Positions 1-64,000 of a stretch of 64,000 nt of DNA are shown piece after piece; the stretch's first letter is position 1, and every line of letters starts with the position of its first letter. A model generated the notes under the pieces. It had not been told where the DNA came from. It made no database searches and saw only the letters and a program-made list of their open reading frames with translations. The stretch is from a virus: IMG/VR virus record IMGVR_UViG_3300047333_000104, positions 3,649 to 67,648 of that record, one strand, 5' to 3'. The translations under genes were made by a program, and so were the position numbers.

Positions 1-155
1 TTCCCATTAACGTCGCGCGCACAGTTTTCCCAAAGGCCGGACAGATAACAGCCGGACTCCAGCTTGTCTGCCGTCTCGCGCAAGATCCGCGCCAGCTCCG
101 AGGCGGGGTTGTCGTCGAAGGCGGAGTTATCGGTTTCGATTTGCATCTCGAACAT
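1..155 (-). CDS. Small phage protein, 3' end truncated by window edge
   Basis: ATG at 155; MFEMQIETDNSAFDDNPASELARILRETADKL...RDVNG resembles a common small phage protein; follows the stop of 158..592. Confidence 0.7.
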   Translation of the reverse strand, partial: MFEMQIETDNSAFDDNPASELARILRETADKLESGCYLSGLWENCARDVNG

Positions 156-157
156 GA

Positions 158-592
158 TCAATAATCCTGAAAAGCTACGCGAAGATCGGCTTTACGACTG
201 TCGGTCCCACAACCGAGCGAATCAGCCCAACCCTCAAAGTTCGAATAGTCGATAACGTCACTATCCGTGACGAGCGAGTAAAGCACGTCTTCCGGTTTCG
301 GGAGGATCGGCACCGCCCGCTTGCCGAGATAGCGCTCGGGGTACGTCACGCCATTCTCGCACTCAGACCGGATAGCCGCGTCATAGGCCGTCGTCCAACG
401 AGCGTTTTGCTGGTAGTTCGGGCAATGCCCGATCCCGGCGCTGTAGTCGGTTGTCAGGATATCCCGGCCGTCTTTAACGAGCGTGACTTTCCAGTTCAAC
501 GACATATCTTTGGCGTTGCGCGAATGACTAAACGGAACGAACTCGGCGCGGACGGTAAGACCGTGGGCGGCCATGGCTTCGGAAGGACTCAT
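158..592 (-). CDS. Hypothetical phage protein (144 aa)
   Basis: GGAGTCAAAGATT-ATG leader at 592; WKVTL...DYSAGIGHCP...DVLYSLVTDSDVIDY..FE.WA motif. Confidence 0.75.
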   Translation of the reverse strand: MSPSEAMAAHGLTVRAEFVPFSHSRNAKDMSLNWKVTLVKDGRDILTTDYSAGIGHCPNYQQNARWTTAYDAAIRSECENGVTYPERYLGKRAVPILPKPEDVLYSLVTDSDVIDYSNFEGWADSLGCGTDSRKADLRVAFQDY

Positions 593-671
593 AATCTTTG
601 ACTCCTCGTTAACTTTCAACACTGTAACACCGCAGCGTTACACTAGCAAGCGTAAATCAATCCATCGTCGC
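588..671. repeat. 84-bp direct repeat, copy 1 (gene end + promoter + RBS + start)
   Basis: 82/84 identical to 2322..2405. Confidence 0.95.
621..649 (-). promoter_or_regulatory. Class I early promoter TTGCTA-17-TACAGT with TGTAAC-N8-GTTACA palindrome
   Basis: -35 at 649-644, -10 at 626-621, palindrome 623-642; recurs at 2355-2383 and 5040-5069. Confidence 0.7.
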
Positions 672-1284
672 CCATATACAAATCGACCTGGCCGTAACAC
701 CGCGCTGCGTCCTGAAGCTTGTCGCCAAGCTCGCCGCAACCGCGATCGAAGAACCCGGCACCGTGACCGTTACGGGACAGCCAGAAGTCATGCCCGGCTT
801 GCTCAATGCTCAGACCCGCGGCCTCAACCGTCACGGACCACTCGGACAGGAACGACTCGCAGTCGGACTCGGCGGCCGCCCAAACGTCATCGGACAATTC
901 CGCCTCGGTCTGATCAAGCGGCGTTCCGTCGTCCGCGCTGGAAGCCCATAGGGCGCATTCGACGTAAGCCGACACGAACGAACCTAGCTCGGCGCTATCG
1001 GTGAGCTCGGCGCGCGGGAAAGTCTCCCGGACCGCGGCTTTAGCGGCCGTCAACGAACGGGCGCGCACGAAGCATTCGTTATCGTGGACCGTGTCGGTGG
1101 CGCGGTATATCCATTCGCCCGAGGCATGTCCCCAATATGCGCCGCCTTCGTCGTAATCGCCGTCAACCCAGCGGAGGCGGGTTATCTCGAACAGACCCGT
1201 CGACTCGACGTCAGTGATCGTATTACGCCGGCCCATGTCCGCGCCGTAACGTGATCTGACGGAGGGAAGCGAGGGAACGGTCAT
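643..1284 (-). CDS. Hypothetical phage protein (213 aa)
   Basis: Long ORF, ATGA-coupled to upstream gene; YDEGGAYWG and [19 protein letters not shown] motifs typical of phage hypotheticals. Confidence 0.8.
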
Positions 1285-1844
1285 GACGCCGACTCCTCGG
1301 TAACACGAGATTGATGTGCCTTGGCCAGCGCCAGAATCGCCGGCTTAAACAGCTTCCACTCGGCCGGATCGCCGCCGAACGCTTCGATATCGGACGGCTT
1401 GAACGCGCGCCATTCGGCCGAAAGATGAACTTGGCAACCGATCTTAATATGAGCATCGGTAATCATCACGTCGTACGAACCGCCTAGGAAGAAAACGGGC
1501 GGGATTGAGCATTTCTGATTACTGCGCAGATTGGCGCCGCGCAGATTGGCGCCGCGCAGATTGGCGCCGCGCAGATCGGCGCCGTACAGATTGGCGCCGC
1601 CCAGATCGGCGCCGTACAGATTGGCGCCGCGCAGATCGGCGCCGCCCAGATTGGCGCCGCGCAGATCGGCGCCGCGCAGATCGGCGCCGCGCAGATCGGC
1701 GCCGCCCAGATCGGCGCACTCCTTTATTGCCCATTTGACGGCAAGCTCAAGCTTGAGTGAAGGCGACGCGTCGAGAGGGCAATCAATCTCTGCCGTGAAC
1801 TGAACAGCGCCAGAGAACCGGTTGAAAACGTCGAATTTAATCAT
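1281..1844 (-). CDS. Pentapeptide repeat protein
   Basis: About 14 A(D/N)LxG repeats ([15 protein letters not shown]...) at about 1520-1720; GGAGTCAC leader. Confidence 0.92.
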
Positions 1845-1865
1845 AATCGTGACTCCAACAGAATG

Positions 1866-1955
1866 TTAGCGGCGAAGCGTGGCATAACCTCGCTTGATGA
1901 AAAGGATACGGTAACCGGCGGCAAGGAAGCGCCGGCAGTTTTTGCAGTTGCACAT
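1866..1955 (-). CDS. Possible 29-aa basic peptide with CxCxxC
   Basis: MCNCKNCRRFLAAGYRILFIKRGYATLRR exactly fills the intergenic gap; no clear RBS. Confidence 0.4.
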   Translation of the reverse strand: MCNCKNCRRFLAAGYRILFIKRGYATLRR

Positions 1956-1957
1956 GA

Positions 1958-2326
1958 CTAAACCGCCTGAAAAACGGTGAACCCTGCCTCGCGCAAATGC
2001 CAGTCCCAGTGATGACCGTCATCGTGCGAAAGCGTGGCCTTAAACTTAATCACCCCCAAAACAGTTTCGACGGGCGGCGCGAATTGATCAGAGGCCGGAG
2101 TCTGGATCTTCGACACTGCGTGCCCGATAGCCGCCGATACGCGGTCATACCCGCCGCCTCCGGCAAAGCCTTGGACCATCTCCAAGCCGATCCAATGGAC
2201 GTACGCGGTCACGCGGGCGCCGTACTTAACGGCGATGGTGGCAACGCGCTCACCGCCCTTGCAGATGACATAAGCGTCCACATTGGCGAACGTTGCATCG
2301 TGCTTTTCGTAAATCGACTTGCTCAT
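1958..2326 (-). CDS. Hypothetical phage protein (122 aa)
   Basis: GGAGTCAAAGATT-ATG; G.AGGGGYDR.SAA motif. Confidence 0.8.
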   Translation of the reverse strand: MSKSIYEKHDATFANVDAYVICKGGERVATIAVKYGARVTAYVHWIGLEMVQGFAGGGGYDRVSAAIGHAVSKIQTPASDQFAPPVETVLGVIKFKATLSHDDGHHWDWHLREAGFTVFQAV

Positions 2327-2405
2327 AATCTTTGACTCCTCGTTAACTCTCAACACTGTAACACCGTAGCGTTACACTAGCAAGCGTAAATCAATCCATC
2401 GTCGC
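2322..2405. repeat. 84-bp direct repeat, copy 2
   Basis: 82/84 identical to 588..671; contains the same promoter (2355-2383). Confidence 0.95.
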
Positions 2406-2461
2406 GGGTGTCCGAAGAGGACCAAAGCGCGCGGCGTTGAAGATGCTCATTTGTGCCCAGG

Positions 2462-3136
2462 TCAGCATGACACCAGTAGATCCGTGAGCTTGTCCGCCAT
2501 GCGATCATGGCATTCCGCTTTGGCGTCGGCGGCGTCGGCGGCGTAGGTGGCGGCGTAGGTGGCGTAAGCGGCGTAGGCGGCGGCGGCGGCGGCGGCGTCG
2601 GCGGCGCGGGTGGCGCGGGTGGCGCGGGTGGCGCGGGTGGCGCGGGTGGCGCGGGTGGCGCGGGTGGCGCGGGTGGCGGCGCTCTTACGCGCGGAAACCC
2701 ATTCATCGCGGGCGGGCTTGTCTCCGGCGACCCAGCGGCGATAGAGTCCTCCGACTTCAGAGAGCGCAGAATTCGCTCCAGCCGATTTTGTGCGTTGCGG
2801 CATTTCTTCGGTTAGCAGCCATAAGGCGAAGCGGGGCCACACCATGGCGAGGTCAGCACCTGGGCGGATGGCGCCCATGAACCGCGCGGGCCACTCCATG
2901 GCGGCGGCATTCGGAAGCCCCTCAAACAGGCGGTCTTCCAGATGGGCCAGCACGCGCGGAATACCGAAGCGGCTTTCGTACTCGGCATGGTTTCCGCTAT
3001 GCAGAGTGCAGCCGACGGCGCACCCCTTGCCCTCTTGCCAGTAACGGTCTTTGACGAGTTGGTCCGCAGCACGATGCGCGTCGAGCTGGGCGAGGATATC
3101 GGCCTTGATCTGCGGGTCGGAATGATATGCAAGCAT
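2462..3136 (-). CDS. Hypothetical phage protein with Ala-rich repeat C-terminus
   Basis: 224 aa; GGAG RBS; KGCAVGCTLH...GIP motif; (ATR)8 and AAY repeats. Confidence 0.85.
   Translation of the reverse strand: MLAYHSDPQIKADILAQLDAHRAADQLVKDRYWQEGKGCAVGCTLHSGNHAEYESRFGIPRVLAHLEDRLFEGLPNAAAMEWPARFMGAIRPGADLAMVWPRFALWLLTEEMPQRTKSAGANSALSEVGGLYRRWVAGDKPARDEWVSARKSAATRATRATRATRATRATRATRATRAADAAAAAAAYAAYATYAATYAADAADAKAECHDRMADKLTDLLVSC
2604..2675. repeat. Perfect 9-bp x8 tandem repeat (GCGCGGGTG) encoding (Ala-Thr-Arg)8
   Basis: Eight identical units read directly. Confidence 0.95.
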
Positions 3137-3150
3137 GTGATTGTCTCCAT

Positions 3151-3204
3151 AGGCTCATCAGTGTCGGCTTATACCGACAGACGGCGCGGTGCGCCGTTTC
3201 GCCT
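3151..3204 (-). ncRNA. Type II hammerhead self-cleaving ribozyme
   Basis: Minus strand reads AGGC GAAAC GGCGC ACC GCGCC GUC UGUCGG UAUAAG CCGACA CUGAUGA GCCU. Core CUGAUGA, GAAA and GUC triplet are intact. Stems I (6 bp), II (4 bp, open) and III (7 bp) are fully Watson-Crick. Confidence 0.93.
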
Positions 3205-3245
3205 TACGCCCAGCAACGCGTGAAAACGCGGATCATTGAGGATGC

Positions 3246-3539
3246 TTATTCGTCCCTCCAGTACTGCAAGCCGTCATTGCAGGAGTAGCCAATCTTTCCC
3301 GGTAGGTAGACTGGCGTGACGACGACTTGCCCGTTTGACGATATGCCTACCGAAGAGGTAGACGAGCCAGTCATGTGCCCGATTACGCGGCATTCGTGCG
3401 CAGCGGCGAACGCTTCCCACTTGCGGTTTTCTTGTGCGGCGGCGTAGAAGATTAAACCGATAACTGCGACGGTGCCGGCGCTAATACCCCAAATCGGCCA
3501 GTCGTAGCGCAGGTGGTCCCAGAAGCGAGCGAGCATCAT
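3246..3539 (-). CDS. Small membrane protein
   Basis: One TM segment (WPIWGISAGTVAVIGLIFYAAA); paired Cys. Confidence 0.75.
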   Translation of the reverse strand: MMLARFWDHLRYDWPIWGISAGTVAVIGLIFYAAAQENRKWEAFAAAHECRVIGHMTGSSTSSVGISSNGQVVVTPVYLPGKIGYSCNDGLQYWRDE

Positions 3540-3784
3540 GCAATCTCCAATTCAGCGGCTTCCAGCTTAGACCGGCTTTGGCCGATCCAATCACCGCAGA
3601 AGCGCGCGACCACGCCAATGCCTTGCAACGATCCGTTGTTCCACGCGTCCCGCCGCGCCTCCGCGATAGCCTGTTGTTCGTCAAACTGATGGGGCGAGAC
3701 GTGTCCGAAGCCTTCGTCATTTTCCCAAGGGGGCGGAGCGGACTCGTCGACGATGATGACACGGGAAATGGTGACTTTAGTCAT
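3536..3784 (-). CDS. Hypothetical protein (82 aa)
   Basis: TAGGAGTCAACATC-ATG leader; PPPWEN.EGFG.VS motif. Confidence 0.75.
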   Translation of the reverse strand: MTKVTISRVIIVDESAPPPWENDEGFGHVSPHQFDEQQAIAEARRDAWNNGSLQGIGVVARFCGDWIGQSRSKLEAAELEIA

Positions 3785-3806
3785 GATGTTGACTCCTAGT
3801 TAGCGA

Positions 3807-4313
3807 TCAGACAACTGACCAAATCTCAGTCAGGCGGCCCTTGCCGTCCGCGACGTACAGGCTAGCGTTCCCGTGATCGTTGATATGCAGCACTTCGCCT
3901 GAATAGTCCGCCGGAACCTCGCTGGTATCGCTCACGCGCAACCCATCGAAGTCGTCCAGCGCGCCATCCGACAGCCAGAAGCCGAAGTCCGCGCCGTCAC
4001 CTTCCAACGTGCCGAAGTAGCCATAGGGCGGCGCGAAGTACGAGCTGAGGCAGTCAATCATCTCGTCGACCAGCGCGGAACCCGACTCCTCATCCGAGTC
4101 GCTATCGTCATCGTAAGCGTCCAGCCAAGCGTCCGCTTCCGCCAGCACGGCGAGCAACCTAGCGCCCTCTTCGTAATAGGCGTCATTGGGGGGCAGGTTG
4201 GCGTAGTTCGCGGACACAAGGGTGCGCAGTTCGCTCGCGAAGGCGTCCAGCAAGTCGGATGTGCGAAGCGTGCCGGAAGAGACGGAACCGAAGGAAGCGT
4301 ATTTGAAGGGCAT
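3807..4313 (-). CDS. Acidic hypothetical phage protein (paralog of N-terminal part of 10053..10898)
   Basis: GSVSSGTLRT.DLL, APPYGYFG, DFGFW motifs; GGAGTCAC leader. Confidence 0.8.
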   Translation of the reverse strand: MPFKYASFGSVSSGTLRTSDLLDAFASELRTLVSANYANLPPNDAYYEEGARLLAVLAEADAWLDAYDDDSDSDEESGSALVDEMIDCLSSYFAPPYGYFGTLEGDGADFGFWLSDGALDDFDGLRVSDTSEVPADYSGEVLHINDHGNASLYVADGKGRLTEIWSVV

Positions 4314-4406
4314 AATGGTGACTCCCAGTTAGCGTTGAAATGATCCTAGGTAAGAGGCGGGTACCTGTTCCGCCCCTTGGCTAGAGCCATCGCCTGTCCT
4401 CGCCTG

Positions 4407-4733
4407 TCACGGATGCATAAAGAACCCCCTGTCCCCACACGCTTCCATGCCAGCGGTGTTAGACCGTTTCGGATGCTTCGGCAGATAGGTGCAAAGGTAC
4501 TGGCCGAACCGATCCTTGGTGCACTCGTAACCGCCGTTGGCCCAATAGACTGCCTTGCCGGCGTCGATAGCCGCTTTAGCCTCTTCCAGCGTCAGGGCGG
4601 TGCCAAAGTCGCACACTTCGATCTTATGCGAACCGCACTTGGGGCAAGGGAGTGAGCCATCGTTGGGGACAGCCACGGATTGACCAGTAAAGTCACGGCG
4701 GCAAGCTTCGCAACGGGCTACGTAGTGGAACAT
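4407..4733 (-). CDS. Zn-ribbon-containing hypothetical protein
   Basis: CEAC...CPKC; GGAGTCAC leader. Confidence 0.7.
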   Translation of the reverse strand: MFHYVARCEACRRDFTGQSVAVPNDGSLPCPKCGSHKIEVCDFGTALTLEEAKAAIDAGKAVYWANGGYECTKDRFGQYLCTYLPKHPKRSNTAGMEACGDRGFFMHP

Positions 4734-4763
4734 TTGGGTGACTCCTAATTAGCGTTGATCGAC

Positions 4764-5012
4764 TTAGCATTCCCCGTAGATATAGCCTTCGGGTTCCCGC
4801 CACACTTGCCAGCAGCCCCTGCCGGAATTGTCTAGCGTATGCACTTCGCAAACCCAGTCAGAGTCCAGCTGGCGGACAAAGGAGTACGCGACAATCTCGT
4901 CACGTTGTCCCCACTTGGCCTCGATTTCCTTCACATAGGCGATAGCCTCTTCCGCGGTTAGGGTAGGCTTATCGCGACGGAGAAGAGAACGGAGGGAAGA
5001 GAAGAGGCGCAT
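4764..5012 (-). CDS. Hypothetical protein (82 aa)
   Basis: AAGGAGTCAAACAA-ATG; ends in VW.E..G.IYGEC. Confidence 0.75.
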   Translation of the reverse strand: MRLFSSLRSLLRRDKPTLTAEEAIAYVKEIEAKWGQRDEIVAYSFVRQLDSDWVCEVHTLDNSGRGCWQVWREPEGYIYGEC

Positions 5013-5039
5013 TTGTTTGACTCCTTGTTCGATTTCAGT

Positions 5040-5069
5040 AGTGTAACATCGATGCGTTACGGATAGCAA
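5040..5069 (-). promoter_or_regulatory. Class I early promoter, third copy (TTGCTA-18-TACACT)
   Basis: Same TGTAAC-N8-GTTAC arrangement as 621-649. Confidence 0.65.
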
Positions 5070-5119
5070 TGGCTATTTCGCACCAGGCGCCGACTATTTT
5101 GTTCATGTTCTATTCCTGT

Positions 5120-5175
5120 CATATCGCCGGGTTATTCGGGCATATCGCCAGGTTATTCGGGCATATCGGTAGGTA
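5120..5175. repeat. 21-bp tandem repeat (about 2.7 copies, CATATCGCCRGGTTATTCGGG)
   Basis: Units at 5120-5140, 5141-5161 and degenerate 5162-; flanked by 9-bp inverted repeat 5101-5109/5184-5192. Confidence 0.85.
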
Positions 5176-5259
5176 TTACATGCAACATGAACCGACTAAC
5201 AATTGCCTGTGATACCAGCAATAGCGTATCGTTCCCGCCATGACGGAAAGGGGTTAATC

Positions 5260-5718
5260 ATGCCAGATGGACAAGGGAAAGCCGTGTCGGGATGGAGAGG
5301 GCCGGAAGGATCTAGACACCCGGGATTTACGCCCGGAACGAGCGGAAACCCTAGTGGGCGGTCGAAACATGATTTGAATCTCGCGAAAATTGCGCGTGAG
5401 CATACGCAAGAGGCAATCGACGTGATTCTTGAGGTCCTGCGGGACCCGGACGCCAAGCACTCCGCCAGGTTGACGGCGGCAGACATGCTTCTCAATCGGG
5501 GCTATGGCCGCGCGCCCGTCACCGTGCAAGTCGGGGATAGCTCCGACCAGCTCGACGCTTTCCGGGAGACGTTGCTAGAGGCGGTACAGCACGCGTCCAG
5601 CGGGTTGTCTAGCGTGACTGTCATCGATCAGGAGCCGGCCGTTGTGATCGTCCAGCCAGCTCCGGCGCCTTCAGCAGCCCCCGGTCTTATCCCGAAAGAC
5701 ATCACTCCCAAGAAATAA
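5260..5718 (+). CDS. Probable terminase small subunit (DUF5681-like)
   Basis: FTPGTSGNPSGRSK motif followed by helical RLTAADMLLNRGYGRAP; RBS GAAAGGGG. Confidence 0.7.
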   Translation: MPDGQGKAVSGWRGPEGSRHPGFTPGTSGNPSGRSKHDLNLAKIAREHTQEAIDVILEVLRDPDAKHSARLTAADMLLNRGYGRAPVTVQVGDSSDQLDAFRETLLEAVQHASSGLSSVTVIDQEPAVVIVQPAPAPSAAPGLIPKDITPKK

Positions 5719-5719
5719 G

Positions 5720-6460
5720 CGCTTGACAACAACGCTGTGTTGTGTCATACGCGCGTGCGCGCGTAACGGAGCTTTAGCAACGTTACACCCAAATGCGCCC
5801 TACCCCCGTGAAACAGCCTGCGCGGCTCGCTGGTAAGAGTCGACCACGTTTGGCTAGGGGGGTAGCTTAAAGGGTCCTTCTGCCGCTTCCTTGACGATCT
5901 CGCCGCCCGCTTGCCGGTATGCCCGGTAGGGGGTGAGGGCGAAGCCGCGGAAAAGGGAGACTCACGGCCCACCCCCTAGCGCGGATCGCAACTTTTCGAA
6001 ATCCGGGGTTCGATTAGGTTCGGGGCGTTATTGGCCGCTGCCGTTGCTGGTGATTGATTCGGAGGGCTACCGATCGAGAGGAGGACGGTCGAGCGTTTCC
6101 AATCGTCACGTCCCGTCCCCGTCGCTGGGCCCACTTCCACAGGTTTGACGATTTCTGCCGTTTTCCGGTTTCGGGTGAGGGTTTCTGCGGGTTTGACCTG
6201 CCGGCACCAGTTTTTCACCAGTTTTTCCTCCCTGTTTTGGAAGCGTATTTTTCAACAAAATCAACGCTCTGCTGTTTTATAACTCTCTTAACTAGCTATA
6301 GAAATTGATAGAAAGAGAGAATATATGTTGCATACCATATTACGCTGAGATACAGTCTGTTTAGGAATAAGAGTACCTATACATGTTTTAGTAGGCCGTA
6401 GTGGAATCAAACCAGTCATGTTTTCAGCGGCCGAAATCCTTTACGTTTTCAGCACCTTAT
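5720..6460. other. Non-coding structured and AT-rich block (candidate packaging site, genome end or origin)
   Basis: No credible ORF; palindrome 5748-5765; G/C-run hairpin 5927-5979; about 33% GC over 6241-6360. Confidence 0.45.
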
Positions 6461-6530
6461 GGACCCTTGGAGCATTTCTGGTACCGGGGCACCGTTCATG
6501 AAATGTTCTCCAAAAAAAAAGGACGGTACA

Positions 6531-6761
6531 ATGCGAGTAATTATAGACCTCCCGGAGGCCATCGATGATCACTTGAGCTATTTAATTAACGAGAGAGAGC
6601 GGGAGCGCCGGATCAGCACCTCTCCTTTGGCGGGAGCGCCTAAATTATCTCGTTCCGCGCTGCTCAAGGCGATTATTGAGATCGGGTTTGAGGGATTCAT
6701 AATGACCTATCCGACCGCCCAATCTCTGCTCCCCCTCCGTGGATGGGACCGCCGGAAATGA
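6531..6761 (+). CDS. Ribbon-helix-helix-like DNA-binding protein
   Basis: MRVIIDLPEAIDDHL...SRSALLKAII pattern. Confidence 0.55.
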   Translation: MRVIIDLPEAIDDHLSYLINERERERRISTSPLAGAPKLSRSALLKAIIEIGFEGFIMTYPTAQSLLPLRGWDRRK

Positions 6762-7366
6762 TCGTCTACGAGGTCGAGGCCCTTCGAAAGGGTCGTCGGA
6801 TTGGGATCGGGCGGAACGGGGATTTCGATAAAGCGTGGGGGCGGGCTTGCGAGATCGCACGCCTGGACCCTAACGAGCACTTTGTCGCCTTAGCCTATCT
6901 CACGATCTTGGAGCATTTTATCAGCAGGCCGAGAGGATATACCGCAAAAGCGTGTTTGTTCGAGGTTGACGGTCATGAGATAACTCTACGGTCGGAGCGG
7001 TTCGACGCGAAACACGGCGATCGGTTTCTCCGACAGCGGGAAAGACCGAAGCCACCTTTGCTTGTACTGCGAAAATCTCAAGTCGGACCGGGTCGAATGG
7101 CTCGCACGGTGGAAGAGTGGACACGGGCTGCGAGGGTTGAAGCGGGGTTGCCGGATAAGATGCTGGAACACCCGCTGCTGATCGAGCGAGAGAAGCGTGA
7201 GCATGGGACGCCTGCTTGGAGGCAATGCTGCATTCGCTATGCGGAAAAGAACGGGCGGGCAGTGGTTCTGAGGTCGAGTGATCGAGCGACGGTCATCACT
7301 TGGTTGCCGGGTTCCTCGAGCCCCGGAGAAGGCCCTCGGCGGCCATATGTGATTGAGAAAGACTGA
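6758..7366 (+). CDS. Hypothetical protein (202 aa)
   Basis: Long ORF, ATGA-coupled. Confidence 0.7.
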   Translation: MIVYEVEALRKGRRIGIGRNGDFDKAWGRACEIARLDPNEHFVALAYLTILEHFISRPRGYTAKACLFEVDGHEITLRSERFDAKHGDRFLRQRERPKPPLLVLRKSQVGPGRMARTVEEWTRAARVEAGLPDKMLEHPLLIEREKREHGTPAWRQCCIRYAEKNGRAVVLRSSDRATVITWLPGSSSPGEGPRRPYVIEKD

Positions 7367-7388
7367 ACCCTACGAACGGAGTCACATC

Positions 7389-7591
7389 ATGACCGAGATC
7401 TATCGCTACACTGCGGGCCGCTTGCTTGCTTGCTTGCTGACGACACCTAGAAGTATGAGGAGTTCGATCTCATGGAGAGCGCGCACTGGTTCACGACCGG
7501 CTATCCTGTCAGCACCATTCAGCTCAACGTGGCCGTTAGCGGCGATGCGATCATCCGGGCGTTGGCCGCCCAATCCGATAAGGAGTCATAA
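7389..7591 (+). pseudogene. Probable disrupted small gene
   Basis: (GCTT)4 at 7420-7435 shifts frame; the alternative frame has TAG at 7448 and then a plausible ORF ending at 7591. Confidence 0.4.
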
Positions 7592-7594
7592 GTC

Positions 7595-8236
7595 ATGGTC
7601 ATCGAATTGAGAGACTTTACCATCTACCTCGAGGACGAACTGCCGGTCACCGTCATGGGACGGATCGTGCTTCGCGAGGACGGCAAAGTCGAGTTCCCCG
7701 CGTCCTTTCCGCCTGAGAGCGCCGACAAGATCCTCGCCGCGTTCATGAGGTTTGTGGCGGCCCGTACGGTCGGCGGGGACGTCGATGCGCGCCGGGCGCT
7801 GTTCACCGAGGCGACCGGGCTTCACGGCTGCTTCACCCCGCGAAGCCGGCCCGAGATGTGGGAGACGATGTGCATCCAGCGCGACAAGATCAACGGCCTG
7901 AAGCAGCAGATGCGTGAGATGAAGCGGGGCTACGAGCGTAAGATCGCGCGCTTGGAGAAAGAATCCCCTGCGATCCGCTTCGCCCTCGCTAACTCCGTTC
8001 CGAAGACTTACTCGTATAAGATTACCGCTGAAGGTGCGGGCGAGAGCGGCATGGGTGGTGCTAGCGGAGGCCCTGGCGGCGACAGTCACCCGATGACCGC
8101 TAGTGAGAAGATGGGATTTGACGCGCAGCGGGCCGGAGTCCCACCGTGGGGTTGGTCGCCGTTGCGGGGGTCAGAGAATCGTAAGGAGTGGCTTAGAGGT
8201 TGGGATCGCGCGGCTGCTACGCCTAAGGAGTTGTGA
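7595..8236 (+). CDS. Hypothetical protein with coiled coil
   Basis: 213 aa, AAGGAG RBS. Confidence 0.75.
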   Translation: MVIELRDFTIYLEDELPVTVMGRIVLREDGKVEFPASFPPESADKILAAFMRFVAARTVGGDVDARRALFTEATGLHGCFTPRSRPEMWETMCIQRDKINGLKQQMREMKRGYERKIARLEKESPAIRFALANSVPKTYSYKITAEGAGESGMGGASGGPGGDSHPMTASEKMGFDAQRAGVPPWGWSPLRGSENRKEWLRGWDRAAATPKEL

Positions 8237-8239
8237 GTC

Positions 8240-8848
8240 ATGGAAGCTTACCTCGTCCCTGGTCCGGCCGTCTGCGCCGCCTATGCCACTCTCGCCCGCG
8301 AGCACAACGCCGCGCCGATCGGTAGCGACGAGCGCAGACGGGTTTGGAACGAAGCGCAAGGCTTCCTCTTGGCCCTGAAGACCCTTTACTCCGACGCACC
8401 CATGTATGTCGGCCATCTATTGACCGAGACGGACAAGGCGATCATGCGCGAGGTCGGCGAGGATGCGGAGATGCGCGGCGGGTTCCTGCTCGACCGTGTC
8501 GTGAGCGTCGACACCGCGGTCCTGCAGCTGCGGATCTCGGATATCGTAGAGAGCGAGATGGAACCGCAGGAGCATTGGGTGGTGGGACTTGATGCTGCAG
8601 ACCCTGTCGCCGAGATGCGAGAGCGATTGTCAGAGAGCTTCGAGGACACTCGGCTGCAAGAACCGCCGCGCAAAGTGCGCGCTGATCTTGAGCCTGACGA
8701 GTCGTACCGAAACCGCCTCATTGCGGCTAGTAAGGAGTACGCCGCTCAAACGCTTCCATCGACGATTGCCGTAGCGCTTCTTTACGGGCACGGGTCGGAC
8801 CTTGACGATATTGGTCGTCAGATGGGCGTTGAGAGGGCGCCGTTTTGA
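8240..8848 (+). CDS. Hypothetical protein (202 aa)
   Basis: AAGGAG RBS; ESYRNRL...HGSDLDDIG. Confidence 0.75.
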   Translation: MEAYLVPGPAVCAAYATLAREHNAAPIGSDERRRVWNEAQGFLLALKTLYSDAPMYVGHLLTETDKAIMREVGEDAEMRGGFLLDRVVSVDTAVLQLRISDIVESEMEPQEHWVVGLDAADPVAEMRERLSESFEDTRLQEPPRKVRADLEPDESYRNRLIAASKEYAAQTLPSTIAVALLYGHGSDLDDIGRQMGVERAPF

Positions 8849-8970
8849 CCTCGCGAGCCGAGCGCACCGCCGAGTTAGCCGAGGTCGACGCGATGATCCG
8901 GCGGGCTATCGCTTATGCTCGGGCCGGGAAGCGGGTGCCGGTTGAACAGTTATTAGGAGAAGAAAGATGA
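8845..8970 (+). CDS. Small hypothetical protein (41 aa)
   Basis: TTGA overlap at start and ATGA overlap at end; helical sequence. Confidence 0.55.
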   Translation: MTSRAERTAELAEVDAMIRRAIAYARAGKRVPVEQLLGEER

Positions 8971-9458
8971 GCGAGGTACACGACTATCACATCCGACCGC
9001 GGCCCTCGGAGACGAGTTTTACGGTCAAGGTCGATGCGGCGGGAAGCCACATCGTGGTTGATACGTTCTCCAATTTCAATGGCGTGTCGCATCGACTCTT
9101 TCGCGACGTATTGGATGCGCGAGAGAAGGCGACACGCGAAGCATTGATTGCTCTGGGCTGGACGCCGCCCGGCAATGGCTGGCGGCCAATCCCGAAAGAT
9201 CCTTATGCTCGGTTCGAAGGCACGGGGGTGTTGTGGGTCGCGATGTTCCGCGCGGACGATCCATCCACCACGTATGTTATCCATGCGCGGGCAGGGGAGC
9301 ACGGCGCGCTATTCTTTACCGATGGCAGCATGCTTTCGGTAAACGAGCAAGGGTGGGTGCCCTTCGCTTGGAGAGTCGCGGACGCGCCCGCGAGAGACGA
9401 CGAGGCATTCCCGCCCATGTGGACGGACTATCTCACGGAGTCACACCCGTGTCCGTAA
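8967..9458 (+). CDS. Hypothetical protein (163 aa)
   Basis: AGGAG RBS; A.REALI.LGWTPP motif. Confidence 0.75.
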   Translation: MSEVHDYHIRPRPSETSFTVKVDAAGSHIVVDTFSNFNGVSHRLFRDVLDAREKATREALIALGWTPPGNGWRPIPKDPYARFEGTGVLWVAMFRADDPSTTYVIHARAGEHGALFFTDGSMLSVNEQGWVPFAWRVADAPARDDEAFPPMWTDYLTESHPCP

Positions 9459-9970
9459 TCCCTCACGAAACCCTCCTCTCCCTCCGCGAGACCGCCGCAA
9501 CGACCCCACCCGGCGATATCGTCGAGGTCGGCGTGTACCGCGGCGGCAGTGCGTCGGTTCTGGCCGAGGTCTCCCGGTCGAAGGGTTGCCGGCTGCATTT
9601 GTTCGATACGTTCCTCGGCATGCCGTTCGCAGGCGCCGACGACAAGCACCAGGTCGGGGACTTCGGTGACACGTCGTTGCGGGCGGTCAGCGAGTTGGTG
9701 CCGGATGCGCTTATCTACCCCGGCGTCTTTCCGAGCACGCTGCCGGCGACCTGGACCGAGCCGTTCCTGGCGTTCGTGCATTGCGACGTTGATCAGTATG
9801 AGAGCACGCGGTCGGTCATCGAGCACCTATGGCCGATGCTCGTGCCGGGCGGGGTCATGTGGTTTGACGATTGCGAGCTGGCCCCGGCGATGCGGGCGAT
9901 CGAGGAGATGCTGCCGGGCGTTGAGTTGCTCGACGCGCCGGGAGGACGGAGGTGGGCAAAGCGCGATTGA
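9449..9970 (+). CDS. TylF/MycF/NovP-family sugar O-methyltransferase
   Basis: GDIVEVGVYRGGS, LFDTF.GMP, G.F..TL, FVHCDVDQYEST, L.PGGV.WFDD; GTG start after GGAGTCAC. Confidence 0.88.
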   Translation: MSVIPHETLLSLRETAATTPPGDIVEVGVYRGGSASVLAEVSRSKGCRLHLFDTFLGMPFAGADDKHQVGDFGDTSLRAVSELVPDALIYPGVFPSTLPATWTEPFLAFVHCDVDQYESTRSVIEHLWPMLVPGGVMWFDDCELAPAMRAIEEMLPGVELLDAPGGRRWAKRD

Positions 9971-9990
9971 CCTACCGCCCATATCTAGGG

Positions 9991-10019
9991 TTGACGCGAG
10001 CCGCGCAACGTAATACGTT
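9991..10019 (+). promoter_or_regulatory. Class II promoter TTGACG-17-TACGTT overlapped by palindrome AACGTA-A-TACGTT
   Basis: Identical architecture at 39270-39298. Confidence 0.75.
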
Positions 10020-10052
10020 TCGGTAATTGCGGGTGCAAGGAGTCAAATTATC

Positions 10053-10898
10053 ATGCGAGTCTATGCGAAGCTCGGTTCGTTAAATCACCATTACGCACCG
10101 GACGGTACTTATGCGCCAATCCCTAACCTCGACCTGTTTGCCGTTTGCTTGGCGGAATTGGCGGTGCTGTCGGAAGCGGACGGAGACCGCCATGCGGCGA
10201 GTCTGGGAACCGAATCGTTCGCGGAGATCGTTAAGCTGCTTGGTACCTACGCGCCCCCGTTTGCCTATTTCGGGTTCTCCACGTCGCACCCGACCGATCT
10301 TGGGTTCCATCTAAAATCCCGCCCCCACGTACTGGCGATTCAGGGAGGCGTGTCGGTCGTCGACGGCGAAGACTTCACGGGCGTTTCGGATTCCCTGGCT
10401 TTGGCGGACGAGGGGTACGGAGAGTGGAGTCTCTATTGGGTTGGAGACCAGGGCCGCGTCCGACTCTGGGATTTTCGTAGCCCTAGTGACGGGTCTCTAA
10501 TTCGCTGCGAAGGGATGCCGAGCGACGAGGACTTGATCCTCGACGCGGCGGCCGATGCGCAGCGAATGCTTGACGCCGCGCCGCTATGCTTCGGCTACGT
10601 TAATTACCGCGGCGAGTTCGCCAACCGCGTCGTCCAGCCGATATCGGTCGAATGGGGCGAGACTCTTTATCACCATGACGCTGGCTGGCATTTGAAGGCG
10701 CACGATCTCGAAAAGGGGGCGGAGCGGTCTTTCCTGATGCGCGATATCGTCACGCCTTTCTGGGACGTCCCGCGCGATCCTGGAGAGATGCGCCCCTACG
10801 CCACACCCGTGGGTTTGGGCGACCCCCTCAAGCGCGGCGACGTGCTGCGTTGCATCGACGACCACGGAACGCTGGCTGTAATTTGGAGCCCATCATGA
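10053..10898 (+). CDS. Fusion of 3807-like acidic domain and WYL-like domain
   Basis: F.YVNYRGE...R.V.P...WG....H...W.L.AHD.EK...RSF.M.DI. Confidence 0.75.
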   Translation: MRVYAKLGSLNHHYAPDGTYAPIPNLDLFAVCLAELAVLSEADGDRHAASLGTESFAEIVKLLGTYAPPFAYFGFSTSHPTDLGFHLKSRPHVLAIQGGVSVVDGEDFTGVSDSLALADEGYGEWSLYWVGDQGRVRLWDFRSPSDGSLIRCEGMPSDEDLILDAAADAQRMLDAAPLCFGYVNYRGEFANRVVQPISVEWGETLYHHDAGWHLKAHDLEKGAERSFLMRDIVTPFWDVPRDPGEMRPYATPVGLGDPLKRGDVLRCIDDHGTLAVIWSPS

Positions 10899-11204
10899 GC
10901 TCCCGCGTCATTCAGGTCATCGAGACAACGCTAACTCGGCGCGGCAAAGGCAAGAAGGGCAGCCCGGTTCGCGTCGTGCGCCAGTATTGGTCGTTTGATG
11001 GGACGTTGCTGGCCGAGGTCGATTCGTTTCCCGAGAGGAGGGTCCCGCCCATGCCGCCGGATGAGTGCCTAATAGAAGCGGGTATCGAGGCCGCTCTCTC
11101 GGCATCCGGATTTCAACCTGTGGGCGCGGACCGCCCAGAAACAACTGGTCGAGGCGATCCTGGAAGTTTTCCGGGACCCGCTCGGGAAGAAGGATGCGCT
11201 ATGA
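10895..11204 (+). CDS. Small phage protein, apparently frameshifted at (CT)n near 11094-11100
   Basis: MSSRVIQVIETTLTRRG...QYWSFDG.LLAEVD; the +1 frame continues RHPDFNLW...KKDAL* and stops in an ATGA overlap at 11201. Confidence 0.55.
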
Positions 11205-11659
11205 CGACATCTCCGGCCCGGTTCACCGAGCTTCACCGGGAAGCCAGGCAGATAGCCCGGTGGCTTCAAGAGCATCCTTGGATTGAAGGGGCGTCCTTTC
11301 GGTTCAGCGTCGAGCAGAACAAACGGCATGTGATGCACCGTGATAGACTCCGGAAGATTCAAGCGGAAATAGGTGTGACGACCGATGAGATCGTCGGCAC
11401 CTACGGCTCGGCGTACTGGTCAGGCACTGCCTGGGTCGAAAGTTGTCCCGAGTGCAGGGGAGAGTTCTTAGGCTGCACTATGCCCGGATGCGTCGACGGA
11501 GAGATTTCGGTTGACGAGGCGCGCCTCCGTTTCCGTCTTCGGCGCGGTGGCCGGCAGTGGCTGGTGATCGACAGTAGGGAAAACACGATCGTCGAGCAGC
11601 ATGATACCCGGGGGCAAGCTATTGTTGCCCTCGGCCGGCTGCGGGGGGCTGCGCCATGA
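11201..11659 (+). CDS. Hypothetical protein with CxxC motif
   Basis: ATG at 11201 with AAGGA RBS; CPEC...C..PGC.DG. Confidence 0.65.
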   Translation: MTTSPARFTELHREARQIARWLQEHPWIEGASFRFSVEQNKRHVMHRDRLRKIQAEIGVTTDEIVGTYGSAYWSGTAWVESCPECRGEFLGCTMPGCVDGEISVDEARLRFRLRRGGRQWLVIDSRENTIVEQHDTRGQAIVALGRLRGAAP

Positions 11660-12216
11660 CAATGACTCCCGAACAGATCGACCACATGGAGCGCGCCACG
11701 GAGCGAGCGCGGGCGGTTCTGAAGCCCGGCGACTGGCTGACCGTGCGTAACTGTGGCGACAGCCGAAGCCGTGTTCGCATGACGGGCTGGGATGGCGACT
11801 GGATCTGCAGCCGGACGCGGAGCGACATTCACGCATTGCACGTCCTGAAGGTGAACGGGGATTGGATCGGGTTCGACGATTTATCGCACCAAGCGAACGA
11901 GTGCATCCGTTTCGGCGATCCGACCCTCGTGCCTGATGTGTTCGGCGGGATAGCGGTTCGGGTTGCCGGGTTAACGGACTATGACCCGGCAGATCCCCGC
12001 GCGCTGATCGAGAAGCAAGAACGCGTCAAATTGAGGTTTACCGAGTCCCCCATGCTGCGCACTCAAATCGGTTCGCCCCGGAAGTTTCGGATCTTCGAGT
12101 TAGCCGGGGGATACTGCGGAGTGATAGATATCGACGCGAATACGATCGTCGAGATCCATCTCAGCCGAAGAGATGCGCGAGTGGCAATAATCCGGCTAGA
12201 GGAAGATGCGCTATGA
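11656..12216 (+). CDS. Hypothetical protein (186 aa)
   Basis: ATGA-coupled ORF. Confidence 0.7.
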   Translation: MTMTPEQIDHMERATERARAVLKPGDWLTVRNCGDSRSRVRMTGWDGDWICSRTRSDIHALHVLKVNGDWIGFDDLSHQANECIRFGDPTLVPDVFGGIAVRVAGLTDYDPADPRALIEKQERVKLRFTESPMLRTQIGSPRKFRIFELAGGYCGVIDIDANTIVEIHLSRRDARVAIIRLEEDAL

Positions 12217-12518
12217 CGGTCTACGTCGACTCGATGAAGGCCGCCTATGGCCGAATGGTGATGTGTCACCTTATCGCGGACTCGGACGAGGAGTTGCATG
12301 CGATGGCCGACAAGATCGGCGTCGCGAGGAAGTGGCACCAGGCACCCCCGAAGCACGACAGCCACTATGACATAGCGCTATCGAAACGTGCGCTCGCAGT
12401 GACGGCCGGCGCCGTTGAGATAACCTGGAAGCAGGCGGGTTGCATGATCATGCGCCGCCGTGTGACAGGAGAACTCGGTAAGCCAGAGGAGGCTATCCAA
12501 TGGGTGCAAAGTCGATAA
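12213..12518 (+). CDS. DUF4031 family protein
   Basis: MTVYVD...YGRM.MCHLIADS.EELH.MA..IG..R.W.Q...HYDI. Confidence 0.85.
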   Translation: MTVYVDSMKAAYGRMVMCHLIADSDEELHAMADKIGVARKWHQAPPKHDSHYDIALSKRALAVTAGAVEITWKQAGCMIMRRRVTGELGKPEEAIQWVQSR

Positions 12519-12784
12519 TTGCCACGATAGCCGTCGGCGCTTTGCTCGCAGGCTGCGATCCCGGCCAAGAAGCAGACCCGTGGATGCCCGATCAGTGCAA
12601 GCGGGAAGAGGTGTTTCAGGCGTGCCTCTCGCATACCCCGGCTGGCCCGCAGACGACGAAGTACAACCCGTGGGACGAAGTGATTAACGCATGCGAGACC
12701 GCGGCTTATCGTATAAGTCTCCGACCCAAGAGCCAAATCGCGTCGGCCTGCCGATCGGACAACCGTATGACGAACAGGGGTTAA
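12500..12784 (+). CDS. Lipoprotein
   Basis: Lipobox LLAGC after hydrophobic stretch; four further Cys. Confidence 0.75.
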   Translation: MGAKSIIATIAVGALLAGCDPGQEADPWMPDQCKREEVFQACLSHTPAGPQTTKYNPWDEVINACETAAYRISLRPKSQIASACRSDNRMTNRG

Positions 12785-12790
12785 TCGCAG

Positions 12791-12921
12791 CGCCCGTTTA
12801 GGTGGGTCGAAAGTTCCTACTCGTTGGTGTGTTAGGGGTTTCGGAAAAGCTCTTTTTAACATTCAGCAACAGCAGTGTTTTGGTTTCTGCCAGACAAACT
12901 TTCGATCCTCCTAAGCGGGCG
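12791..12921 (+). ncRNA. Candidate structured RNA or long inverted-repeat element
   Basis: 24-bp basal stem 12791-12814/12898-12921 (21 WC, 2 G-U, 1 mismatch) enclosing further hairpins. Confidence 0.55.
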
Positions 12922-12937
12922 GTACTTGGAGCTAACT

Positions 12938-13231
12938 ATGGTCATAAAACCCCTCTCGAAACGCGGTGAGACCGTATTAAAATGGGTCCTATCGCCGCTC
13001 TGGCTGCCGCTCGTTGCGCTGCTCTACATCGACCATGGCGTTCGCTGGATCGCCGCGCGCATCGGTCGCCGCCTCTGGCCCGATCGCAGCGACTGGTCCC
13101 CATGTTTCGCGTGGTGGCCGACATATTGCGACGATCCCGATGACGAAGCATGGCGTCCCGTAACGGTTTGGCTGGAACCGATTGAGCGGTGCGAGATCGA
13201 CCGCCGCACGGTCTGTAGGCTGCCTCAATGA
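12938..13231 (+). CDS. Membrane protein
   Basis: GGAG RBS; one TM; FAWWP...VWLE.IER motif. Confidence 0.7.
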   Translation: MVIKPLSKRGETVLKWVLSPLWLPLVALLYIDHGVRWIAARIGRRLWPDRSDWSPCFAWWPTYCDDPDDEAWRPVTVWLEPIERCEIDRRTVCRLPQ

Positions 13232-13737
13232 TCGTCGCCTTCACCGGCCATCGCCCCGACAAGCTTGGTGGCTACGGTCCCGTCGTCAGCGCCCGACTGG
13301 TCGAATTCGCCGCGGGCTTCATCTCGCGGTCGCCAGCGACCAGCTTCATCACGGGCATGGCGCTCGGATGGGACACGGCGGTCGCCGAGGCGTGCGTTCT
13401 GCTGCGTCGACCTTTCGTGGCGGCGATCCCGTTCAAAGGCCAGGAGTCGAAATGGCCGGCGGAGAGCCAACGCCGGTACGTTGAGTTGCTGTCGAAGGCC
13501 GCTGCGGTCGAGGTGATCTCGCCAGGCGCGTACTCGTCCGGTAAGATAATCCTTCGGGATCATTGGATGGTCGACCATTGCGATATTCTCGTGGCGCTAT
13601 GGGACGGATCGGCCAGTGGAACCCGCAAGACCGTAGAATACGCGAGAACACGGACGCCGCCAAAGCCGACAGTGAACCTGTGGTTGAACTGGCAGCAGGC
13701 GATGCATAAATTGGATTTGTTAGAGGGGGTGAAATGA
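13228..13737 (+). CDS. SLOG-superfamily (YspA/DUF1273-like) protein
   Basis: AFTGHRP.KLGGY, ITGMALG.DT..AE, A.PF.GQE.KW, R..WMVD..D.LVALWDG..SGT. Confidence 0.88.
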   Translation: MIVAFTGHRPDKLGGYGPVVSARLVEFAAGFISRSPATSFITGMALGWDTAVAEACVLLRRPFVAAIPFKGQESKWPAESQRRYVELLSKAAAVEVISPGAYSSGKIILRDHWMVDHCDILVALWDGSASGTRKTVEYARTRTPPKPTVNLWLNWQQAMHKLDLLEGVK

Positions 13738-13838
13738 GTCCCGTTGCGTTAGTCGCTTTTCTCGTTTTCCTAGCATTGATTTCCGTCGCGGCTGGTTTTT
13801 ACGACCTCCAAACGATTTGGGAGTTGGTGAACAAGTGA
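13734..13838 (+). CDS. 34-aa single-TM peptide
   Basis: ATGA overlap; hydrophobic N-terminus. Confidence 0.55.
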   Translation: MSPVALVAFLVFLALISVAAGFYDLQTIWELVNK

Positions 13839-14068
13839 TCGACCCGGACTTGGACGGCAATTTTGCGAAGAACATATGGCTCCGCGGCGTGGTCGAGAAC
13901 CAGAGCGCGAAGATCGCTTGGCTAAAGGTCAACCGGCTCTCGGTTCGCCTGCAGTGGTTCCTCGGCGGCATCTCCCTGGCCTACTTCGTTCTCACGGTAG
14001 CGCTGGCTCACGCGATCGGAGTATGGGTCTGGGGTTGGCCGATTTATCTAATCTTTAACGAAATGTGA
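13835..14068 (+). CDS. Small two-TM membrane protein
   Basis: GTGA overlap; two hydrophobic segments. Confidence 0.65.
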   Translation: MIDPDLDGNFAKNIWLRGVVENQSAKIAWLKVNRLSVRLQWFLGGISLAYFVLTVALAHAIGVWVWGWPIYLIFNEM

Positions 14069-14250
14069 ATCAAATGCCCCCGCTCCCCAATACGTCAATT
14101 CGCATTGACCCCGAGCAGCGCCCGACGCTCAATCAATTCCTTCGGATATGTCGGGAGCGGCCGGACGATCTACCCTTTGTGGATGCGGTGCTGGAAGCGT
14201 TGCTGCGGGGCGCGAAAGTCAACGCGTCGGTTGAGGAGCCCGAGGCGTGA
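14065..14250 (+). CDS. Hypothetical protein (61 aa)
   Basis: Coupled overlap. Confidence 0.55.
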   Translation: MNQMPPLPNTSIRIDPEQRPTLNQFLRICRERPDDLPFVDAVLEALLRGAKVNASVEEPEA

Positions 14251-14444
14251 CCCGCGTTGAACGTTTGCTTGCCGAGTACCCGGCGTTGTCCCGCGAAGAA
14301 GCTGAGATGGTCCTCGAGGCGGAGCGGATCGTCGCAAGCCAGGAGCTAGAACGTTTGGAGCACGACCTTATCCTTATCACTTTGGAAAACGCTTCTCGCT
14401 ATGACGCCCCCTTCATAGCGGCGTTGAAGGCGGTAGCCACGTGA
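14247..14444 (+). CDS. Hypothetical protein (65 aa)
   Basis: GTGA overlaps at both ends. Confidence 0.6.
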   Translation: MTRVERLLAEYPALSREEAEMVLEAERIVASQELERLEHDLILITLENASRYDAPFIAALKAVAT

Positions 14445-15316
14445 GCGGCCTCTTGCCGCCAGGCCCGGTCCGCGTTGAGGCGCCCTCGGAGCCGGCGCCG
14501 TTCGTCGTACCGGACTTCGCGGCGCGCGGGCGAGCGGTGCTGGAAGAGTACGTGCGGACGGGAGTGATCCCGTTTACGGCAGACGGCCTCGTCGTCTTCT
14601 ACAACCTGATGATGGCGGATCGCGGATTCAATTTCCCGCCGCACCTTTTCCCTGTGGCCATGGCGCTCATGGATGATCGTATTCCGAAGCTCATGATTAT
14701 CGTGGGACCAGGTAGTGGCAAGTCGAGTCTTCTATCGACGGTTTATCCCGCGTTCCGTCTCGGCCATGACCCGACTATGACGATCGTTGGCGTATCGGCC
14801 GGCGAGGCGCTTGTCCAAGGATTTATGGCCGCTGTGATGGAATGGGTGGAGAAGTCGAAGACATGGGCGCGGCTATTCCCCCATGTGCGACCCGATAAGG
14901 ATCTCGGCTGGTCGACTGAGGCGGGCATGTTTGTGACCGGCCGCGCTCCGGGCGACCCTGATTCCAGTTACGCCGCATTCGGGCTTACCTCGACGAAGCT
15001 TACGGGTGTTCACGCAAGACTCATTATCTGCGACGACATCCACAATGAAGAGAACTCGTCCTCGGCATCCGCTTGCGAAGGGGTGCGATCCAAGTATTAT
15101 CGGACGGTTCTTGGGCGTGCAGATCCCCGAGGTGCCCGGTTCATTATCGCCGGCCGGCGCTGGCATGAGGAGGATCTTTACGGCCACCTCGCCAAGAGCG
15201 AAGATTGGGTCGTTATGTCTTTGCCGGCGGAGCGCGTCGGTGAGAAGCAGTTATATTGGACGGTCGAGGTTCCCGACGGCCTCGTTTGTTGTTTCACTGA
15301 AGGACGAAAATCATGA
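14441..15316 (+). CDS. terL: Terminase large subunit, N-terminal ATPase half
   Basis: Walker A region LMIIVGPGSGKSS; Walker B LIICDD; coupling motif IIAGRRWHEEDLYG; WVVMSLPA. Confidence 0.9.
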   Translation: MSGLLPPGPVRVEAPSEPAPFVVPDFAARGRAVLEEYVRTGVIPFTADGLVVFYNLMMADRGFNFPPHLFPVAMALMDDRIPKLMIIVGPGSGKSSLLSTVYPAFRLGHDPTMTIVGVSAGEALVQGFMAAVMEWVEKSKTWARLFPHVRPDKDLGWSTEAGMFVTGRAPGDPDSSYAAFGLTSTKLTGVHARLIICDDIHNEENSSSASACEGVRSKYYRTVLGRADPRGARFIIAGRRWHEEDLYGHLAKSEDWVVMSLPAERVGEKQLYWTVEVPDGLVCCFTEGRKS

Positions 15317-17028
15317 CCTCTGTTAAGCTCGGACGCCTTCCCCGCCTCAAGGGTTTCAACGCTCCGAAGCTCGGCCCCGCCATCGCCGCCGCGGTATCCT
15401 TGCCGCCGACGCCGCCCGCTTCGGTCGATTGGTACTCGGCGGTAGGTAATGCTTTCGGCACTGACGGCAATCTTACGGTTGGGGATTGCACGATCGCTTG
15501 CCAAGCCCATTTGATCCAAGCGTGGACGACCAACGCAGGCAAACCATTCGCTCCGTCGCAAGCGGACTGCCTCGCCAAGTACGCGGCGCTCTCGGGATGG
15601 GACGGAACGCCGGGGGACGCGAGCGACGTCGGCCTCGTGGTTACTAAGGTGCTCGCCGACTGGCAGACGAACGGGCTCGACGGGCATAAACTGTCGGCGT
15701 GGGCCGAGATCGACGTCAAGAACCGCACCGAGCTTATGAATGCGATCTCGTGGTTTGGCGGCGTCTATATCGGCCTGAACTTGCCGATCAGCCTGCAGTC
15801 GGTGATTGAAGGCAATCTTCAGCCGGCTCCGCTCACCGTGACATGGGACGTCGTGCCGGGCGTTGATAGCGCGGCGCGGTCTTGGGGCGGACATGCGGTT
15901 CCGATCCTTGGATTTAACGCAACCGGACCGGTCGTCGTGTCGTGGGGCGCGGTGTACCAGATGACTTGGCCGTTCTACGAGGCGTATGTCGACGAAGCTT
16001 ATGCCCCCATTAGCGCCGACTTTATCGAAGCGACCGGTAGCACGCCGGGCGGTCTGACCTTAGCGCAACTTCAAGCCGATCTGGCCGCCGTTGGTGAGCC
16101 CACGACCGGTCCTTCGAGCCCGTTGGTGCTGTTCCTCGACGCCGGCAACGCGCCGGAGCTCTCAGTGGGCGCAATGCTGTCTCCGGACGTCATCCTCGCC
16201 GCGCCCGGCACTTTGGCGATCGGCCTGATCGAGATCTCCGCCGTCGCACAATCCTACGCGCTGCAAGTTACCGCGATCGAGAACTATCCCGGGTTCAGCC
16301 TCGGCAAATTATCCGGCTCGGTCGCCTGCGATCACTACGCCGGTTACACCTCGACCTTTACGGGCGGCGTGGCGCAAATCGAGTACTACACGTCGGCAGC
16401 CGGCAGCAATGTGAGCGGCGCAGGTGCGGCGTATGAGAACTTTACTGTATCGGGCAACATCGGTACCTGCGCTACCGTTTCGGACGGGGCGCAAGGCATC
16501 GTTTACGAAGAGTCGCCAGAGGGCAATGGGATTACCCTCGTGGGTGTGATGACCAGCAATGGTGCGGCTTACGTTTTCACGAGCAGCGACATCAATAACC
16601 TCGAATACGGGATTGAACTGTTGTCGGATTGCTCGCCCGCTATTCAACGCCTATACCTCGGATTGCTCGGCCGTCCCGGTAGTGCTGCGGAACTCCAATG
16701 GTACAACGACAACGGATGGAAGGCTGCTTACGCCGCGTTGGCGGGAAGCGGCGTCCCGAGCGCGGCAGCGGTGTTGCTGGCCAACCCTCAGTTCGTAAGT
16801 TATTTCACGCAATCTTCCGAGTTCGTAGCGTTGAACACCGGCTACGGCACGAATCCGACGCTGTTCGTCAATTATGTGTACGAGACCGCGCTCGGACGTA
16901 CGGCGGCTCCCGTCGAAGTGACGTACTGGGTGAACGCGATTGGATCGATGGGATACCCCGCGGTTATCGCCAGCATTACGCAATCGGCCGAAGCGATTCA
17001 GTTCTTGTCGGTTCGGAACGTCGGGTAA
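15313..17028 (+). CDS. Papain-like cysteine peptidase fused to C-terminal DUF4214 (S-layer-anchor-like) repeats
   Basis: VGDCT (Cys), GGHAV (His), VVSWG; C-terminal RLYLGLLGRP...W and FVNYVYETALGR...YWV. Confidence 0.7.
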   Translation: MTSVKLGRLPRLKGFNAPKLGPAIAAAVSLPPTPPASVDWYSAVGNAFGTDGNLTVGDCTIACQAHLIQAWTTNAGKPFAPSQADCLAKYAALSGWDGTPGDASDVGLVVTKVLADWQTNGLDGHKLSAWAEIDVKNRTELMNAISWFGGVYIGLNLPISLQSVIEGNLQPAPLTVTWDVVPGVDSAARSWGGHAVPILGFNATGPVVVSWGAVYQMTWPFYEAYVDEAYAPISADFIEATGSTPGGLTLAQLQADLAAVGEPTTGPSSPLVLFLDAGNAPELSVGAMLSPDVILAAPGTLAIGLIEISAVAQSYALQVTAIENYPGFSLGKLSGSVACDHYAGYTSTFTGGVAQIEYYTSAAGSNVSGAGAAYENFTVSGNIGTCATVSDGAQGIVYEESPEGNGITLVGVMTSNGAAYVFTSSDINNLEYGIELLSDCSPAIQRLYLGLLGRPGSAAELQWYNDNGWKAAYAALAGSGVPSAAAVLLANPQFVSYFTQSSEFVALNTGYGTNPTLFVNYVYETALGRTAAPVEVTYWVNAIGSMGYPAVIASITQSAEAIQFLSVRNVG

Positions 17029-17207
17029 TGATCGTCCGGCTTAAACATGTAGATCTCGTCGGCCTGTCGACGTTCGCGGTTCAGCAGATGTTGATTGAAC
17101 GCGGGCTCGATTGGCGGACAGCCAAAGCACATGCGGATCACACGAGCGGGGAGATCGTCTATGAAGGGGAGCCGATGGCGGGGTCTACGCCGCCGGCCGC
17201 CCCCTAA
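17028..17207 (+). CDS. Small hypothetical protein (59 aa)
   Basis: TAATG overlap. Confidence 0.55.
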   Translation: MIVRLKHVDLVGLSTFAVQQMLIERGLDWRTAKAHADHTSGEIVYEGEPMAGSTPPAAP

Positions 17208-17973
17208 AGGTCTGCCCGTGCAGGATGAAAGTGATCGTCTTGTCCTTTGCGGCAGGCGCCCAGCACAGCCCGCACGTTCCGCAGCAATCCGTCTTGTTCG
17301 TTTGTACAGGGCAAATGATGGACCCCGGAGGGGGCGCAGCCGGCGTAAAGTCAACCGTGGTGGCGCGCATAGGGCCGACCTGGCTCCCCGAGAAACGGAC
17401 AACCCAACGATCTGGGTATAGGTCGTTAATTGATGCGACGATCGTGCCGATTTCGGTGTCCGGTTGTCGTGCCGTATATCCGAATACCCGAAGGGCCGGG
17501 AATTGGTTCATCGCCTGCTTCCACAGAAGGGCGTAATCGGCGCTGTAAAAGTCACCGAGGATATGGAGCCGAACCGCGAAACCTTTAGGGTGCTTGGCGT
17601 TTTTCTCGGCTAGTTCTTTCAGCAGTCGGCGTTCTAAATCCTCGCCCGATCGGTGCCGCCGGCTATAGGGCATGCCGTTCCCATAACAGTTCGCCCAGTG
17701 CCCGCAAGAGGTCGGGCAAGTCGCGCGTTCCTCCAGCGTCAGAGTATAGAGGGGCATGCCCGCCCATGCGCCCTTCACTATCTTGTTGCCGAGTTTTCGT
17801 TGATTGATGCCGGACACAAGCAAACGCGGCGAGTCCTGAACGTCGGCCACCGTGGTGGGGAAGATCGTACGGGCTTCACGTAGCGCGGGGTGATCGGTAG
17901 ACAGGCCCCGGACTCTCTGCGGCGACAGTTCCGCATGCTCGGTGAACCGCCGCAGGGGTTTGGACATTCTCAT
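17185..17973 (-). CDS. GP88-like (radical-SAM-related) Fe-S protein
   Basis: TCP.SC...NCY; VRLHILGDF; F.YT; C-terminal CP.Q....CGTCGLCW. Confidence 0.7.
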   Translation of the reverse strand: MRMSKPLRRFTEHAELSPQRVRGLSTDHPALREARTIFPTTVADVQDSPRLLVSGINQRKLGNKIVKGAWAGMPLYTLTLEERATCPTSCGHWANCYGNGMPYSRRHRSGEDLERRLLKELAEKNAKHPKGFAVRLHILGDFYSADYALLWKQAMNQFPALRVFGYTARQPDTEIGTIVASINDLYPDRWVVRFSGSQVGPMRATTVDFTPAAPPPGSIICPVQTNKTDCCGTCGLCWAPAAKDKTITFILHGQTFRGRPAA

Positions 17974-18488
17974 AGCATTTCTCCTAGATCCTCACCACCT
18001 TCCGCGCCCCGATAGTGAACGCACAGTTCCGTCGATCCCGGCTCGAACGATTTGCACAGTTGTGGGCGGTCTTGATAGATCCCGCAGCGCCCGTTCGGCA
18101 GTAGCTTTGTGCAAACGAACTCCGCATAACCGTATTGACGCCCCGTTTCGTCAGATAAGAGCGGTTCTCTAAAGCTCGCCAGGACAGAGGGTGTCTCCCC
18201 GTCCGTCATCTGCGTGTAGGGCTCATCGCGAACATTCCACAGTGGGTCGTCGACCCAATGCGTCAGCCATTCGTCGTTCTTTATGAACTGGATTGTCTTA
18301 CAGCAAGCTCCGGGCGAGTAGCATTGGTCGCAGAGGCTCACAGGAAAGCCCATACTATGATCAAAACCCCGAGCATGAGTACGTAGGTGGTGCCGCGGAT
18401 TAATCCCAGCGCGCGGGTCTGCCGCGGGAGGCTTAGTGAGCGCCACCAAGTTTTCATCGCCGCGCCCGTTCCTCAGCGTTCTGCGCAT
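17970..18488 (-). CDS. YkgJ/CxxCxxCC-family cysteine-cluster protein
   Basis: CDQC..PGACC...C..L..NGRCGIY.DRP.LC..F; true start may be downstream. Confidence 0.8.
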   Translation of the reverse strand: MRRTLRNGRGDENLVALTKPPAADPRAGINPRHHLRTHARGFDHSMGFPVSLCDQCYSPGACCKTIQFIKNDEWLTHWVDDPLWNVRDEPYTQMTDGETPSVLASFREPLLSDETGRQYGYAEFVCTKLLPNGRCGIYQDRPQLCKSFEPGSTELCVHYRGAEGGEDLGEML

Positions 18489-18648
18489 AGAAGGCCAACT
18501 GCTCGAGGCACTCCTCGATCCGCGTCTGCCGATCCCAGAATTCGACGATAGTCTCGGAGATTAGCGCGACGACGCGTTGGTCCGCATCGGGTGCGTCCTT
18601 ATTGGCGAAGAGGTCCGCAAAGCGGGCGGCGAGTTCAGCCCCGGTCAT
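18454..18648 (-). CDS. Small hypothetical protein (64 aa)
   Basis: Overlap-coupled helical ORF. Confidence 0.55.
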   Translation of the reverse strand: MTGAELAARFADLFANKDAPDADQRVVALISETIVEFWDRQTRIEECLEQLAFYAQNAEERARR

Positions 18649-19501
18649 CGATCATCTCCTGAACAGCATCGGCCACGACATCGGGCCGGAACGCATAAAT
18701 GCAAGCGTCCGTACCATAGCGGCAGGACAGGTTCGTGGCGGGCGCCGGCAGCGTTTCCAGGCATCCCTGGCACGGCACGTCGGCCTCCATCTCCTTGACG
18801 CGCCAGCCGCGCTCACCGTGGCGGTACGGCACGCGGTATTTCGCCCGCACGGAGGTGAACAGACCGACGATCGGCGTATCGGTCGCCCCGGCGAGATGCA
18901 AGAGGGCGCTGTCGCTGCCGAGGAAGCAAAGACTGCTAGCGATCAGGTTCGCCGTCTCTCTAAGGCTCGTCTGGCCGACCGCCGAGCCCACGAACGGGCT
19001 TGTAACCCCGTCCGCTCGGAAGTCGGCCCCGCCGCCGACGAACAGCACGCGGTACTCCCGCGCGATCAGAAGCGACGACACTTCAACCCAGAAGTCAGCA
19101 GGCAGCGATCGGCTCGGCCAGGACCGGGCGGCGTGGATCGTAACGAGGCGGTCCTGCTCGCGGAGTTCGAACGGAGCAGGCGGATCAATGCCGAAAACGA
19201 CCCTCTTGTGCTTGTAGTCTCTGGGAGCCCCTGCATATTCGAGATAAGCGTCCACGACGTGCATCGTCGGTTTGCGCTCATACACGAGGTTGAGGTCGAT
19301 GACGCTTGTGAACCCGCCGCTCGCTCGGCCAGGCAGCAGAACCGTCGAGACGTGCGGGTTGTTGAGCAACACTTCGGGGCAGCCGGTCTCAAAGACGATC
19401 TCGGCCTCGGGGCCGTACCAGTCGCGGAGGTAGCGCAGGATCGGCGTAGCGCACAGAACATCACCCAAGGCACCGGTACGGCGGATTAGGATGCGAGTCA
19501 T
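18635..19501 (-). CDS. GT9 family glycosyltransferase (heptosyltransferase-like)
   Basis: R.GALGDVL.ATP.LR.L, L.NNPHV, SLRETA.LI.....FLG.DS..LHLAGA...P.VGLF, terminal Cys cluster. Confidence 0.9.
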   Translation of the reverse strand: MTRILIRRTGALGDVLCATPILRYLRDWYGPEAEIVFETGCPEVLLNNPHVSTVLLPGRASGGFTSVIDLNLVYERKPTMHVVDAYLEYAGAPRDYKHKRVVFGIDPPAPFELREQDRLVTIHAARSWPSRSLPADFWVEVSSLLIAREYRVLFVGGGADFRADGVTSPFVGSAVGQTSLRETANLIASSLCFLGSDSALLHLAGATDTPIVGLFTSVRAKYRVPYRHGERGWRVKEMEADVPCQGCLETLPAPATNLSCRYGTDACIYAFRPDVVADAVQEMIDDRG

Positions 19502-19746
19502 TTTGACTCCCTCACGATACGGTTGATATCGACCGCAACCGGTGGGTGGCCGGCGGCGACGACGGTCAGTTGGACCTTGGCGCCGAACAGCAGCGCGATC
19601 CGCTCGCGCCAAGTTGGCTTCCAGAACGAGATGAAGCTATCGCTGACGCGGAGCACCGGAAGGCCGAGGCATTTGCCCTGGGACTCGTCCCAACCCTCGG
19701 GTGCGCCGAGAACCGCTTGTTGGCCTTTGAAATGGATGGGGTTCAT
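19498..19746 (-). CDS. Small conserved phage protein (82 aa)
   Basis: LGAP.GWD....C..LPV....ISFW.PTWRER..L....V.L....HPPV. Confidence 0.75.
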   Translation of the reverse strand: MNPIHFKGQQAVLGAPEGWDESQGKCLGLPVLRVSDSFISFWKPTWRERIALLFGAKVQLTVVAAGHPPVAVDINRIVRESK

Positions 19747-19940
19747 TGACGACCCACCGAGTAAAGCCCGCATTTCGGGCAGTTGTCGGAGCCCCGCAAC
19801 GTTAGGCCGCCCAAGTGTCGGCCATTGACGGACCGAAGCCAGCCTTCGACCAGCACGGCGGCGGAAAGCACGTTATCGGGAATATTTATCGAACCGATCG
19901 GTTTTCCCGAATGGCCGTCGAATAATTGAAGCAAGGCCAT
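19743..19940 (-). CDS. Small hypothetical protein with C-terminal CxxC
   Basis: ATGA overlap; CPKCG. Confidence 0.55.
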   Translation of the reverse strand: MALLQLFDGHSGKPIGSINIPDNVLSAAVLVEGWLRSVNGRHLGGLTLRGSDNCPKCGLYSVGRQ

Positions 19941-19942
19941 TG

Positions 19943-20548
19943 TTAGAACCCCTTCGGCAGCGCCGAGATATACCCCTCGTGGGCATAGTCAATCGCGATC
20001 TCGTGCGTCTCTCCGAGCGCAGCATAAAGGAAGTCGAGATTGCGCTGCTCGGCACGCAGTGTTTGCGCCCAGTCGGGTAGGGTGCCGTAAGTGAACGGGC
20101 CGTCGACATAAATCCGCGCATCATCAATCAGGAAGATGTCGGGTACTCCGGGCCGTAACGAGCGGATCAATTCGATCTCTCGGGCGAGGGGCAGGCGGAG
20201 ATCGTCATCGGGCTCAACCGCGGCGTCGTTTGTCGTATAGCCGAGACCGGGGAAATGCGCGTCAAGCCAGAAGAGGACGGGATCGTCGCGCGATATGCCG
20301 CTGCCTAGGAGAACCTGCAGTCCTGCGAGGCTATCGGCCTGAAGGATAAGCACCTCTGGGCAGCGCGCGAACCGATCTCGGGCGGCGGCATGGATCTCTT
20401 CGATAAGCTCGATCGAGTAGATATTCGGGAAGCCGGCGGCGAGCGCCGCAGCCACACCTTCGCCCGCTCCGACTCCGGTTTCGACGAAGTGCTTGATACC
20501 GTGCGCGGCGCGCAACGCGGCGAGGTCGAAGTGATTGACGATTCCCAT
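19943..20548 (-). CDS. Class I SAM-dependent methyltransferase-like protein
   Basis: FVETG...GEG, IYSIE, ..DS, LFWLDAHF, IDDAR; TAATG overlap. Confidence 0.8.
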   Translation of the reverse strand: MGIVNHFDLAALRAAHGIKHFVETGVGAGEGVAAALAAGFPNIYSIELIEEIHAAARDRFARCPEVLILQADSLAGLQVLLGSGISRDDPVLFWLDAHFPGLGYTTNDAAVEPDDDLRLPLAREIELIRSLRPGVPDIFLIDDARIYVDGPFTYGTLPDWAQTLRAEQRNLDFLYAALGETHEIAIDYAHEGYISALPKGF

Positions 20549-21117
20549 TAAAGCCTCCGCAACACGAACTCGATCGACGACTCGACGTTCGGATTGAGCG
20601 TCTGGTCGCCCTGCAAACCTTCGACGAAGAAGTCGCGCACTACCACGATCCGTTCGACCGAAACACCGTCGATCTGGCGCAGCAAATCGAGCAGATTGAT
20701 CGACCGCGGCGACCAACTCTCCAGCTTGAACACCGTGAAGGTCCATTTGTGGTCTGCGTTGAACTGAGACGGCCAGAAGCCCTGCTCGTACATATCCTCG
20801 TCGGGGACGGTGATGACGAGATGGCCGCCCGGTCGGACGACGTTTATCCAGTTTTGGAGGGCGACGGCGGGGTCGGTCATGTGCTCAAGGCAATGGGCGG
20901 AATGGAGGAAATCATAAGGTGGGGCGCCTTCGAGGTATTGAGCATCCCCGTCTTCGACGTCCCAGCAGTCAACGTAGGTAATATGAGGGAAAGCCCCCAT
21001 GTGACGGCCGAGACCGTCTGATCCTGCGCCGACGTCGATCCCCGCGCCGACGAAATAGCGCGTCTGGAACGCGCCGTCATTGAAACGGCGCTTTGCCGCC
21101 TTCGATTGCTCATCCAA
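20548..21117 (-). CDS. Methyltransf_11-type SAM-dependent methyltransferase
   Basis: GIDVGAG.D, WD...GDAQ.L, YDF.HS.HCLEH, W..VVRPGG.L...VPD. Confidence 0.88.
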   Translation of the reverse strand: MDEQSKAAKRRFNDGAFQTRYFVGAGIDVGAGSDGLGRHMGAFPHITYVDCWDVEDGDAQYLEGAPPYDFLHSAHCLEHMTDPAVALQNWINVVRPGGHLVITVPDEDMYEQGFWPSQFNADHKWTFTVFKLESWSPRSINLLDLLRQIDGVSVERIVVVRDFFVEGLQGDQTLNPNVESSIEFVLRRL

Positions 21118-21144
21118 TTGATTGACTCCTCAAATCCCGCATAA

Positions 21145-21157
21145 AACGTAATACGTT
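21145..21157. promoter_or_regulatory. AACGTAATACGTT palindrome (third copy) in divergent intergenic region
   Basis: Exact 13-mer also at 10007-10019 and 39286-39298. Confidence 0.7.
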
Positions 21158-21202
21158 GTTTTAATGTCGAAAGCAACCACAATCTAGCCTATCTTCCTCG
21201 AC

Positions 21203-22285
21203 ATGCAAACGGTTCGCGTCGCATATGGGGAGGACCCAACGGGGCTCGGCTTCTACTGGCCGCAGAGCGCCCAGAAGCGTGCCGAAATGAACGCGATCAA
21301 GCGCGGCGATCCCTCGGCCTACGAGTCGGTCTATCAGTGTCGGCCCGGCAGCCGTGAAGGCCAGGTCTTTCTCGAATCGGACTTTGTCGAATATATCCCG
21401 CCGGTCGGCCTGGAGAACGGCGTGCTCGACGAGAGCATCCGCCGTTTCGTTTCCCGAGGAACGGTTGTTCAAGCGTGGGACACCGCGTCCTCAGTCGCGG
21501 CGCAGTCCGCCTACTCCGTGTGCGTAACCGCGCTTTTGATGCCGTGCAACAAGTATCATCGCGCCGAGGACCCCGCGGTCTACGGTCCCTGCGACGACCA
21601 TTACGACGTCCATCTGCTCGACCTCCATAGGGGGCGGTACGCGATCGGCGATCTCGTCGGCGCGTTCAAGATGCAGTACCACATCTGGCGGCCGGAACTG
21701 ATCCTCGTCGAGAAGAAGTCGTCTGGCATCACGCTTGTCCAGACGATGCCCGCGCTCGGGATGCCCGTTAAAGGGATCGAGCCGGAAGGCGGCAAGCGCG
21801 AGCGAGCGACTAGCAACGTCGGCGCCGGTTCCGCGCAGGGTTGGTTCCGTCAGCACCGGGTGCTTCATCCGAAAGACGCGGACTGGGTCGCACCGTGGAA
21901 GCGCGAACTCAAGGATTTCACGGGTAGCGACGAAGGCATCTCAGATCAGGTTGACGCCTCCGTGCATCTTATCCGCCACGCAATCATGTCCGGCGCGCAC
22001 ACCGCGCTTTTGCCAACGGATTGGAGCCCGGAGCGCGGTACGATGGCCGATTCGCAGATGGCGATGGGCGAAGGCGGGGTCTACGCGCCGTTCGCTGATC
22101 CGCGATTAGAATTACTGAACGCGCTTGACATGCTCGGGTCTATGTCGAACGATGCGTTTGAGGGGCTCTGCGGTCGTTGTATCAGCTATTCAGGTGATAC
22201 CTGCACGCTCCATCGCATGAAGAAGATCGCGTTGGACTCCTGCCTCATGTTCTCGGACGCAAACCCCGTAAGCTACTATGGGTGA
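21203..22285 (+). CDS. terL: Terminase large subunit, C-terminal RNase H-like nuclease half
   Basis: DP.G..FYWP, YESVYQCRP...G.VF, QAWDTAS, ILVEKKSSG.TL.Q, ELKDF.......DQVDA. Confidence 0.9.
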   Translation: MQTVRVAYGEDPTGLGFYWPQSAQKRAEMNAIKRGDPSAYESVYQCRPGSREGQVFLESDFVEYIPPVGLENGVLDESIRRFVSRGTVVQAWDTASSVAAQSAYSVCVTALLMPCNKYHRAEDPAVYGPCDDHYDVHLLDLHRGRYAIGDLVGAFKMQYHIWRPELILVEKKSSGITLVQTMPALGMPVKGIEPEGGKRERATSNVGAGSAQGWFRQHRVLHPKDADWVAPWKRELKDFTGSDEGISDQVDASVHLIRHAIMSGAHTALLPTDWSPERGTMADSQMAMGEGGVYAPFADPRLELLNALDMLGSMSNDAFEGLCGRCISYSGDTCTLHRMKKIALDSCLMFSDANPVSYYG

Positions 22286-23957
22286 CTTCGACATCAACGA
22301 AGGTGCGCCAGTCAAAGGGCGCGTCATGCTGCCATCTGCCGGGAGTGCCGCGATGGGCGCGGGCATGTCAGGCATGGTCAGCGACGTCGAGAGCTACGCT
22401 GCGATCTTCGAGACTCAGTACGCCAGAGCGATGGACGCGAGTGACGCAGCAGCGAAAAGTATTGCCGTCCCACCAGGTATGCTGTCGTTCGGCAAGATCA
22501 GCTACATGCCGGAGAGTTACAATTCCGGCGTGCTTCAGTGGCCGGGAATCGCCCCGGAGGCCCTCCGCAAGACCGTCCGCGAGAACCTCGCGCCGCAGCT
22601 CATCATCGGTATGCGTTGCGACGACGTCATTCGCTTCTCGCAGTATTCGACGCACCCCTGGAAGCCAGGCTGGCGCATCGAGCCGATGAATTCCGAAGCG
22701 GCCCCCAGCGTGTCCGACAAAAAGGACATTCAGGAGGTCATTCGGTTCCTGAGTAACTCCAGCATCGACACGACCTACGCGCAAGCTAACGAGCGGGACG
22801 AGCGAAAGCTGACGAATTTTCAGCGGTTCTTGTCGGCGATGACGCGGGATACGCTCACGTTCGACGGGATCGCGGTTTGGAAAGACGTCGACCAAAGCGG
22901 GAAGGTCAAAGCGTATAGCTTGTTGCCGGCCGGGAACATCCGGCTCGTCGGCCCGGACGGGTACCTCGGGAACAAAGACATCGCTTATGTCGCCGTGGAC
23001 GAAGGCAACAAGATCATCCATGAGTTCACACGAGAGGAACTGACGTTCTACATTCGCAACCCTCGGCCGGATGCAGAGTCGTTAGGCTACGGGTATCCGG
23101 AAATCGAAATAGCGATGCGTCTGGTGCAAGGAATACAGAACGCAATTGACCTAAATTGTGACACCTTTAACAAAAATTCCACACCCAACGGTATCCTCGT
23201 CCTCTCCGGTTCGTCCGTTACGCAGCGTCAACTTGATCTGCTCAACCGCATGTGGACGAACCTCAAGAAGGGCATCACGAAAGCGTGGGCTCTCCCGGTG
23301 ATGGGCCTCGCGGACGGCAGCAAGCTCGAAGTCGTCGATATGACCCGGCTCAAGGGCAACGAGGTCTACTACCGCGACTTTCTCAATATGTTCTTCGGCG
23401 CGTTTGCTACTGTTTACCGGTTCCCCGTCAAGCGGATCGGCTACAAGATCAGCGGCCAGGGCCGGGACAACGAGCCGAACCAAGACGCCGCGACCGAGAT
23501 GGACGATAGCGACGATCCGGGTCTTGCTCCGTTGCTCATCCACATCGAGAACGTTATCAACGAGTACCTCGTCTGGACGCGCTGGCCGCATCTGCGTTTC
23601 ACCTTCATCGGCAAGAACCCGAAAGAGGAGATGCGCGGCTTCGAGTTCCGTAAGAACGCCATGACTTTTGGGGAAGCCCGTTCGCTCGGCGATCTCGACG
23701 ACCTCGAGAACGAGGCGAAGGGCGAAGACGAGAAGCTGATCGCCCGCATCATGAACATGGCGCCGCTCGACCCGAATATGTCCGGCGTGTTCCAATCCGT
23801 GGCTGCCGCGTTTATCGCCGCCAAGTTTGGCGCGAAACCGGAGGGCGGCGACAAGGGCAACACGATGACCAGCAAGATCGATCCGGCTCGATCGGCCGAT
23901 CATGGAGCCGAAGCTGGAGTGCGGCGGGATTCAGCCGCGGAAACGAAGAAGGAATAG
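22278..23957 (+). CDS. Portal protein
   Basis: 559 aa; F..F...RD.LTFD, Y.RNPR.D....GYG.PE.E, F.....P.GIL, PLL..IE..IN; SPO1/Twort-type layout. Confidence 0.9.
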   Translation: MGDFDINEGAPVKGRVMLPSAGSAAMGAGMSGMVSDVESYAAIFETQYARAMDASDAAAKSIAVPPGMLSFGKISYMPESYNSGVLQWPGIAPEALRKTVRENLAPQLIIGMRCDDVIRFSQYSTHPWKPGWRIEPMNSEAAPSVSDKKDIQEVIRFLSNSSIDTTYAQANERDERKLTNFQRFLSAMTRDTLTFDGIAVWKDVDQSGKVKAYSLLPAGNIRLVGPDGYLGNKDIAYVAVDEGNKIIHEFTREELTFYIRNPRPDAESLGYGYPEIEIAMRLVQGIQNAIDLNCDTFNKNSTPNGILVLSGSSVTQRQLDLLNRMWTNLKKGITKAWALPVMGLADGSKLEVVDMTRLKGNEVYYRDFLNMFFGAFATVYRFPVKRIGYKISGQGRDNEPNQDAATEMDDSDDPGLAPLLIHIENVINEYLVWTRWPHLRFTFIGKNPKEEMRGFEFRKNAMTFGEARSLGDLDDLENEAKGEDEKLIARIMNMAPLDPNMSGVFQSVAAAFIAAKFGAKPEGGDKGNTMTSKIDPARSADHGAEAGVRRDSAAETKKE

Positions 23958-23962
23958 CCGTG
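23943..23962. repeat. 20-bp direct repeat (ACGAAGAAGGAATAGCCGTG), second copy 24179-24198
   Basis: Both copies comprise ETKKE-stop, RBS and GTG start. Confidence 0.9.
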
Positions 23963-24193
23963 CGGATTGACACGGAGTCAGTGGGGTCGATCGGCTACCG
24001 CACCTCGGGCGGGAAAGTGCAATTGGTCGTACAAGACGCGTGGGGCCGCTATATCCAGGTAGCGGAGGGCGCCGTATCTGAAGGGGCTTTCCAGTTCGTC
24101 TACCCCGTTGGCATCCGGCAGGCGAAATTGGAGGGGAAGACGCCGGAGGGGTTTGATGCCCGACCTGCCCCCGCTGAGACGAAGAAGGAATAG
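23960..24193 (+). CDS. Small hypothetical protein (77 aa)
   Basis: GTG start after AAGGA; flanked by the 20-bp repeat. Confidence 0.7.
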   Translation: MRIDTESVGSIGYRTSGGKVQLVVQDAWGRYIQVAEGAVSEGAFQFVYPVGIRQAKLEGKTPEGFDARPAPAETKKE

Positions 24194-24195
24194 CC

Positions 24196-24438
24196 GTGAA
24201 ACACGCCCACGCGATCGAGAGAGCGTGGGAGAGGCACGGGTTGGAGTTGTCGGAGTCAGATTTCGAAAATGTCATTGCGTCGATCAAGAAAGGTCAGTCC
24301 ATCTTGCAGGGGACCGTTGATCACGGCCTAGAGCGCCGGATAGTCCAAGTCAAAGGGAAAGTCCTTTCGGTTGTTTTCGCACCCGCCGATGGCTACATCG
24401 TTACCGTCCTATCCAATTTCAAAATGCGGAGACCCTAG
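24196..24438 (+). CDS. Small protein, DUF4258/RelE-like pattern
   Basis: HA.ER..ER.G......I...I...; VVF......IVTVL. Confidence 0.55.
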   Translation: MKHAHAIERAWERHGLELSESDFENVIASIKKGQSILQGTVDHGLERRIVQVKGKVLSVVFAPADGYIVTVLSNFKMRRP

Positions 24439-24439
24439 A

Positions 24440-27400
24440 ATGTCGAAACTTCAGTTTACCCGTCCCCCTTACGTCCTAGCCCACGCTGGCGATCAGGCAG
24501 GATGCGGTTGGTACAGAATCCAGTCGCCCCTCGAAACCCTGATCAAGAAGGGTTTGATCGCCGGCCGCATCGAGTATTCGTTTCTCTCCGACGACATGCT
24601 CCGCGCGTTGAAACCCGATATCGTGGTGTGGCAGCGCCAGTGCGAGGACTACCAGGTCGACGCGATGCGCCGATATAAAGAGGTTCTTCCGGATCTCTAT
24701 ATGGTCTTCGAGATCGACGATGCGCTCTCCAAAGTGCCTGACGCATCATACCACAAGGCGTTCATGCCGCCGAACATCGACGCCAATCTCGCCAATGCGA
24801 TTTCGCTTTGCGACGTGGTCACCGTTACGACGGCGGACCTCGCGGCGCACATGAAAACGGTCAGTGGCGGCGATACGCCGATCCGTATCGTGCCGAACAT
24901 GCTGGCGCAGGAAGACGTCTACAAAGCTGACGCAGCCCGCGTGGCCGCCCGCAAGTTCCGTTCGAAGCTGCGCGTCGGCTGGGGCGGCGGCATCGGCCAT
25001 ACGGGGGATCTTGCCATCCTCAACCGGGCTATCGCGGAACTTGGCGACGAGGTGGAATGGGCATGGGCCGGCATGCAGCCCGAGATGCCGGAGGGTACGA
25101 TCTCGAAATTCTACGGGGCGGTCGCACCGAAGGAATATCTCAGCCTGCTCGCGTCGATGGATCTCGACCTCATGATCGCCCCGATCGAGGACAACGAATT
25201 TAATCGGTGCAAGTCGAACCTGCGACTGATCGAGGGCGGCGCCTGCGGCTACCCCGTGATCGCCAGCCCGGTCGCGCCCTACCTCAACGCTCCGGTGTTC
25301 GCCTATGCCGCCGGCCCCGAGGATTGGGCCGCTAAGATCCGCGAGTTCGCTGCTCTTTCCGCCGAGGAGCGGGGCACCTGGTCTTCCAAAATGCGGAACT
25401 GGGTCGACCGTAAATGGATTCTCGAAGAGAACGCCGAGGCTCGCGCCAAAGCGTGGCTTCCGCCGAAATCCGAACTCTTCTATCCGAGCCCGAACGTCGT
25501 CGGCAAGATCAGCGGCAGCACGATCATCGTGAGCCGCACGCTCGAAGAGGCGGCGCTTGCCCCCTATAAGGTCGTCAAGACCCTGAAGGACGCGCTGACC
25601 AGCAAGGGCCAGTCCGACATTCTTTACGTCCGGCCGAACGTTGTCATGACCGTCGATCAGATCGAAAGGCTGACGAAGCAAGAGAACTTCGATATCGCTA
25701 CGATATCTACGATGAGCAATGACGGCGGTCCGTGCTCCTTTCCGCAGATCGGCCAATTTACCATGCTCGATCCCGGCGCAGCGGACGCGCTCGATCAATA
25801 CTGCGCGCAGCGGCCCGGTACGGCGGCACTGACCGCTTGCGCCGGACCGGCGGTTTTGCTCAAGCGCACCGCGCTTAATGCGATCGGTTGGCCCGACGAG
25901 GACGAAGTTCTCGATCTTGCGCTGATCGAATGGTCGGCAGCGGCGGCCGGTCGAGGGTTCCGCAACATCGTCGATTTCAGCGTGTATGTCGGATGCCCCT
26001 CTCCGACGACTTTTTCGCAAGATATCGCGCACAACATGGCGATGCGGATTAGCATGCGCTGGCCGCAAGTTCAGACCGAGCATGAGAAAATCGCGGAAGC
26101 GCGCAACTTCCTCGAACTTCGTTTTCACCGCGAGTCCTACCGCTACTTGCCGCCGCAGAACCAAGGCGACTACGCGACCTGGAGTCAGGTCATGGACACG
26201 CTCGGCCCGCGCTCGCTCGCGGCCATGAACGAGTGGGACGCGGCCGACATCCGTCCCCTGGTCGTCGCGCATTCTTATGCCAAGGCGCTCACGCTTCCCG
26301 AGACCGGCGATTGGGTGCTGATGCACAAGATGGGCAGCGTCCTTCCCGAGCAGGCGATCCCGCTTTTCGCGGACTTCATCGCCAAGAACCCCGAAGCGAA
26401 AGTGGTCTACGCTGATCACGATTACCTTGATCAGAACGGCGAGCGCCAGGGCCACGATTTTAAGCCGAACTTCGACCTGCATCTGCTCATGGGCCGCGAC
26501 TACGTTACCCCCGTGTTTGCTGCCCGACGCGCCGATCTCGAACAGATCTCGACGCTCGGTAACGTTCCGGCGGAATGCCTACTTTACGAATTCGTTTTGA
26601 GCGCGGTCGCCCAGTTCGGTCGACAGAGCGTCGTTCATCTTCCCTCCATTCTCGCGCACCTTCCGGTGCCCAGAGTCGACGACCTGGCGGAAGCGGCGCG
26701 GATCAAATCGGAGATGGCCACCAAGTTCGCCGCACATATCGGCATGGACGCCCAGGTCAAGCCGCATGCGATCGGCCTCGGCTTGATGGATGTGAGCTTC
26801 GGTCGCGGCAAAACACTCGACATCCCGCACGTCTCGATCATCATTCCGACGAAGAATCGGATCGACATGATCGCCCCATGTCTTGCGACCGTCTTGTCTT
26901 TGACGACCTACCCGAGTTTCGAGGTATTGGTCATCGACAACGGCAGCGACAAGCAGGATGTGCTCGACTATTTCGCGGGGGTTGCGGACAAGCGCGTTCG
27001 GATCATCCAGCATGACGTGCCGTTCAACTGGTCTGAGATCAACAATTTCGCGGTCAAGCAGGCCAAGGGCAGCATCTTGTGCTTTCTCAACGACGATACC
27101 CGCGTTTCGTCCGGAGATTGGCTGACCGAGATGGTCGGCGCCGCGCTCTACGAGGACGTGGGCGCGGTCGGCGCTCGGCTGGTCTACCCGAACGGGACGC
27201 TCCAGCATATCGGCGTCGTCGCACGAGGCGGCATCTGCGGCCACATCCACAAGGGGCTTGCGGCCAATCTGATCGGGTACCACGGCATCGCTATCCTGCC
27301 GCACGAGAACGCCGCTCAGACCGGAGCATGCATGGTCGTTCGCCGCGAAATATACGACCGGATCGGCGGTTTCGACGAATCTTTTTCGAATAACTACAAC

Positions 27401-28249
27401 GACGTGGCGTTTTGCCTAGAAGCGCGCCGTCTCGGCCTGGTTAACGTTTATGCGCCGCGCGCCGAGTTGCAGCATTTCGAGGGCGTATCGCGAGTGTCGG
27501 GCATGACGTCCGAGGGGCAGAAGCTCCTGCATGAGGAGGGCGTCTTGCTCGGCGATAAGTATCCCGAGGACGATCCCTACTGGAACCGCAATCTCGTATT
27601 CGCCGGCCAGAAGGGCGGCATGTACGTCGTCGGCACCAATTACGATATGCTCAATTGGATGCCGCCCGTGTACCCATGGGCCGGCGAACGCGGCGAACCG
27701 CGCCGTGTTCTCCTGGTCGGTCCGACTGAAACGGCGCTCTCCGAACGTCAGGACGGTTGCGCGGTCTTCACACTCGGCATCCGCGGCAACGAAGTGCGGA
27801 TCGTCGATCCGCCGATGGAGAACAGCAAGACGTTCGATCTTCGTTACCCGCAGGAGATGGTCGAGTCTCTCGCCGCCCTCGGGATCGACGAGGTTATCCT
27901 GACTTCGGCAGCCGGCGTCCCGTTGATCGTCTTATCATTCTTGAGCCGCCTCGGGCTTCCCGTCACCTATCGGCCGATCGACGCCGAGATGGTATGCCCG
28001 CGCCTCGACCTGACCGCTTCCGGCTCGCCGTGCGACCGGGGATGGGCGACAGGCGGCTGCCAATCGTGCCTTGACGAACACGGGTCGGCGAATGGTTACG
28101 TGAACCGCATCTCGTGGATGAGCGAATGGGTTCGGTTCACCAGCAACCCCTCGGTAACGATCGATCTCTCGGAGGTCGAAGAGGAACGGTTTGCCGACGC
28201 GATCATGGAAGTGTTTCGGCCGGACGAATTAGTGCGGGCGGCCGAATGA
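24440..28249 (+). CDS. Multidomain glycosyltransferase (GT4-like + degenerate GT2 + GT2), 1269 aa
   Basis: N-terminal GCG.YRI..P, EIDD, VGW.GG..H.GDL, APIEDN.FN.CKSNLRL.E.GACG.PV; later VSIIIPTKN, VIDNGS, FNWS.INN, LCFLNDD, G.FDE....YNDV.FCL. Confidence 0.9.
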   Translation: MSKLQFTRPPYVLAHAGDQAGCGWYRIQSPLETLIKKGLIAGRIEYSFLSDDMLRALKPDIVVWQRQCEDYQVDAMRRYKEVLPDLYMVFEIDDALSKVPDASYHKAFMPPNIDANLANAISLCDVVTVTTADLAAHMKTVSGGDTPIRIVPNMLAQEDVYKADAARVAARKFRSKLRVGWGGGIGHTGDLAILNRAIAELGDEVEWAWAGMQPEMPEGTISKFYGAVAPKEYLSLLASMDLDLMIAPIEDNEFNRCKSNLRLIEGGACGYPVIASPVAPYLNAPVFAYAAGPEDWAAKIREFAALSAEERGTWSSKMRNWVDRKWILEENAEARAKAWLPPKSELFYPSPNVVGKISGSTIIVSRTLEEAALAPYKVVKTLKDALTSKGQSDILYVRPNVVMTVDQIERLTKQENFDIATISTMSNDGGPCSFPQIGQFTMLDPGAADALDQYCAQRPGTAALTACAGPAVLLKRTALNAIGWPDEDEVLDLALIEWSAAAAGRGFRNIVDFSVYVGCPSPTTFSQDIAHNMAMRISMRWPQVQTEHEKIAEARNFLELRFHRESYRYLPPQNQGDYATWSQVMDTLGPRSLAAMNEWDAADIRPLVVAHSYAKALTLPETGDWVLMHKMGSVLPEQAIPLFADFIAKNPEAKVVYADHDYLDQNGERQGHDFKPNFDLHLLMGRDYVTPVFAARRADLEQISTLGNVPAECLLYEFVLSAVAQFGRQSVVHLPSILAHLPVPRVDDLAEAARIKSEMATKFAAHIGMDAQVKPHAIGLGLMDVSFGRGKTLDIPHVSIIIPTKNRIDMIAPCLATVLSLTTYPSFEVLVIDNGSDKQDVLDYFAGVADKRVRIIQHDVPFNWSEINNFAVKQAKGSILCFLNDDTRVSSGDWLTEMVGAALYEDVGAVGARLVYPNGTLQHIGVVARGGICGHIHKGLAANLIGYHGIAILPHENAAQTGACMVVRREIYDRIGGFDESFSNNYNDVAFCLEARRLGLVNVYAPRAELQHFEGVSRVSGMTSEGQKLLHEEGVLLGDKYPEDDPYWNRNLVFAGQKGGMYVVGTNYDMLNWMPPVYPWAGERGEPRRVLLVGPTETALSERQDGCAVFTLGIRGNEVRIVDPPMENSKTFDLRYPQEMVESLAALGIDEVILTSAAGVPLIVLSFLSRLGLPVTYRPIDAEMVCPRLDLTASGSPCDRGWATGGCQSCLDEHGSANGYVNRISWMSEWVRFTSNPSVTIDLSEVEEERFADAIMEVFRPDELVRAAE

Positions 28250-28671
28250 GTATCGACCGCATCTACGGGCCTCTCGAGCATTACGACTATGGCGTCCTCG
28301 ACAGGCATTGTCTCTGCGATCTGTGTCTGGAATGGCGGGCCGCGCAGCGTACCTGGCACGAGTACCAAGACAATAAGCGGAAAAATCCGCAGGATCGAAT
28401 TGCTCACCGCTCCACCTATCTCGCCGCAGTATCGCGGCGAGACCTCTATTGCGAGTCGTCTTGGCACGCATCGGAGAATAGGTGGGGCGAGGACTACATG
28501 GACTGGATCTCTCGGCAGATTACCGAGACAGCAGAGCGATCGAAATACTGGTGGCGGACGGAGGGACTTTCCTCTCCATTGCTTTACTGGTTTCGGCAGT
28601 TCAACGTCTATCGTCGTTCGAACGCTACGGCGGCTTTCGACCCTCCTCTGATCGACCTGCGCGGCGCGTAG
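28246..28671 (+). CDS. Hypothetical protein (141 aa, C.C..C motif)
   Basis: ATGA overlap with GT gene. Confidence 0.6.
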   Translation: MSIDRIYGPLEHYDYGVLDRHCLCDLCLEWRAAQRTWHEYQDNKRKNPQDRIAHRSTYLAAVSRRDLYCESSWHASENRWGEDYMDWISRQITETAERSKYWWRTEGLSSPLLYWFRQFNVYRRSNATAAFDPPLIDLRGA

Positions 28672-28725
28672 CATCTTATGTAACAGCCGGAGCGCGTGAT
28701 ATCCTCCACGCAACGGAGGATATCA

Positions 28726-29316
28726 ATGCTTGAAGCGCGCTGGGCAAAAGGGGTTCTGACGATCACGTCTCTCGCGGCGGACCCTGCATCTGCGGCGATC
28801 GAGATTGTCGGTGCGGACGGCAGCCGTGTTCCGTTCGTCAAAGCGTTTCCTGCCGGCGCGGCGCACATTAAGATCGCGATGGAGCGCCCGCATAGCGTAT
28901 TTTTATCCTCAATTGCGGCGAAAAGCGTTCCGGTACGGACACTTAAACCGATCGACGATACGTACTCGCACCCGCCGTTTCCCTACGACCCACAAGCATT
29001 CGACAAACTTCGCCCGGACCAAGTGCCTCGGTTCCTGGGAGCCTTGACCGATCCAGATCGTCTCGAACATCGCCGCATCAGGCTTAACGACCTTGTCGCG
29101 ATGCAGAACCGCGTCGATCGTGGGAAAGTCGAATCGGCCCGAACTCGCGAGGGCGGCAGACCGCCGGTCGTCGTTCGGATGGATGGACGATACTATATTG
29201 CGGACGGGCACCATCGGATGGCAGCCGCCTATCTAAATGGCGATCAAGATCACGAATGTCTGTTCCTCGACCTTACCCCCGTGAACAACGCAATGAAGGG
29301 CCGCAGCCATGCGTGA
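28726..29316 (+). CDS. ParB/Srx-like domain protein
   Basis: L.AMQ.RVD..KV, PVVVR..GRYYIADGHHR.AA; GGAGG RBS. Confidence 0.8.
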   Translation: MLEARWAKGVLTITSLAADPASAAIEIVGADGSRVPFVKAFPAGAAHIKIAMERPHSVFLSSIAAKSVPVRTLKPIDDTYSHPPFPYDPQAFDKLRPDQVPRFLGALTDPDRLEHRRIRLNDLVAMQNRVDRGKVESARTREGGRPPVVVRMDGRYYIADGHHRMAAAYLNGDQDHECLFLDLTPVNNAMKGRSHA

Positions 29317-30211
29317 AGCCGTACTCATCTCGATCCCCACGATCATCAAAGCGGTGTCTGACGACACGGGGCGGCGCCTGATCTCCGTGGAGGCCAGCAA
29401 CGAGGCCGTCGACAGCGAGGGCGACGTCATCCTGCAGTCTGCACTGATGGGCTCGGCGGCGTCCTTCGTGAAGACGGGTCACATCGACATCGACCACATC
29501 TCGGAACTGGGCGACCGTCTCGGCATCGCTAACCCGACGTCCTACATCATCGGCCGCCCGCTCGAAGTGAAAGACCTCGGCGGCAAACGGACTGGCGTCG
29601 TTGCGGAAATCTTCCGTTCGCATGACGGTAAGGTTGACCCGGCAGCGCATCGATACGACTCGTTCTGGGACAGCCTGCATACCGATCCCCCAGTAATGTG
29701 GCGGTCCTCGATCTACGGTTTCCCGCTTGAAGGTCAGACCGAAGATCACCGCGACAGAGGCGGCAATAAGCGCTTTGTCGTGAAGGGGATCGACTGGCGT
29801 TCTTTGGCCATGACCCGTAATCCGATCAACACTGATATCCGCGGTTACGCCAAGATCGTTACGGCCAAAGCCGCCATCGCTGAGATGATCAAGAGCGGAT
29901 CATTCGGCCCCGGGGTAGGGCAGTCTCCGTTCGATCAGACCAATCCGTTTGGTGTGGAGACGGTCAACTCCGGCTCGGCGCCGGGGGCATACGGGGCATC
30001 GCACACGATGGCGCATCCCCGTAACATGGATGACCTCGTCGGTCAGCACGCGCGCCACATCTCTAAGGACTGCCCTTGGTCGGGAGGCGCGGACACGCGG
30101 TCGGGATTTAAAGCCCACTTTGAAAAATGCTGCGGGTCGCATCCGGACGTCGCGGACATGATGGCGCACGCGTTGATGTACCACCGGCTACTCGAAAAGA
30201 AGCGGGCGTAA
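29309..30211 (+). CDS. Prohead (capsid maturation) protease
   Basis: ASNE.VD.EGD.I, G.IDIDH, IG.P, SIYG, A.T.NPIN; position before scaffold and MCP. Confidence 0.8.
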   Translation: MREAVLISIPTIIKAVSDDTGRRLISVEASNEAVDSEGDVILQSALMGSAASFVKTGHIDIDHISELGDRLGIANPTSYIIGRPLEVKDLGGKRTGVVAEIFRSHDGKVDPAAHRYDSFWDSLHTDPPVMWRSSIYGFPLEGQTEDHRDRGGNKRFVVKGIDWRSLAMTRNPINTDIRGYAKIVTAKAAIAEMIKSGSFGPGVGQSPFDQTNPFGVETVNSGSAPGAYGASHTMAHPRNMDDLVGQHARHISKDCPWSGGADTRSGFKAHFEKCCGSHPDVADMMAHALMYHRLLEKKRA

Positions 30212-30296
30212 CATACCTACTAGACGCCGAAAATAACGCTGTGTGATTATAGAGCGCAATTATCCACCTTCGGCGCTCCTGAAGAGAGGTCACGTC

Positions 30297-31520
30297 ATGA
30301 ATCCCAAACAGATCCTTGAGGCTATCGGCATCCTGGCTAAGGCTCCCGCCGCCGAAGTCGCCAAAATTCTGCAGGACAGCGCCCTCGACAAGGCCGCGCA
30401 GGATCTCACCCACTCGGAGATGGTCGAAAGCCGGTGGGAAGAAGGTCATATGCATGAGCATATCTCGCGTGAGGTCATTCGTACCGGCCCCGAGCAAAAG
30501 GCTTCGGGCGACGGCGCCGAGAAGATGATCCGCGACTATTCGAATGTCGCGACCCAGCAGGCCGGCATCATGCAGCAGGCCGAATCGCTGGCGCGCTTGA
30601 TCGCTCCGATCGCCGCCTCCTCGAAAGCCCAGACCGCCGCGGTCACCGCGCTCATCGAGAACGTCAAGTCGCTCAATGTAACGCTCGCCGCGCTCGTTAC
30701 GGCCAAAGCCGAAGGCGAAGACAAGATGGTCGAAGAAGACGACGAGGACGAAAAGGAAACCAAGGAGATGGCCGCTGAGAAGGCCAAGTCCCTGGTCGCT
30801 CGCGCCAAGATCCTGCTCACCAAAGCCAAGAAGGCCGAGGGTGACGCCATGATGGTCGAAGACGACGAGGAAGAAGAGAAAGCTTGCAAGAAGAAAGCCA
30901 AGGCTTTCCGCAAGCAGGCCGCTGTTCTCCTCGGCAAAGCCCGCACCGCCGCCTTCGTGGCCGGTGATCGCGAGACCCGCAAATCGATCGCCCAGATCGC
31001 CGCCAAGTCCGACATTACCGTCGTCGAGGACGACGAAGATGAGGATGACGACGAGAAGGAGAAGGCGAAAGCCGCCGCCGAGAAAGCCAAGGGCCATGAC
31101 GCCGCCGGCAACCAAGCCGATTTCTCGAACAAGGACGGCAATCAGGACAGCACCGCCGTCAAGGCAGTGAGCGAGATGTCCGGCAAGGTCGAAGAGGCGC
31201 TGAAAGGTTTTGGCATGCTCTCGATGGAACTGAAAGACATGATGAACGTCGTGTCCGGTCGTTCGAAGGGCACGGGCGCCGTTCCCGAGTTCACCAAGTC
31301 TGCCGTCGATCCGACGCTTGCGCTGGTCAACAAGATCGAAGAACTCGAAGACGCCGGACAATTGAGCGACACGGATGCGTTCGCCGCCCGCGACATTGTC
31401 TCGAAGATGACCGCCGCTCGTGCCGGCCAGTTGGACGCTTCGATCGTTCATGATCGGATCGCCAAGTCCACGCTGCCTGTGCAGATGTTGTTCAAGGCCG
31501 CTACCACGGCTGCCGCCTAA
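30297..31520 (+). CDS. Scaffolding-like acidic coiled-coil protein
   Basis: Repeated MVEEDDEDE/KAKA tracts; between protease and MCP. Confidence 0.7.
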   Translation: MNPKQILEAIGILAKAPAAEVAKILQDSALDKAAQDLTHSEMVESRWEEGHMHEHISREVIRTGPEQKASGDGAEKMIRDYSNVATQQAGIMQQAESLARLIAPIAASSKAQTAAVTALIENVKSLNVTLAALVTAKAEGEDKMVEEDDEDEKETKEMAAEKAKSLVARAKILLTKAKKAEGDAMMVEDDEEEEKACKKKAKAFRKQAAVLLGKARTAAFVAGDRETRKSIAQIAAKSDITVVEDDEDEDDDEKEKAKAAAEKAKGHDAAGNQADFSNKDGNQDSTAVKAVSEMSGKVEEALKGFGMLSMELKDMMNVVSGRSKGTGAVPEFTKSAVDPTLALVNKIEELEDAGQLSDTDAFAARDIVSKMTAARAGQLDASIVHDRIAKSTLPVQMLFKAATTAAA

Positions 31521-31551
31521 GCCCACCATGTGCCGAGAGAGGATTTGACAA

Positions 31552-33342
31552 ATGCCCGATGGTAACTTCAGCCACATGGTGCCCAAGGCGGAACGCGATT
31601 TCGCGATCTCCAAAGCCGTCGATACGATGGCTCGGTTCGTCAACCCGAATGACCCGCTGCGCGACTTCTATCTGAGCGTCGCGGGCTATCGTCCGGAACT
31701 GACCGAGCAGATCCAGGCGAAGACGGCGCCGGAGATCGCCAAGGCGAATGCGATCGCCAAGATCTTCCGTTCCAACACCCGCGCCGCTCGGTTCGCGACC
31801 AAGAAGGAACTCGTCGAGAAGGGCGCCCTCTCGAAGGCGCAGCTTGACGTCGGTTCGCTCACCAACTTCGCGCAGATTACCGGCGGCCAGTCGCTCGGCT
31901 ATGTCTCGCTCGATACTCAGATGGCCCGCGGCACGGTGCGCCCAAACAGCTTCACGCTGTATCAGGCGCTCCACAAGTCGGCCGCTTTCCAGGTCGTCGA
32001 CTACTGGCCGTACGCTTCCGATACCGGCGGCGGTCTGCCCGGCACGGCATTCAGCGGCTTCAGCAACGTGTCCTCGGGCACCCTGTCGACCTCGGCCGGC
32101 ATCTACTCGCTGAACAACATCACGCTGAAGCTGGCCGTCAACGGTCGCGCGATCACCACCGCCCTGGCCGCCCAGAATTCCTTCGTGGATGTCTCGGCCC
32201 AGGAGAACATCAACGCGGCGCTGACGGTGCTGGAATCGGTCAACTGGTCCTGCTACTGGGGCAACCCTGCGCTCTACCCGAACCAGTTCCAGGGTATCGC
32301 GGGCGTCATTCCCGCCACCAACATCTTCGACTACCAGGCGTTCTACAACAACTTCGCCACGGCGCAAGGCTGGAGCGCCGCGCAGGCGATGTTCAACCTG
32401 ATCTACGAAGCCTCGGCGAAGATCACCGGCTACCGTCAGTACGGTCGCATCACGCACGCTTTCATGTCCCCGGTTTGCGCCGGCAGCTTGCAGGGCCTCG
32501 TGACCACGCTGCTGAACAACATCACCAACAACATCACGCCCGCCCAAGAACGTCTGCACGGCGTGATCGTCGATGGCGATCTGCAGGGCATCCGGACCCG
32601 CTTCGGCGAGATCCAGTTCCCGATCGACTTCTACATCACCGCTCGTGACAAGCCGGCCCAGACCGTCGTGTACGGCAACGGCACGAACGCCGCGTTCACC
32701 AGCAGCCCGACTCCCCCGACGTCCGTCGCCGCCGCCCTGGTTACGGGCGTGGTTTCGGGGTCCGCGTGGACGTCCGCCTATGTCGCCAGCAGCGGTATTT
32801 ACAGCTACGCGGTCGCCGGCTGCGATCAGCTGATGAACGAATCGTACCTGACCTTCGTGTCCTCGGGCGGCGTCGCCGCTTCGGGTCTGGCGGTCTCCGG
32901 CGTCACCGTCGCCAGCGGCGCCTACCAGCTGACGATTACCCCGGCGGACACCTCGTGCCAGGCGTTCCGCGTTTACCGCAGCGGCCTCGGCTACGCTCCG
33001 GTTGGTTCGGGCAACGCGAACCCCGCTTCATACCGCTACATCGGTTCGGTGCTGGCGTCGGGTTCGTCTCCCGTCACCTTCACGGACCTGAACACGTACA
33101 TCCCCGGCAGCGAGACGGTCTTCCTGCTCGATCTCGACGAACAAGACAATGCGATCGATTTCCGCTTCCTGCTGCCGCTGACGCGCATAGAGCTGTTCGC
33201 TCAGTCGCTATACATGCCCTGGGCCGTAGCAGAAATTGGTAGCGTAAGAGTTCGCATCCCCAAGTTCAATGGGTATGTGAAGAACTATGTTCCGGATTCG
33301 ACGGACTTCAATCCCTTAGCTCCGAACGCTCTCGCGACCTAA
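31552..33342 (+). CDS. Major capsid protein (SPO1/Twort-type with inserted beta domain)
   Basis: Highly codon-biased 596-aa ORF; YSYAV...ES, LTI, FRVYR, FTD.N.YIPG..VF, LLPL..I.L; probable KA cleavage of an N-terminal propeptide. Confidence 0.88.
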   Translation: MPDGNFSHMVPKAERDFAISKAVDTMARFVNPNDPLRDFYLSVAGYRPELTEQIQAKTAPEIAKANAIAKIFRSNTRAARFATKKELVEKGALSKAQLDVGSLTNFAQITGGQSLGYVSLDTQMARGTVRPNSFTLYQALHKSAAFQVVDYWPYASDTGGGLPGTAFSGFSNVSSGTLSTSAGIYSLNNITLKLAVNGRAITTALAAQNSFVDVSAQENINAALTVLESVNWSCYWGNPALYPNQFQGIAGVIPATNIFDYQAFYNNFATAQGWSAAQAMFNLIYEASAKITGYRQYGRITHAFMSPVCAGSLQGLVTTLLNNITNNITPAQERLHGVIVDGDLQGIRTRFGEIQFPIDFYITARDKPAQTVVYGNGTNAAFTSSPTPPTSVAAALVTGVVSGSAWTSAYVASSGIYSYAVAGCDQLMNESYLTFVSSGGVAASGLAVSGVTVASGAYQLTITPADTSCQAFRVYRSGLGYAPVGSGNANPASYRYIGSVLASGSSPVTFTDLNTYIPGSETVFLLDLDEQDNAIDFRFLLPLTRIELFAQSLYMPWAVAEIGSVRVRIPKFNGYVKNYVPDSTDFNPLAPNALAT

Positions 33343-33366
33343 CTTTCTCGGTTGCTCTCGAGCACT

Positions 33367-33398
33367 AAAGGCCCGCTACGTAGCGGGCCTTTTCTTTT
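33367..33398 (+). terminator. Rho-independent terminator after MCP
   Basis: AAAGGCCCGCTA CG TAGCGGGCCTTT followed by TCTTTT. Confidence 0.9.
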
Positions 33399-33407
33399 GA
33401 ATAGCTA

Positions 33408-33500
33408 TTGCGCAAAAAGTTTCATCGTGGCATAACAGGCGTGCCCTTTCCTCCACAGAAGGGGCACGCCCTAACCTACCCGTGAGAAGAGACCTCACCG
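33408..33500 (+). promoter_or_regulatory. Promoter and hairpin leader of HNH gene
   Basis: TTGCGC-17-CATAAC; hairpin 33438-33470; SD hairpin GTGAG-AAGAGAC-CTCAC 2 nt before ATG. Confidence 0.6.
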
Positions 33501-35186
33501 ATGGCTGACCCCACCATACAAGATCCAGTTACTGACCTCAACGCTCCGCGGACCTGTCGGACGTGCGGAGAGACAAAGACCTATGCTGACTTCAGCAAGG
33601 ACAGCACTACGGCAGATAAGATCGCGTGGCACTGCAAAGCGTGCCAAAAAGCTAAGAACGCCGCGAGCTATGCCCGTAACGCGGATAAGCGGAGGGCGTA
33701 CGCCAACAAGCGGGCACTCGCTACGAAACCCGAGAAGGCGGCATACAACGCGGCGTACCGCGCTAAAAACCGCTCCGCGCTCGTCGAGTATGCGAAAGAG
33801 TGGCGCAAGACGCATAAGGTGGTTCGGTCGGAAGAGGCGAAGGCCCGACATCGGGAGCGCTCAAAGGAGCGGTACGCCAGCGACCCCGTCTATCGTCAGA
33901 GGATTCAAGAGCAGGCTAAGAGGTTCCGTCAAGGGAACCCCGAGAAAGTCAAAGCGTGGTTTAACGCTTGGCTCGCCAAAAACCGCAATCACATGCTGGA
34001 GTACCGCAGGGAATACCACCGCCGCACCTCGGAGGCCATGACGCAGGAAGAGAGACAGGAGCGCTGGCGGAAAAGCCGAGAAAGGAATTTCCTTCAACGG
34101 TCATTGGCGCAAGCGGCCCGTCGCTCTGAGCGCGCAGAGGTCCCCGGCGTGACGACAAACGCCGAACTCTTTTGGGTTCATAAGTGGCAGGACAACCGGT
34201 GCCTCTTTTGCTCTCGGGAGTTGCCGGAAGACCGACGCGGGAAACCGGTGGAACACATCATTCCGATCAAGCGCTTCGGGACTAACCACCCCTACAACGT
34301 CGTCCGCACTTGCGCGAACTGTAATTTTTCTCGGCAGGAAAAGATCTATAGCGTCGAGTGGAATCCTAAAGAACAATTGCCCGCGGATCGTTTCCATTCA
34401 GCCTATTGCACCGCGCAGCTTCGGAAAGCGCTTTCGGAAGCTGACGTTTCCTTTGAGAATAACGGCACCCATCTCTCGGTTGCAGGTCGGCCGGTCTTTA
34501 TCCTCTCCACCTTTTGGATGAGCAGTCGAACTGCACCGATCGAGACTCTCGAGACGTTGCGGGCGAAGCACCCCACCGCCGTGTTCTTCTTTGACCACGA
34601 GTGGCGGGCGCGGCCCGACTCCCTCAAATCCGTGGTCTTAGCTAAAGCGGGGTTGTCTCCGAGCTATGGCGCACGGCAGACGGAGGTCGAGGTCCCTTCG
34701 ATTGAGGAGGCGCGGGTTTTCCTGGATCAGTGGCACACGCAGGGGTTTGCCGGCGGTTCTTGGACGATCGGTTTGAAACACGCTGGTGAGTGGCAAGCGA
34801 TGGCGGTGTTTCAGGACACTAAGAAGGGTTATGACCTCGCGCGCATGGCGTTTCGCGGGCACGTCTCGGGCGGCATGAGCAAACTCATTCAGGCGTTTCT
34901 AAAGGTTGCCCCCGAGAAGAAGGACATTACCAGCTTTTGCGATCTTCGTTTCGGTGCGGGGTCTGGGTACGAGGCGACGGGGTTTCGATCGACTGGGGAT
35001 AGCCTGCCAGTCACTGCCTATGCGAACGTTCGCGAACTTTTTCATTGGTGGGTCGCCAAGAAGCAAAACCTTACGCGGTGGGACTACTACAACGAGAATT
35101 TGTCAGACGTGGAGAACCTTCGCGCGAACGGTGTTTTTAGGCTAACCTTGCTTCCTCGGAAAAAGTTCATCCTGACGGCTAAATAG
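33501..35186 (+). CDS. Free-standing homing endonuclease: HNH + Hef-like C-terminal domain
   Basis: N-terminal CRTC/CKAC finger; CLFC...VEHIIP..R.G.N...N.V.TC..CN; C-terminal YGAR....A..FL...H.QG...GL......YDL.R....V.GG.SKL...I.SFCDLR...G.GY...GF. Confidence 0.8.
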   Translation: MADPTIQDPVTDLNAPRTCRTCGETKTYADFSKDSTTADKIAWHCKACQKAKNAASYARNADKRRAYANKRALATKPEKAAYNAAYRAKNRSALVEYAKEWRKTHKVVRSEEAKARHRERSKERYASDPVYRQRIQEQAKRFRQGNPEKVKAWFNAWLAKNRNHMLEYRREYHRRTSEAMTQEERQERWRKSRERNFLQRSLAQAARRSERAEVPGVTTNAELFWVHKWQDNRCLFCSRELPEDRRGKPVEHIIPIKRFGTNHPYNVVRTCANCNFSRQEKIYSVEWNPKEQLPADRFHSAYCTAQLRKALSEADVSFENNGTHLSVAGRPVFILSTFWMSSRTAPIETLETLRAKHPTAVFFFDHEWRARPDSLKSVVLAKAGLSPSYGARQTEVEVPSIEEARVFLDQWHTQGFAGGSWTIGLKHAGEWQAMAVFQDTKKGYDLARMAFRGHVSGGMSKLIQAFLKVAPEKKDITSFCDLRFGAGSGYEATGFRSTGDSLPVTAYANVRELFHWWVAKKQNLTRWDYYNENLSDVENLRANGVFRLTLLPRKKFILTAK

Positions 35187-35199
35187 GAGTCTCACCCCA

Positions 35200-35310
35200 A
35201 TGCTCTACGCTATCCTCGTACCCTCTGTCCTCTACCTTCTCTGGCTTGGCTTCGAGCATCTTCGCGGTGCCTTACGCCCCCCGCCACCCCGTAAGCACCG
35301 CCCGTTCTAG
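35200..35310 (+). CDS. 36-aa single-TM peptide
   Basis: TAGGAG RBS; MLYAILVPSVLYLLWLGF. Confidence 0.55.
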   Translation: MLYAILVPSVLYLLWLGFEHLRGALRPPPPRKHRPF

Positions 35311-35368
35311 CCTTGTGCCTGCAATCGCGATATGCTGCCCGGTGCTCCCACAGTCAAGGAACAGCCTC

Positions 35369-35794
35369 ATGCGCTTCTTCGCTCTCCTCCGCCCGAACTG
35401 CCGCGTCGATAAAGCGTGGCGCGCAGCGCACCGTAACGGCGGCCAGATCGCGGGCGTTCAGTTCTCGGTGATCCCCGGCGCAGTCGTGAATGCGCTCGAC
35501 GCGTCGAGGGGGACGTACCGGACGGGCGAGCTGGACGGCGATCAGGTCGCGGCGCTGCAGGGCAATCTCAGCGTCGTGATCGAAGTCACGGGGCAGGAGC
35601 TTCCGGCGAGCGTTGAGGTGCTATCGGGCGATGCGAAGCCTGCGCCCACGCCCGTCCCGACGGAGCCCCCTGTCGTCACCCCGCCGCCCGCTCCTGCTCC
35701 CACCTTGGCCTCGAAACCAACCGTCACGACCCTCTCCAGCGCCAAGCCGTCGACCATTCTCAGCAGCGGCGGCAACCCCAAGAAGGGGCGCTAA
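35369..35794 (+). CDS. Hypothetical protein with Pro/Thr-rich tail (possibly virion-associated)
   Basis: AAGGA RBS; position after MCP. Confidence 0.65.
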   Translation: MRFFALLRPNCRVDKAWRAAHRNGGQIAGVQFSVIPGAVVNALDASRGTYRTGELDGDQVAALQGNLSVVIEVTGQELPASVEVLSGDAKPAPTPVPTEPPVVTPPPAPAPTLASKPTVTTLSSAKPSTILSSGGNPKKGR

Positions 35795-35797
35795 ATC

Positions 35798-36337
35798 GTG
35801 CCGGTCAGCGTCGCCGAGCGTGACGGGAAGTTCCGGATCGTCGGCCCCGACGGTAAGATTGAGGTGACGCCCGAGGGTCACGCCCGCGACGGCGGTGGTC
35901 ACGCCACGCACGAGGAGGCGGCGCGGCAGCAACGAGCGATCAATATGCACCTGGCCGAGAAAGCGCGGAAAGCCGTGCTCGACGTCGCCACCACATTAAA
36001 GGGGTCGAAGCGCATGAATGGATGGATCGGTGTTGACCTGGACGGAACGCTGGCGATTTATGACGGTTGGAGAGGGCCGGGGCATATCGGGGAACCGATC
36101 CCCCTAATGCTTGACCGCGTCAGAGAGTGGCTTGCGGCGGGTCAGGAAGTGCGGATCGTCACGGCGCGGGCGTCCATCAAGGAGCAGATCCCGCCGATCG
36201 AGCGCTGGCTGGAGGAGCACGGGATCGGCGGCCTCAAAGTCACGAATGAGAAAGATTTTGGCATGCACGAACTTTGGGACGATCGAGCGGTTCAAGTGAT
36301 CCCGAACACCGGACGTCGCGCCGACGGTGGTAAATAA
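35798..36337 (+). CDS. HAD-family phosphatase (PNKP-like) with N-terminal extra domain
   Basis: WIGVDLDGTLA, GEPIP.M, VRIVTAR, T..KD......DDRA; possible internal start at 36014. Confidence 0.8.
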   Translation: MPVSVAERDGKFRIVGPDGKIEVTPEGHARDGGGHATHEEAARQQRAINMHLAEKARKAVLDVATTLKGSKRMNGWIGVDLDGTLAIYDGWRGPGHIGEPIPLMLDRVREWLAAGQEVRIVTARASIKEQIPPIERWLEEHGIGGLKVTNEKDFGMHELWDDRAVQVIPNTGRRADGGK

Positions 36338-37344
36338 TGGCCCTCAACCCCGGTGGCGCCGCACCCCCGACAGTCCCGGACACAGCACTGTGGCTGTGGG
36401 ATACGAGCGGCCAGACGCCTGTCGTCAGCGGCTATCCGATTGGTAACGGCGTCTACGCGCCGACTAAGACGGGGCTGACGCCGCAGGATCTCCAGAACTT
36501 CGTCGGGGTGCCGCTCCAATACTACGGGAACCCGCCGGTTGCGGTCGCTTCGGGGGATATCCAGAATTGGATCAGGTACGCGGAGGATATGGTCGAGCAG
36601 GAGACATCGATCTTGCTGTGCCAGACATGGGTGGCGAGTCCGCCAGCGTTGTCTCCCGCTGACGTGCAGGCACAGGGGCTGATCGTCAATACGAACTCGG
36701 GGATACAGGAACTCGGTTTTGATTACGATTTGGAAGATTTTGGGTACGATTTCGTTTTTAATAGAGCACAGGATGAAGGTTGGAGCGCCCAAGTCCTTCG
36801 GTACCATCCTTTAAAATCGACCGCCTATAACACGGCAAGTGGCGCAGCAACCATGGGAACTACCGCAATAAAGAACTGGTGTTTTATCTATCCTTTGCTT
36901 AACACGTTTTTTCGAGTTCCACCGTCTTGGATAATTGAAGATCGCGATTTTTCATACTGCAGGCTGGTCCCGAGCACCAACGTGCAAATGCTTCCGTTGT
37001 TCGCTATGCAACTTGCCTTTATGGGATTCGCAGAATCGGTCCCAGGGTGCCACCATATCCAATACACTGCGGGTTTGACTCAAGTAGACTATCAAACTCG
37101 ATTTAGCTTCATGAAAGAGCTAGTGCTGGCGACGGCTTCGATTACTGCGTTGTCTTCCATTCAAGGAACTATTAATTTGGGTGCAGAGGGAGTAAACACG
37201 ATCGTTGACGGGCTACAAGTACAGTTTAAATATCCCTCCGCGGGTCCATTTGCGGGGCTGATTTCGCAACTTACCAAACGACGAGAACTCCTCCTAAAAA
37301 CTGCCAGAACCAAGGTGTCCGGGCCTATGATGAACACTCTGTAA
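36337..37344 (+). CDS. Head-tail adaptor (neck 1)
   Basis: I..WI..AE..VEQET.I.L, YTAG, ELV...A.I..L; TAATG overlap; position. Confidence 0.7.
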   Translation: MALNPGGAAPPTVPDTALWLWDTSGQTPVVSGYPIGNGVYAPTKTGLTPQDLQNFVGVPLQYYGNPPVAVASGDIQNWIRYAEDMVEQETSILLCQTWVASPPALSPADVQAQGLIVNTNSGIQELGFDYDLEDFGYDFVFNRAQDEGWSAQVLRYHPLKSTAYNTASGAATMGTTAIKNWCFIYPLLNTFFRVPPSWIIEDRDFSYCRLVPSTNVQMLPLFAMQLAFMGFAESVPGCHHIQYTAGLTQVDYQTRFSFMKELVLATASITALSSIQGTINLGAEGVNTIVDGLQVQFKYPSAGPFAGLISQLTKRRELLLKTARTKVSGPMMNTL

Positions 37345-38227
37345 GAGTTTTCTTCTTTCGGTTCAACGCGCCTTGTCGAATTCGCTCTACTTGCTCCGGT
37401 GTTCTCTTTCTCCCGATATTACAGACACGGAGAATCGCGGCATGCTCGGGGCTACGCGGCTGCCGGCTATAGAGACGGGGAACACCTTTTTGCTTTGCCG
37501 CAATCTTTTGTTTAGCTTCTTCGGTATGGTGCGATCCGCGCCAGGAGTCATGGAGTGCTTTCGCACGTTCTTCCCCGATCGGGCGCCCGGTGAGCTTCTG
37601 GCGCACGATCTCAAGGCAAGGGCGCCCCGTTAAGGCAACGCTGATCTTGGCGCGGTGCTCGGCGCTTTTTGGGACGCCTTTCTGCCAAGCGGATCTTTTA
37701 GCGCGTTCTTCGTCCGTTACTGTTCGTGCGCGAGCCGCTTCGAGCATTTTCTTCGCCCACGCAATCCGTTCGTCTAGCGGGACGCGGAGTCGAGCTTCTG
37801 AAAGCGCCGCCCGCCACTCAAGTGAAAGTTTTCGGCCTTTGCGCGCTGCCGATTGGCGTTGGCGCAATTCGAGTGGCGCTTTGAACCCGCTGATCCCTTC
37901 TCCGCCATCCGTCCCGTTCGTGAGCGGCCCGTTCGGGTAGCGCCCATACATCGCGATGTACGCTTTTTCAAGAGCGCAAGCATCTGCGTCAGAAATTCCT
38001 TCGATGAATTTCTTTTTGGGGAGGTGCCCGAGTTCCGCAACCACTAAATTTATGATGCGGTTCTTGTGGGGGTTTCCCGAGGCTCTCCGGGCTAGGCGCT
38101 CGTGCTTCTTCCAGCGGCCGCCGTACCCTTTGCCGACGTAAAAGATTTGAGTGCAGGCGGCATCCCGATAGAGGCCGTACACGTAATGGACTTTCGGTTC
38201 TTCGACGGGTAAGGTCACTTCAGCCAT
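37325..38227 (-). CDS. GIY-YIG homing endonuclease with NUMOD3-like repeats
   Basis: YVYGL...FYVGKG.G.R...H, E..A..LE...I...G.....LTN.TDGG.G; SAEHRAKIS, HTEEAK.KI repeats. Confidence 0.9.
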   Translation of the reverse strand: MAEVTLPVEEPKVHYVYGLYRDAACTQIFYVGKGYGGRWKKHERLARRASGNPHKNRIINLVVAELGHLPKKKFIEGISDADACALEKAYIAMYGRYPNGPLTNGTDGGEGISGFKAPLELRQRQSAARKGRKLSLEWRAALSEARLRVPLDERIAWAKKMLEAARARTVTDEERAKRSAWQKGVPKSAEHRAKISVALTGRPCLEIVRQKLTGRPIGEERAKALHDSWRGSHHTEEAKQKIAAKQKGVPRLYSRQPRSPEHAAILRVCNIGRKRTPEQVERIRQGALNRKKKTLTECSS

Positions 38228-38229
38228 TT

Positions 38230-38446
38230 CGAGACTGTCCTTCTCGTTAGCGGTCAGGGGCGGCGAGGTGTTGACGCATCTCGTCGTTCCGTCATCCCAT
38301 CAACCGTATTGCGCCGACACAAGAGCCCGTCTCCGCGAGTAGACAGGCGCTCCGCCCTGCGGTAATCTAAGATCTCGCGTCCCGCTGATTGACTCCCAGC
38401 GGTTGATGCTTGAGGCGGTCGAGTGCCCGCAACACTCGACCGCCTC
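38230..38446. other. Multi-hairpin intergenic region upstream of GIY-YIG gene
   Basis: Stems 38230-46, 38261-86, 38298-306/38400-08 and perfect 14-bp stem 38412-25/38433-46. Confidence 0.6.
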
Positions 38447-38480
38447 GCCCACTTCCCGCCGATAGAAGGATCGACGCCAG

Positions 38481-39263
38481 ATGACCGGTCCCCCGCAGCC
38501 CACGACCTACCTTCCGGCGCTGCAGAGCATGAACCCGTACATGCTTCCGCCGGCTGCTTTCGAAAACCTGATCAGCGCATACGGCATCCGCATCTCGTGG
38601 TGCCGCGCCCACGCGTGCCCCTGTGTCTACGGCGGACCCATCCCCGGTTCTCCCGATACGCAATGCCAAACCTGTGGCGGCCGCGGCGTCTATTGGGACC
38701 AACCGCTCGGCCCGTTCCAGGGCTTGATCACGCTCGTTCACCGCGGTCCGACGCCAGACGAGCCCGGCTCGATCGTCGACGAGAACCAGGGCCTGGTGGT
38801 CAATGGCGAGCCGACCTTGACGATCCCCCACAATGGGCCGTTCGCTGGCCAGAATACGATCTGGGCCGAGGCGGGGATTAACGACCTATTCATCGAGATC
38901 GACGCGGTCTCGCGGTTCAACGCGCAGCTCCAGGTCGGTGTGCGGACACAGGTGCCGTATCAGTCGAATTTGACGATCGCACCGAGCGGAGCCGTCCAGG
39001 TCTATGATGCTGTCAATCACGTGGTAGTAACGGGGGTCAGCTATACGGTAAGCGGGGCATCCGTTATTGTCTCGGGATACCCGACCGGCACCAATTTTAT
39101 TTGCGACTTCACCGCCGCGCCTTGTTACGTCGGTTACCGAGTCGCCGGCATGCCGGCGCACGTTCGGCCGTTCGGGCAGTTGACTTTGCCACGCCGGTTC
39201 CGTCTGCAAACCCTCGACCTGTGGACGCGCGCGACGGGGAATGGGAACGTGCCGCACGTTTGA
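38481..39263 (+). CDS. Head closure/stopper (neck 2)
   Basis: W.RA..CPC......D..C..CGGRG..W; SPO1/Twort-like position. Confidence 0.7.
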   Translation: MTGPPQPTTYLPALQSMNPYMLPPAAFENLISAYGIRISWCRAHACPCVYGGPIPGSPDTQCQTCGGRGVYWDQPLGPFQGLITLVHRGPTPDEPGSIVDENQGLVVNGEPTLTIPHNGPFAGQNTIWAEAGINDLFIEIDAVSRFNAQLQVGVRTQVPYQSNLTIAPSGAVQVYDAVNHVVVTGVSYTVSGASVIVSGYPTGTNFICDFTAAPCYVGYRVAGMPAHVRPFGQLTLPRRFRLQTLDLWTRATGNGNVPHV

Positions 39264-39269
39264 TCTCCG

Positions 39270-39298
39270 TTGACGGCCGTCGTGGAACGTAATACGTT
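39270..39298 (+). promoter_or_regulatory. Class II promoter TTGACG-17-TACGTT with AACGTAATACGTT palindrome
   Basis: Same layout as 9991-10019. Confidence 0.75.
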
Positions 39299-39329
39299 TG
39301 CGGGATTGAGGGAGATAGGAGTCAACATC

Positions 39330-39803
39330 ATGAATGAAGAAGCGGAGTTTTGGCGTTGCGCAGCCTTACAGTATGAAAGATCAATTGGCGAAGCGCTATT
39401 TCATTTAAAGGGCGATAGGCCGCTGCATGCGGCAGAAGTGCTGAAAGATCGGAAGATGATCGAAGCGGCGCTGATTAGGGCAGACGCGGGGCAGGATCTT
39501 ATTGAGAGGGCTAAATCCCTTGCTGAAAATATAAGTCCGGACTATCTAGGCAGAAAATGGTTGGAGTGCGTATCGCCTTTCGGGTACGGGGACCCGGAAT
39601 ATTCGGCCAAGCTCCTCGTGTTAGAGGGATCTCCCCTCCGGTCGTTTATTCTCTACAAACCGGCGAACGCGGGGTTCGGCACTGGTCCTGACGAGGCCGT
39701 CATACTCTCGATGACTTTTGAGGTAGTCGGACGCGTAGGGCGACAAGTCCTGAGCCCGCAATCGACCGGCCTGAAAGTGTGGTCGGCGAGACGGAAAGCT
39801 TAG
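39330..39803 (+). CDS. Accessory (moron-like) hypothetical protein
   Basis: TAGGAGTCAACATC-ATG leader identical to the leader at 3781-3798; lower GC. Confidence 0.7.
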   Translation: MNEEAEFWRCAALQYERSIGEALFHLKGDRPLHAAEVLKDRKMIEAALIRADAGQDLIERAKSLAENISPDYLGRKWLECVSPFGYGDPEYSAKLLVLEGSPLRSFILYKPANAGFGTGPDEAVILSMTFEVVGRVGRQVLSPQSTGLKVWSARRKA

Positions 39804-39806
39804 TCA

Positions 39807-39980
39807 ATGGGAGACATTGAAATCGTGCTAGCCCCCGACGTGTCGAGAGAGGACTTCCGAGAGTGGGTAACTCAGTTCCTGACGTGGGCCTCTAGTGACG
39901 AGAGGGTCCCGCCCGATCTGAGGGGATACTGCGCGCAGGCAGTCAGTAAGCGAATGGCGGAGGAGGGGCGTCTCAACTAG
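39807..39980 (+). CDS. Small hypothetical protein (57 aa)
   Basis: ATG just after upstream stop. Confidence 0.55.
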   Translation: MGDIEIVLAPDVSREDFREWVTQFLTWASSDERVPPDLRGYCAQAVSKRMAEEGRLN

Positions 39981-40058
39981 CGTAAATCGGTTGAGAGAGG
40001 TATCGTAGCTTCACCGACGCGGAATTGGCCGCGTTGAATCTTGCGCGGAGTCAATCCA

Positions 40059-40286
40059 GTGGCAGACCCCCTCCTGGCGCGGTTCACGGCGTTTTCCCGC
40101 TCCGAGAAGTATCAGGTTCGAAAAAGCCTAGCTGTGCTTCGTGAGATCATGGATTGCGCTGACGCTAAAACCGAAACGCGCTTGCACGCCGCCGAGTCCC
40201 TTTTGCCACGGGCACATCCCGATTCCGCTCACCACAAGGCGGCGGTGGCGTTTATCGCAACGGTGAAAGCGAGGTATGATGCCTAA
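40059..40286 (+). CDS. Small helical protein resembling the TerS core
   Basis: GGAGTCAA RBS; L..I....DAK...RL.AA..LL.R shared with 5260..5718. Confidence 0.6.
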   Translation: MADPLLARFTAFSRSEKYQVRKSLAVLREIMDCADAKTETRLHAAESLLPRAHPDSAHHKAAVAFIATVKARYDA

Positions 40287-40866
40287 CACCGTCTACACCG
40301 TCCACACGAACCTCGACCCGCAGGCTTTGAGTGCAGTCGGTCTCGAGGTTTTCCGCATGTGGATCGCCTTCGCCGCCGGCCAGGAAACCCTCAACGGCTT
40401 CCGCATCGAAAACCCGACCGGCCGTTACGCGGCGAGCATCGAGTACAAGCAGGTCGGCGAGGCCCAGGTCAGCATCGTGCAGCACGAGGACGTCGCCCCC
40501 GAAGGTGCCTTCCTCGAAGAGGGCACGAAGGAGATCGACATGCTCGCGGCAGGCTCCCCGTGGGTGGGACGCCGCATCCCGATGCACCGTGGACGACCAG
40601 GGCAGTTCGGCAGCCAAGGCAACTCGGTCCCGAAGAACTCTCCGGGCACGATCAAGCAAGCGCGCAAAATGAAGCATATCTGGGTCGAGGCACGAGGCGA
40701 CAGCGGCAGCGTGCTGGTTCCCCGATCGCGCGCCGAGGTGCGGCCCGGAGCGCGGAACACGAGCGGCACCGGGCCTGCCTGGACGATCCCCGCTATGCCT
40801 GCGTACTCGCCGGCCGGAACGCTGGCGGATCTCGCGGCTCGCTACGCCGCGTTCGGGGGCGGGTGA
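40276..40866 (+). CDS. Neck/virion morphogenesis protein
   Basis: TGRYAASI, FLE.G....DM, W.IPA.P; position. Confidence 0.65.
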   Translation: MMPNTVYTVHTNLDPQALSAVGLEVFRMWIAFAAGQETLNGFRIENPTGRYAASIEYKQVGEAQVSIVQHEDVAPEGAFLEEGTKEIDMLAAGSPWVGRRIPMHRGRPGQFGSQGNSVPKNSPGTIKQARKMKHIWVEARGDSGSVLVPRSRAEVRPGARNTSGTGPAWTIPAMPAYSPAGTLADLAARYAAFGGG

Positions 40867-41717
40867 TGAGCAGCATCAAGAGCTTGCTCGTTCCGACCGG
40901 CGGGGCCATCTCGTTTAGTATCGTCTCAAGCGGTACGACGACTTTCTCCCGCGCCGTGTCGGGCGTCGGCGGCCTTGGCTCTTTCACGCAGCTTTACAGC
41001 GGCGGCCCAATCCAGACGTACGTCGATACCGGTGATATGCTTCCCGCGCCGCTCGATCCGACGCAGCTTTACGTCTACCAGATGGTCGACGCGAACGGTA
41101 CGCTGACCACGCCGCCGATCCAGCCCTATGTGGCTTTGAACCTCCAGCAAGAGCCGCTTCTCGCTCTATTGATACGGCTCCTGCAGGCAGGCGTCACGAA
41201 CCTCATCACTCCGACCGGCGTCCAGCCGTGCCAAGTGCTTCAGGCGATGCCTCTCGTCGGCTTCCCGCCTATGCCGTTCATGGTCGTCAATATGGACCTC
41301 ATGCAGCAGGCGGAAATCCCGATCGGCCAGTCGGCGGAAGCGGTCGACATGAACGGCAATTGGACGATGACGGGATTTGCTCGCCGTGTCTTTCGCATCT
41401 CCGTGCTTGCCCAGAATACGACGGACCGGGATTTCTACCGTGATGCCTCGATCGGGATTTTCGAGAGCATCATTAAATCGGTGCTGACCCCTCTTGGCCT
41501 GGACGTCCGCCACCGCTACCAAGCGGCCGCCGGCCAAGTCGCGAATGATAACATGGGCCAGAGCCCCGGCTTTTATTATGCCGACGTCATGTGTACGTTT
41601 GAGGGCACATTTAACATCCTGATCACGCCTCAGTATGGCTTGATGAACACGATCACCTTCACCGGTACGCAAGCCAGCGACGGCAAGACCGTTATCTCGA
41701 CTACCGCGACGGCATAA
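40866..41717 (+). CDS. Tail completion/terminator-like protein
   Basis: ATG overlapping TGA; R.SVLA.NT..RD....D; position before sheath. Confidence 0.6.
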   Translation: MSSIKSLLVPTGGAISFSIVSSGTTTFSRAVSGVGGLGSFTQLYSGGPIQTYVDTGDMLPAPLDPTQLYVYQMVDANGTLTTPPIQPYVALNLQQEPLLALLIRLLQAGVTNLITPTGVQPCQVLQAMPLVGFPPMPFMVVNMDLMQQAEIPIGQSAEAVDMNGNWTMTGFARRVFRISVLAQNTTDRDFYRDASIGIFESIIKSVLTPLGLDVRHRYQAAAGQVANDNMGQSPGFYYADVMCTFEGTFNILITPQYGLMNTITFTGTQASDGKTVISTTATA

Positions 41718-41791
41718 CGTAGCTACTAGCCGCTTTTCCGAGCGCTATGTTACTGTGGGCCGAAATCACACAAAGCAAGGGTTTCGTCGCT

Positions 41792-41983
41792 ATGGCCGCC
41801 AAATCTGACATCCCTTCCGAGCCTGACGACTTCCCCGTTCCGCTCGGGGTGTTCCTGAACACGTTGGTCGGAACACATGACGAGATCTGGATCAAGGCTA
41901 TGCAGATCGCTCACGGCGACAAGAAGCGCACAATGGCGGAATTCGCCGCGCTGCTCGCCACCCTTCGTTCGACTCCGGTGTAA
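41792..41983 (+). CDS. Small protein preceding sheath (63 aa)
   Basis: Position typical of SPO1/Twort-like modules. Confidence 0.6.
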   Translation: MAAKSDIPSEPDDFPVPLGVFLNTLVGTHDEIWIKAMQIAHGDKKRTMAEFAALLATLRSTPV

Positions 41984-41996
41984 GGGATAGGTTCCG

Positions 41997-43778
41997 ATGC
42001 CCAATCTTGACATCCCTTTCCAGGGTCAAACGCTCGTTAAACCAGGTGCGTACTACGCCGACAACGTCTCGGCGGTCGCCTCTTCGAACGCCACGCCCGC
42101 GCCCCCGCTGATCTATCTCGGCAACGGGTACGGGCAGAAGCCGCAGACCGCCGTTACCTACGGCTCGTCCCAGGCCCTCCTCGCCGCCTTGCGTGGCGGT
42201 CCGGCCTCCGGATACGTTCCGTTCCTATACAGCCCCTCGGGGCAGTTGAGCGGCGCGCAGCAAGTCACCTTCGTGAATGTCAGCGAGAACACCCAATCGG
42301 CTTTGACGCTCTACTCAGGCACCTCGGGCCTGATCAATCTGACCTCGACGAATTATGGTCTGCCGTCGAACCTCCTTTCCGCGTCGGTCGCCGCGTCCCC
42401 TGTGTCCGGCAAGACGATCACGCTCTATGACAATTACGCCAACACGAGCCTCGTCGGCACGAACCTCGGCGTCCCGTTTGCGCTCGCGTACACGGGTGCC
42501 GCGACCGGCGTGACCTATACCGTGACGACGGTGAGCGGCTCGTCGACGCAATTGGCGATCACCAGTCCGAACGCGGGAGAGTCGCAGACGATCCCGCTCA
42601 GCGCCGGCACATTCGCGACGGTCGAGGCGGTCGTCAACTTCCTCAACGGGACGGGGTACTACTCGGCCTATACCTTCAGTAATGCGGCGTTGCCCTCGAC
42701 CAGTCTTGATGCCGCGTCGGCCGTCGCACTGTCCAAGCCCGTCTCCGGCGTTAATCAATATGTCGGCGTTACGGCGACCCTCGGCGACCCGATCTTCTGG
42801 GTTAACCAGTATGCCCAGCTTTATGCGACGGCGGCCCTCTATACCAGCGGAACAGTGTCAAGTCCGGCTTCGGGTTTGTCCACGTTGGCTCCGACGCTGT
42901 TCTCGGGCGCTGCGAACGTCCCTCCGGCGCTCTCCGACTATGCCTCCGGCTTCAACCTCGCGCTGACCTTGAACGGGTCGGTGATCTTCGCCGACAGCAA
43001 TGCCTCGGGCGTCGTCGCTCTCGGCTCGCAGCATTCCGTGACAGCCAGTAGCCCCGCGCAGGGGCATTGGCGCCGGTTCTTCTCGGGCTCGTCGATTGGC
43101 GACTCGGTCACGAACGCTATTACGGCCGCGCAGTCCTGCAACGCGATCTCGGCGACTTACGTGTACCCCGGCATCTACCGGACCAGCACGACGACCGGCC
43201 TCAACACGCTCTATGGTGGCGTCTATGCGGCAGCGGCTGCCGCGGGTATGGCGGCGGGAAACCAAGCGTCCCTCCCGCTGACCAATAAGGCGTTGACGGG
43301 TAATGGCGTGGAAGTCGCGCTGACGGTCACGCAGATCGATCAGCTTCAGCAGGGCGGCGTTATGCCCATCGGGCTCAGTTCGGCCGGCGTGCCTTCGATC
43401 ATCTCGGACTTTACGACTTGGCAGAATGACGCCAACCCCGAGAACGTCTTCAACCAGCAGGTCGCTTGCCGGTATTATGCCGCCTACACGTTGCAGGCTG
43501 CTCTGCAGCCCTACGTCGGCACCGTCTCGTCGCCGCTGAATGAGGTTCTTGTATTGCGCGCCGCGCAGACGGCCCTCAACGGTCTGGTCTATTCGCAGAA
43601 TAACGTCAATGGCGTGCTGGCGTCCTGGAACCCGGCGACCCTGCAGCTGGTCTATACCGGCGCGACGCAGACCGCCGCGGTCTCCGTCCAGGTGCAGTTG
43701 GTCGGCCAGAACCGGTTCATTACCATGCTGGTCGGGATTCAGCCGCTGAACTTCACTACCACGATTTCCACTCAGTGA
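41997..43778 (+). CDS. Tail sheath protein
   Basis: F.G....KPGAY, GIY, AAG.A......LT.K.L, QIDQL...GV, D.TT; 593 aa before tube. Confidence 0.9.
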   Translation: MPNLDIPFQGQTLVKPGAYYADNVSAVASSNATPAPPLIYLGNGYGQKPQTAVTYGSSQALLAALRGGPASGYVPFLYSPSGQLSGAQQVTFVNVSENTQSALTLYSGTSGLINLTSTNYGLPSNLLSASVAASPVSGKTITLYDNYANTSLVGTNLGVPFALAYTGAATGVTYTVTTVSGSSTQLAITSPNAGESQTIPLSAGTFATVEAVVNFLNGTGYYSAYTFSNAALPSTSLDAASAVALSKPVSGVNQYVGVTATLGDPIFWVNQYAQLYATAALYTSGTVSSPASGLSTLAPTLFSGAANVPPALSDYASGFNLALTLNGSVIFADSNASGVVALGSQHSVTASSPAQGHWRRFFSGSSIGDSVTNAITAAQSCNAISATYVYPGIYRTSTTTGLNTLYGGVYAAAAAAGMAAGNQASLPLTNKALTGNGVEVALTVTQIDQLQQGGVMPIGLSSAGVPSIISDFTTWQNDANPENVFNQQVACRYYAAYTLQAALQPYVGTVSSPLNEVLVLRAAQTALNGLVYSQNNVNGVLASWNPATLQLVYTGATQTAAVSVQVQLVGQNRFITMLVGIQPLNFTTTISTQ

Positions 43779-43800
43779 CAGCGTTCGGAGCGAGATAACC

Positions 43801-44283
43801 ATGCCCGCATTTAGCCCTACCCAGATAAATCCGAACAGCCGCACTGCGAACATGGCCCTGATTCTCGTGGGGGATCAGCCCATTGCGTTCGCGCAGACGG
43901 TCAACCACAGTCTCGAGTACGGCGCCGAAAGCTTTTACGGCATCGGCAGCGCGAAGCCGCAGGAGATCCAGCAGCTCCGCAACAGTATGCAGATCACGAT
44001 CGACAATTTCGATCTGACGACGAACGGCATGGCGCTGATCCAGGACAACGATACGCCGCTGAGTTCGATCCTCTCGAACAACTCTCTGAATATCTCCGTG
44101 GTCGACGGCATTACCAACGTCTCGCTGTTTACCTATGTCGGCTGCGTGTCGACGACGTTCAGCCAAGCGATCTCGGCCAACCAGCCGATTACCGACGCGT
44201 ACACCTTTCATGCCCTCGACGTGCTCGACCAGACCGGTCAGTCGATCCTCAACGGACCGAATGCGTTCTCCGTTACAAACTAA
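43801..44283 (+). CDS. Tail tube protein
   Basis: I..AQ......YG.E..Y.IG...P.E; 160 aa after sheath. Confidence 0.85.
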   Translation: MPAFSPTQINPNSRTANMALILVGDQPIAFAQTVNHSLEYGAESFYGIGSAKPQEIQQLRNSMQITIDNFDLTTNGMALIQDNDTPLSSILSNNSLNISVVDGITNVSLFTYVGCVSTTFSQAISANQPITDAYTFHALDVLDQTGQSILNGPNAFSVTN

Positions 44284-44307
44284 AGAGTTGAAGCCAGGAG
44301 TCATTAA

Positions 44308-44739
44308 ATGCCGGAACTTTTCCAAGATGAAATCACCGCCAGTTTCGGCGGCGACGACTTTATTTTCTCGATCCCCTCGCTCCATGACGAGATCCGCGTC
44401 GGTCTGCGTTCAAAAGCGCTTCGACAAGAGTTGGTCGGAGCGGGTGAGGACTCAAGCGAGTACGGCCTCGACGATTGGACAACCTACCTTCTCCGCGCCA
44501 GCGCGACTTTTGAGGTGCTTCTGAAAAAGGCATCCACGAAATGGCCGTTTACGCCAGGCGCGGCCGGCCCGGTCGTCGACTCCAGTAAGTTCCCGAAGAA
44601 TAAGGTCGGCGACGTGGTCGCGATTTACCGGAGGTATCTCGACGAACTAGCCACGTTTCGCGAGGGAGGGTCTCCCGCAAAGCCCGTTGGCGAGGAAGCT
44701 GTGGCGGATCAGTCGAATCCTCCAGAAGTCCCCGTTTGA
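44308..44739 (+). CDS. Tail assembly chaperone
   Basis: Position between tube and TMP; GGAGTCA RBS. Confidence 0.7.
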   Translation: MPELFQDEITASFGGDDFIFSIPSLHDEIRVGLRSKALRQELVGAGEDSSEYGLDDWTTYLLRASATFEVLLKKASTKWPFTPGAAGPVVDSSKFPKNKVGDVVAIYRRYLDELATFREGGSPAKPVGEEAVADQSNPPEVPV

Positions 44740-45016
44740 CCCCGAGATACTGGGTCTCAACGAGGCTCAACTCGACTTTATCCTAGAGAGCTACGCGCGG
44801 GATAACCCGGAAGAGGGTACGTTCGTGCGCGCTGGCTCGGTAACGCCGCTTACACAGGTTCAAGAGGCAGTGCGGTGGGAGTCGGTCTTGGTGGGTCGCG
44901 CGCACGATGCTATGATCGGCCCGATGATGCCGTCACGGGCAACTCTTGATGCGCTGAAGCGGCTGGAGCGGATGTCGAAGCCGCACTTGCAGGCCGGCCC
45001 TGGGAAGAAGGCGTAG
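44687..45016 (+). CDS. Second chaperone ORF (candidate frameshift extension)
   Basis: Overlaps previous ORF in +1 frame; LW.I......P.DP.I..L...Q..FI. Confidence 0.6.
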   Translation: MARKLWRISRILQKSPFDPEILGLNEAQLDFILESYARDNPEEGTFVRAGSVTPLTQVQEAVRWESVLVGRAHDAMIGPMMPSRATLDALKRLERMSKPHLQAGPGKKA

Positions 45017-45019
45017 ATC

Positions 45020-47488
45020 ATGCCGACAATCAACATCACGGGTTCGGGCGCGGGCGGCGGGAAACCTCCTTCCGGCAACGACGACACGAAAGCGCTTATC
45101 GCCGCGATCAAGAAGCTCGACGCCACGATCCAGAAGTCGATGACGGGTCGTACCGCGGGGTCAACTGTAAAGCCCCCTGCCCCCAGCGTGGTTGCCGCTT
45201 CAGCAGACGTCATAATGGCGGACCTTCGGCGACAAGCCGAGCAAGATAACAAACTCTTCAATATGCGTAAATCGGCCGCTCAGCGGGAGTCCGCCAAGAA
45301 GGAGGCCGACCAGCGCAAGACGGCAATGCAGGCGGAGAAGCTGGCTCAGCGGGAGTCCGCCAAGAAGGAGGCCGACCAGCGCAAGACGGCCGCCCGCGAG
45401 GAGCGGATGGCGCAGAAGGCAGCGGATCGTGCGGAGCGAGACAGCCAGCGCGCGTATTCGCGAGCATACCGATCGCGGAACGCAGGCGCCGCAGCGGCAA
45501 TGGCCGGCGAGATGGCACCCGAGGGCGCGTTCCGCTCCCCTCGCGCCCTACGTGCTTGGCAGAACTATCGGAGCATGGGTCGCGCCGGCCAACGCGCATT
45601 CGCACCAGGTCTCGGCGGCTCCCTTATGCGTGCGGGCGGCGTAGCGGGCGCGACTATCGGCGCGGCGATCGAGGCCCCACTACTGCCCGGTCAGATCATG
45701 AACGGCATTCTTTCGACCGCTCAGCCCGCTATCGATCTGACTAAAGGTACCTACGCGCTCGGTCGTGCCGGTGGCTTCTCAGGCGCTGGGCTATTTAACA
45801 CGCTCTATCCCGGCACTGGTACGACCCGAGGCACCGAATGGATGACCGACAACATGCTGACGGCGCCCAAGGTGCTGGAGAGTATGGCGCAGTTCGGCAT
45901 CGCCCCGCGTAGCGCTGGCCAGACCAAGGACATGGCGATTGCCTTGGCGCAAGCGGGGCTCTCGGGCGGCTTTTCGGGTATGGGCGCGGGCACGGTGGAG
46001 AAGCTTGCGCGCCAGGGCGTCGGTTATGGCGCGGCGCCGAATTCAGCGGCGGGGATCTCGGCATTCTTGGCCCCCGTGGAAGCGACTTTGTCTGACGCCG
46101 TGGCCAAGGGCATGGATCGGACTAAGGTGCTCGCCAGCATTCAAGACAGCCTGGATCTTATGGCGCGCGCGGGCGGTATCGGGGCGTCCTCTAACTCGGC
46201 GCTCGACTTGATCAACAAGCTGATGCAGTCGGGCACGGCGGGCGGTCGCACGGGGGAAACCGCTGTTGGTTTGCAGGCCACCGGGGCTGCGTTTGCGCGA
46301 AACCCTTCCTCGTCTCCTGTCGCTCAGTTGATGATCTACTCTCAATTGCATAAATACGGGATGCTCCAAGATGAGAAAGGCGTGCGAGCGTTCTGGGGTG
46401 ATAAAATTAACGCGGTACTGGATAAGACCCCCGCAGTTCGCGACCGGATGATTAAAGACATCACGCGCATAGCGCGCACGACTGGTGCAGGGGCAGCGAT
46501 GAATGCCGCGATAGAGGCGGGGGACGGGATAGACCCCTCCCGCCCTAAAGAAATCGCATATCAGGGCGTTCGCGAAGGGGGAACTCCTGAGGAGTGGCAA
46601 ACGACGGTACGGGCGCACATGTTCGGGGATGTAACCCCAGACATATACGCGCTAGATGCCGGGACCGCGGCAGGGCCGGCGACTCCCGAAGGCCGTAAGT
46701 CGTCTCCGCACTTCACCGAGACCGCCGCCATCTACAAAGCGCAATTGAAAAACGCGGGCGTCCCTGACGACGTGGCCGCGGCGTTGATTGCCGCCGGCCA
46801 AGCGAAGAACGTCAACCCGATGCTACTCGCTTCGATCGCTAAGACCGAGTCTGGGTTCCGTCAAACCGATGCGCTTGGAAATCCCCTTTACAACAAGCCT
46901 AAGAAAGGCCGGAAAAGCAGCGGGGCGGTCGGTCTCATGCAGGTCATGCCGATAAGCGGGTCGGGTCCGAGCGACTGGAAGTATGCGGCGGGGGCACGAG
47001 ACAACCTAGAGCTGAACGCGATGGAAGGGGCCGATATCTTCGCTAAGAAATTGGCGCGCAGGCACGATGACATTCGCGGAGCACTTCACGACTATGGCGG
47101 GTTTGACCGCGTTAGTGACGCCGACTACCAAAAGAAAGTTCTCCGAGATTTTCGCGGCAACGAGGACCGGGTGAACATCCCCTCTAAGATCGCTGACTAT
47201 GAAAACGGCGCGTCCCAGAAGACCATCGGGGGCGCTAATTTCGCATTAAATAATTTTGTACCTGCCGCTCAGAAGCTCACGGACGGTATGGAGCACGCGG
47301 GAGATGCGGTTTTGGCATTTGCTAAAAAAGTTGAATCAGCGACTAAGAGCTTCGACGCGTACCAAGCTACTCGTACTACGCGGGGGGGAATATTCGAGGA
47401 CGGGGACGTCGGCCGCGCTCAAGCAATGAAGTGGGGGTTGAATACCGGATCTCGCGCTAATGCGTCCCCCACCCCCGGTGGTCAGTAA
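45020..47488 (+). CDS. Tape measure protein with C-terminal SLT lytic transglycosylase domain
   Basis: Ala/Gly-rich helical body; V.P.LL.SI...ESGF, GA.GLMQVMP, N...G...F, AL..Y.G. Confidence 0.85.
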   Translation: MPTINITGSGAGGGKPPSGNDDTKALIAAIKKLDATIQKSMTGRTAGSTVKPPAPSVVAASADVIMADLRRQAEQDNKLFNMRKSAAQRESAKKEADQRKTAMQAEKLAQRESAKKEADQRKTAAREERMAQKAADRAERDSQRAYSRAYRSRNAGAAAAMAGEMAPEGAFRSPRALRAWQNYRSMGRAGQRAFAPGLGGSLMRAGGVAGATIGAAIEAPLLPGQIMNGILSTAQPAIDLTKGTYALGRAGGFSGAGLFNTLYPGTGTTRGTEWMTDNMLTAPKVLESMAQFGIAPRSAGQTKDMAIALAQAGLSGGFSGMGAGTVEKLARQGVGYGAAPNSAAGISAFLAPVEATLSDAVAKGMDRTKVLASIQDSLDLMARAGGIGASSNSALDLINKLMQSGTAGGRTGETAVGLQATGAAFARNPSSSPVAQLMIYSQLHKYGMLQDEKGVRAFWGDKINAVLDKTPAVRDRMIKDITRIARTTGAGAAMNAAIEAGDGIDPSRPKEIAYQGVREGGTPEEWQTTVRAHMFGDVTPDIYALDAGTAAGPATPEGRKSSPHFTETAAIYKAQLKNAGVPDDVAAALIAAGQAKNVNPMLLASIAKTESGFRQTDALGNPLYNKPKKGRKSSGAVGLMQVMPISGSGPSDWKYAAGARDNLELNAMEGADIFAKKLARRHDDIRGALHDYGGFDRVSDADYQKKVLRDFRGNEDRVNIPSKIADYENGASQKTIGGANFALNNFVPAAQKLTDGMEHAGDAVLAFAKKVESATKSFDAYQATRTTRGGIFEDGDVGRAQAMKWGLNTGSRANASPTPGGQ

Positions 47489-47490
47489 TC

Positions 47491-49158
47491 GTGGCCTCCT
47501 ATCCCGTCGCAATTCCGCAGTGCTTCGTCGACATCTATACCTACGAGGGCAATACTTACTCGCTGCAAGGCGCTCAGGTGAGGGCGGTCGTCGTGACTAA
47601 GAGCATCGACCCGCAAGCGGACACGGGGACGTTCGCGTTAACGCTAGCGCCGGGTGGCCCGAACGGGGCTAATCAGATACCGTCTTGGTCAGATGTCATC
47701 ACGCCTATGTCACTGGTCGTTATCGGGATGCGGCGGGGGACCAACGCGGCGATCACGATGTTGGGCGTCGTGCGAGCGGTTGGTGAAAACCAGGAGTGGC
47801 CGGTTGATCGCCCCGGCGCTCCAGTTGATCGGCAGATCCTGATCACCGGGTTCGACTTTTCCTACTTCTATACGATGTTTACCTACTACTCCCTTTGGTA
47901 TCTCGGCGCGACCGGAGTTGGAGTCTCCGCGCAGACCCCGTCTGAGGGTTTGCCTACACAGCTCGGCGCGTCATACCTCATCGGCGATCCGGGGCAAATC
48001 GCCGCCGCTTGGTTTGAAGGCATCATGGCGGGATCTATCGGCGTTCTGTCGCGTAGTTTCGTGCCGTTCCAAGGCGGAAAAATATTTTTCGGTACGGCGA
48101 TGGCGCGGGTCATAGAGACCTACGACGTGATGGTTCCCTACGGGGAGTATTTCGTCGGTACAGAGGGGTCGTGGATCGACAAGTACCGACTTATGCTGCC
48201 TTTCCCCTTTTACGAATTTTTCGTAACCACTTCGCCAACCACGGGGGGAACGACCTCTTACGAAGACCCGGAAGGTGTGAATTATGCCGACAATAGCTCG
48301 GGTTACGCCTTCACAAGTAAGGGTCTCGGCTCTTCTATTACGGCGTCTCCGGTAATGGTCGCTCGGCGCAACCCGGTGCCTGCGTTAACCGCGCAGATAG
48401 AAAACGGGGTTGCGAATTTCAACGGTATCGACGCAACAGCTTGGCGCAAACTCACAGTCAATCAGCTTGATCTCGGTGGGTTTGTTTCATCCCAAGTCAG
48501 TTTTGATGAAAGCCAAGTCCATAACCTGTACGTTATTAACCCAACGTTCGGGACGGCCTTAAACGGTGGCAGCAATTCTAGCATCATACCCTACGTTATG
48601 ACGGCGGGAGGAGCGGGAGACGCGGCGTCTATCCACAGGTATGGACTGCGGCCAGCGTCGATCGAGACGCATTGGCAGTGCGACCCGACCGGTCAGTTCG
48701 CCCAATTGAACGAGAGTAGTCCAGTCAATAACTTCATCCTTGGTGCTACTCTCCTGGCTCGATACGCGAGCTATTGGCATCCCACCCCTCTCATGGCCAA
48801 AGCTACCGTAACAACGTGGCTTCGGCCCGACATCCTTCCCGGAACGATCTTCCGTTACAGCCCGTTCAAAGGCGATGTGACGTGGGACTTCTACGTTACG
48901 GGCGTTACGCATCGGTGGGTATTCGGCGGCCCGTCCGTGACGCAACTCACGCTCGAACGCGGATTGCCGACGAGCGTCTATGCCGATAACAACCTGCTCT
49001 ACAATATCCATCTCGGCAACGCGACGAGGGTCGGTTCGACCTACACCGTTGGTCTGCCGTATGACTCGTCACCGACGCTACAAGCGATAGCGCTCGGTAA
49101 CTTCCAGGACTTCCTCTCGAACATCGCTTCAGTCTATTCCAAACCCCAGGCTCCTTGA
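47491..49158 (+). CDS. Baseplate hub protein
   Basis: K.I....GTF.L.L, L..E.FV, AR..P.P, I..YGLRP, A.V...LRP.I.PG..F, FYV.GV.H, TL.RGL. Confidence 0.75.
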   Translation: MASYPVAIPQCFVDIYTYEGNTYSLQGAQVRAVVVTKSIDPQADTGTFALTLAPGGPNGANQIPSWSDVITPMSLVVIGMRRGTNAAITMLGVVRAVGENQEWPVDRPGAPVDRQILITGFDFSYFYTMFTYYSLWYLGATGVGVSAQTPSEGLPTQLGASYLIGDPGQIAAAWFEGIMAGSIGVLSRSFVPFQGGKIFFGTAMARVIETYDVMVPYGEYFVGTEGSWIDKYRLMLPFPFYEFFVTTSPTTGGTTSYEDPEGVNYADNSSGYAFTSKGLGSSITASPVMVARRNPVPALTAQIENGVANFNGIDATAWRKLTVNQLDLGGFVSSQVSFDESQVHNLYVINPTFGTALNGGSNSSIIPYVMTAGGAGDAASIHRYGLRPASIETHWQCDPTGQFAQLNESSPVNNFILGATLLARYASYWHPTPLMAKATVTTWLRPDILPGTIFRYSPFKGDVTWDFYVTGVTHRWVFGGPSVTQLTLERGLPTSVYADNNLLYNIHLGNATRVGSTYTVGLPYDSSPTLQAIALGNFQDFLSNIASVYSKPQAP

Positions 49159-49214
49159 CGTTCGGATCGGCGGCGGACACAATAACTGTTCTGTCAGATT
49201 AAGGCGGGCATACA

Positions 49215-49700
49215 ATGAACTCCGAGTCACTCTCCCTTCCCGAAGTCATTCGCTTCACCCCCGATCAGGTCATCGACCCGCGCGGCCGCTCCTGCGAGGT
49301 GCGGATTCCCGACGTCTCGTTTTCTCAGTCGCGGGTGTTCAATTCGGTTCCTTGGTCGCTCCACGGCATTTACAGCAACGGCGCGGGGCGGTTGGTGCGC
49401 TGCTTGAGCGGCAGCATTTTCCTCGCCGCCGTCGATTTGCGCGACGACTCCGCCACCTACCTCCAGAGCACGAACTGCCGGATTGACGGCACTACGCAGC
49501 AAGCGGTGTGGGTGCCCCCCGGTTTCGGCTACGGCTTCCTGGCTGACGAGCAGGGCGTCACGGTGCTGGTCGAGCAGACCGAACCGAGCGTCGATCAGAT
49601 CACCAACTGGAATAGTCCGTCACTGAGCATCCCGTGGCCGCTGATGCGGAACATGAAAGTCATTACGCCTATTCTCTCCAACCAGGATCGGGCCGCGTGA
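49215..49700 (+). CDS. RmlC-like cupin (dTDP-sugar 3,5-epimerase fold), catalytic residues substituted
   Basis: [18 protein letters not shown]...[24 protein letters not shown]. Confidence 0.8.
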
Positions 49701-49918
49701 TGGTTACAGGTGTCGTCAAATGGTACAACGCCGCCAAAGGCTACGGCTTTATCCTGCCGGACCTTCGCGTTAACGGTGGCGGCGACGTGTTCGTGCATGC
49801 GTCGGCGGTCGAGGAGACCGGCCTCGATACGCTCGTCGAGGGCCAGAAGATCGGTTTCGACATCGGAACGTCTGCCCGCACCGGGCGTAGTTGCGCCGTC
49901 AACTTGAAAGCGATCTAG
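49700..49918 (+). CDS. Cold-shock domain protein
   Basis: [41 protein letters not shown]. Confidence 0.95.
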
Positions 49919-49920
49919 TT

Positions 49921-50853
49921 ATGGGGGGCATCCCGCTCCTGACGGTCGGGCAGGTTTACGCTCATGCGCCCGATAACGGCGGCGTGCGGGTAATCCTCCG
50001 GTCGTCAGGGCAGGACCCCGGCTACGTCGTCCGTATGGGGTACGTGGGACCGGCGGACACGCTGCGGATCAGGCAGCGCCCGTTGCCGACGCGCGGCTCC
50101 TGGGGGCTCATCGCGTTCCCCTACGGCGATATCCGCAACGGCGTGTGGATCTGCACGATCTTGCCGAGTTTGGCGGACGCGCTCACCTCTACGGCATCCG
50201 GCGTCTCAGATCTCGACCCCTTCATCGACTATGAGTCGCACTATAGCGGGTTCTGGAAAATGCTCGACGGGCTCGGCCAGTTGTCGATGCAGTTCCCGGA
50301 TGGCAGCAGCTTCGTGGTCGGATCTGGGACGGCGTTACCGACGACCTACCGCCACACGGTGACGTCAGGGAACGTTCGAGAGAAAATCCCCTTCGTGACA
50401 GCAGATCGGATACCGAACCCTCCGTCGCCCTACGCGCTGACGCTGGCGATGAAATCAGGTGCTACGATCTCGGTGGATGCCAGCGGGAACACCTCTGTTT
50501 CAACGGTTGGCAATATCTCGGCGATTGCCTCGGGTACCGCTTCGATTACGGCGTCCGGTAACGTAACGGCGGTATCCGCTTCCGGTTCCGTTTCTTTGAC
50601 AGACGGAAAAGGCTCCAATTTCACGCTGAGTAACGACACAAATGGGTCGGCAACAATGGCGGGAACCCTCACCTTGGCCTGCAATGTGGTTGTTACGAAG
50701 ACTCTTGCCGTGAGCGGGGCAGTGACCGGTAGTAGCACCGCAGTCTTCACCGGCAATGTGACGGGTCAGGGTACGTCACTTCACACGCACACCCATAATG
50801 TTTCGGGCGTTCAGACTGGTGGATCGACGCTTCCGACCACCTCGCCGAACTAA
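49921..50853 (+). CDS. Baseplate central spike (gpV/gp45-like)
   Basis: N-terminal OB-fold region, beta-helix xxG repeats, terminal SLHTHTHNVSGVQTG Fe-binding HxH. Confidence 0.85.
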   Translation: MGGIPLLTVGQVYAHAPDNGGVRVILRSSGQDPGYVVRMGYVGPADTLRIRQRPLPTRGSWGLIAFPYGDIRNGVWICTILPSLADALTSTASGVSDLDPFIDYESHYSGFWKMLDGLGQLSMQFPDGSSFVVGSGTALPTTYRHTVTSGNVREKIPFVTADRIPNPPSPYALTLAMKSGATISVDASGNTSVSTVGNISAIASGTASITASGNVTAVSASGSVSLTDGKGSNFTLSNDTNGSATMAGTLTLACNVVVTKTLAVSGAVTGSSTAVFTGNVTGQGTSLHTHTHNVSGVQTGGSTLPTTSPN

Positions 50854-50889
50854 TAGCTTGCCGCCGCCCTCCGATGCTAGGATACCGGC

Positions 50890-52689
50890 ATGAGCACCTA
50901 CCTCCGTCCTACGCCGAACACTAGCCTCAAATCCTCATCTCTGTCGGCTTATGCGACAGGGGTCGTGGTCAACGCGCGCTATGCACTCGACGCCTGGGCG
51001 ATCTCAGGATCGGCGATGGTGCAGACGCCAGTATCAGGTGCGGTCGGTGCGTCTGGCATCGGCAGTCTCGTCTCGTGCTCGGATGGCGCGTCGGGTGAAT
51101 GGATCGCTCAAATCGCCGGCTCGGTGGTCCGTTACGCTTCGGGCGGCGCGGTGACGGCATATTCGATGCCGACGTCCGCCGCGCTTACCGGGGCCGCTTA
51201 CAGCGCTACTCAAAGCGCCCCCTATTTTCTCAGCGCGAACGGAGCGCTCTCGACGATCTCGGGCGCTGTATCGGCCGCCGTAGGGAGCGGCTTCGGTGCG
51301 TCGGGCTTTGCGCTTGCCACCTCAGGGTCCACCCTATTCGCGCTGCTCCCTGGCACGCCCGCGCTCGGAACGTTCTTGTTCGCTACGGCGACGACGGGTA
51401 CGAGCGGTTCGATCGCGGCTCCTATCAGCGCGCCGTCCTGTCTGGCGGCAATCTCCGGTTTCGTCGCGGTTGGCGGCTGGAACTATGCCGGTCTCGGCTC
51501 CGGCTTCACCAGCATGGCGATTAGTCCGGCTACGTTTTCCTCCTTGATCGGCGCAACTCCTTCAACGGGCCGCGTAAGCGCGTGGGGCGTCACGACGGGT
51601 AATACGTGGGCGCTTACAAGCGTCGCTTCCGGTCTTGGCGCACCTAACTATGTCGCCTGGATGCCGAGCGGCCTCTACGCCCTAGCCTCCGACCCGACGA
51701 ATGGCACGCTCTATAATTTCTCCTATTCACTCGGGACGCTGACGCAGATCCAATCTTTGGCTATCGCGGGCGCCGGCCCCGTGGCGATGCTTCCCGACAA
51801 CATCCACGGGTTGCTATGCAGGACCGCGGCCAACCAAGCATTGGCGTTGACTTACGCCGGCAGCGCAGTGTCTTCCGGTACCGGGTTCGCGATCACGGCG
51901 CCTACCTCGATCGCTTATGCAGGAACGTCGGGCCAAATTCTAATCGGGTGCGCTTCGGGACTGGCTCTCGCCACTATCAATGTGAGCGGAGTCTGGTCCG
52001 TGACGGCCACCGGGTCGGTCGGCTTCACGCCGTCGTCGCTGTTCGTGGATGCGTCCGGCAACGCCTACTGCGCTGCCACGTCGGGGGCTTCCGGGCTTTA
52101 TGCCATCGCGACGTCGGGTCTCGCTCTGGTCGGCTCTGGGTCATTCGCGGGGTCGGCGGTGGGTATCGTTTACCAGCAAGGTCAAACCCTCGTAGCCGAC
52201 GGCGTCAACGCGGTCGTGCGGGGCTTCGGCCCCCGAGGGTCGGTCTACAGTCAATACGCTTCCGCTGCTGCGCCTGCCGGCCTCGCCTCGATCGTGCTGA
52301 ATGCTTTCGAAGGATCGGAGCAAGACATTTTTGCCTCCGGTACCTCGACGACCTACCAGCTTAGCCTCACCGCCCCCTATTACGCAGATCGCGTTCGACA
52401 AGGGGCGGTATCCGTCTACGCATCGGGCGCCTGGACGAATTATGTGCTGCCGGTCGATATCCTTCCCGAGGCAATTGCCTGGAACCCGTCAGGCAATTTG
52501 TCCGTCTATATGCTGACCAACACGCTCTATACCTTTTCATCGGGCTTGGCGCTCATCAGCTCCGGGACAGTCTTGCAACAGCCGAGTATCGCGCAGACGA
52601 CACCGATCGGCGTCTCCAACCTTCTGTGGCAGAACGGTTCGCTTTACGGCTCGACAGGGCTCAATGACTCGTTGGTGCAAATCCAATGA
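50890..52689 (+). CDS. Ser/Gly/Ala-rich beta-propeller-like tail/baseplate protein
   Basis: 599 aa, 28 SG dipeptides, repeated P..(I/V)A blade motifs. Confidence 0.65.
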   Translation: MSTYLRPTPNTSLKSSSLSAYATGVVVNARYALDAWAISGSAMVQTPVSGAVGASGIGSLVSCSDGASGEWIAQIAGSVVRYASGGAVTAYSMPTSAALTGAAYSATQSAPYFLSANGALSTISGAVSAAVGSGFGASGFALATSGSTLFALLPGTPALGTFLFATATTGTSGSIAAPISAPSCLAAISGFVAVGGWNYAGLGSGFTSMAISPATFSSLIGATPSTGRVSAWGVTTGNTWALTSVASGLGAPNYVAWMPSGLYALASDPTNGTLYNFSYSLGTLTQIQSLAIAGAGPVAMLPDNIHGLLCRTAANQALALTYAGSAVSSGTGFAITAPTSIAYAGTSGQILIGCASGLALATINVSGVWSVTATGSVGFTPSSLFVDASGNAYCAATSGASGLYAIATSGLALVGSGSFAGSAVGIVYQQGQTLVADGVNAVVRGFGPRGSVYSQYASAAAPAGLASIVLNAFEGSEQDIFASGTSTTYQLSLTAPYYADRVRQGAVSVYASGAWTNYVLPVDILPEAIAWNPSGNLSVYMLTNTLYTFSSGLALISSGTVLQQPSIAQTTPIGVSNLLWQNGSLYGSTGLNDSLVQIQ

Positions 52690-53420
52690 CGACCACCAGC
52701 AGCTTCCAGTCCTTCTCGACCCGCCCCGTGCTCAATACGCGGCTGGCTCTCTACGCCCTGTCGATCCGGTCGCCGGGCGGCGCCGCCTATCAAACCTATA
52801 CCTTTCCGATCTCCCCAGCGTCATTGGTCAAGGAGTATTCCGCCCTCACGAACTCGTTTGACGTGGCCGGCACGCCGCAGCAGAACGGTGTTCAGCGGAC
52901 AATTGATACTTACGGAATCACTCCGGTTTCGTACCACCTCGACGGAACGACGGGTTGGCAACAGCATTCGACGGATGGCTTCGTCGCGACGGGCATCGAG
53001 TCGATCCTCCAGCTCGAACAGATGCTTGCGCTTTATGCTCAGTTAAACGCAACTGCCGTCGCCGGTAATCAGCCGCTCTACACGCTGGAGTTCTTCGATT
53101 ACTTCCTGAACGATTTCTGGCAGATCGAACCGATGGGGCGCCAAGAGTTCCGTCAGTCTCGCGAGCGGCCGCTGGTCGTGAATTACTCGCTGCACTGGCA
53201 GGGAGTTCGCGACCTATCCGCGCCCGCCGGCCCGTCCTCGACGACTACGCTATTTGATTCGAGTTCAAGCAGCGTAGGCACCACTGCGGCCGCAACATCC
53301 TTCCTCGAGACCGGATACGCTGATAACACGCCGGGTGCGCAGGCGCTCCAAACCACCTATGGCGTCCCGAGTAGCCAAGCGGTGTCTGCCGGCGCATTTA
53401 CAGGAGCGGCGACCGGATGA
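52686..53420 (+). CDS. Tail tube initiator-like baseplate protein
   Basis: YTFPISP, ID.YG......L.GTTG, LEFFD, RPL..NY.L; SPO1/Twort-type order. Confidence 0.7.
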   Translation: MTTTSSFQSFSTRPVLNTRLALYALSIRSPGGAAYQTYTFPISPASLVKEYSALTNSFDVAGTPQQNGVQRTIDTYGITPVSYHLDGTTGWQQHSTDGFVATGIESILQLEQMLALYAQLNATAVAGNQPLYTLEFFDYFLNDFWQIEPMGRQEFRQSRERPLVVNYSLHWQGVRDLSAPAGPSSTTTLFDSSSSSVGTTAAATSFLETGYADNTPGAQALQTTYGVPSSQAVSAGAFTGAATG

Positions 53421-54868
53421 CCACCCCCATCTTCTCAGGATACTCCGGAGCCGTGTGGCAGTCGGTCTATGCGAGCATTTGCTACTACCAGGCTCAGTTG
53501 ACCGCTCCTCAAGCCTCAGCCAATCCCGCGTCCGTCATAAGCCTGTCGGAAGTCATGCTCCAGACTTTGCTCAACGCGGACGATGCGATCGTCGCCAGCG
53601 CGATGGCGGCCGCTTGGGCAGTTGAATCCACCCATCTCACTACCGTCTCGACTTTCCCTCTTGGCTCGATCTCGCCAGTCAACGCCTCTTTCTTCAACAA
53701 CCGTCTGGCCTCCTACGACGCAGCTACCCCGGCACTCACGGCCATCGTCCCAGCCACGAGTTCGTTCTTGAACCCGTTCCAGGGGATAGCTAACGGAATC
53801 CCCGCCATCCCGCCGTGCAATCTTCTCGGCTTCTTCGCGGCGTTTAATTACGAAACCCCGCCGGTCGGTCTGAACGCGGCGAACTTCGCGGCGCAGGCGC
53901 AGGGCGTGGCGAGCGCGTTCGCTGCGGTAGCGGTCGCCGTCCAAATTTTCCAAGGAGTGTTCCCTACCCAGGCGTACGATACCGTTACGCAGGAGGAGAA
54001 TGTCGCTAATGCCGCAGCTTACTTGATCTCGTCGTTTACGTCGGGGACGGTAGCTTCGGGTTCTGCGTCTGCGTGGAACCAGATCGTCGCCCTGCCCGCC
54101 ATGACCATGTCCGCCGATATCATAACCGGCGCCCCCGTAGCGGCATCGGCGCAGCAGCAAGCCACGATTCGTTACGCGATGCTCTCCCTGGCCGCTCAGA
54201 TAGCCGAGTTTCTCGCTACGGCCGCAATCCCGACTACAGGCCAAGTCAACACGGCCACACTCATGGTTGGACAGAACCTGCTCGACGTGGCGGCGCAGGC
54301 GCTCGGAAATTACGAACTGTGGCCGGAGATCGCGGCCCTCAATAACCTCCTCCCCCCCTACGTCGGGGCAGTGGCGGCCCCGGGGATCGCCGCGTGGGGA
54401 ACGCAGCTCCTCCTGCCGTCTCCCGGAACGCAGATGGCCGCCAATGGCGTTACGATCTCGTACGACAACAACGTGCTGGGAACCGATCTTTACGTCGGCC
54501 CGATCAACGGTGACATGCCGGCCTGGGAGGGGGACTTCCAGTCGATAACTGGCTATTCGAATCTCGCGTGGGCGCTCGGTCGGCGGTTGCAGACCGCTCT
54601 CGGGTCTTTAGTGTTCCATCCGGACTACGGCAGCCGAATCCCGCCAGAGGTAGGAATGGTGCTGGACGACTCGACGGCGGGGCATATCGCGGCGTACGGT
54701 AAATCGGCGCTGCTGAATGACCCCCGGGTACAAAGCGTTACCTCCGCCTTGTCCAATTTGATCGCGAACCAAGGCGTTTCTTTTAGCGCGACGGTCCAAC
54801 CGATCGGTATTGGTTCTACCCCCACGCAGGTAAATCAGGTTATCGTTTCGCCGAATCAGCAAGGATAG
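53417..54868 (+). CDS. Baseplate wedge protein with LysM-like and gp25-like domains
   Basis: L.D.AAQ.LG....W.EIA.LNNL; G..NL..AL..RL.T..GSL..HPDYGS, L..DPRV. Confidence 0.8.
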   Translation: MTTPIFSGYSGAVWQSVYASICYYQAQLTAPQASANPASVISLSEVMLQTLLNADDAIVASAMAAAWAVESTHLTTVSTFPLGSISPVNASFFNNRLASYDAATPALTAIVPATSSFLNPFQGIANGIPAIPPCNLLGFFAAFNYETPPVGLNAANFAAQAQGVASAFAAVAVAVQIFQGVFPTQAYDTVTQEENVANAAAYLISSFTSGTVASGSASAWNQIVALPAMTMSADIITGAPVAASAQQQATIRYAMLSLAAQIAEFLATAAIPTTGQVNTATLMVGQNLLDVAAQALGNYELWPEIAALNNLLPPYVGAVAAPGIAAWGTQLLLPSPGTQMAANGVTISYDNNVLGTDLYVGPINGDMPAWEGDFQSITGYSNLAWALGRRLQTALGSLVFHPDYGSRIPPEVGMVLDDSTAGHIAAYGKSALLNDPRVQSVTSALSNLIANQGVSFSATVQPIGIGSTPTQVNQVIVSPNQQG

Positions 54869-54871
54869 GCC

Positions 54872-56035
54872 ATGGCCCTCGAACCGACTGTCGCCGCCCC
54901 TCCCTCCACTCAAACCGTGGCATCGCAGTTCTTGGCGAGCATGGCGGCGCTGTCCGGGGTTTTGACCGACTACAATTCCGGATCGCAGGTTCGCACGATC
55001 GCCGAGAGCCTAGGTTCGGTGGTGGAGCAGCAGAGCATCTGGACGCAGGCGGAGGCGTTTCAAGCGCTCGCCTACGGCGCCATGACGGTTCTGGGGATAA
55101 CCCCGTACGCGGCGTTCCCTTCGGTCGGACAGCTTACCTTCGCCACGGCACCCGGCAGCCCGTACCCGACTGCGACCCAGAACGTCAACATCCCCGCCGG
55201 CACCCTTGCGCAGACGACGGGCGGCGTGCAGTTCGTCACGACCGCTAACGCGGTTCTCGCGAGCGGCACGACCAGTATCGTTATCCCGGCGACAGCGGTG
55301 CTGGGCGGGGTCGCAGGAAACGTTCCGGCCGGCGCGGTTACTCAGATCGTCACGGGGCTTCTCTACCCCCTATTCGTCACCAACGCGGCAGCTTTCACAG
55401 GGGGTACGAACGCGGAGCAGCTGGCCGCCACCTTGGCGAGGTTCTCCTCGGCGGTAGCGGCGATCGGTTTGGCCTCTCCCGTCGCCATCGCGAATGCGGC
55501 GATCGGTGTGACGAACCCGGCGACGAGTGAGGAGGTGCTTTTTAGCACCCTGTACGAACCCTTCGTGGCGGCGGGAAGCGGCGCGGGGTCGGGTGTCGCG
55601 GGTTGGACGCTCTATATCGATAACGGCACTGGCGCCGCCAGCTCAGGTCTCATCAACAACGTTATCAGCAAGTTGAACGGTAACGCCGCTTCAGGGCAAG
55701 TTGGATACCGAGATGCGGGCGTGCCCTACATCGTGTCCGGAGTAACCCCCACCTATGCCGTCGTCGGCGTATCGGGGACAGCGTCGAGCCTGACGACCGA
55801 CGCCGCGTTGCAAACCCTGATCAACCAGGCGGTCAGTGGGTACTTCATGCTGCCCTTTGGAGCGTCGGCGCAGCAGGCAGTGCTCGCGCAGAATGTCGGA
55901 AATGCGGTCCTCGGCTTAATGACCTCGCTGACGGTATCACTGTACGCTTCCGGGTCCGGGTCTCCGCTCACAGCTTTGACGCCAGCCGTGACTGGCCGAG
56001 TGGTGCTCGGGCAGATCAACTATGCGCTGAATTAG
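54872..56035 (+). CDS. Baseplate J-like protein
   Basis: LTDYN.GS..RT..E, IPAGT..QT..GV.F.TT, A...G..GNV..GA.T, N..AF.GG...E. Confidence 0.88.
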   Translation: MALEPTVAAPPSTQTVASQFLASMAALSGVLTDYNSGSQVRTIAESLGSVVEQQSIWTQAEAFQALAYGAMTVLGITPYAAFPSVGQLTFATAPGSPYPTATQNVNIPAGTLAQTTGGVQFVTTANAVLASGTTSIVIPATAVLGGVAGNVPAGAVTQIVTGLLYPLFVTNAAAFTGGTNAEQLAATLARFSSAVAAIGLASPVAIANAAIGVTNPATSEEVLFSTLYEPFVAAGSGAGSGVAGWTLYIDNGTGAASSGLINNVISKLNGNAASGQVGYRDAGVPYIVSGVTPTYAVVGVSGTASSLTTDAALQTLINQAVSGYFMLPFGASAQQAVLAQNVGNAVLGLMTSLTVSLYASGSGSPLTALTPAVTGRVVLGQINYALN

Positions 56036-56037
56036 CC

Positions 56038-56679
56038 ATGGATTTTCCGACCGTCCAAGCCTCGCTCAACGACCTTCCTCCGACATTCAAGCGGTCGAAC
56101 GCGCCATTCCTCCAGGTCGTCGATTCCGAGTCCGCGGCGTTATCGCGGCTGACAATGGCGGCCGACACCATACTGAGTATGGTGAGGAACATATCGAACG
56201 CGCAGTATGGCTGGCTTGACTTTTGGGGCCTGTTGTTCGGCATTGCGCGCAACAATAACGAATCCGACGCGACGTATCTCGCCCGCACTCTTTTCACCCT
56301 CCAGAACGGGGCCGGGCCGCCGCTCGCGATCGTTAATTGGATTCAACTCGTCTGGGGCGTCACGGCCACTTTTGCGGAGAACTTTCCCGCCCTTGGATAT
56401 AGCCTCTCTTTTCCGCCGGCCATCACGCCTGCCCAGCTTCAAGTGATCGTCCAGGGGCTCGTCCGCGTGCGTCCAGCCGGCGTCCCTTTCGCTACATACT
56501 CGGCCAGCGCGGGGCCGTACTTGGATACCGTTAATTTTCTCGACTGTCCGCGCATCTCCGGCGCATATGTCGGCGGGGGCGGAGCAACGCGGGTTTTTGT
56601 AACGCAATCCGCCGCCACTCCGAACAGCACGCCCGGATTGCCGACGCTATTCATGACTGACCCGACGTTGAACGCCTAG
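56038..56679 (+). CDS. Baseplate wedge I-like protein
   Basis: WLD.WG.LFGI.R...ESDA.Y..R, ...VRPAGV. Confidence 0.8.
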   Translation: MDFPTVQASLNDLPPTFKRSNAPFLQVVDSESAALSRLTMAADTILSMVRNISNAQYGWLDFWGLLFGIARNNNESDATYLARTLFTLQNGAGPPLAIVNWIQLVWGVTATFAENFPALGYSLSFPPAITPAQLQVIVQGLVRVRPAGVPFATYSASAGPYLDTVNFLDCPRISGAYVGGGGATRVFVTQSAATPNSTPGLPTLFMTDPTLNA

Positions 56680-56750
56680 TCCGCCTGCAACTAGCGCAAA
56701 ACCGGCGCTTGCCTTACACTCACGCGTAGATACCCTCTAGGAACCCGTGG

Positions 56751-57824
56751 ATGCCCCAAAACCCAAATTACACGGCGTACGAGTTTTTGAGCGCGGCAGC
56801 GCTGAACGCTGCGGCGGGTGTCGTATCTGGGTCTCTTGCGCAAATCGTTTCGGGCGTCTCAGCGCCCGGTCTCGTTCACCCAGAAGTTGTCGGGTTAACG
56901 GCAAGCGGTCTCGTCGTTACGGTAACCGCGCCGCTGCCATTCCAAACGCTTTTCGGTTCCGGCGTCCTGGCTTCCGCGTCTGGCGTAACGACGGGCGTAA
57001 CGTCGTCAACCTACTCCGTCAATTTCTCGGGCGTCGTGCCAGTCTCGGGCGCCGCAGTAACCGCATACCTCCTCGCGTCCTACGCCTCGATATTGGAAGG
57101 CGCGTACCAGGTTGTCGGCCCCCCGCAAGGCCACCCCGACTACAATCCTCTCTTCGTGCCTGCGACGGCCTATGCTTCCCAGCTTGACACGATCGCGTTG
57201 GCAGCCTCCCTGACGGCGCCGGACAACGTTACGACGTTCGAACTCGCGCGCTGCACGCTCGCATCCGGCGCGACGGGCGTAGGCAGTCTCAGCACGGCGT
57301 ACCAGCAGCGGGCTTCCGCCCTGCCGGCGACTCAGGGGTTGCAAGTCTCGGGCGCGATCACGCTCACGCCCGCCGCGCACGGCGGCAAGACGCTAGTGTT
57401 CGTCGGCAGCGGTACGGCAACCCTGTGGCCAGCGGCGTCCGGTAACGGGCTCGGCGTGACTTTTGTCTCGACGACCAGCGGCACGGTTGCGGTTCAGACG
57501 ACCGGTGCGGACCTCATTTATGGGTCGGCTAGCTATGGCGGCTCGGGCGGCGTATCGGGGATCACCGTTGCGCAAGGATCTCAGATCGAGTTGGGGTCGC
57601 TGTACGGGATCTGGCAGACGCAGAGTCTCTCCCCAAACGCCAAAGGCAGCGTTACGCCCTCCTCGAACCAGACATATGTGGCGGCGGTGTCAGGGGCGGT
57701 AGTCTCAGGGAATTATGCGATCTTTAACGACACCACCGGAACCGTCGAGGATAGTGGAACCTCCCCGGCGACGGTTAACTCCACAGGGTCCGCCGCCCTA
57801 TATCAACTCGGATATCTTCTCTAG
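56751..57824 (+). CDS. Tail fibre/baseplate protein, SG-rich
   Basis: 17 SG in 357 aa; position after wedge genes. Confidence 0.7.
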   Translation: MPQNPNYTAYEFLSAAALNAAAGVVSGSLAQIVSGVSAPGLVHPEVVGLTASGLVVTVTAPLPFQTLFGSGVLASASGVTTGVTSSTYSVNFSGVVPVSGAAVTAYLLASYASILEGAYQVVGPPQGHPDYNPLFVPATAYASQLDTIALAASLTAPDNVTTFELARCTLASGATGVGSLSTAYQQRASALPATQGLQVSGAITLTPAAHGGKTLVFVGSGTATLWPAASGNGLGVTFVSTTSGTVAVQTTGADLIYGSASYGGSGGVSGITVAQGSQIELGSLYGIWQTQSLSPNAKGSVTPSSNQTYVAAVSGAVVSGNYAIFNDTTGTVEDSGTSPATVNSTGSAALYQLGYLL

Positions 57825-57836
57825 GAGCCCAGAAGC

Positions 57837-58241
57837 ATGGCCACGACTCCCAATTACGCCTCTACACCCACTGTGGGCGTTGCGCTCCTCACCGCTGCGA
57901 ATAGTGGGTCCAGGGCTGCCCCCGCGGCGGGAACGACGATCTTCACTCCCGGCGCGTCTGGTGCGGAGATCGAGCGAATTGTCATTCAACCGGTCGCGAC
58001 GACGATTGCAGGTACGGTGCAGATCTATCGCGTCATCAGCGGCACCTATTACCTGTATGCCGAAGTACAATTGCCGATCCAGACGGCGGCTACCGGAACG
58101 GCGATTGCGAACCAAACCCTCGAAGCGGTCGACAATCCGAACTTGTTCCCAATCGCCATGCCGACAGGTTCGACTCTTTACGGCGTCCTGAGCGTGGCGC
58201 AGACGGGCGTCGTCGTGCAAGTCGAGGGGGGGAGTTACTGA
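57837..58241 (+). CDS. Small tail-fibre-associated protein
   Basis: MAT.PNYA.TP, T.FT.GA.G..IE.I; AGGAG RBS. Confidence 0.7.
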   Translation: MATTPNYASTPTVGVALLTAANSGSRAAPAAGTTIFTPGASGAEIERIVIQPVATTIAGTVQIYRVISGTYYLYAEVQLPIQTAATGTAIANQTLEAVDNPNLFPIAMPTGSTLYGVLSVAQTGVVVQVEGGSY

Positions 58242-58242
58242 T

Positions 58243-59180
<938 letters not shown>

Positions 59181-59184
<4 letters not shown>

Positions 59185-59633
59185 CCAATCTTTATGCTCG
59201 CGTCGTTGATGGCGTCGTTATCGAAGTTTGCGACGGGGAAACCCTCGCTACGCATGTGCCGTCGCTACAAGCGCAATTCCAAGAATGCCCAGACGACGTG
59301 GCGGCAAACTGGACCTTTGTTGCTCCGAGCACTTGGACCGCCCCCGTCGCTCCGACGCCTCCAGCCGCCCGTTATGCAAACCTTACGCCGATCCAATACT
59401 ACAACGCCTTCACCGCGGCAGAGGCGATTGCGATCAAGACTTCGAACGACCCGGTCGTTCAGGAGATCTGGTATCGTCTGCAAACCGCGATCACCGCGTC
59501 CGGTAACGTTCCGATCATCGACCCCAATTCAACGCCAGTCCAGGCGGGGTTAACTTACCTCAGTACCGCATCGCCGACGCCGTATATCCAACCATCACGC
59601 ATTCCGCAAATATGCGCGGGGGTCGCACAATGA
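59181..59633 (+). CDS. Tail fibre assembly-like protein
   Basis: YARVVDG.V.E, ..W.......WT.P, F.A.FT..E; follows Gly-rich fibre gene. Confidence 0.65.
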
Positions 59634-60106
59634 CGCCCGTCGCCCCCGAAGACCGACGCCGACGCAACGCCGACGTACAAGCGGCCCATCTTGAAGGACG
59701 CATGGATATGATCGAGCAACACCTTGAGATGATGGACAAGAAGATCGACGGCGTCGTCTTCAGCATCGACAAGGTGCTCCAGGAGATCAAAGCGACGTCT
59801 GATCGAATGCAGCGGATGGATATCGAAGCCACCGAACGAGACGGCCGCGTGCGTCTTCTTGAGCAACGGATCGGAGACCTTCTGTCACGTCCGGCGCCTG
59901 CGACGACGCAGACTACGACCACGACGACTTCCCCGACTCCGCCCCCGGAAGATGAGTTGGTACGCTACCGTAAGCGCGCGGTTGACGTCTTCGTTATCTC
60001 CATCTGCGTCCTAGGGATTTTCGGCGTCGTGATCTTCATCTCGAACAACATGCTCAACAAGCAAACTGCCGAGACGGCCGGGAAAATCATTGAGCACGTC
60101 CCGTGA
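59630..60106 (+). CDS. Coiled-coil protein with C-terminal TM (lysis-associated candidate)
   Basis: Heptad region, Thr/Pro linker, one TM; ATGA-coupled. Confidence 0.6.
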   Translation: MTPVAPEDRRRRNADVQAAHLEGRMDMIEQHLEMMDKKIDGVVFSIDKVLQEIKATSDRMQRMDIEATERDGRVRLLEQRIGDLLSRPAPATTQTTTTTTSPTPPPEDELVRYRKRAVDVFVISICVLGIFGVVIFISNNMLNKQTAETAGKIIEHVP

Positions 60107-60543
60107 CTCGGCAAGTCAACGCCGCCGGTATTGCGCTAATCCAAGGATTTGAGACCGATCAACCTGTCGGGATGTTACCGACCTCGCGGGACGTCCCGAC
60201 CGCCGGATGGGGGCATACCGGACCGGACGTGAAGCTCGGTGTGGCGTATCCCCTGGCGCAACGGCAAACTTGGTTCGCTCAGGATCTTAAATGGGCCTGC
60301 GATACGGTCGAGGAGCATTGCACAGTGCCGTTGACAGACAACCAATTCGCAGCGCTGGTCAGCATTTGCTTCAACATAGGAGCGGCGAATTTCGACCGAT
60401 CTACACTCTTGAAAGACCTTAACGCCTCTGACACGACGGACGCTGCGGCACAGTTCCTCGTATGGGATAAGCAGAGAGGCGTCAAACTGGCGGGCCTCGA
60501 CCGCCGTCGCGCCGCTGAAAAAGCGCTATTTGAAACACCGTAG
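60103..60543 (+). CDS. Endolysin, GH24 (phage lysozyme)
   Basis: LI..FE, D..T.GWGHTG, LT.NQF.ALVS..FNIG...F..STLL..LN, AA.QF..W, L.GL.RRR.AE..LF. Confidence 0.93.
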   Translation: MTRQVNAAGIALIQGFETDQPVGMLPTSRDVPTAGWGHTGPDVKLGVAYPLAQRQTWFAQDLKWACDTVEEHCTVPLTDNQFAALVSICFNIGAANFDRSTLLKDLNASDTTDAAAQFLVWDKQRGVKLAGLDRRRAAEKALFETP

Positions 60544-60600
60544 CGCTAGACCTCGGCGAACTAGCGTATTACTATCGTCGGGCCTACCAGGAGTCGCATC

Positions 60601-60870
60601 ATGAATCCGACAACCCTCAAGATGGTCTTTTCCGCTCTCGGAGTCGCGTCCCTGTTCGCGCTCGTTTTGATGGGCAAGATGGACGCGATCGAATATACTG
60701 ACCTCGTGGTGGCCGCCATATTTGGCGTTGCGGGACACTCGGCTGGCAAGAACGTCGCGGGCATCCCGATCTCGACCACGCTTGGTTATTCCACTTACGA
60801 GCCGCTTACCTCCGGTGCCACCCCAATACCTGCGCCCGCTACACCTACCGAGGGAGTCACTCAACCATGA
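60601..60870 (+). CDS. Holin candidate (two TM)
   Basis: Two hydrophobic segments; AGGAG RBS; next to endolysin. Confidence 0.6.
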   Translation: MNPTTLKMVFSALGVASLFALVLMGKMDAIEYTDLVVAAIFGVAGHSAGKNVAGIPISTTLGYSTYEPLTSGATPIPAPATPTEGVTQP

Positions 60871-61328
60871 TCAAAGCATTCTTCACTTCGCTGTTTCTCG
60901 TTGGCGTCACGCTCGCGATGTCCGGCTGCGCCGAGATGCAGGCGAGCTGGTCGGGCGTCAACACGGCGACGGCTACGTCGATCAAAGCCACGCAGAAGAA
61001 CCTCCAGGGCTCCAACGACAATATCGCGCAGGCGTGGGCCGACTCCGGGTGCGCGATTCCGTACGGCGAGGTCGTACGCAACGGTTCCGGCAACCCCAAT
61101 CTACCCGCCGCAATCATCACTCTCTGCGGTGCGCCGTCCGGTTTTACGATGATCCATTCGACGCCGACAGCGACGGCCACGACTACCATCCCGACGAACT
61201 CGACCGACGCTCCCGCGGCGCCGGTTCCGTCGAGTTCCGCAGCCCCTCTGAGCACGACGAAGAACACCGCGCAGACTTCGGTGAACGCACTGGCGGCGGA
61301 GATCGCCGCGCTGATGCAGCAGCACTGA
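60867..61328 (+). CDS. Lipoprotein (o-spanin candidate)
   Basis: Lipobox LAMSGC; two further Cys; Pro/Thr linker. Confidence 0.65.
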   Translation: MIKAFFTSLFLVGVTLAMSGCAEMQASWSGVNTATATSIKATQKNLQGSNDNIAQAWADSGCAIPYGEVVRNGSGNPNLPAAIITLCGAPSGFTMIHSTPTATATTTIPTNSTDAPAAPVPSSSAAPLSTTKNTAQTSVNALAAEIAALMQQH

Positions 61329-61329
61329 G

Positions 61330-61476
61330 ATGGCTCGGCGTATCGACCTATCCTTGATCGTCGCTTCTGCGTCGGCAGCGTCAGTCGCCTTCTGTGTTGA
61401 CCCGTTCGCTACCTTATGCACCGCCGCGTCGGTGGGGTTACTGTGGCTACGTCCGAGAGTCCGCAGATGGATTTAG
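61330..61476 (+). CDS. 48-aa hydrophobic peptide
   Basis: ATG after TGA; two short hydrophobic segments, basic tail. Confidence 0.45.
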   Translation: MARRIDLSLIVASASAASVAFCVDPFATLCTAASVGLLWLRPRVRRWI

Positions 61477-62228
61477 CCCAGAACTGGACGGACTTCTACC
61501 TCTCGATCCAGGCGTGCAACGCCGGCTATCTTATGGACGCCGACGCCGAGGCCGCCGCGTTCGACGAGATCGGCTGTTCGGTCGTTGCGCGGCTATCCGA
61601 CGCATCCGGGCAAGCAACGATATACCGAGATGCGCTTGGAACGCTTAACTTGCTCCCCTGCGGTACCCGTTTTTCGGAGGGTTCGCCGGACGAGCGCCTA
61701 GCGGACCTGCTGAAGGACCTGGAGATCGGGCTGACCTATCCATGGGCAGGCAGTGCGGCGGGAGTCTGGGATGGCGCGTTCAAAGACGCGCAGACAGTCG
61801 TTTCCTGGGCAACACCAGTCATTGGCTCGGAGCAGGTTCGCGTCCACGGGCATTCGCTCGGGGCGGGGGCGGCCACGCTGATCGCCAAGTGCGGGATGAT
61901 CCCCGAGGCGCAGATAATCGACTGCACCGTGTGGGAGAGCCCGAAGCAGGGAAACTCGGCGTTCTGGCGACGGACGGTCGGGGTCTGCACCGATAAGGTG
62001 CGGTACCTGGGGCATCAACTCGACGGGTTCTGGTTGAACTATCCGCCAGACCTCGTCTCGTCGTTACGCCACCCGCCGGATCTGGCGATTTGGTTGCATG
62101 ACGGAACGTGGAACCTGACGACTCCGGACACGATCGCCAACGATGGCTTGCTGATCGACCTGGCGGAACATTTCGGAGATCACGGGCCGACCTCGATCAT
62201 CCAGTCGGTCAAGGCGCTCTTAGCATGA
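61467..62228 (+). CDS. Class 3 lipase/esterase (alpha/beta hydrolase)
   Basis: GTR, VHGHSLGAG (GxSxG), WESPK.GN..F, D....YPP, terminal H. Confidence 0.82.
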   Translation: MDLAQNWTDFYLSIQACNAGYLMDADAEAAAFDEIGCSVVARLSDASGQATIYRDALGTLNLLPCGTRFSEGSPDERLADLLKDLEIGLTYPWAGSAAGVWDGAFKDAQTVVSWATPVIGSEQVRVHGHSLGAGAATLIAKCGMIPEAQIIDCTVWESPKQGNSAFWRRTVGVCTDKVRYLGHQLDGFWLNYPPDLVSSLRHPPDLAIWLHDGTWNLTTPDTIANDGLLIDLAEHFGDHGPTSIIQSVKALLA

Positions 62229-62416
62229 TGCCGACCGCGTGGCTACAGCACCAACGAGATTTAGCCATGGCGGCGTTCGTTGCCGGGCTGTCGATCGCGG
62301 ATTTCTGGGCGGCCATGACACTCAACATGCTTGACGCTGGAGTCCCGCGACCCGTCTTACGGCTCGTTGCTTGGCACGGCCATACTATCGACTCGGAGGG
62401 CTTCCAGAATGACTGA
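62225..62416 (+). CDS. Small hypothetical protein (63 aa)
   Basis: ATGA overlaps. Confidence 0.5.
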   Translation: MMPTAWLQHQRDLAMAAFVAGLSIADFWAAMTLNMLDAGVPRPVLRLVAWHGHTIDSEGFQND

Positions 62417-63020
62417 CACGACTTCCGTCCCGGCCCCTGCAGGCGAGCGCGAGATTAAGAGCACGATCATCGACGATACCTTCGATGAGATCCACACGCG
62501 GATTGATACGACGACGTTTCTCGCAACCAAACGGATGCTCGATGCGGCAGGGGTCCGCTGCTGCATCACGGGGCTTTCGCGCGAAGAGGCCAAAGAGTTC
62601 GGAGAGAACATCGAGGAGCACCATACGGGACTCGAATACAGCCTCCAGTTTGGCGTCAATTGGGACACCGTCAAAGCCGTCGCGCTCGGGCAGATCACTG
62701 AGTTACCGTGCCTGCATCCCAAGACGAGCTTGCCGCTGCCGGGGAAGACCGCACCCGCGAAAGGTTTCCTGTTCTTCTGGTTCCTAGAATGGACAAAAGC
62801 CCGAGGGTTCGACTGGAACGCTTTCGACCCGGCGAAACCCGAGACCTTCGTCGATAGCGTCCAGCAGATGATCCCGCTGATCACCAACGTCCATACTGGA
62901 GGGCACGGGGTGCACCGCCACAGTGCCCCCGTCTGGCTGTTCCTGATGTGGCCGCGGAAAGAGGGGTTCATTTACTTCCGCGACGAAGAGGGCACCCATG
63001 CAAGTAACGCCGCATCCTAA
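62409..63020 (+). CDS. HNH-like-fold hypothetical phage protein
   Basis: CCITG...IEEHH..LE, VDS...M..L...VH....GVH....PVW. Confidence 0.55.
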   Translation: MTDTTSVPAPAGEREIKSTIIDDTFDEIHTRIDTTTFLATKRMLDAAGVRCCITGLSREEAKEFGENIEEHHTGLEYSLQFGVNWDTVKAVALGQITELPCLHPKTSLPLPGKTAPAKGFLFFWFLEWTKARGFDWNAFDPAKPETFVDSVQQMIPLITNVHTGGHGVHRHSAPVWLFLMWPRKEGFIYFRDEEGTHASNAAS

Positions 63021-63714
63021 AACGGTCCAGAACCTAGATATGACAGCGGCAAAGTTAATCATCCCCGGAGAAAGATTTTATAAACTTTCGATTATCCGGG
63101 AGGTCTCCCCAGGCGTGAACAAACATCGCCGGGTTGAGGCAATCTGCGACTGCGGTAAAATAAAAACCTACGAGATGGCTGTTTTACGTGCGGGGAATAC
63201 GAAGTCCTGCGGATGCTACATAGGAAACAGGGGTCGCGCGACTAAGGGAAAAACCGCTTGGAATAAAGGAATACTCTTTTCCCAAGAATCTCGTACAAAA
63301 ATGGCGGCGGCCAAACAAGACAGAAAAAGACTACCATTCACTAGAGATACCCGAGAAAAATTAGCGGCGTCAAAAACCGGTTCCAAAAACCCCATGTTTG
63401 GGAAGACCGGAAACCAAAACCCTAACTGGCGCGGAGGATACCCTCCTCGGAAAATAGGCACGCGGTATCAAGAATGGCGCCTAGCCGTGCTGGCTAAAAA
63501 TATGAATACTTGCGTAGTATGCGGCAGCAACCAAAAATTACATGCGCACCATAGAAAGAGTTGGAGGGATTTTCCAAAGCTCCGGTACTTAGTTTGGAAC
63601 GGAGTTACTGTTTGCCAAACTTGCCACATTAAATACCACTCTCTTTTACCTAAGCCACCTCGCGGGACCAAGATTAGCGTGACTCACGCGCAGCAACAGC
63701 GGAAGGCTGCTTAA
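62998..63714 (+). CDS. HNH homing endonuclease with NUMOD-like repeats
   Basis: AT-rich; CDCG....L..G.TKSCGC, NPNWRGG, WR.AV.....TC..CG...LHAHH.K.W..FP.LR....NG.T.C..CH..YH; start may be 63040. Confidence 0.9.
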   Translation: MQVTPHPKTVQNLDMTAAKLIIPGERFYKLSIIREVSPGVNKHRRVEAICDCGKIKTYEMAVLRAGNTKSCGCYIGNRGRATKGKTAWNKGILFSQESRTKMAAAKQDRKRLPFTRDTREKLAASKTGSKNPMFGKTGNQNPNWRGGYPPRKIGTRYQEWRLAVLAKNMNTCVVCGSNQKLHAHHRKSWRDFPKLRYLVWNGVTVCQTCHIKYHSLLPKPPRGTKISVTHAQQQRKAA

Positions 63715-63730
63715 CGCGCAGTAGCCGCGA

Positions 63731-64000
63731 TCATGCGCCCGGCACCCGCCGATCCATACCGTCCCGCGAGACCCGATAAAGCACGTCGGTTATAAGCCCG
63801 AGCAACGACGCGGCCAGCGCACCCGGCTCGATGCTCTCCCGCGACAGGGCCGCGCTCAGCTGCTGCGGCGTCATCCCGTTCTGCAGGCAATGTGAGAGCA
63901 GCACGCACGCATCGTCGATTACGGCTTGATAGTCCGAACCAATCTTGGCGCCGTCCGCGAATACCTCAAGTGGCTTGCCGGATCGCGGGTCGAAGCCGAT
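63731..64000 (-). CDS. TSCPD/NrdJ-C-terminal-like small protein, 5' end outside window
   Basis: G.PLEVF..GAK.GSD......DA..LLS..LQ.G.....L...L.R. Confidence 0.55.
   Translation of the reverse strand: MGFDPRSGKPLEVFADGAKIGSDYQAVIDDACVLLSHCLQNGMTPQQLSAALSRESIEPGALAASLLGLITDVLYRVSRDGMDRRVPGA

Follow-up and report, generated by a model that had tools for sequence, protein, structure and literature searches.

A candidate [A/V]-Ser-Gly acceptor motif on the virion proteins of a myovirus clade and its association with a giant glycosyltransferase gene

The virion proteins of an uncultured moss phage (IMG/VR record IMGVR_UViG_3300047333_000104) are rich in Ser-Gly (SG) pairs, which the initial annotation of this DNA interpreted as a putative glycosylation sequon. 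The locus raises the question of whether these pairs are sites of sugar attachment or whether another property of the proteins accounts for them. The window, i.e., the whole stretch of DNA analyzed here, covers positions 3,649-67,648 of the record (64,000 nt). The virion proteins considered are the following, with positions in the window.

22278..23957, plus strand: portal protein, 559 aa (weak Pfam Phage_portal match)
31552..33342, plus strand: major capsid protein (MCP), 596 aa (SPO1/phi812-type HK97 fold)
36337..37344, plus strand: 335-aa virion protein of the neck/adaptor region (SG statistics)
38481..39263, plus strand: 260-aa virion structural protein (phrog_1004)
40359..41717, plus strand: 452-aa virion protein upstream of the sheath (family-level enrichment)
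41997..43778, plus strand: tail sheath, 593 aa (weak Pfam Phage_sheath_1; profile match to the phi812 sheath 5li2 at E 6e-6)
43801..44283, plus strand: tail tube, 160 aa (17 Ser, none followed by Gly)
49891..50853, plus strand: spike-like protein, 320 aa (weak gpV apex motif)
50890..52689, plus strand: tandem beta-propeller baseplate protein, 599 aa (AF2 and Foldseek)
53417..54868, plus strand: 483-aa baseplate protein (phrog_975 baseplate)
54872..56035, plus strand: baseplate J-like protein, 387 aa (Pfam Baseplate_J, E 7e-18)
56751..57824, plus strand: fibre-like protein, 357 aa (SG statistics)

Distribution of Ser-Gly pairs in the virion proteins

Based on per-protein shuffles keeping each protein's own composition, 140 SG pairs were observed in the pooled virion proteins vs 74.8 expected (z 7.8). 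SG ranks first among the 400 dipeptides by over-representation, the runner-up being HR (z 4.8), while GS (z 2.3) and TG (z 1.3) are near expectation and the classic turn pairs NG (z 1.4) and DG (z -1.0) are not enriched. No enrichment was found in the non-virion proteins of the genome (83 SG vs 91 expected). Taken singly, the SG-rich virion proteins, including the 335-aa protein, have z values of 3.5-6.0, and the highest value reached by composition-preserving shuffles, per protein or family, is 17. The shuffle check suggested in the initial annotation has been run and agrees with its view that SG exceeds composition. Its hand counts were also all reproduced exactly (MCP 11, sheath 14, tube 0, propeller 28 vs 16 GS, fibre 17 vs 10 GS, baseplate J 12, spike 12, portal 6 and giant glycosyltransferase 5).

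Within the MCP, whose N-terminal part is helical and which carries a beta-rich insertion around residues 385-510, 9 of the 11 pairs lie at residues 402-503, inside the insertion, as previously stated (region 385-510: 9 vs 2.6 expected, z 4.7). The AF2 model of this protein (pLDDT 83.9) has the SPO1 capsid 9vel_C as best fold match (Z 26.6, rmsd 2.9, 402 aligned residues) and matches 5lii with a Z of 21.9, the plain HK97 core aligning over about 260-290 residues; since the match spans the core and the insertion domain, it agrees with an HK97 fold of the SPO1/phi812 type. All the sheath pairs are located at residues 71-363, consistent with the N-terminal confinement claimed earlier (residues 1-390: 14 vs 5.1 expected, z 4.25), although their absence from residues 391-593 (0 vs 1.05 expected) is not significant alone. 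The 335-aa protein has 6 SG and no GS (z 3.5), the baseplate J-like protein carries 10 of its pairs in the C-terminal half (z 4.7) and the fibre-like protein reaches z 5.5.

At the family level, SG is enriched in the sheath (1.96x, z 6.9), MCP (2.25x, z 7.7), spike-like (2.29x, z 6.3), baseplate J-like (2.72x, z 11.0) and fibre-like (1.96x, z 7.1) proteins, as well as in the 483-aa (2.18x, z 5.7), 335-aa (2.51x, z 5.7) and 452-aa (2.19x, z 5.3) proteins and in the 260-aa protein, whose enrichment comes mainly from relatives (2.92x, z 7.5). The portal, which had been described as low in SG, proved to be enriched at this level (1.97x, z 4.9; GS 13 vs 20), despite its internal place in the mature virion. 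Across the clade, i.e., the phage and its relatives, SG occurs at about twice chance on most virion proteins and is almost missing from the tail tube.

Throughout the clade, the tail tube indeed avoids SG. While the absence of SG from the tube of this phage (vs 0.9 expected) is not significant alone, seven orthologs have a single SG vs 9.6 expected (Poisson P 7e-4) and a normal number of GS (10 vs 9.4), the depletion reaching significance only when these seven are pooled. Outgroup tubes contain 4, 4 and 1 SG, at homologous positions which are non-SG in the clade. Of the outside/inside asymmetry initially proposed, the tube side thus holds across the clade, whereas the portal side does not.

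The sequence context is also biased. At position -1 of SG, Ala and Val are twice as frequent as expected in 6/6 genomes, whereas Ser and Thr are not enriched, so only half of the preceding-residue set [AVST] first suggested is retained. Gly following SG is disfavoured (4 SGG vs 11.6 expected). Two confident models, read for their secondary structure, place the SG pairs in predicted loops between beta-strands, at beta-turns. The propeller protein is modeled as all-beta (pLDDT 87.4, pTM 0.82), its Foldseek matches are tandem WD/DDB1-type propellers (E 1e-15), and 23 of its 28 SG are placed within inter-strand loops or on their borders; in the AF2 model of the MCP insertion, the sites occupy loops much as in the propeller.

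Glycan-related genes and their association with the excess

Four genes of the window form a glycan-related set.

24371..28249, plus strand: giant multi-module glycosyltransferase (GT), ORF of 1292 aa (Pfam GT2, phrog_7162)
18635..19612, minus strand: GT9-family (heptosyltransferase-like) protein, probably 288 aa from an internal Met (Pfam Glyco_transf_9)
20548..21117, minus strand: SAM methyltransferase (Pfam Methyltransf_23, E 1.4e-11)
49215..49700, plus strand: RmlC-family cupin (dTDP-4-dehydrorhamnose 3,5-epimerase family; Pfam PF00908)

In the giant GT (1269 aa in its database form), a middle region separates the N-terminal GT-B-like module (about residues 39-359) from the GT2 module (about residues 816-1040). 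It scores 78.4 bits against Pfam PF00535 (cut-off 23.3, E 8e-22), which assigns it to the GT2 family, and matches phrog_7162 at E 4e-38; its NDDT motif, of the DxD type, is conserved in class I relatives, those with an intact own-type GT2 module. The gene is present in 9/9 IMG/VR relatives. It is flanked by the portal gene on one side and head-maturation genes on the other, and in most metagenome loci it directly follows the portal. Such conservation of a phage-encoded GT with structural genes is what virion glycosylation calls for. The enzyme itself is not SG-enriched, its 62 near-full-length homologues having 3.9 SG vs 4.3 expected.

Both GT modules are 31% identical to those of Chromobacterium P0073 (E 1e-57 and 4e-34), in permuted order. 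P0073 adjoins two flagellin genes along with flaG, fliD and fliS, a flagellin glycosylation island, so the phage enzyme shares its modules with a giant GT of such an island; the two flagellins have SG z values of only 0.8 and 1.9. The phage gene adjoins portal and head-maturation genes rather than flagellin genes. Among the best 80 bacterial loci with the GT2 module, none has a flagellin gene within 10 kb and the homologues look like polysaccharide enzymes, from which it follows that the GT could build a non-protein glycan.

The GT9 gene occupies the gap of a split terminase gene, in the same minus-strand cassette as the methyltransferase, and has orthologs in G001, G004 and G009. Its product belongs to the GT9 family (PF01075, 52.4 bits vs a cut-off of 22, E 6e-14), with profile matches to the structures 3tov and 1psw (E 1e-9). 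The RmlC-like ORF, located among tail genes, scores 83.4 bits against PF00908 (cut-off 27, E 1.9e-23), a sequence match which points to this family.

The size of the SG excess changes with the condition of the GT2 module. Clade loci of class I have 2.02x SG, those with a degenerate module (DxD motif lost) 1.45x, and the lineage with a replaced module 1.15x, its MCP falling to 0.73x; the MCP of L160, sister of this last lineage, has 11 SG. The class I to class III ratio is 1.75 (p 1.7e-5, uncorrected for phylogeny). Among clade MCPs, which have one fold and diverge to a similar extent, the number of SG varies from 1 to 11 in parallel with GT type. The excess is only 1.4-1.5x in some relatives whose GT homologue is full-length, and L191, with a variant GT, still has 1.8x. 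In evolutionary terms, the in-clade association amounts to essentially one transition and two weaker ones, to which the clade-versus-outgroup contrast adds one.

Five relatives have SG z values of 4.7-12.3, with GS and TG about 0. In outgroups without the giant GT, the excess is absent or weak: Dolphis (z 1.2) and Lalka8 (z 0.1), in neither of which a GT homologue was found, show no excess, and 102 outgroup MCPs have a mean z of -0.02. This comparison with GT-less relatives, proposed in the initial annotation, gave the outcome expected of a GT-dependent motif. In L164 and L171, which have no SG excess, the TerL halves are adjacent and the GT9 cassette is absent. Loss of this cassette may thus coincide with the same transition, so that GT9 as well as the giant GT could be the responsible enzyme.

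A proposed virion O-glycosylation acceptor and its alternatives

Since the excess tracks one form of the giant GT gene, the SG pairs can be read as sugar-attachment sites: [A/V]-Ser-Gly in short inter-strand loops would be the acceptor of a phage-encoded virion O-glycosylation, a reading to which we give about an even chance. The analysis established the motif statistics, the loop position, how the motif is spread over proteins and lineages, and which transferase genes occur and how they vary; these results support it. That Ser is modified at all, and with a sugar, is inferred, as are the initiating enzyme and the role of the coat. According to the proposed mechanism, the giant GT, fixed between portal and head-maturation genes, would be made together with the structural proteins and would draw on nucleotide sugars of the host; the RmlC homologue makes a dTDP-6-deoxyhexose a possible donor. 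Before or during assembly, the giant GT would glycosylate the hydroxyl of Ser in exposed [AV]-S-G turns of the capsid, neck, sheath, baseplate, propeller and fibre proteins, and the GT9 enzyme and the methyltransferase may extend or tailor the glycan. Selection would have multiplied the motif on target proteins and removed it from the tail tube, whose stacking inside the sheath presumably requires a bare surface.

A broader scenario, which we hold tentatively and at somewhat less than even, is that a widespread soil, moss and freshwater myovirus clade sugar-coats most of its virion proteins by means of an [A/V]-Ser-Gly beta-turn sequon, read by a giant transferase made of flagellin-glycosylation modules, with the sequon multiplied, purged from the tube and decaying upon GT2 loss. 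If true, this would give phage virion glycosylation its first defined acceptor code.

The main rival, possible if rather unlikely, is a structural turn motif: [A/V]-S-G would be the preferred strand end or tight turn of this lineage in all-beta virion domains, the excess would reflect fold and ancestry, and the GTs would act on host envelope polysaccharide, free glycan or DNA. Counting for it or against glycosylation, the pairs sit at strand-loop boundaries, at tight beta-turns, a structure that requires Gly. SG sites conserve Gly better than Ser, the propeller family having many invariant Gly and few invariant Ser; orthologs keep about half of these sites; and part of the propeller signal repeats at the blade spacing of about 42-44 residues. 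Furthermore, the excess is kept by 16/16 propeller homologues (27-100% identity; z 5-9, flat for GS and TG), the behaviour expected of a motif tied to the fold. Enrichment extends to the internal portal, the excess is small in some relatives with a GT, unrelated phages have a mild SG>GS (PHB04 and Zuko, both 1.34x), and the nearest bacterial relatives of the GT2 module resemble polysaccharide enzymes. However, a turn preference does not explain why NG, DG and TG are not enriched, why the beta-rich tube is depleted instead of enriched, or why the bias is common to proteins of unrelated folds. In addition, outgroups place other residues before Gly at the positions homologous to clade SG, so Ser is not needed for these folds, and same-fold MCPs within the clade follow GT type. 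Of the original sequon interpretation, tube avoidance, GT2 co-variation and the sugar genes speak for glycosylation, while the turn position, the portal, the GT-bearing relatives with little excess and the unrelated phages weigh against it.

It appears improbable that another initiator or chemistry is at work, in which GT9 with its Cys4 cluster modifies the [AV]-S-G Ser like the autotransporter heptosyltransferases (BAHT), or some other Ser-directed modification takes place, the giant GT only elongating the glycan or having another role. The GT9 protein is conserved in G001, G004 and G009, and its C-terminal CxxC-x12-C-x6-C cluster, with invariant cysteines, lies about 18 residues past the last residue aligned to TibC (332), close to the iron finger formed in TibC by Cys 339, 342, 358 and 370 (PMC4358343), although with a different spacing. 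TibC, moreover, modifies Ser-313 in the N-S-G-G sequence of TibA, a Ser-only O-glycosylation (PMC4358343), and L164 and L171 lack both the SG excess and the cassette between the TerL halves. Against this, 1) the GT9 protein scores 20.1 bits on the BAHT model TIGR04414 of NCBIfam (cut-off 200) and does better on the LPS heptosyltransferase I and II models, though again below the respective cut-offs, 2) the N-terminal beta-barrel of BAHT (about 97 residues) is absent, the protein opening with a typical LPS-heptosyltransferase N-lobe motif aligned to residues 2-9 of LPS-type GT9 structures, 3) SGG is disfavoured, and 4) GT9 presence is scorable in a minority of loci only, flanks being too short elsewhere.

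An artefact of composition, of codon or DNA-motif bias or of shared repeats is scarcely credible and was not supported when tested: although the SG-rich proteins are also Ser- and Gly-rich, the excess survives composition-keeping shuffles, all six Ser and four Gly codons are used at SG in background proportions, with every Ser codon box represented and frame-specific hexamers, which places the signal at the protein level and not in a DNA motif, relatives spanning 49-66% GC keep a 1.7-2.3x excess, GS is not enriched, and no homologous domain common to the enriched proteins was found (all pairwise E > 0.6).

Comparison with known glycosylation systems

Under the glycosylation reading, several systems invite comparison, of which TibC and Fgt1 are precedents for O-glycosylation confined to Ser. 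In 2023, Freeman et al. (a study cited in PMC12582341) reportedly found that glycosyltransferases encoded by mycobacteriophages decorate capsid and tail proteins of their own virion, the acceptors being, it is said, C-terminal stretches of capsid and tail-tube subunits. The phage studied here, in contrast, has its candidate sites in internal turn motifs distributed over many proteins, with a depleted tube; host, phage type (an SPO1/Twort-like myovirus module) and enzymes also differ, and the clade is not known to have a cultured member. The eukaryotic proteoglycan xylosyltransferase, a Golgi enzyme which needs acidic flanking residues, has Ser then Gly as core acceptor. The core pair is the same, but the enzyme family differs and the phage motif has Ala or Val at -1; no homology is implied.

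The candidate sites also resemble those of AAH and TibC on AIDA-I and TibA, which are Ser-only, numerous per substrate and located in short inter-strand loops of an all-beta protein, and the phage likewise has a GT9-related enzyme with a Cys4 cluster. Unlike in these systems, the phage GT9 fails the BAHT model and has no beta-barrel, SGG is disfavoured, the single beta-helix substrate is replaced by a dozen unrelated virion proteins as candidates, and the better-correlated enzyme is the GT2-containing giant protein.

Similarly, in the flagellin islands (Fgt1/Fgt2 of Pseudomonas syringae; Chromobacterium), a large multi-module cytoplasmic transferase acts on exposed serines of a self-assembling surface structure, as proposed for the phage. 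The phage differs in its permuted module order, in its gene lying beside the portal and in that most bacterial homologues of its GT2 module are not flagellin-linked. We know of no Ser-Gly rule for Fgt1, and the likeness to Fgt1/FgtA-type enzymes is drawn from comparison with the Chromobacterium island enzyme, to which the two phage modules are related. Fgt1 puts rhamnose, as the first sugar, on six flagellin serines (PMC3927599). Genes for an RmlC homologue and a methyltransferase are likewise common to the phage and such islands.

Structural gene module and protein assignments

The window belongs to an 87-kb record from a moss metagenome, estimated to be 93% complete. Between 21.2 and 57.8 kb of the window, the plus strand carries a myovirus morphogenesis module, in which the genes follow one another in this order.

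Genes of the morphogenesis module, all on the plus strand
Terminase C-terminal half
22278-23957, portal
24371-28249, 1292-aa glycosyltransferase (GT)
Head-maturation genes
From 31552, MCP
Neck proteins
Sheath, followed by the tail tube
Tape-measure protein with an SLT domain
49215-49700, RmlC-family protein
Spike
599-aa all-beta protein (the propeller)
Tube initiator
Baseplate J
Fibre

The MCP model (pLDDT 83.9) found its best matches in the capsid proteins of SPO1 (Z 26.6) and phi812 (Z 21.9), with alignments about 120-140 residues longer than with plain HK97 cores, and the 599-aa protein was modeled as a tandem beta-propeller (pLDDT 87.4, pTM 0.82). The sheath, which as a single sequence gave no match to solved structures, was matched to the phi812 sheath by its profile. 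These capsid, sheath and propeller matches establish that the protein labels of the initial annotation were right. The first 104 residues of the MCP (31552-31860) comprise a helical part of about 90 residues and a low-confidence linker (residues 91-104), both devoid of Ser-Gly dipeptides (SG) and missing from the MCPs (about 490 aa) of outgroup phages; this region resembles a delta domain of the scaffold-like kind and probably includes a maturation cleavage site.

The large terminase gene is split: one ORF encodes the ATPase (14441-15316) and another, 5.9 kb away, the nuclease (21203-22285). Within the gap are the gene for a 571-aa DUF4214 protein and, on the minus strand, a cassette encoding a GP88-like protein, a CxxCxxCC protein, a GT9-family transferase and a methyltransferase. 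Among the IMG/VR relatives, the gap of G004 contains GT9 only, and the terminase of G003 is intact as a single 644-aa ORF. Three ORFs of homing-endonuclease type are also located inside or beside the structural genes.

Homing-endonuclease-type ORFs
33501-35186, HNH
37325-38227, minus strand, GIY-YIG with NUMOD3
62998-63714, HNH with NUMOD3

Ser-Gly excess in the virion proteins

The hand counts of SG in the initial annotation were all reproduced, and comparison with shuffled sequences confirmed that the excess is real. Per-protein shuffles gave SG z values of 3.5 for the MCP, 3.6 for both sheath and spike, 6.0 for the propeller, 4.7 for baseplate J, 5.5 for the fibre and 3.5 for a 335-aa neck protein. 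Once pooled, the virion proteins contain 140 SG against 74.8 expected (z 7.8), which places SG first among the 400 dipeptides, followed by HR (z 4.8); values for GS, TG, NG and DG are 2.3, 1.3, 1.4 and -1.0, respectively. Non-virion proteins hold 83 SG against 91 expected. The shuffles rule out composition as the cause. At SG sites, all six Ser and all four Gly codons occur about as often as in the background, and the most frequent hexamers are frame-specific; the signal therefore lies at the protein level, and a DNA-level motif or codon-pair bias is ruled out. The enriched proteins have no detectable similarity to one another, which excludes a common mobile domain.

The proposed [AVST]-S-G context was retained in part: A or V occupies position -1 in 48% of SG sites against 21% expected, but S and T are not enriched. 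Gly is disfavored immediately after SG. By region, the MCP insertion has 9 SG in residues 385-510 against 2.6 expected, and sheath residues 1-390 have 14 against 5.1; the absence of SG from the sheath C-terminus (1.05 expected) is not significant alone. Similarly, the zero count of this phage's own 160-aa tube (0.9 expected) is not significant alone, but the depletion emerges over the clade of its relatives, with a single SG in the tube family against 9.6 expected (Poisson P 7e-4) and normal GS. Tubes of GT-less outgroups align with 4, 4 and 1 SG, and the homologous columns in the clade carry TA, NA, TG, NG or Y-G in place of the outgroup SG.

In the propeller model, 23 of the 28 SG fall within inter-strand loops or at their edges, and in several of them Ser ends a strand and Gly opens the loop of a two-residue hairpin. 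SG of the MCP insertion are modeled in loops beside strands. Such predicted positions would fit exposed acceptor loops and a structural turn motif equally well.

A depletion in the 555-aa tail protein of this phage (1 SG against 4.5 expected) was dropped as a feature, its relatives not keeping it. A 313-aa ORF located 3' of the fibre gene (58243-59184) is 38% glycine and has 13 SG, as its composition predicts.

Relatives, outgroups and transferase classes

The giant GT is present in nine of nine IMG/VR relatives (MCP identity 49-76%). Virion orthologs of five relatives gave SG z values of 12.3, 7.0, 9.2, 9.7 and 4.7, GS and TG staying close to their expected counts, and the excess in relatives holds over a GC range of 49 to 66%. 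Counted by family (own protein plus orthologs), SG is in 2-2.9-fold excess in the propeller, baseplate J, MCP, spike, sheath, fibre, portal, the 260-, 335- and 452-aa proteins and the 483-aa baseplate protein; no family-level excess was seen in the GT, terminase, protease, scaffold, chaperones, tape measure, 555-aa tail protein or RmlC. The portal family is enriched 1.97-fold and depleted in GS (13 against 20), although the portal is internal; a pure rule of exposure on the mature virion does not account for this excess. Ser residues at SG sites are better conserved than other Ser (e.g., 0.52 against 0.27 in the propeller), and site turnover is large, with 77 distinct SG columns over five propeller sequences. 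In-clade MCPs (n = 120) average 7.8 SG against 3.8 expected, and GT homologues (n = 62) 3.9 against 4.3. In all, the clade is represented by about 390 MCP homologues and some 60 GT homologues of full length. Two low-SG in-clade MCPs (P0260 and P0261) come from contigs of only 3-4 kb with no gene context.

Neither Pseudomonas phage Dolphis nor Thermus phage Lalka8, whose structural gene sets are related and largely colinear, has a GT homologue; their pooled SG z values are 1.2 and 0.1. Outgroup MCPs (n = 102) average 3.0 SG, exactly the 3.0 expected, and clade SG positions are occupied by different residues in the outgroup MCP and sheath, Gly often being retained. SG reaches 1.34-fold in Bordetella phage PHB04 (z 2.3) and likewise 1.34-fold in Streptomyces phage Zuko, where sharing of the GT is confined to its N-terminal module; in Zuko a Ser-specific signal is ruled out, the dipeptides TG and GT being raised equally. 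These and other control values indicate that a mild bias of SG over GS is general in phage virion proteins, well above which stands the 2-3-fold, Ser-specific excess of the clade.

A metagenome scan provided 80 further loci, whose post-portal transferases were sorted into three classes. In class I the GT2 module is of the own type and carries NDDT-like, NDV-FC-like and H-E motifs; in class II the homologue is still full-length but these motifs are gone; class III retains only the N-terminal module, with different C-terminal parts. Loci with no GT in the 10-kb flank were scored neither present nor absent. Pooled SG across the MCP, neck, sheath and portal proteins is 2.02-fold in class I (z 11.9), 1.45-fold in class II and 1.15-fold (z 1.3) in the main class III lineage, in which the MCP alone falls to 0.73-fold. 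In the MCP tree, the five class III loci group together as a single supported clade (1-6 SG per MCP), sister to the class I locus L160 (11 SG). Class I exceeds class III by a factor of 1.75 (p 1.7e-5, not corrected for phylogeny), and the association depends essentially on a single transition, with two weaker ones besides. The initial annotation had called for this comparison, and the SG excess drops with loss or replacement of the GT2 module, as predicted if it is tied to the state of the GT, but L191, with a variant GT and 1.8-fold SG, does not fit. The two halves of the terminase are neighboring ORFs at L164 and L171, so the GT9 cassette may have gone at the same step.

The post-portal transferase (24371-28249; loci L133-L212) is modular and variable: it occurs in full, with DxD motifs lost, with other GT2 or GT1 C-terminal parts, or split into two genes (L144 and L210), and in G005 and G006 the GT match runs across one in-frame TAA. 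Some relatives have different genes upstream of the head-maturation genes. In loci with no GT in the flank, the upstream genes are unrelated (e.g., ThyX, a GH5-containing protein, methylases).

Upstream genes in two metagenome loci
L175, 127-4479 and 5205-6578, 1451-aa protein with a GH5 cellulase domain at its end, and TROVE/vWA protein
L179, 2383-3573, sugar C-methyltransferase-type enzyme

Candidate enzymes and readings of the motif

The [AV]-S-G motif is Ser-specific, directional and context-dependent, selected on most virion proteins and selected against on the tube. Such Ser-specific selection is explained most economically by modification of the hydroxyl. O-glycosylation of the SG serine is the leading candidate since the transferases are conserved and co-vary with the motif, and we consider it evenly balanced between true and false. 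The Ser hydroxyl of [AV]-S-G would then be O-glycosylated by the phage's transferases. Working precedents are the autotransporter heptosyltransferases TibC/AAH, the serine modified by TibC sitting in N-S-G-G, and Fgt1, which adds rhamnose to flagellin serines. The sequon interpretation first proposed is thus partly supported, though unproven, and takes a sharper form: a putative [AV]-S-G acceptor that is avoided in the tube and linked to the GT2 module.

Three parts make up the GT: a GT-B-like module at the N-terminus (phrog_7162, E 4e-38), a central region that a feature search placed near GT2 proteins, and a GT2 domain (E 8e-22). Among solved structures, its closest relative is chondroitin polymerase. 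A 1283-aa Chromobacterium enzyme shares two modules with the GT, at 31% identity and in permuted order; the gene of this enzyme is flanked by sugar-synthesis and methyltransferase genes on one side and by two flagellin genes on the other. No flagellin was found near GT2-module homologues at the best 80 bacterial loci. As a separate test of the SG rule, the two Chromobacterium flagellins, two proteins only, gave SG z values of 0.8 and 1.9. Together with the RmlC-family protein (E 1.9e-23) and the methyltransferase, the transferases make up a gene set of glycan type.

Alternatively, SG could be a structural turn motif, the transferases acting on something unrelated. We hold this to be possible but somewhat unlikely; it is kept in consideration because SG sites lie at loops, Gly is more strongly conserved than Ser, the portal is enriched and some GT-bearing relatives have a weak excess. 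That the modification is begun by GT9 or by other chemistry is improbable. In the GT9 protein, encoded on the minus strand within the split terminase gene, a CxxC-x12-C-x6-C cluster is invariant and lies close to where TibC has its iron finger. The protein fails against BAHT, the family model of these heptosyltransferases, and has no beta-barrel. GT9 was not seen in G005, whose contig stops before the terminase region.

To our knowledge, virion glycosylation has been described in very few phage systems, with the acceptor rule undefined. Phage-encoded virion glycosylation is itself of a known kind; the variant considered here, still unproven, would be new. The motif makes a concrete prediction, naming serines, proteins and enzyme modules. 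If O-glycosylation is correct, glycosylated phages could be recognized by sequence alone, with consequences for the stability of the particles, their adsorption and their recognition by immune or defence systems, and a portable pair of sequon and enzyme would be available for protein decoration. If it is false, a strong lineage-specific turn motif has been documented, which calls for caution with similar sequon assignments.

The RmlC-family cupin, whose gene is situated amid those of the tail, has orthologs in both G001 and G005 and may be an active epimerase or a sugar-binding part of the virion. Clade MCPs P0136, P0193 and P0199 occur in MAGs labeled Acidiphilium, Rhodospirillales and Patescibacteria, a weak lead to Acetobacteraceae-type Alphaproteobacteria as hosts, or else mis-binning.
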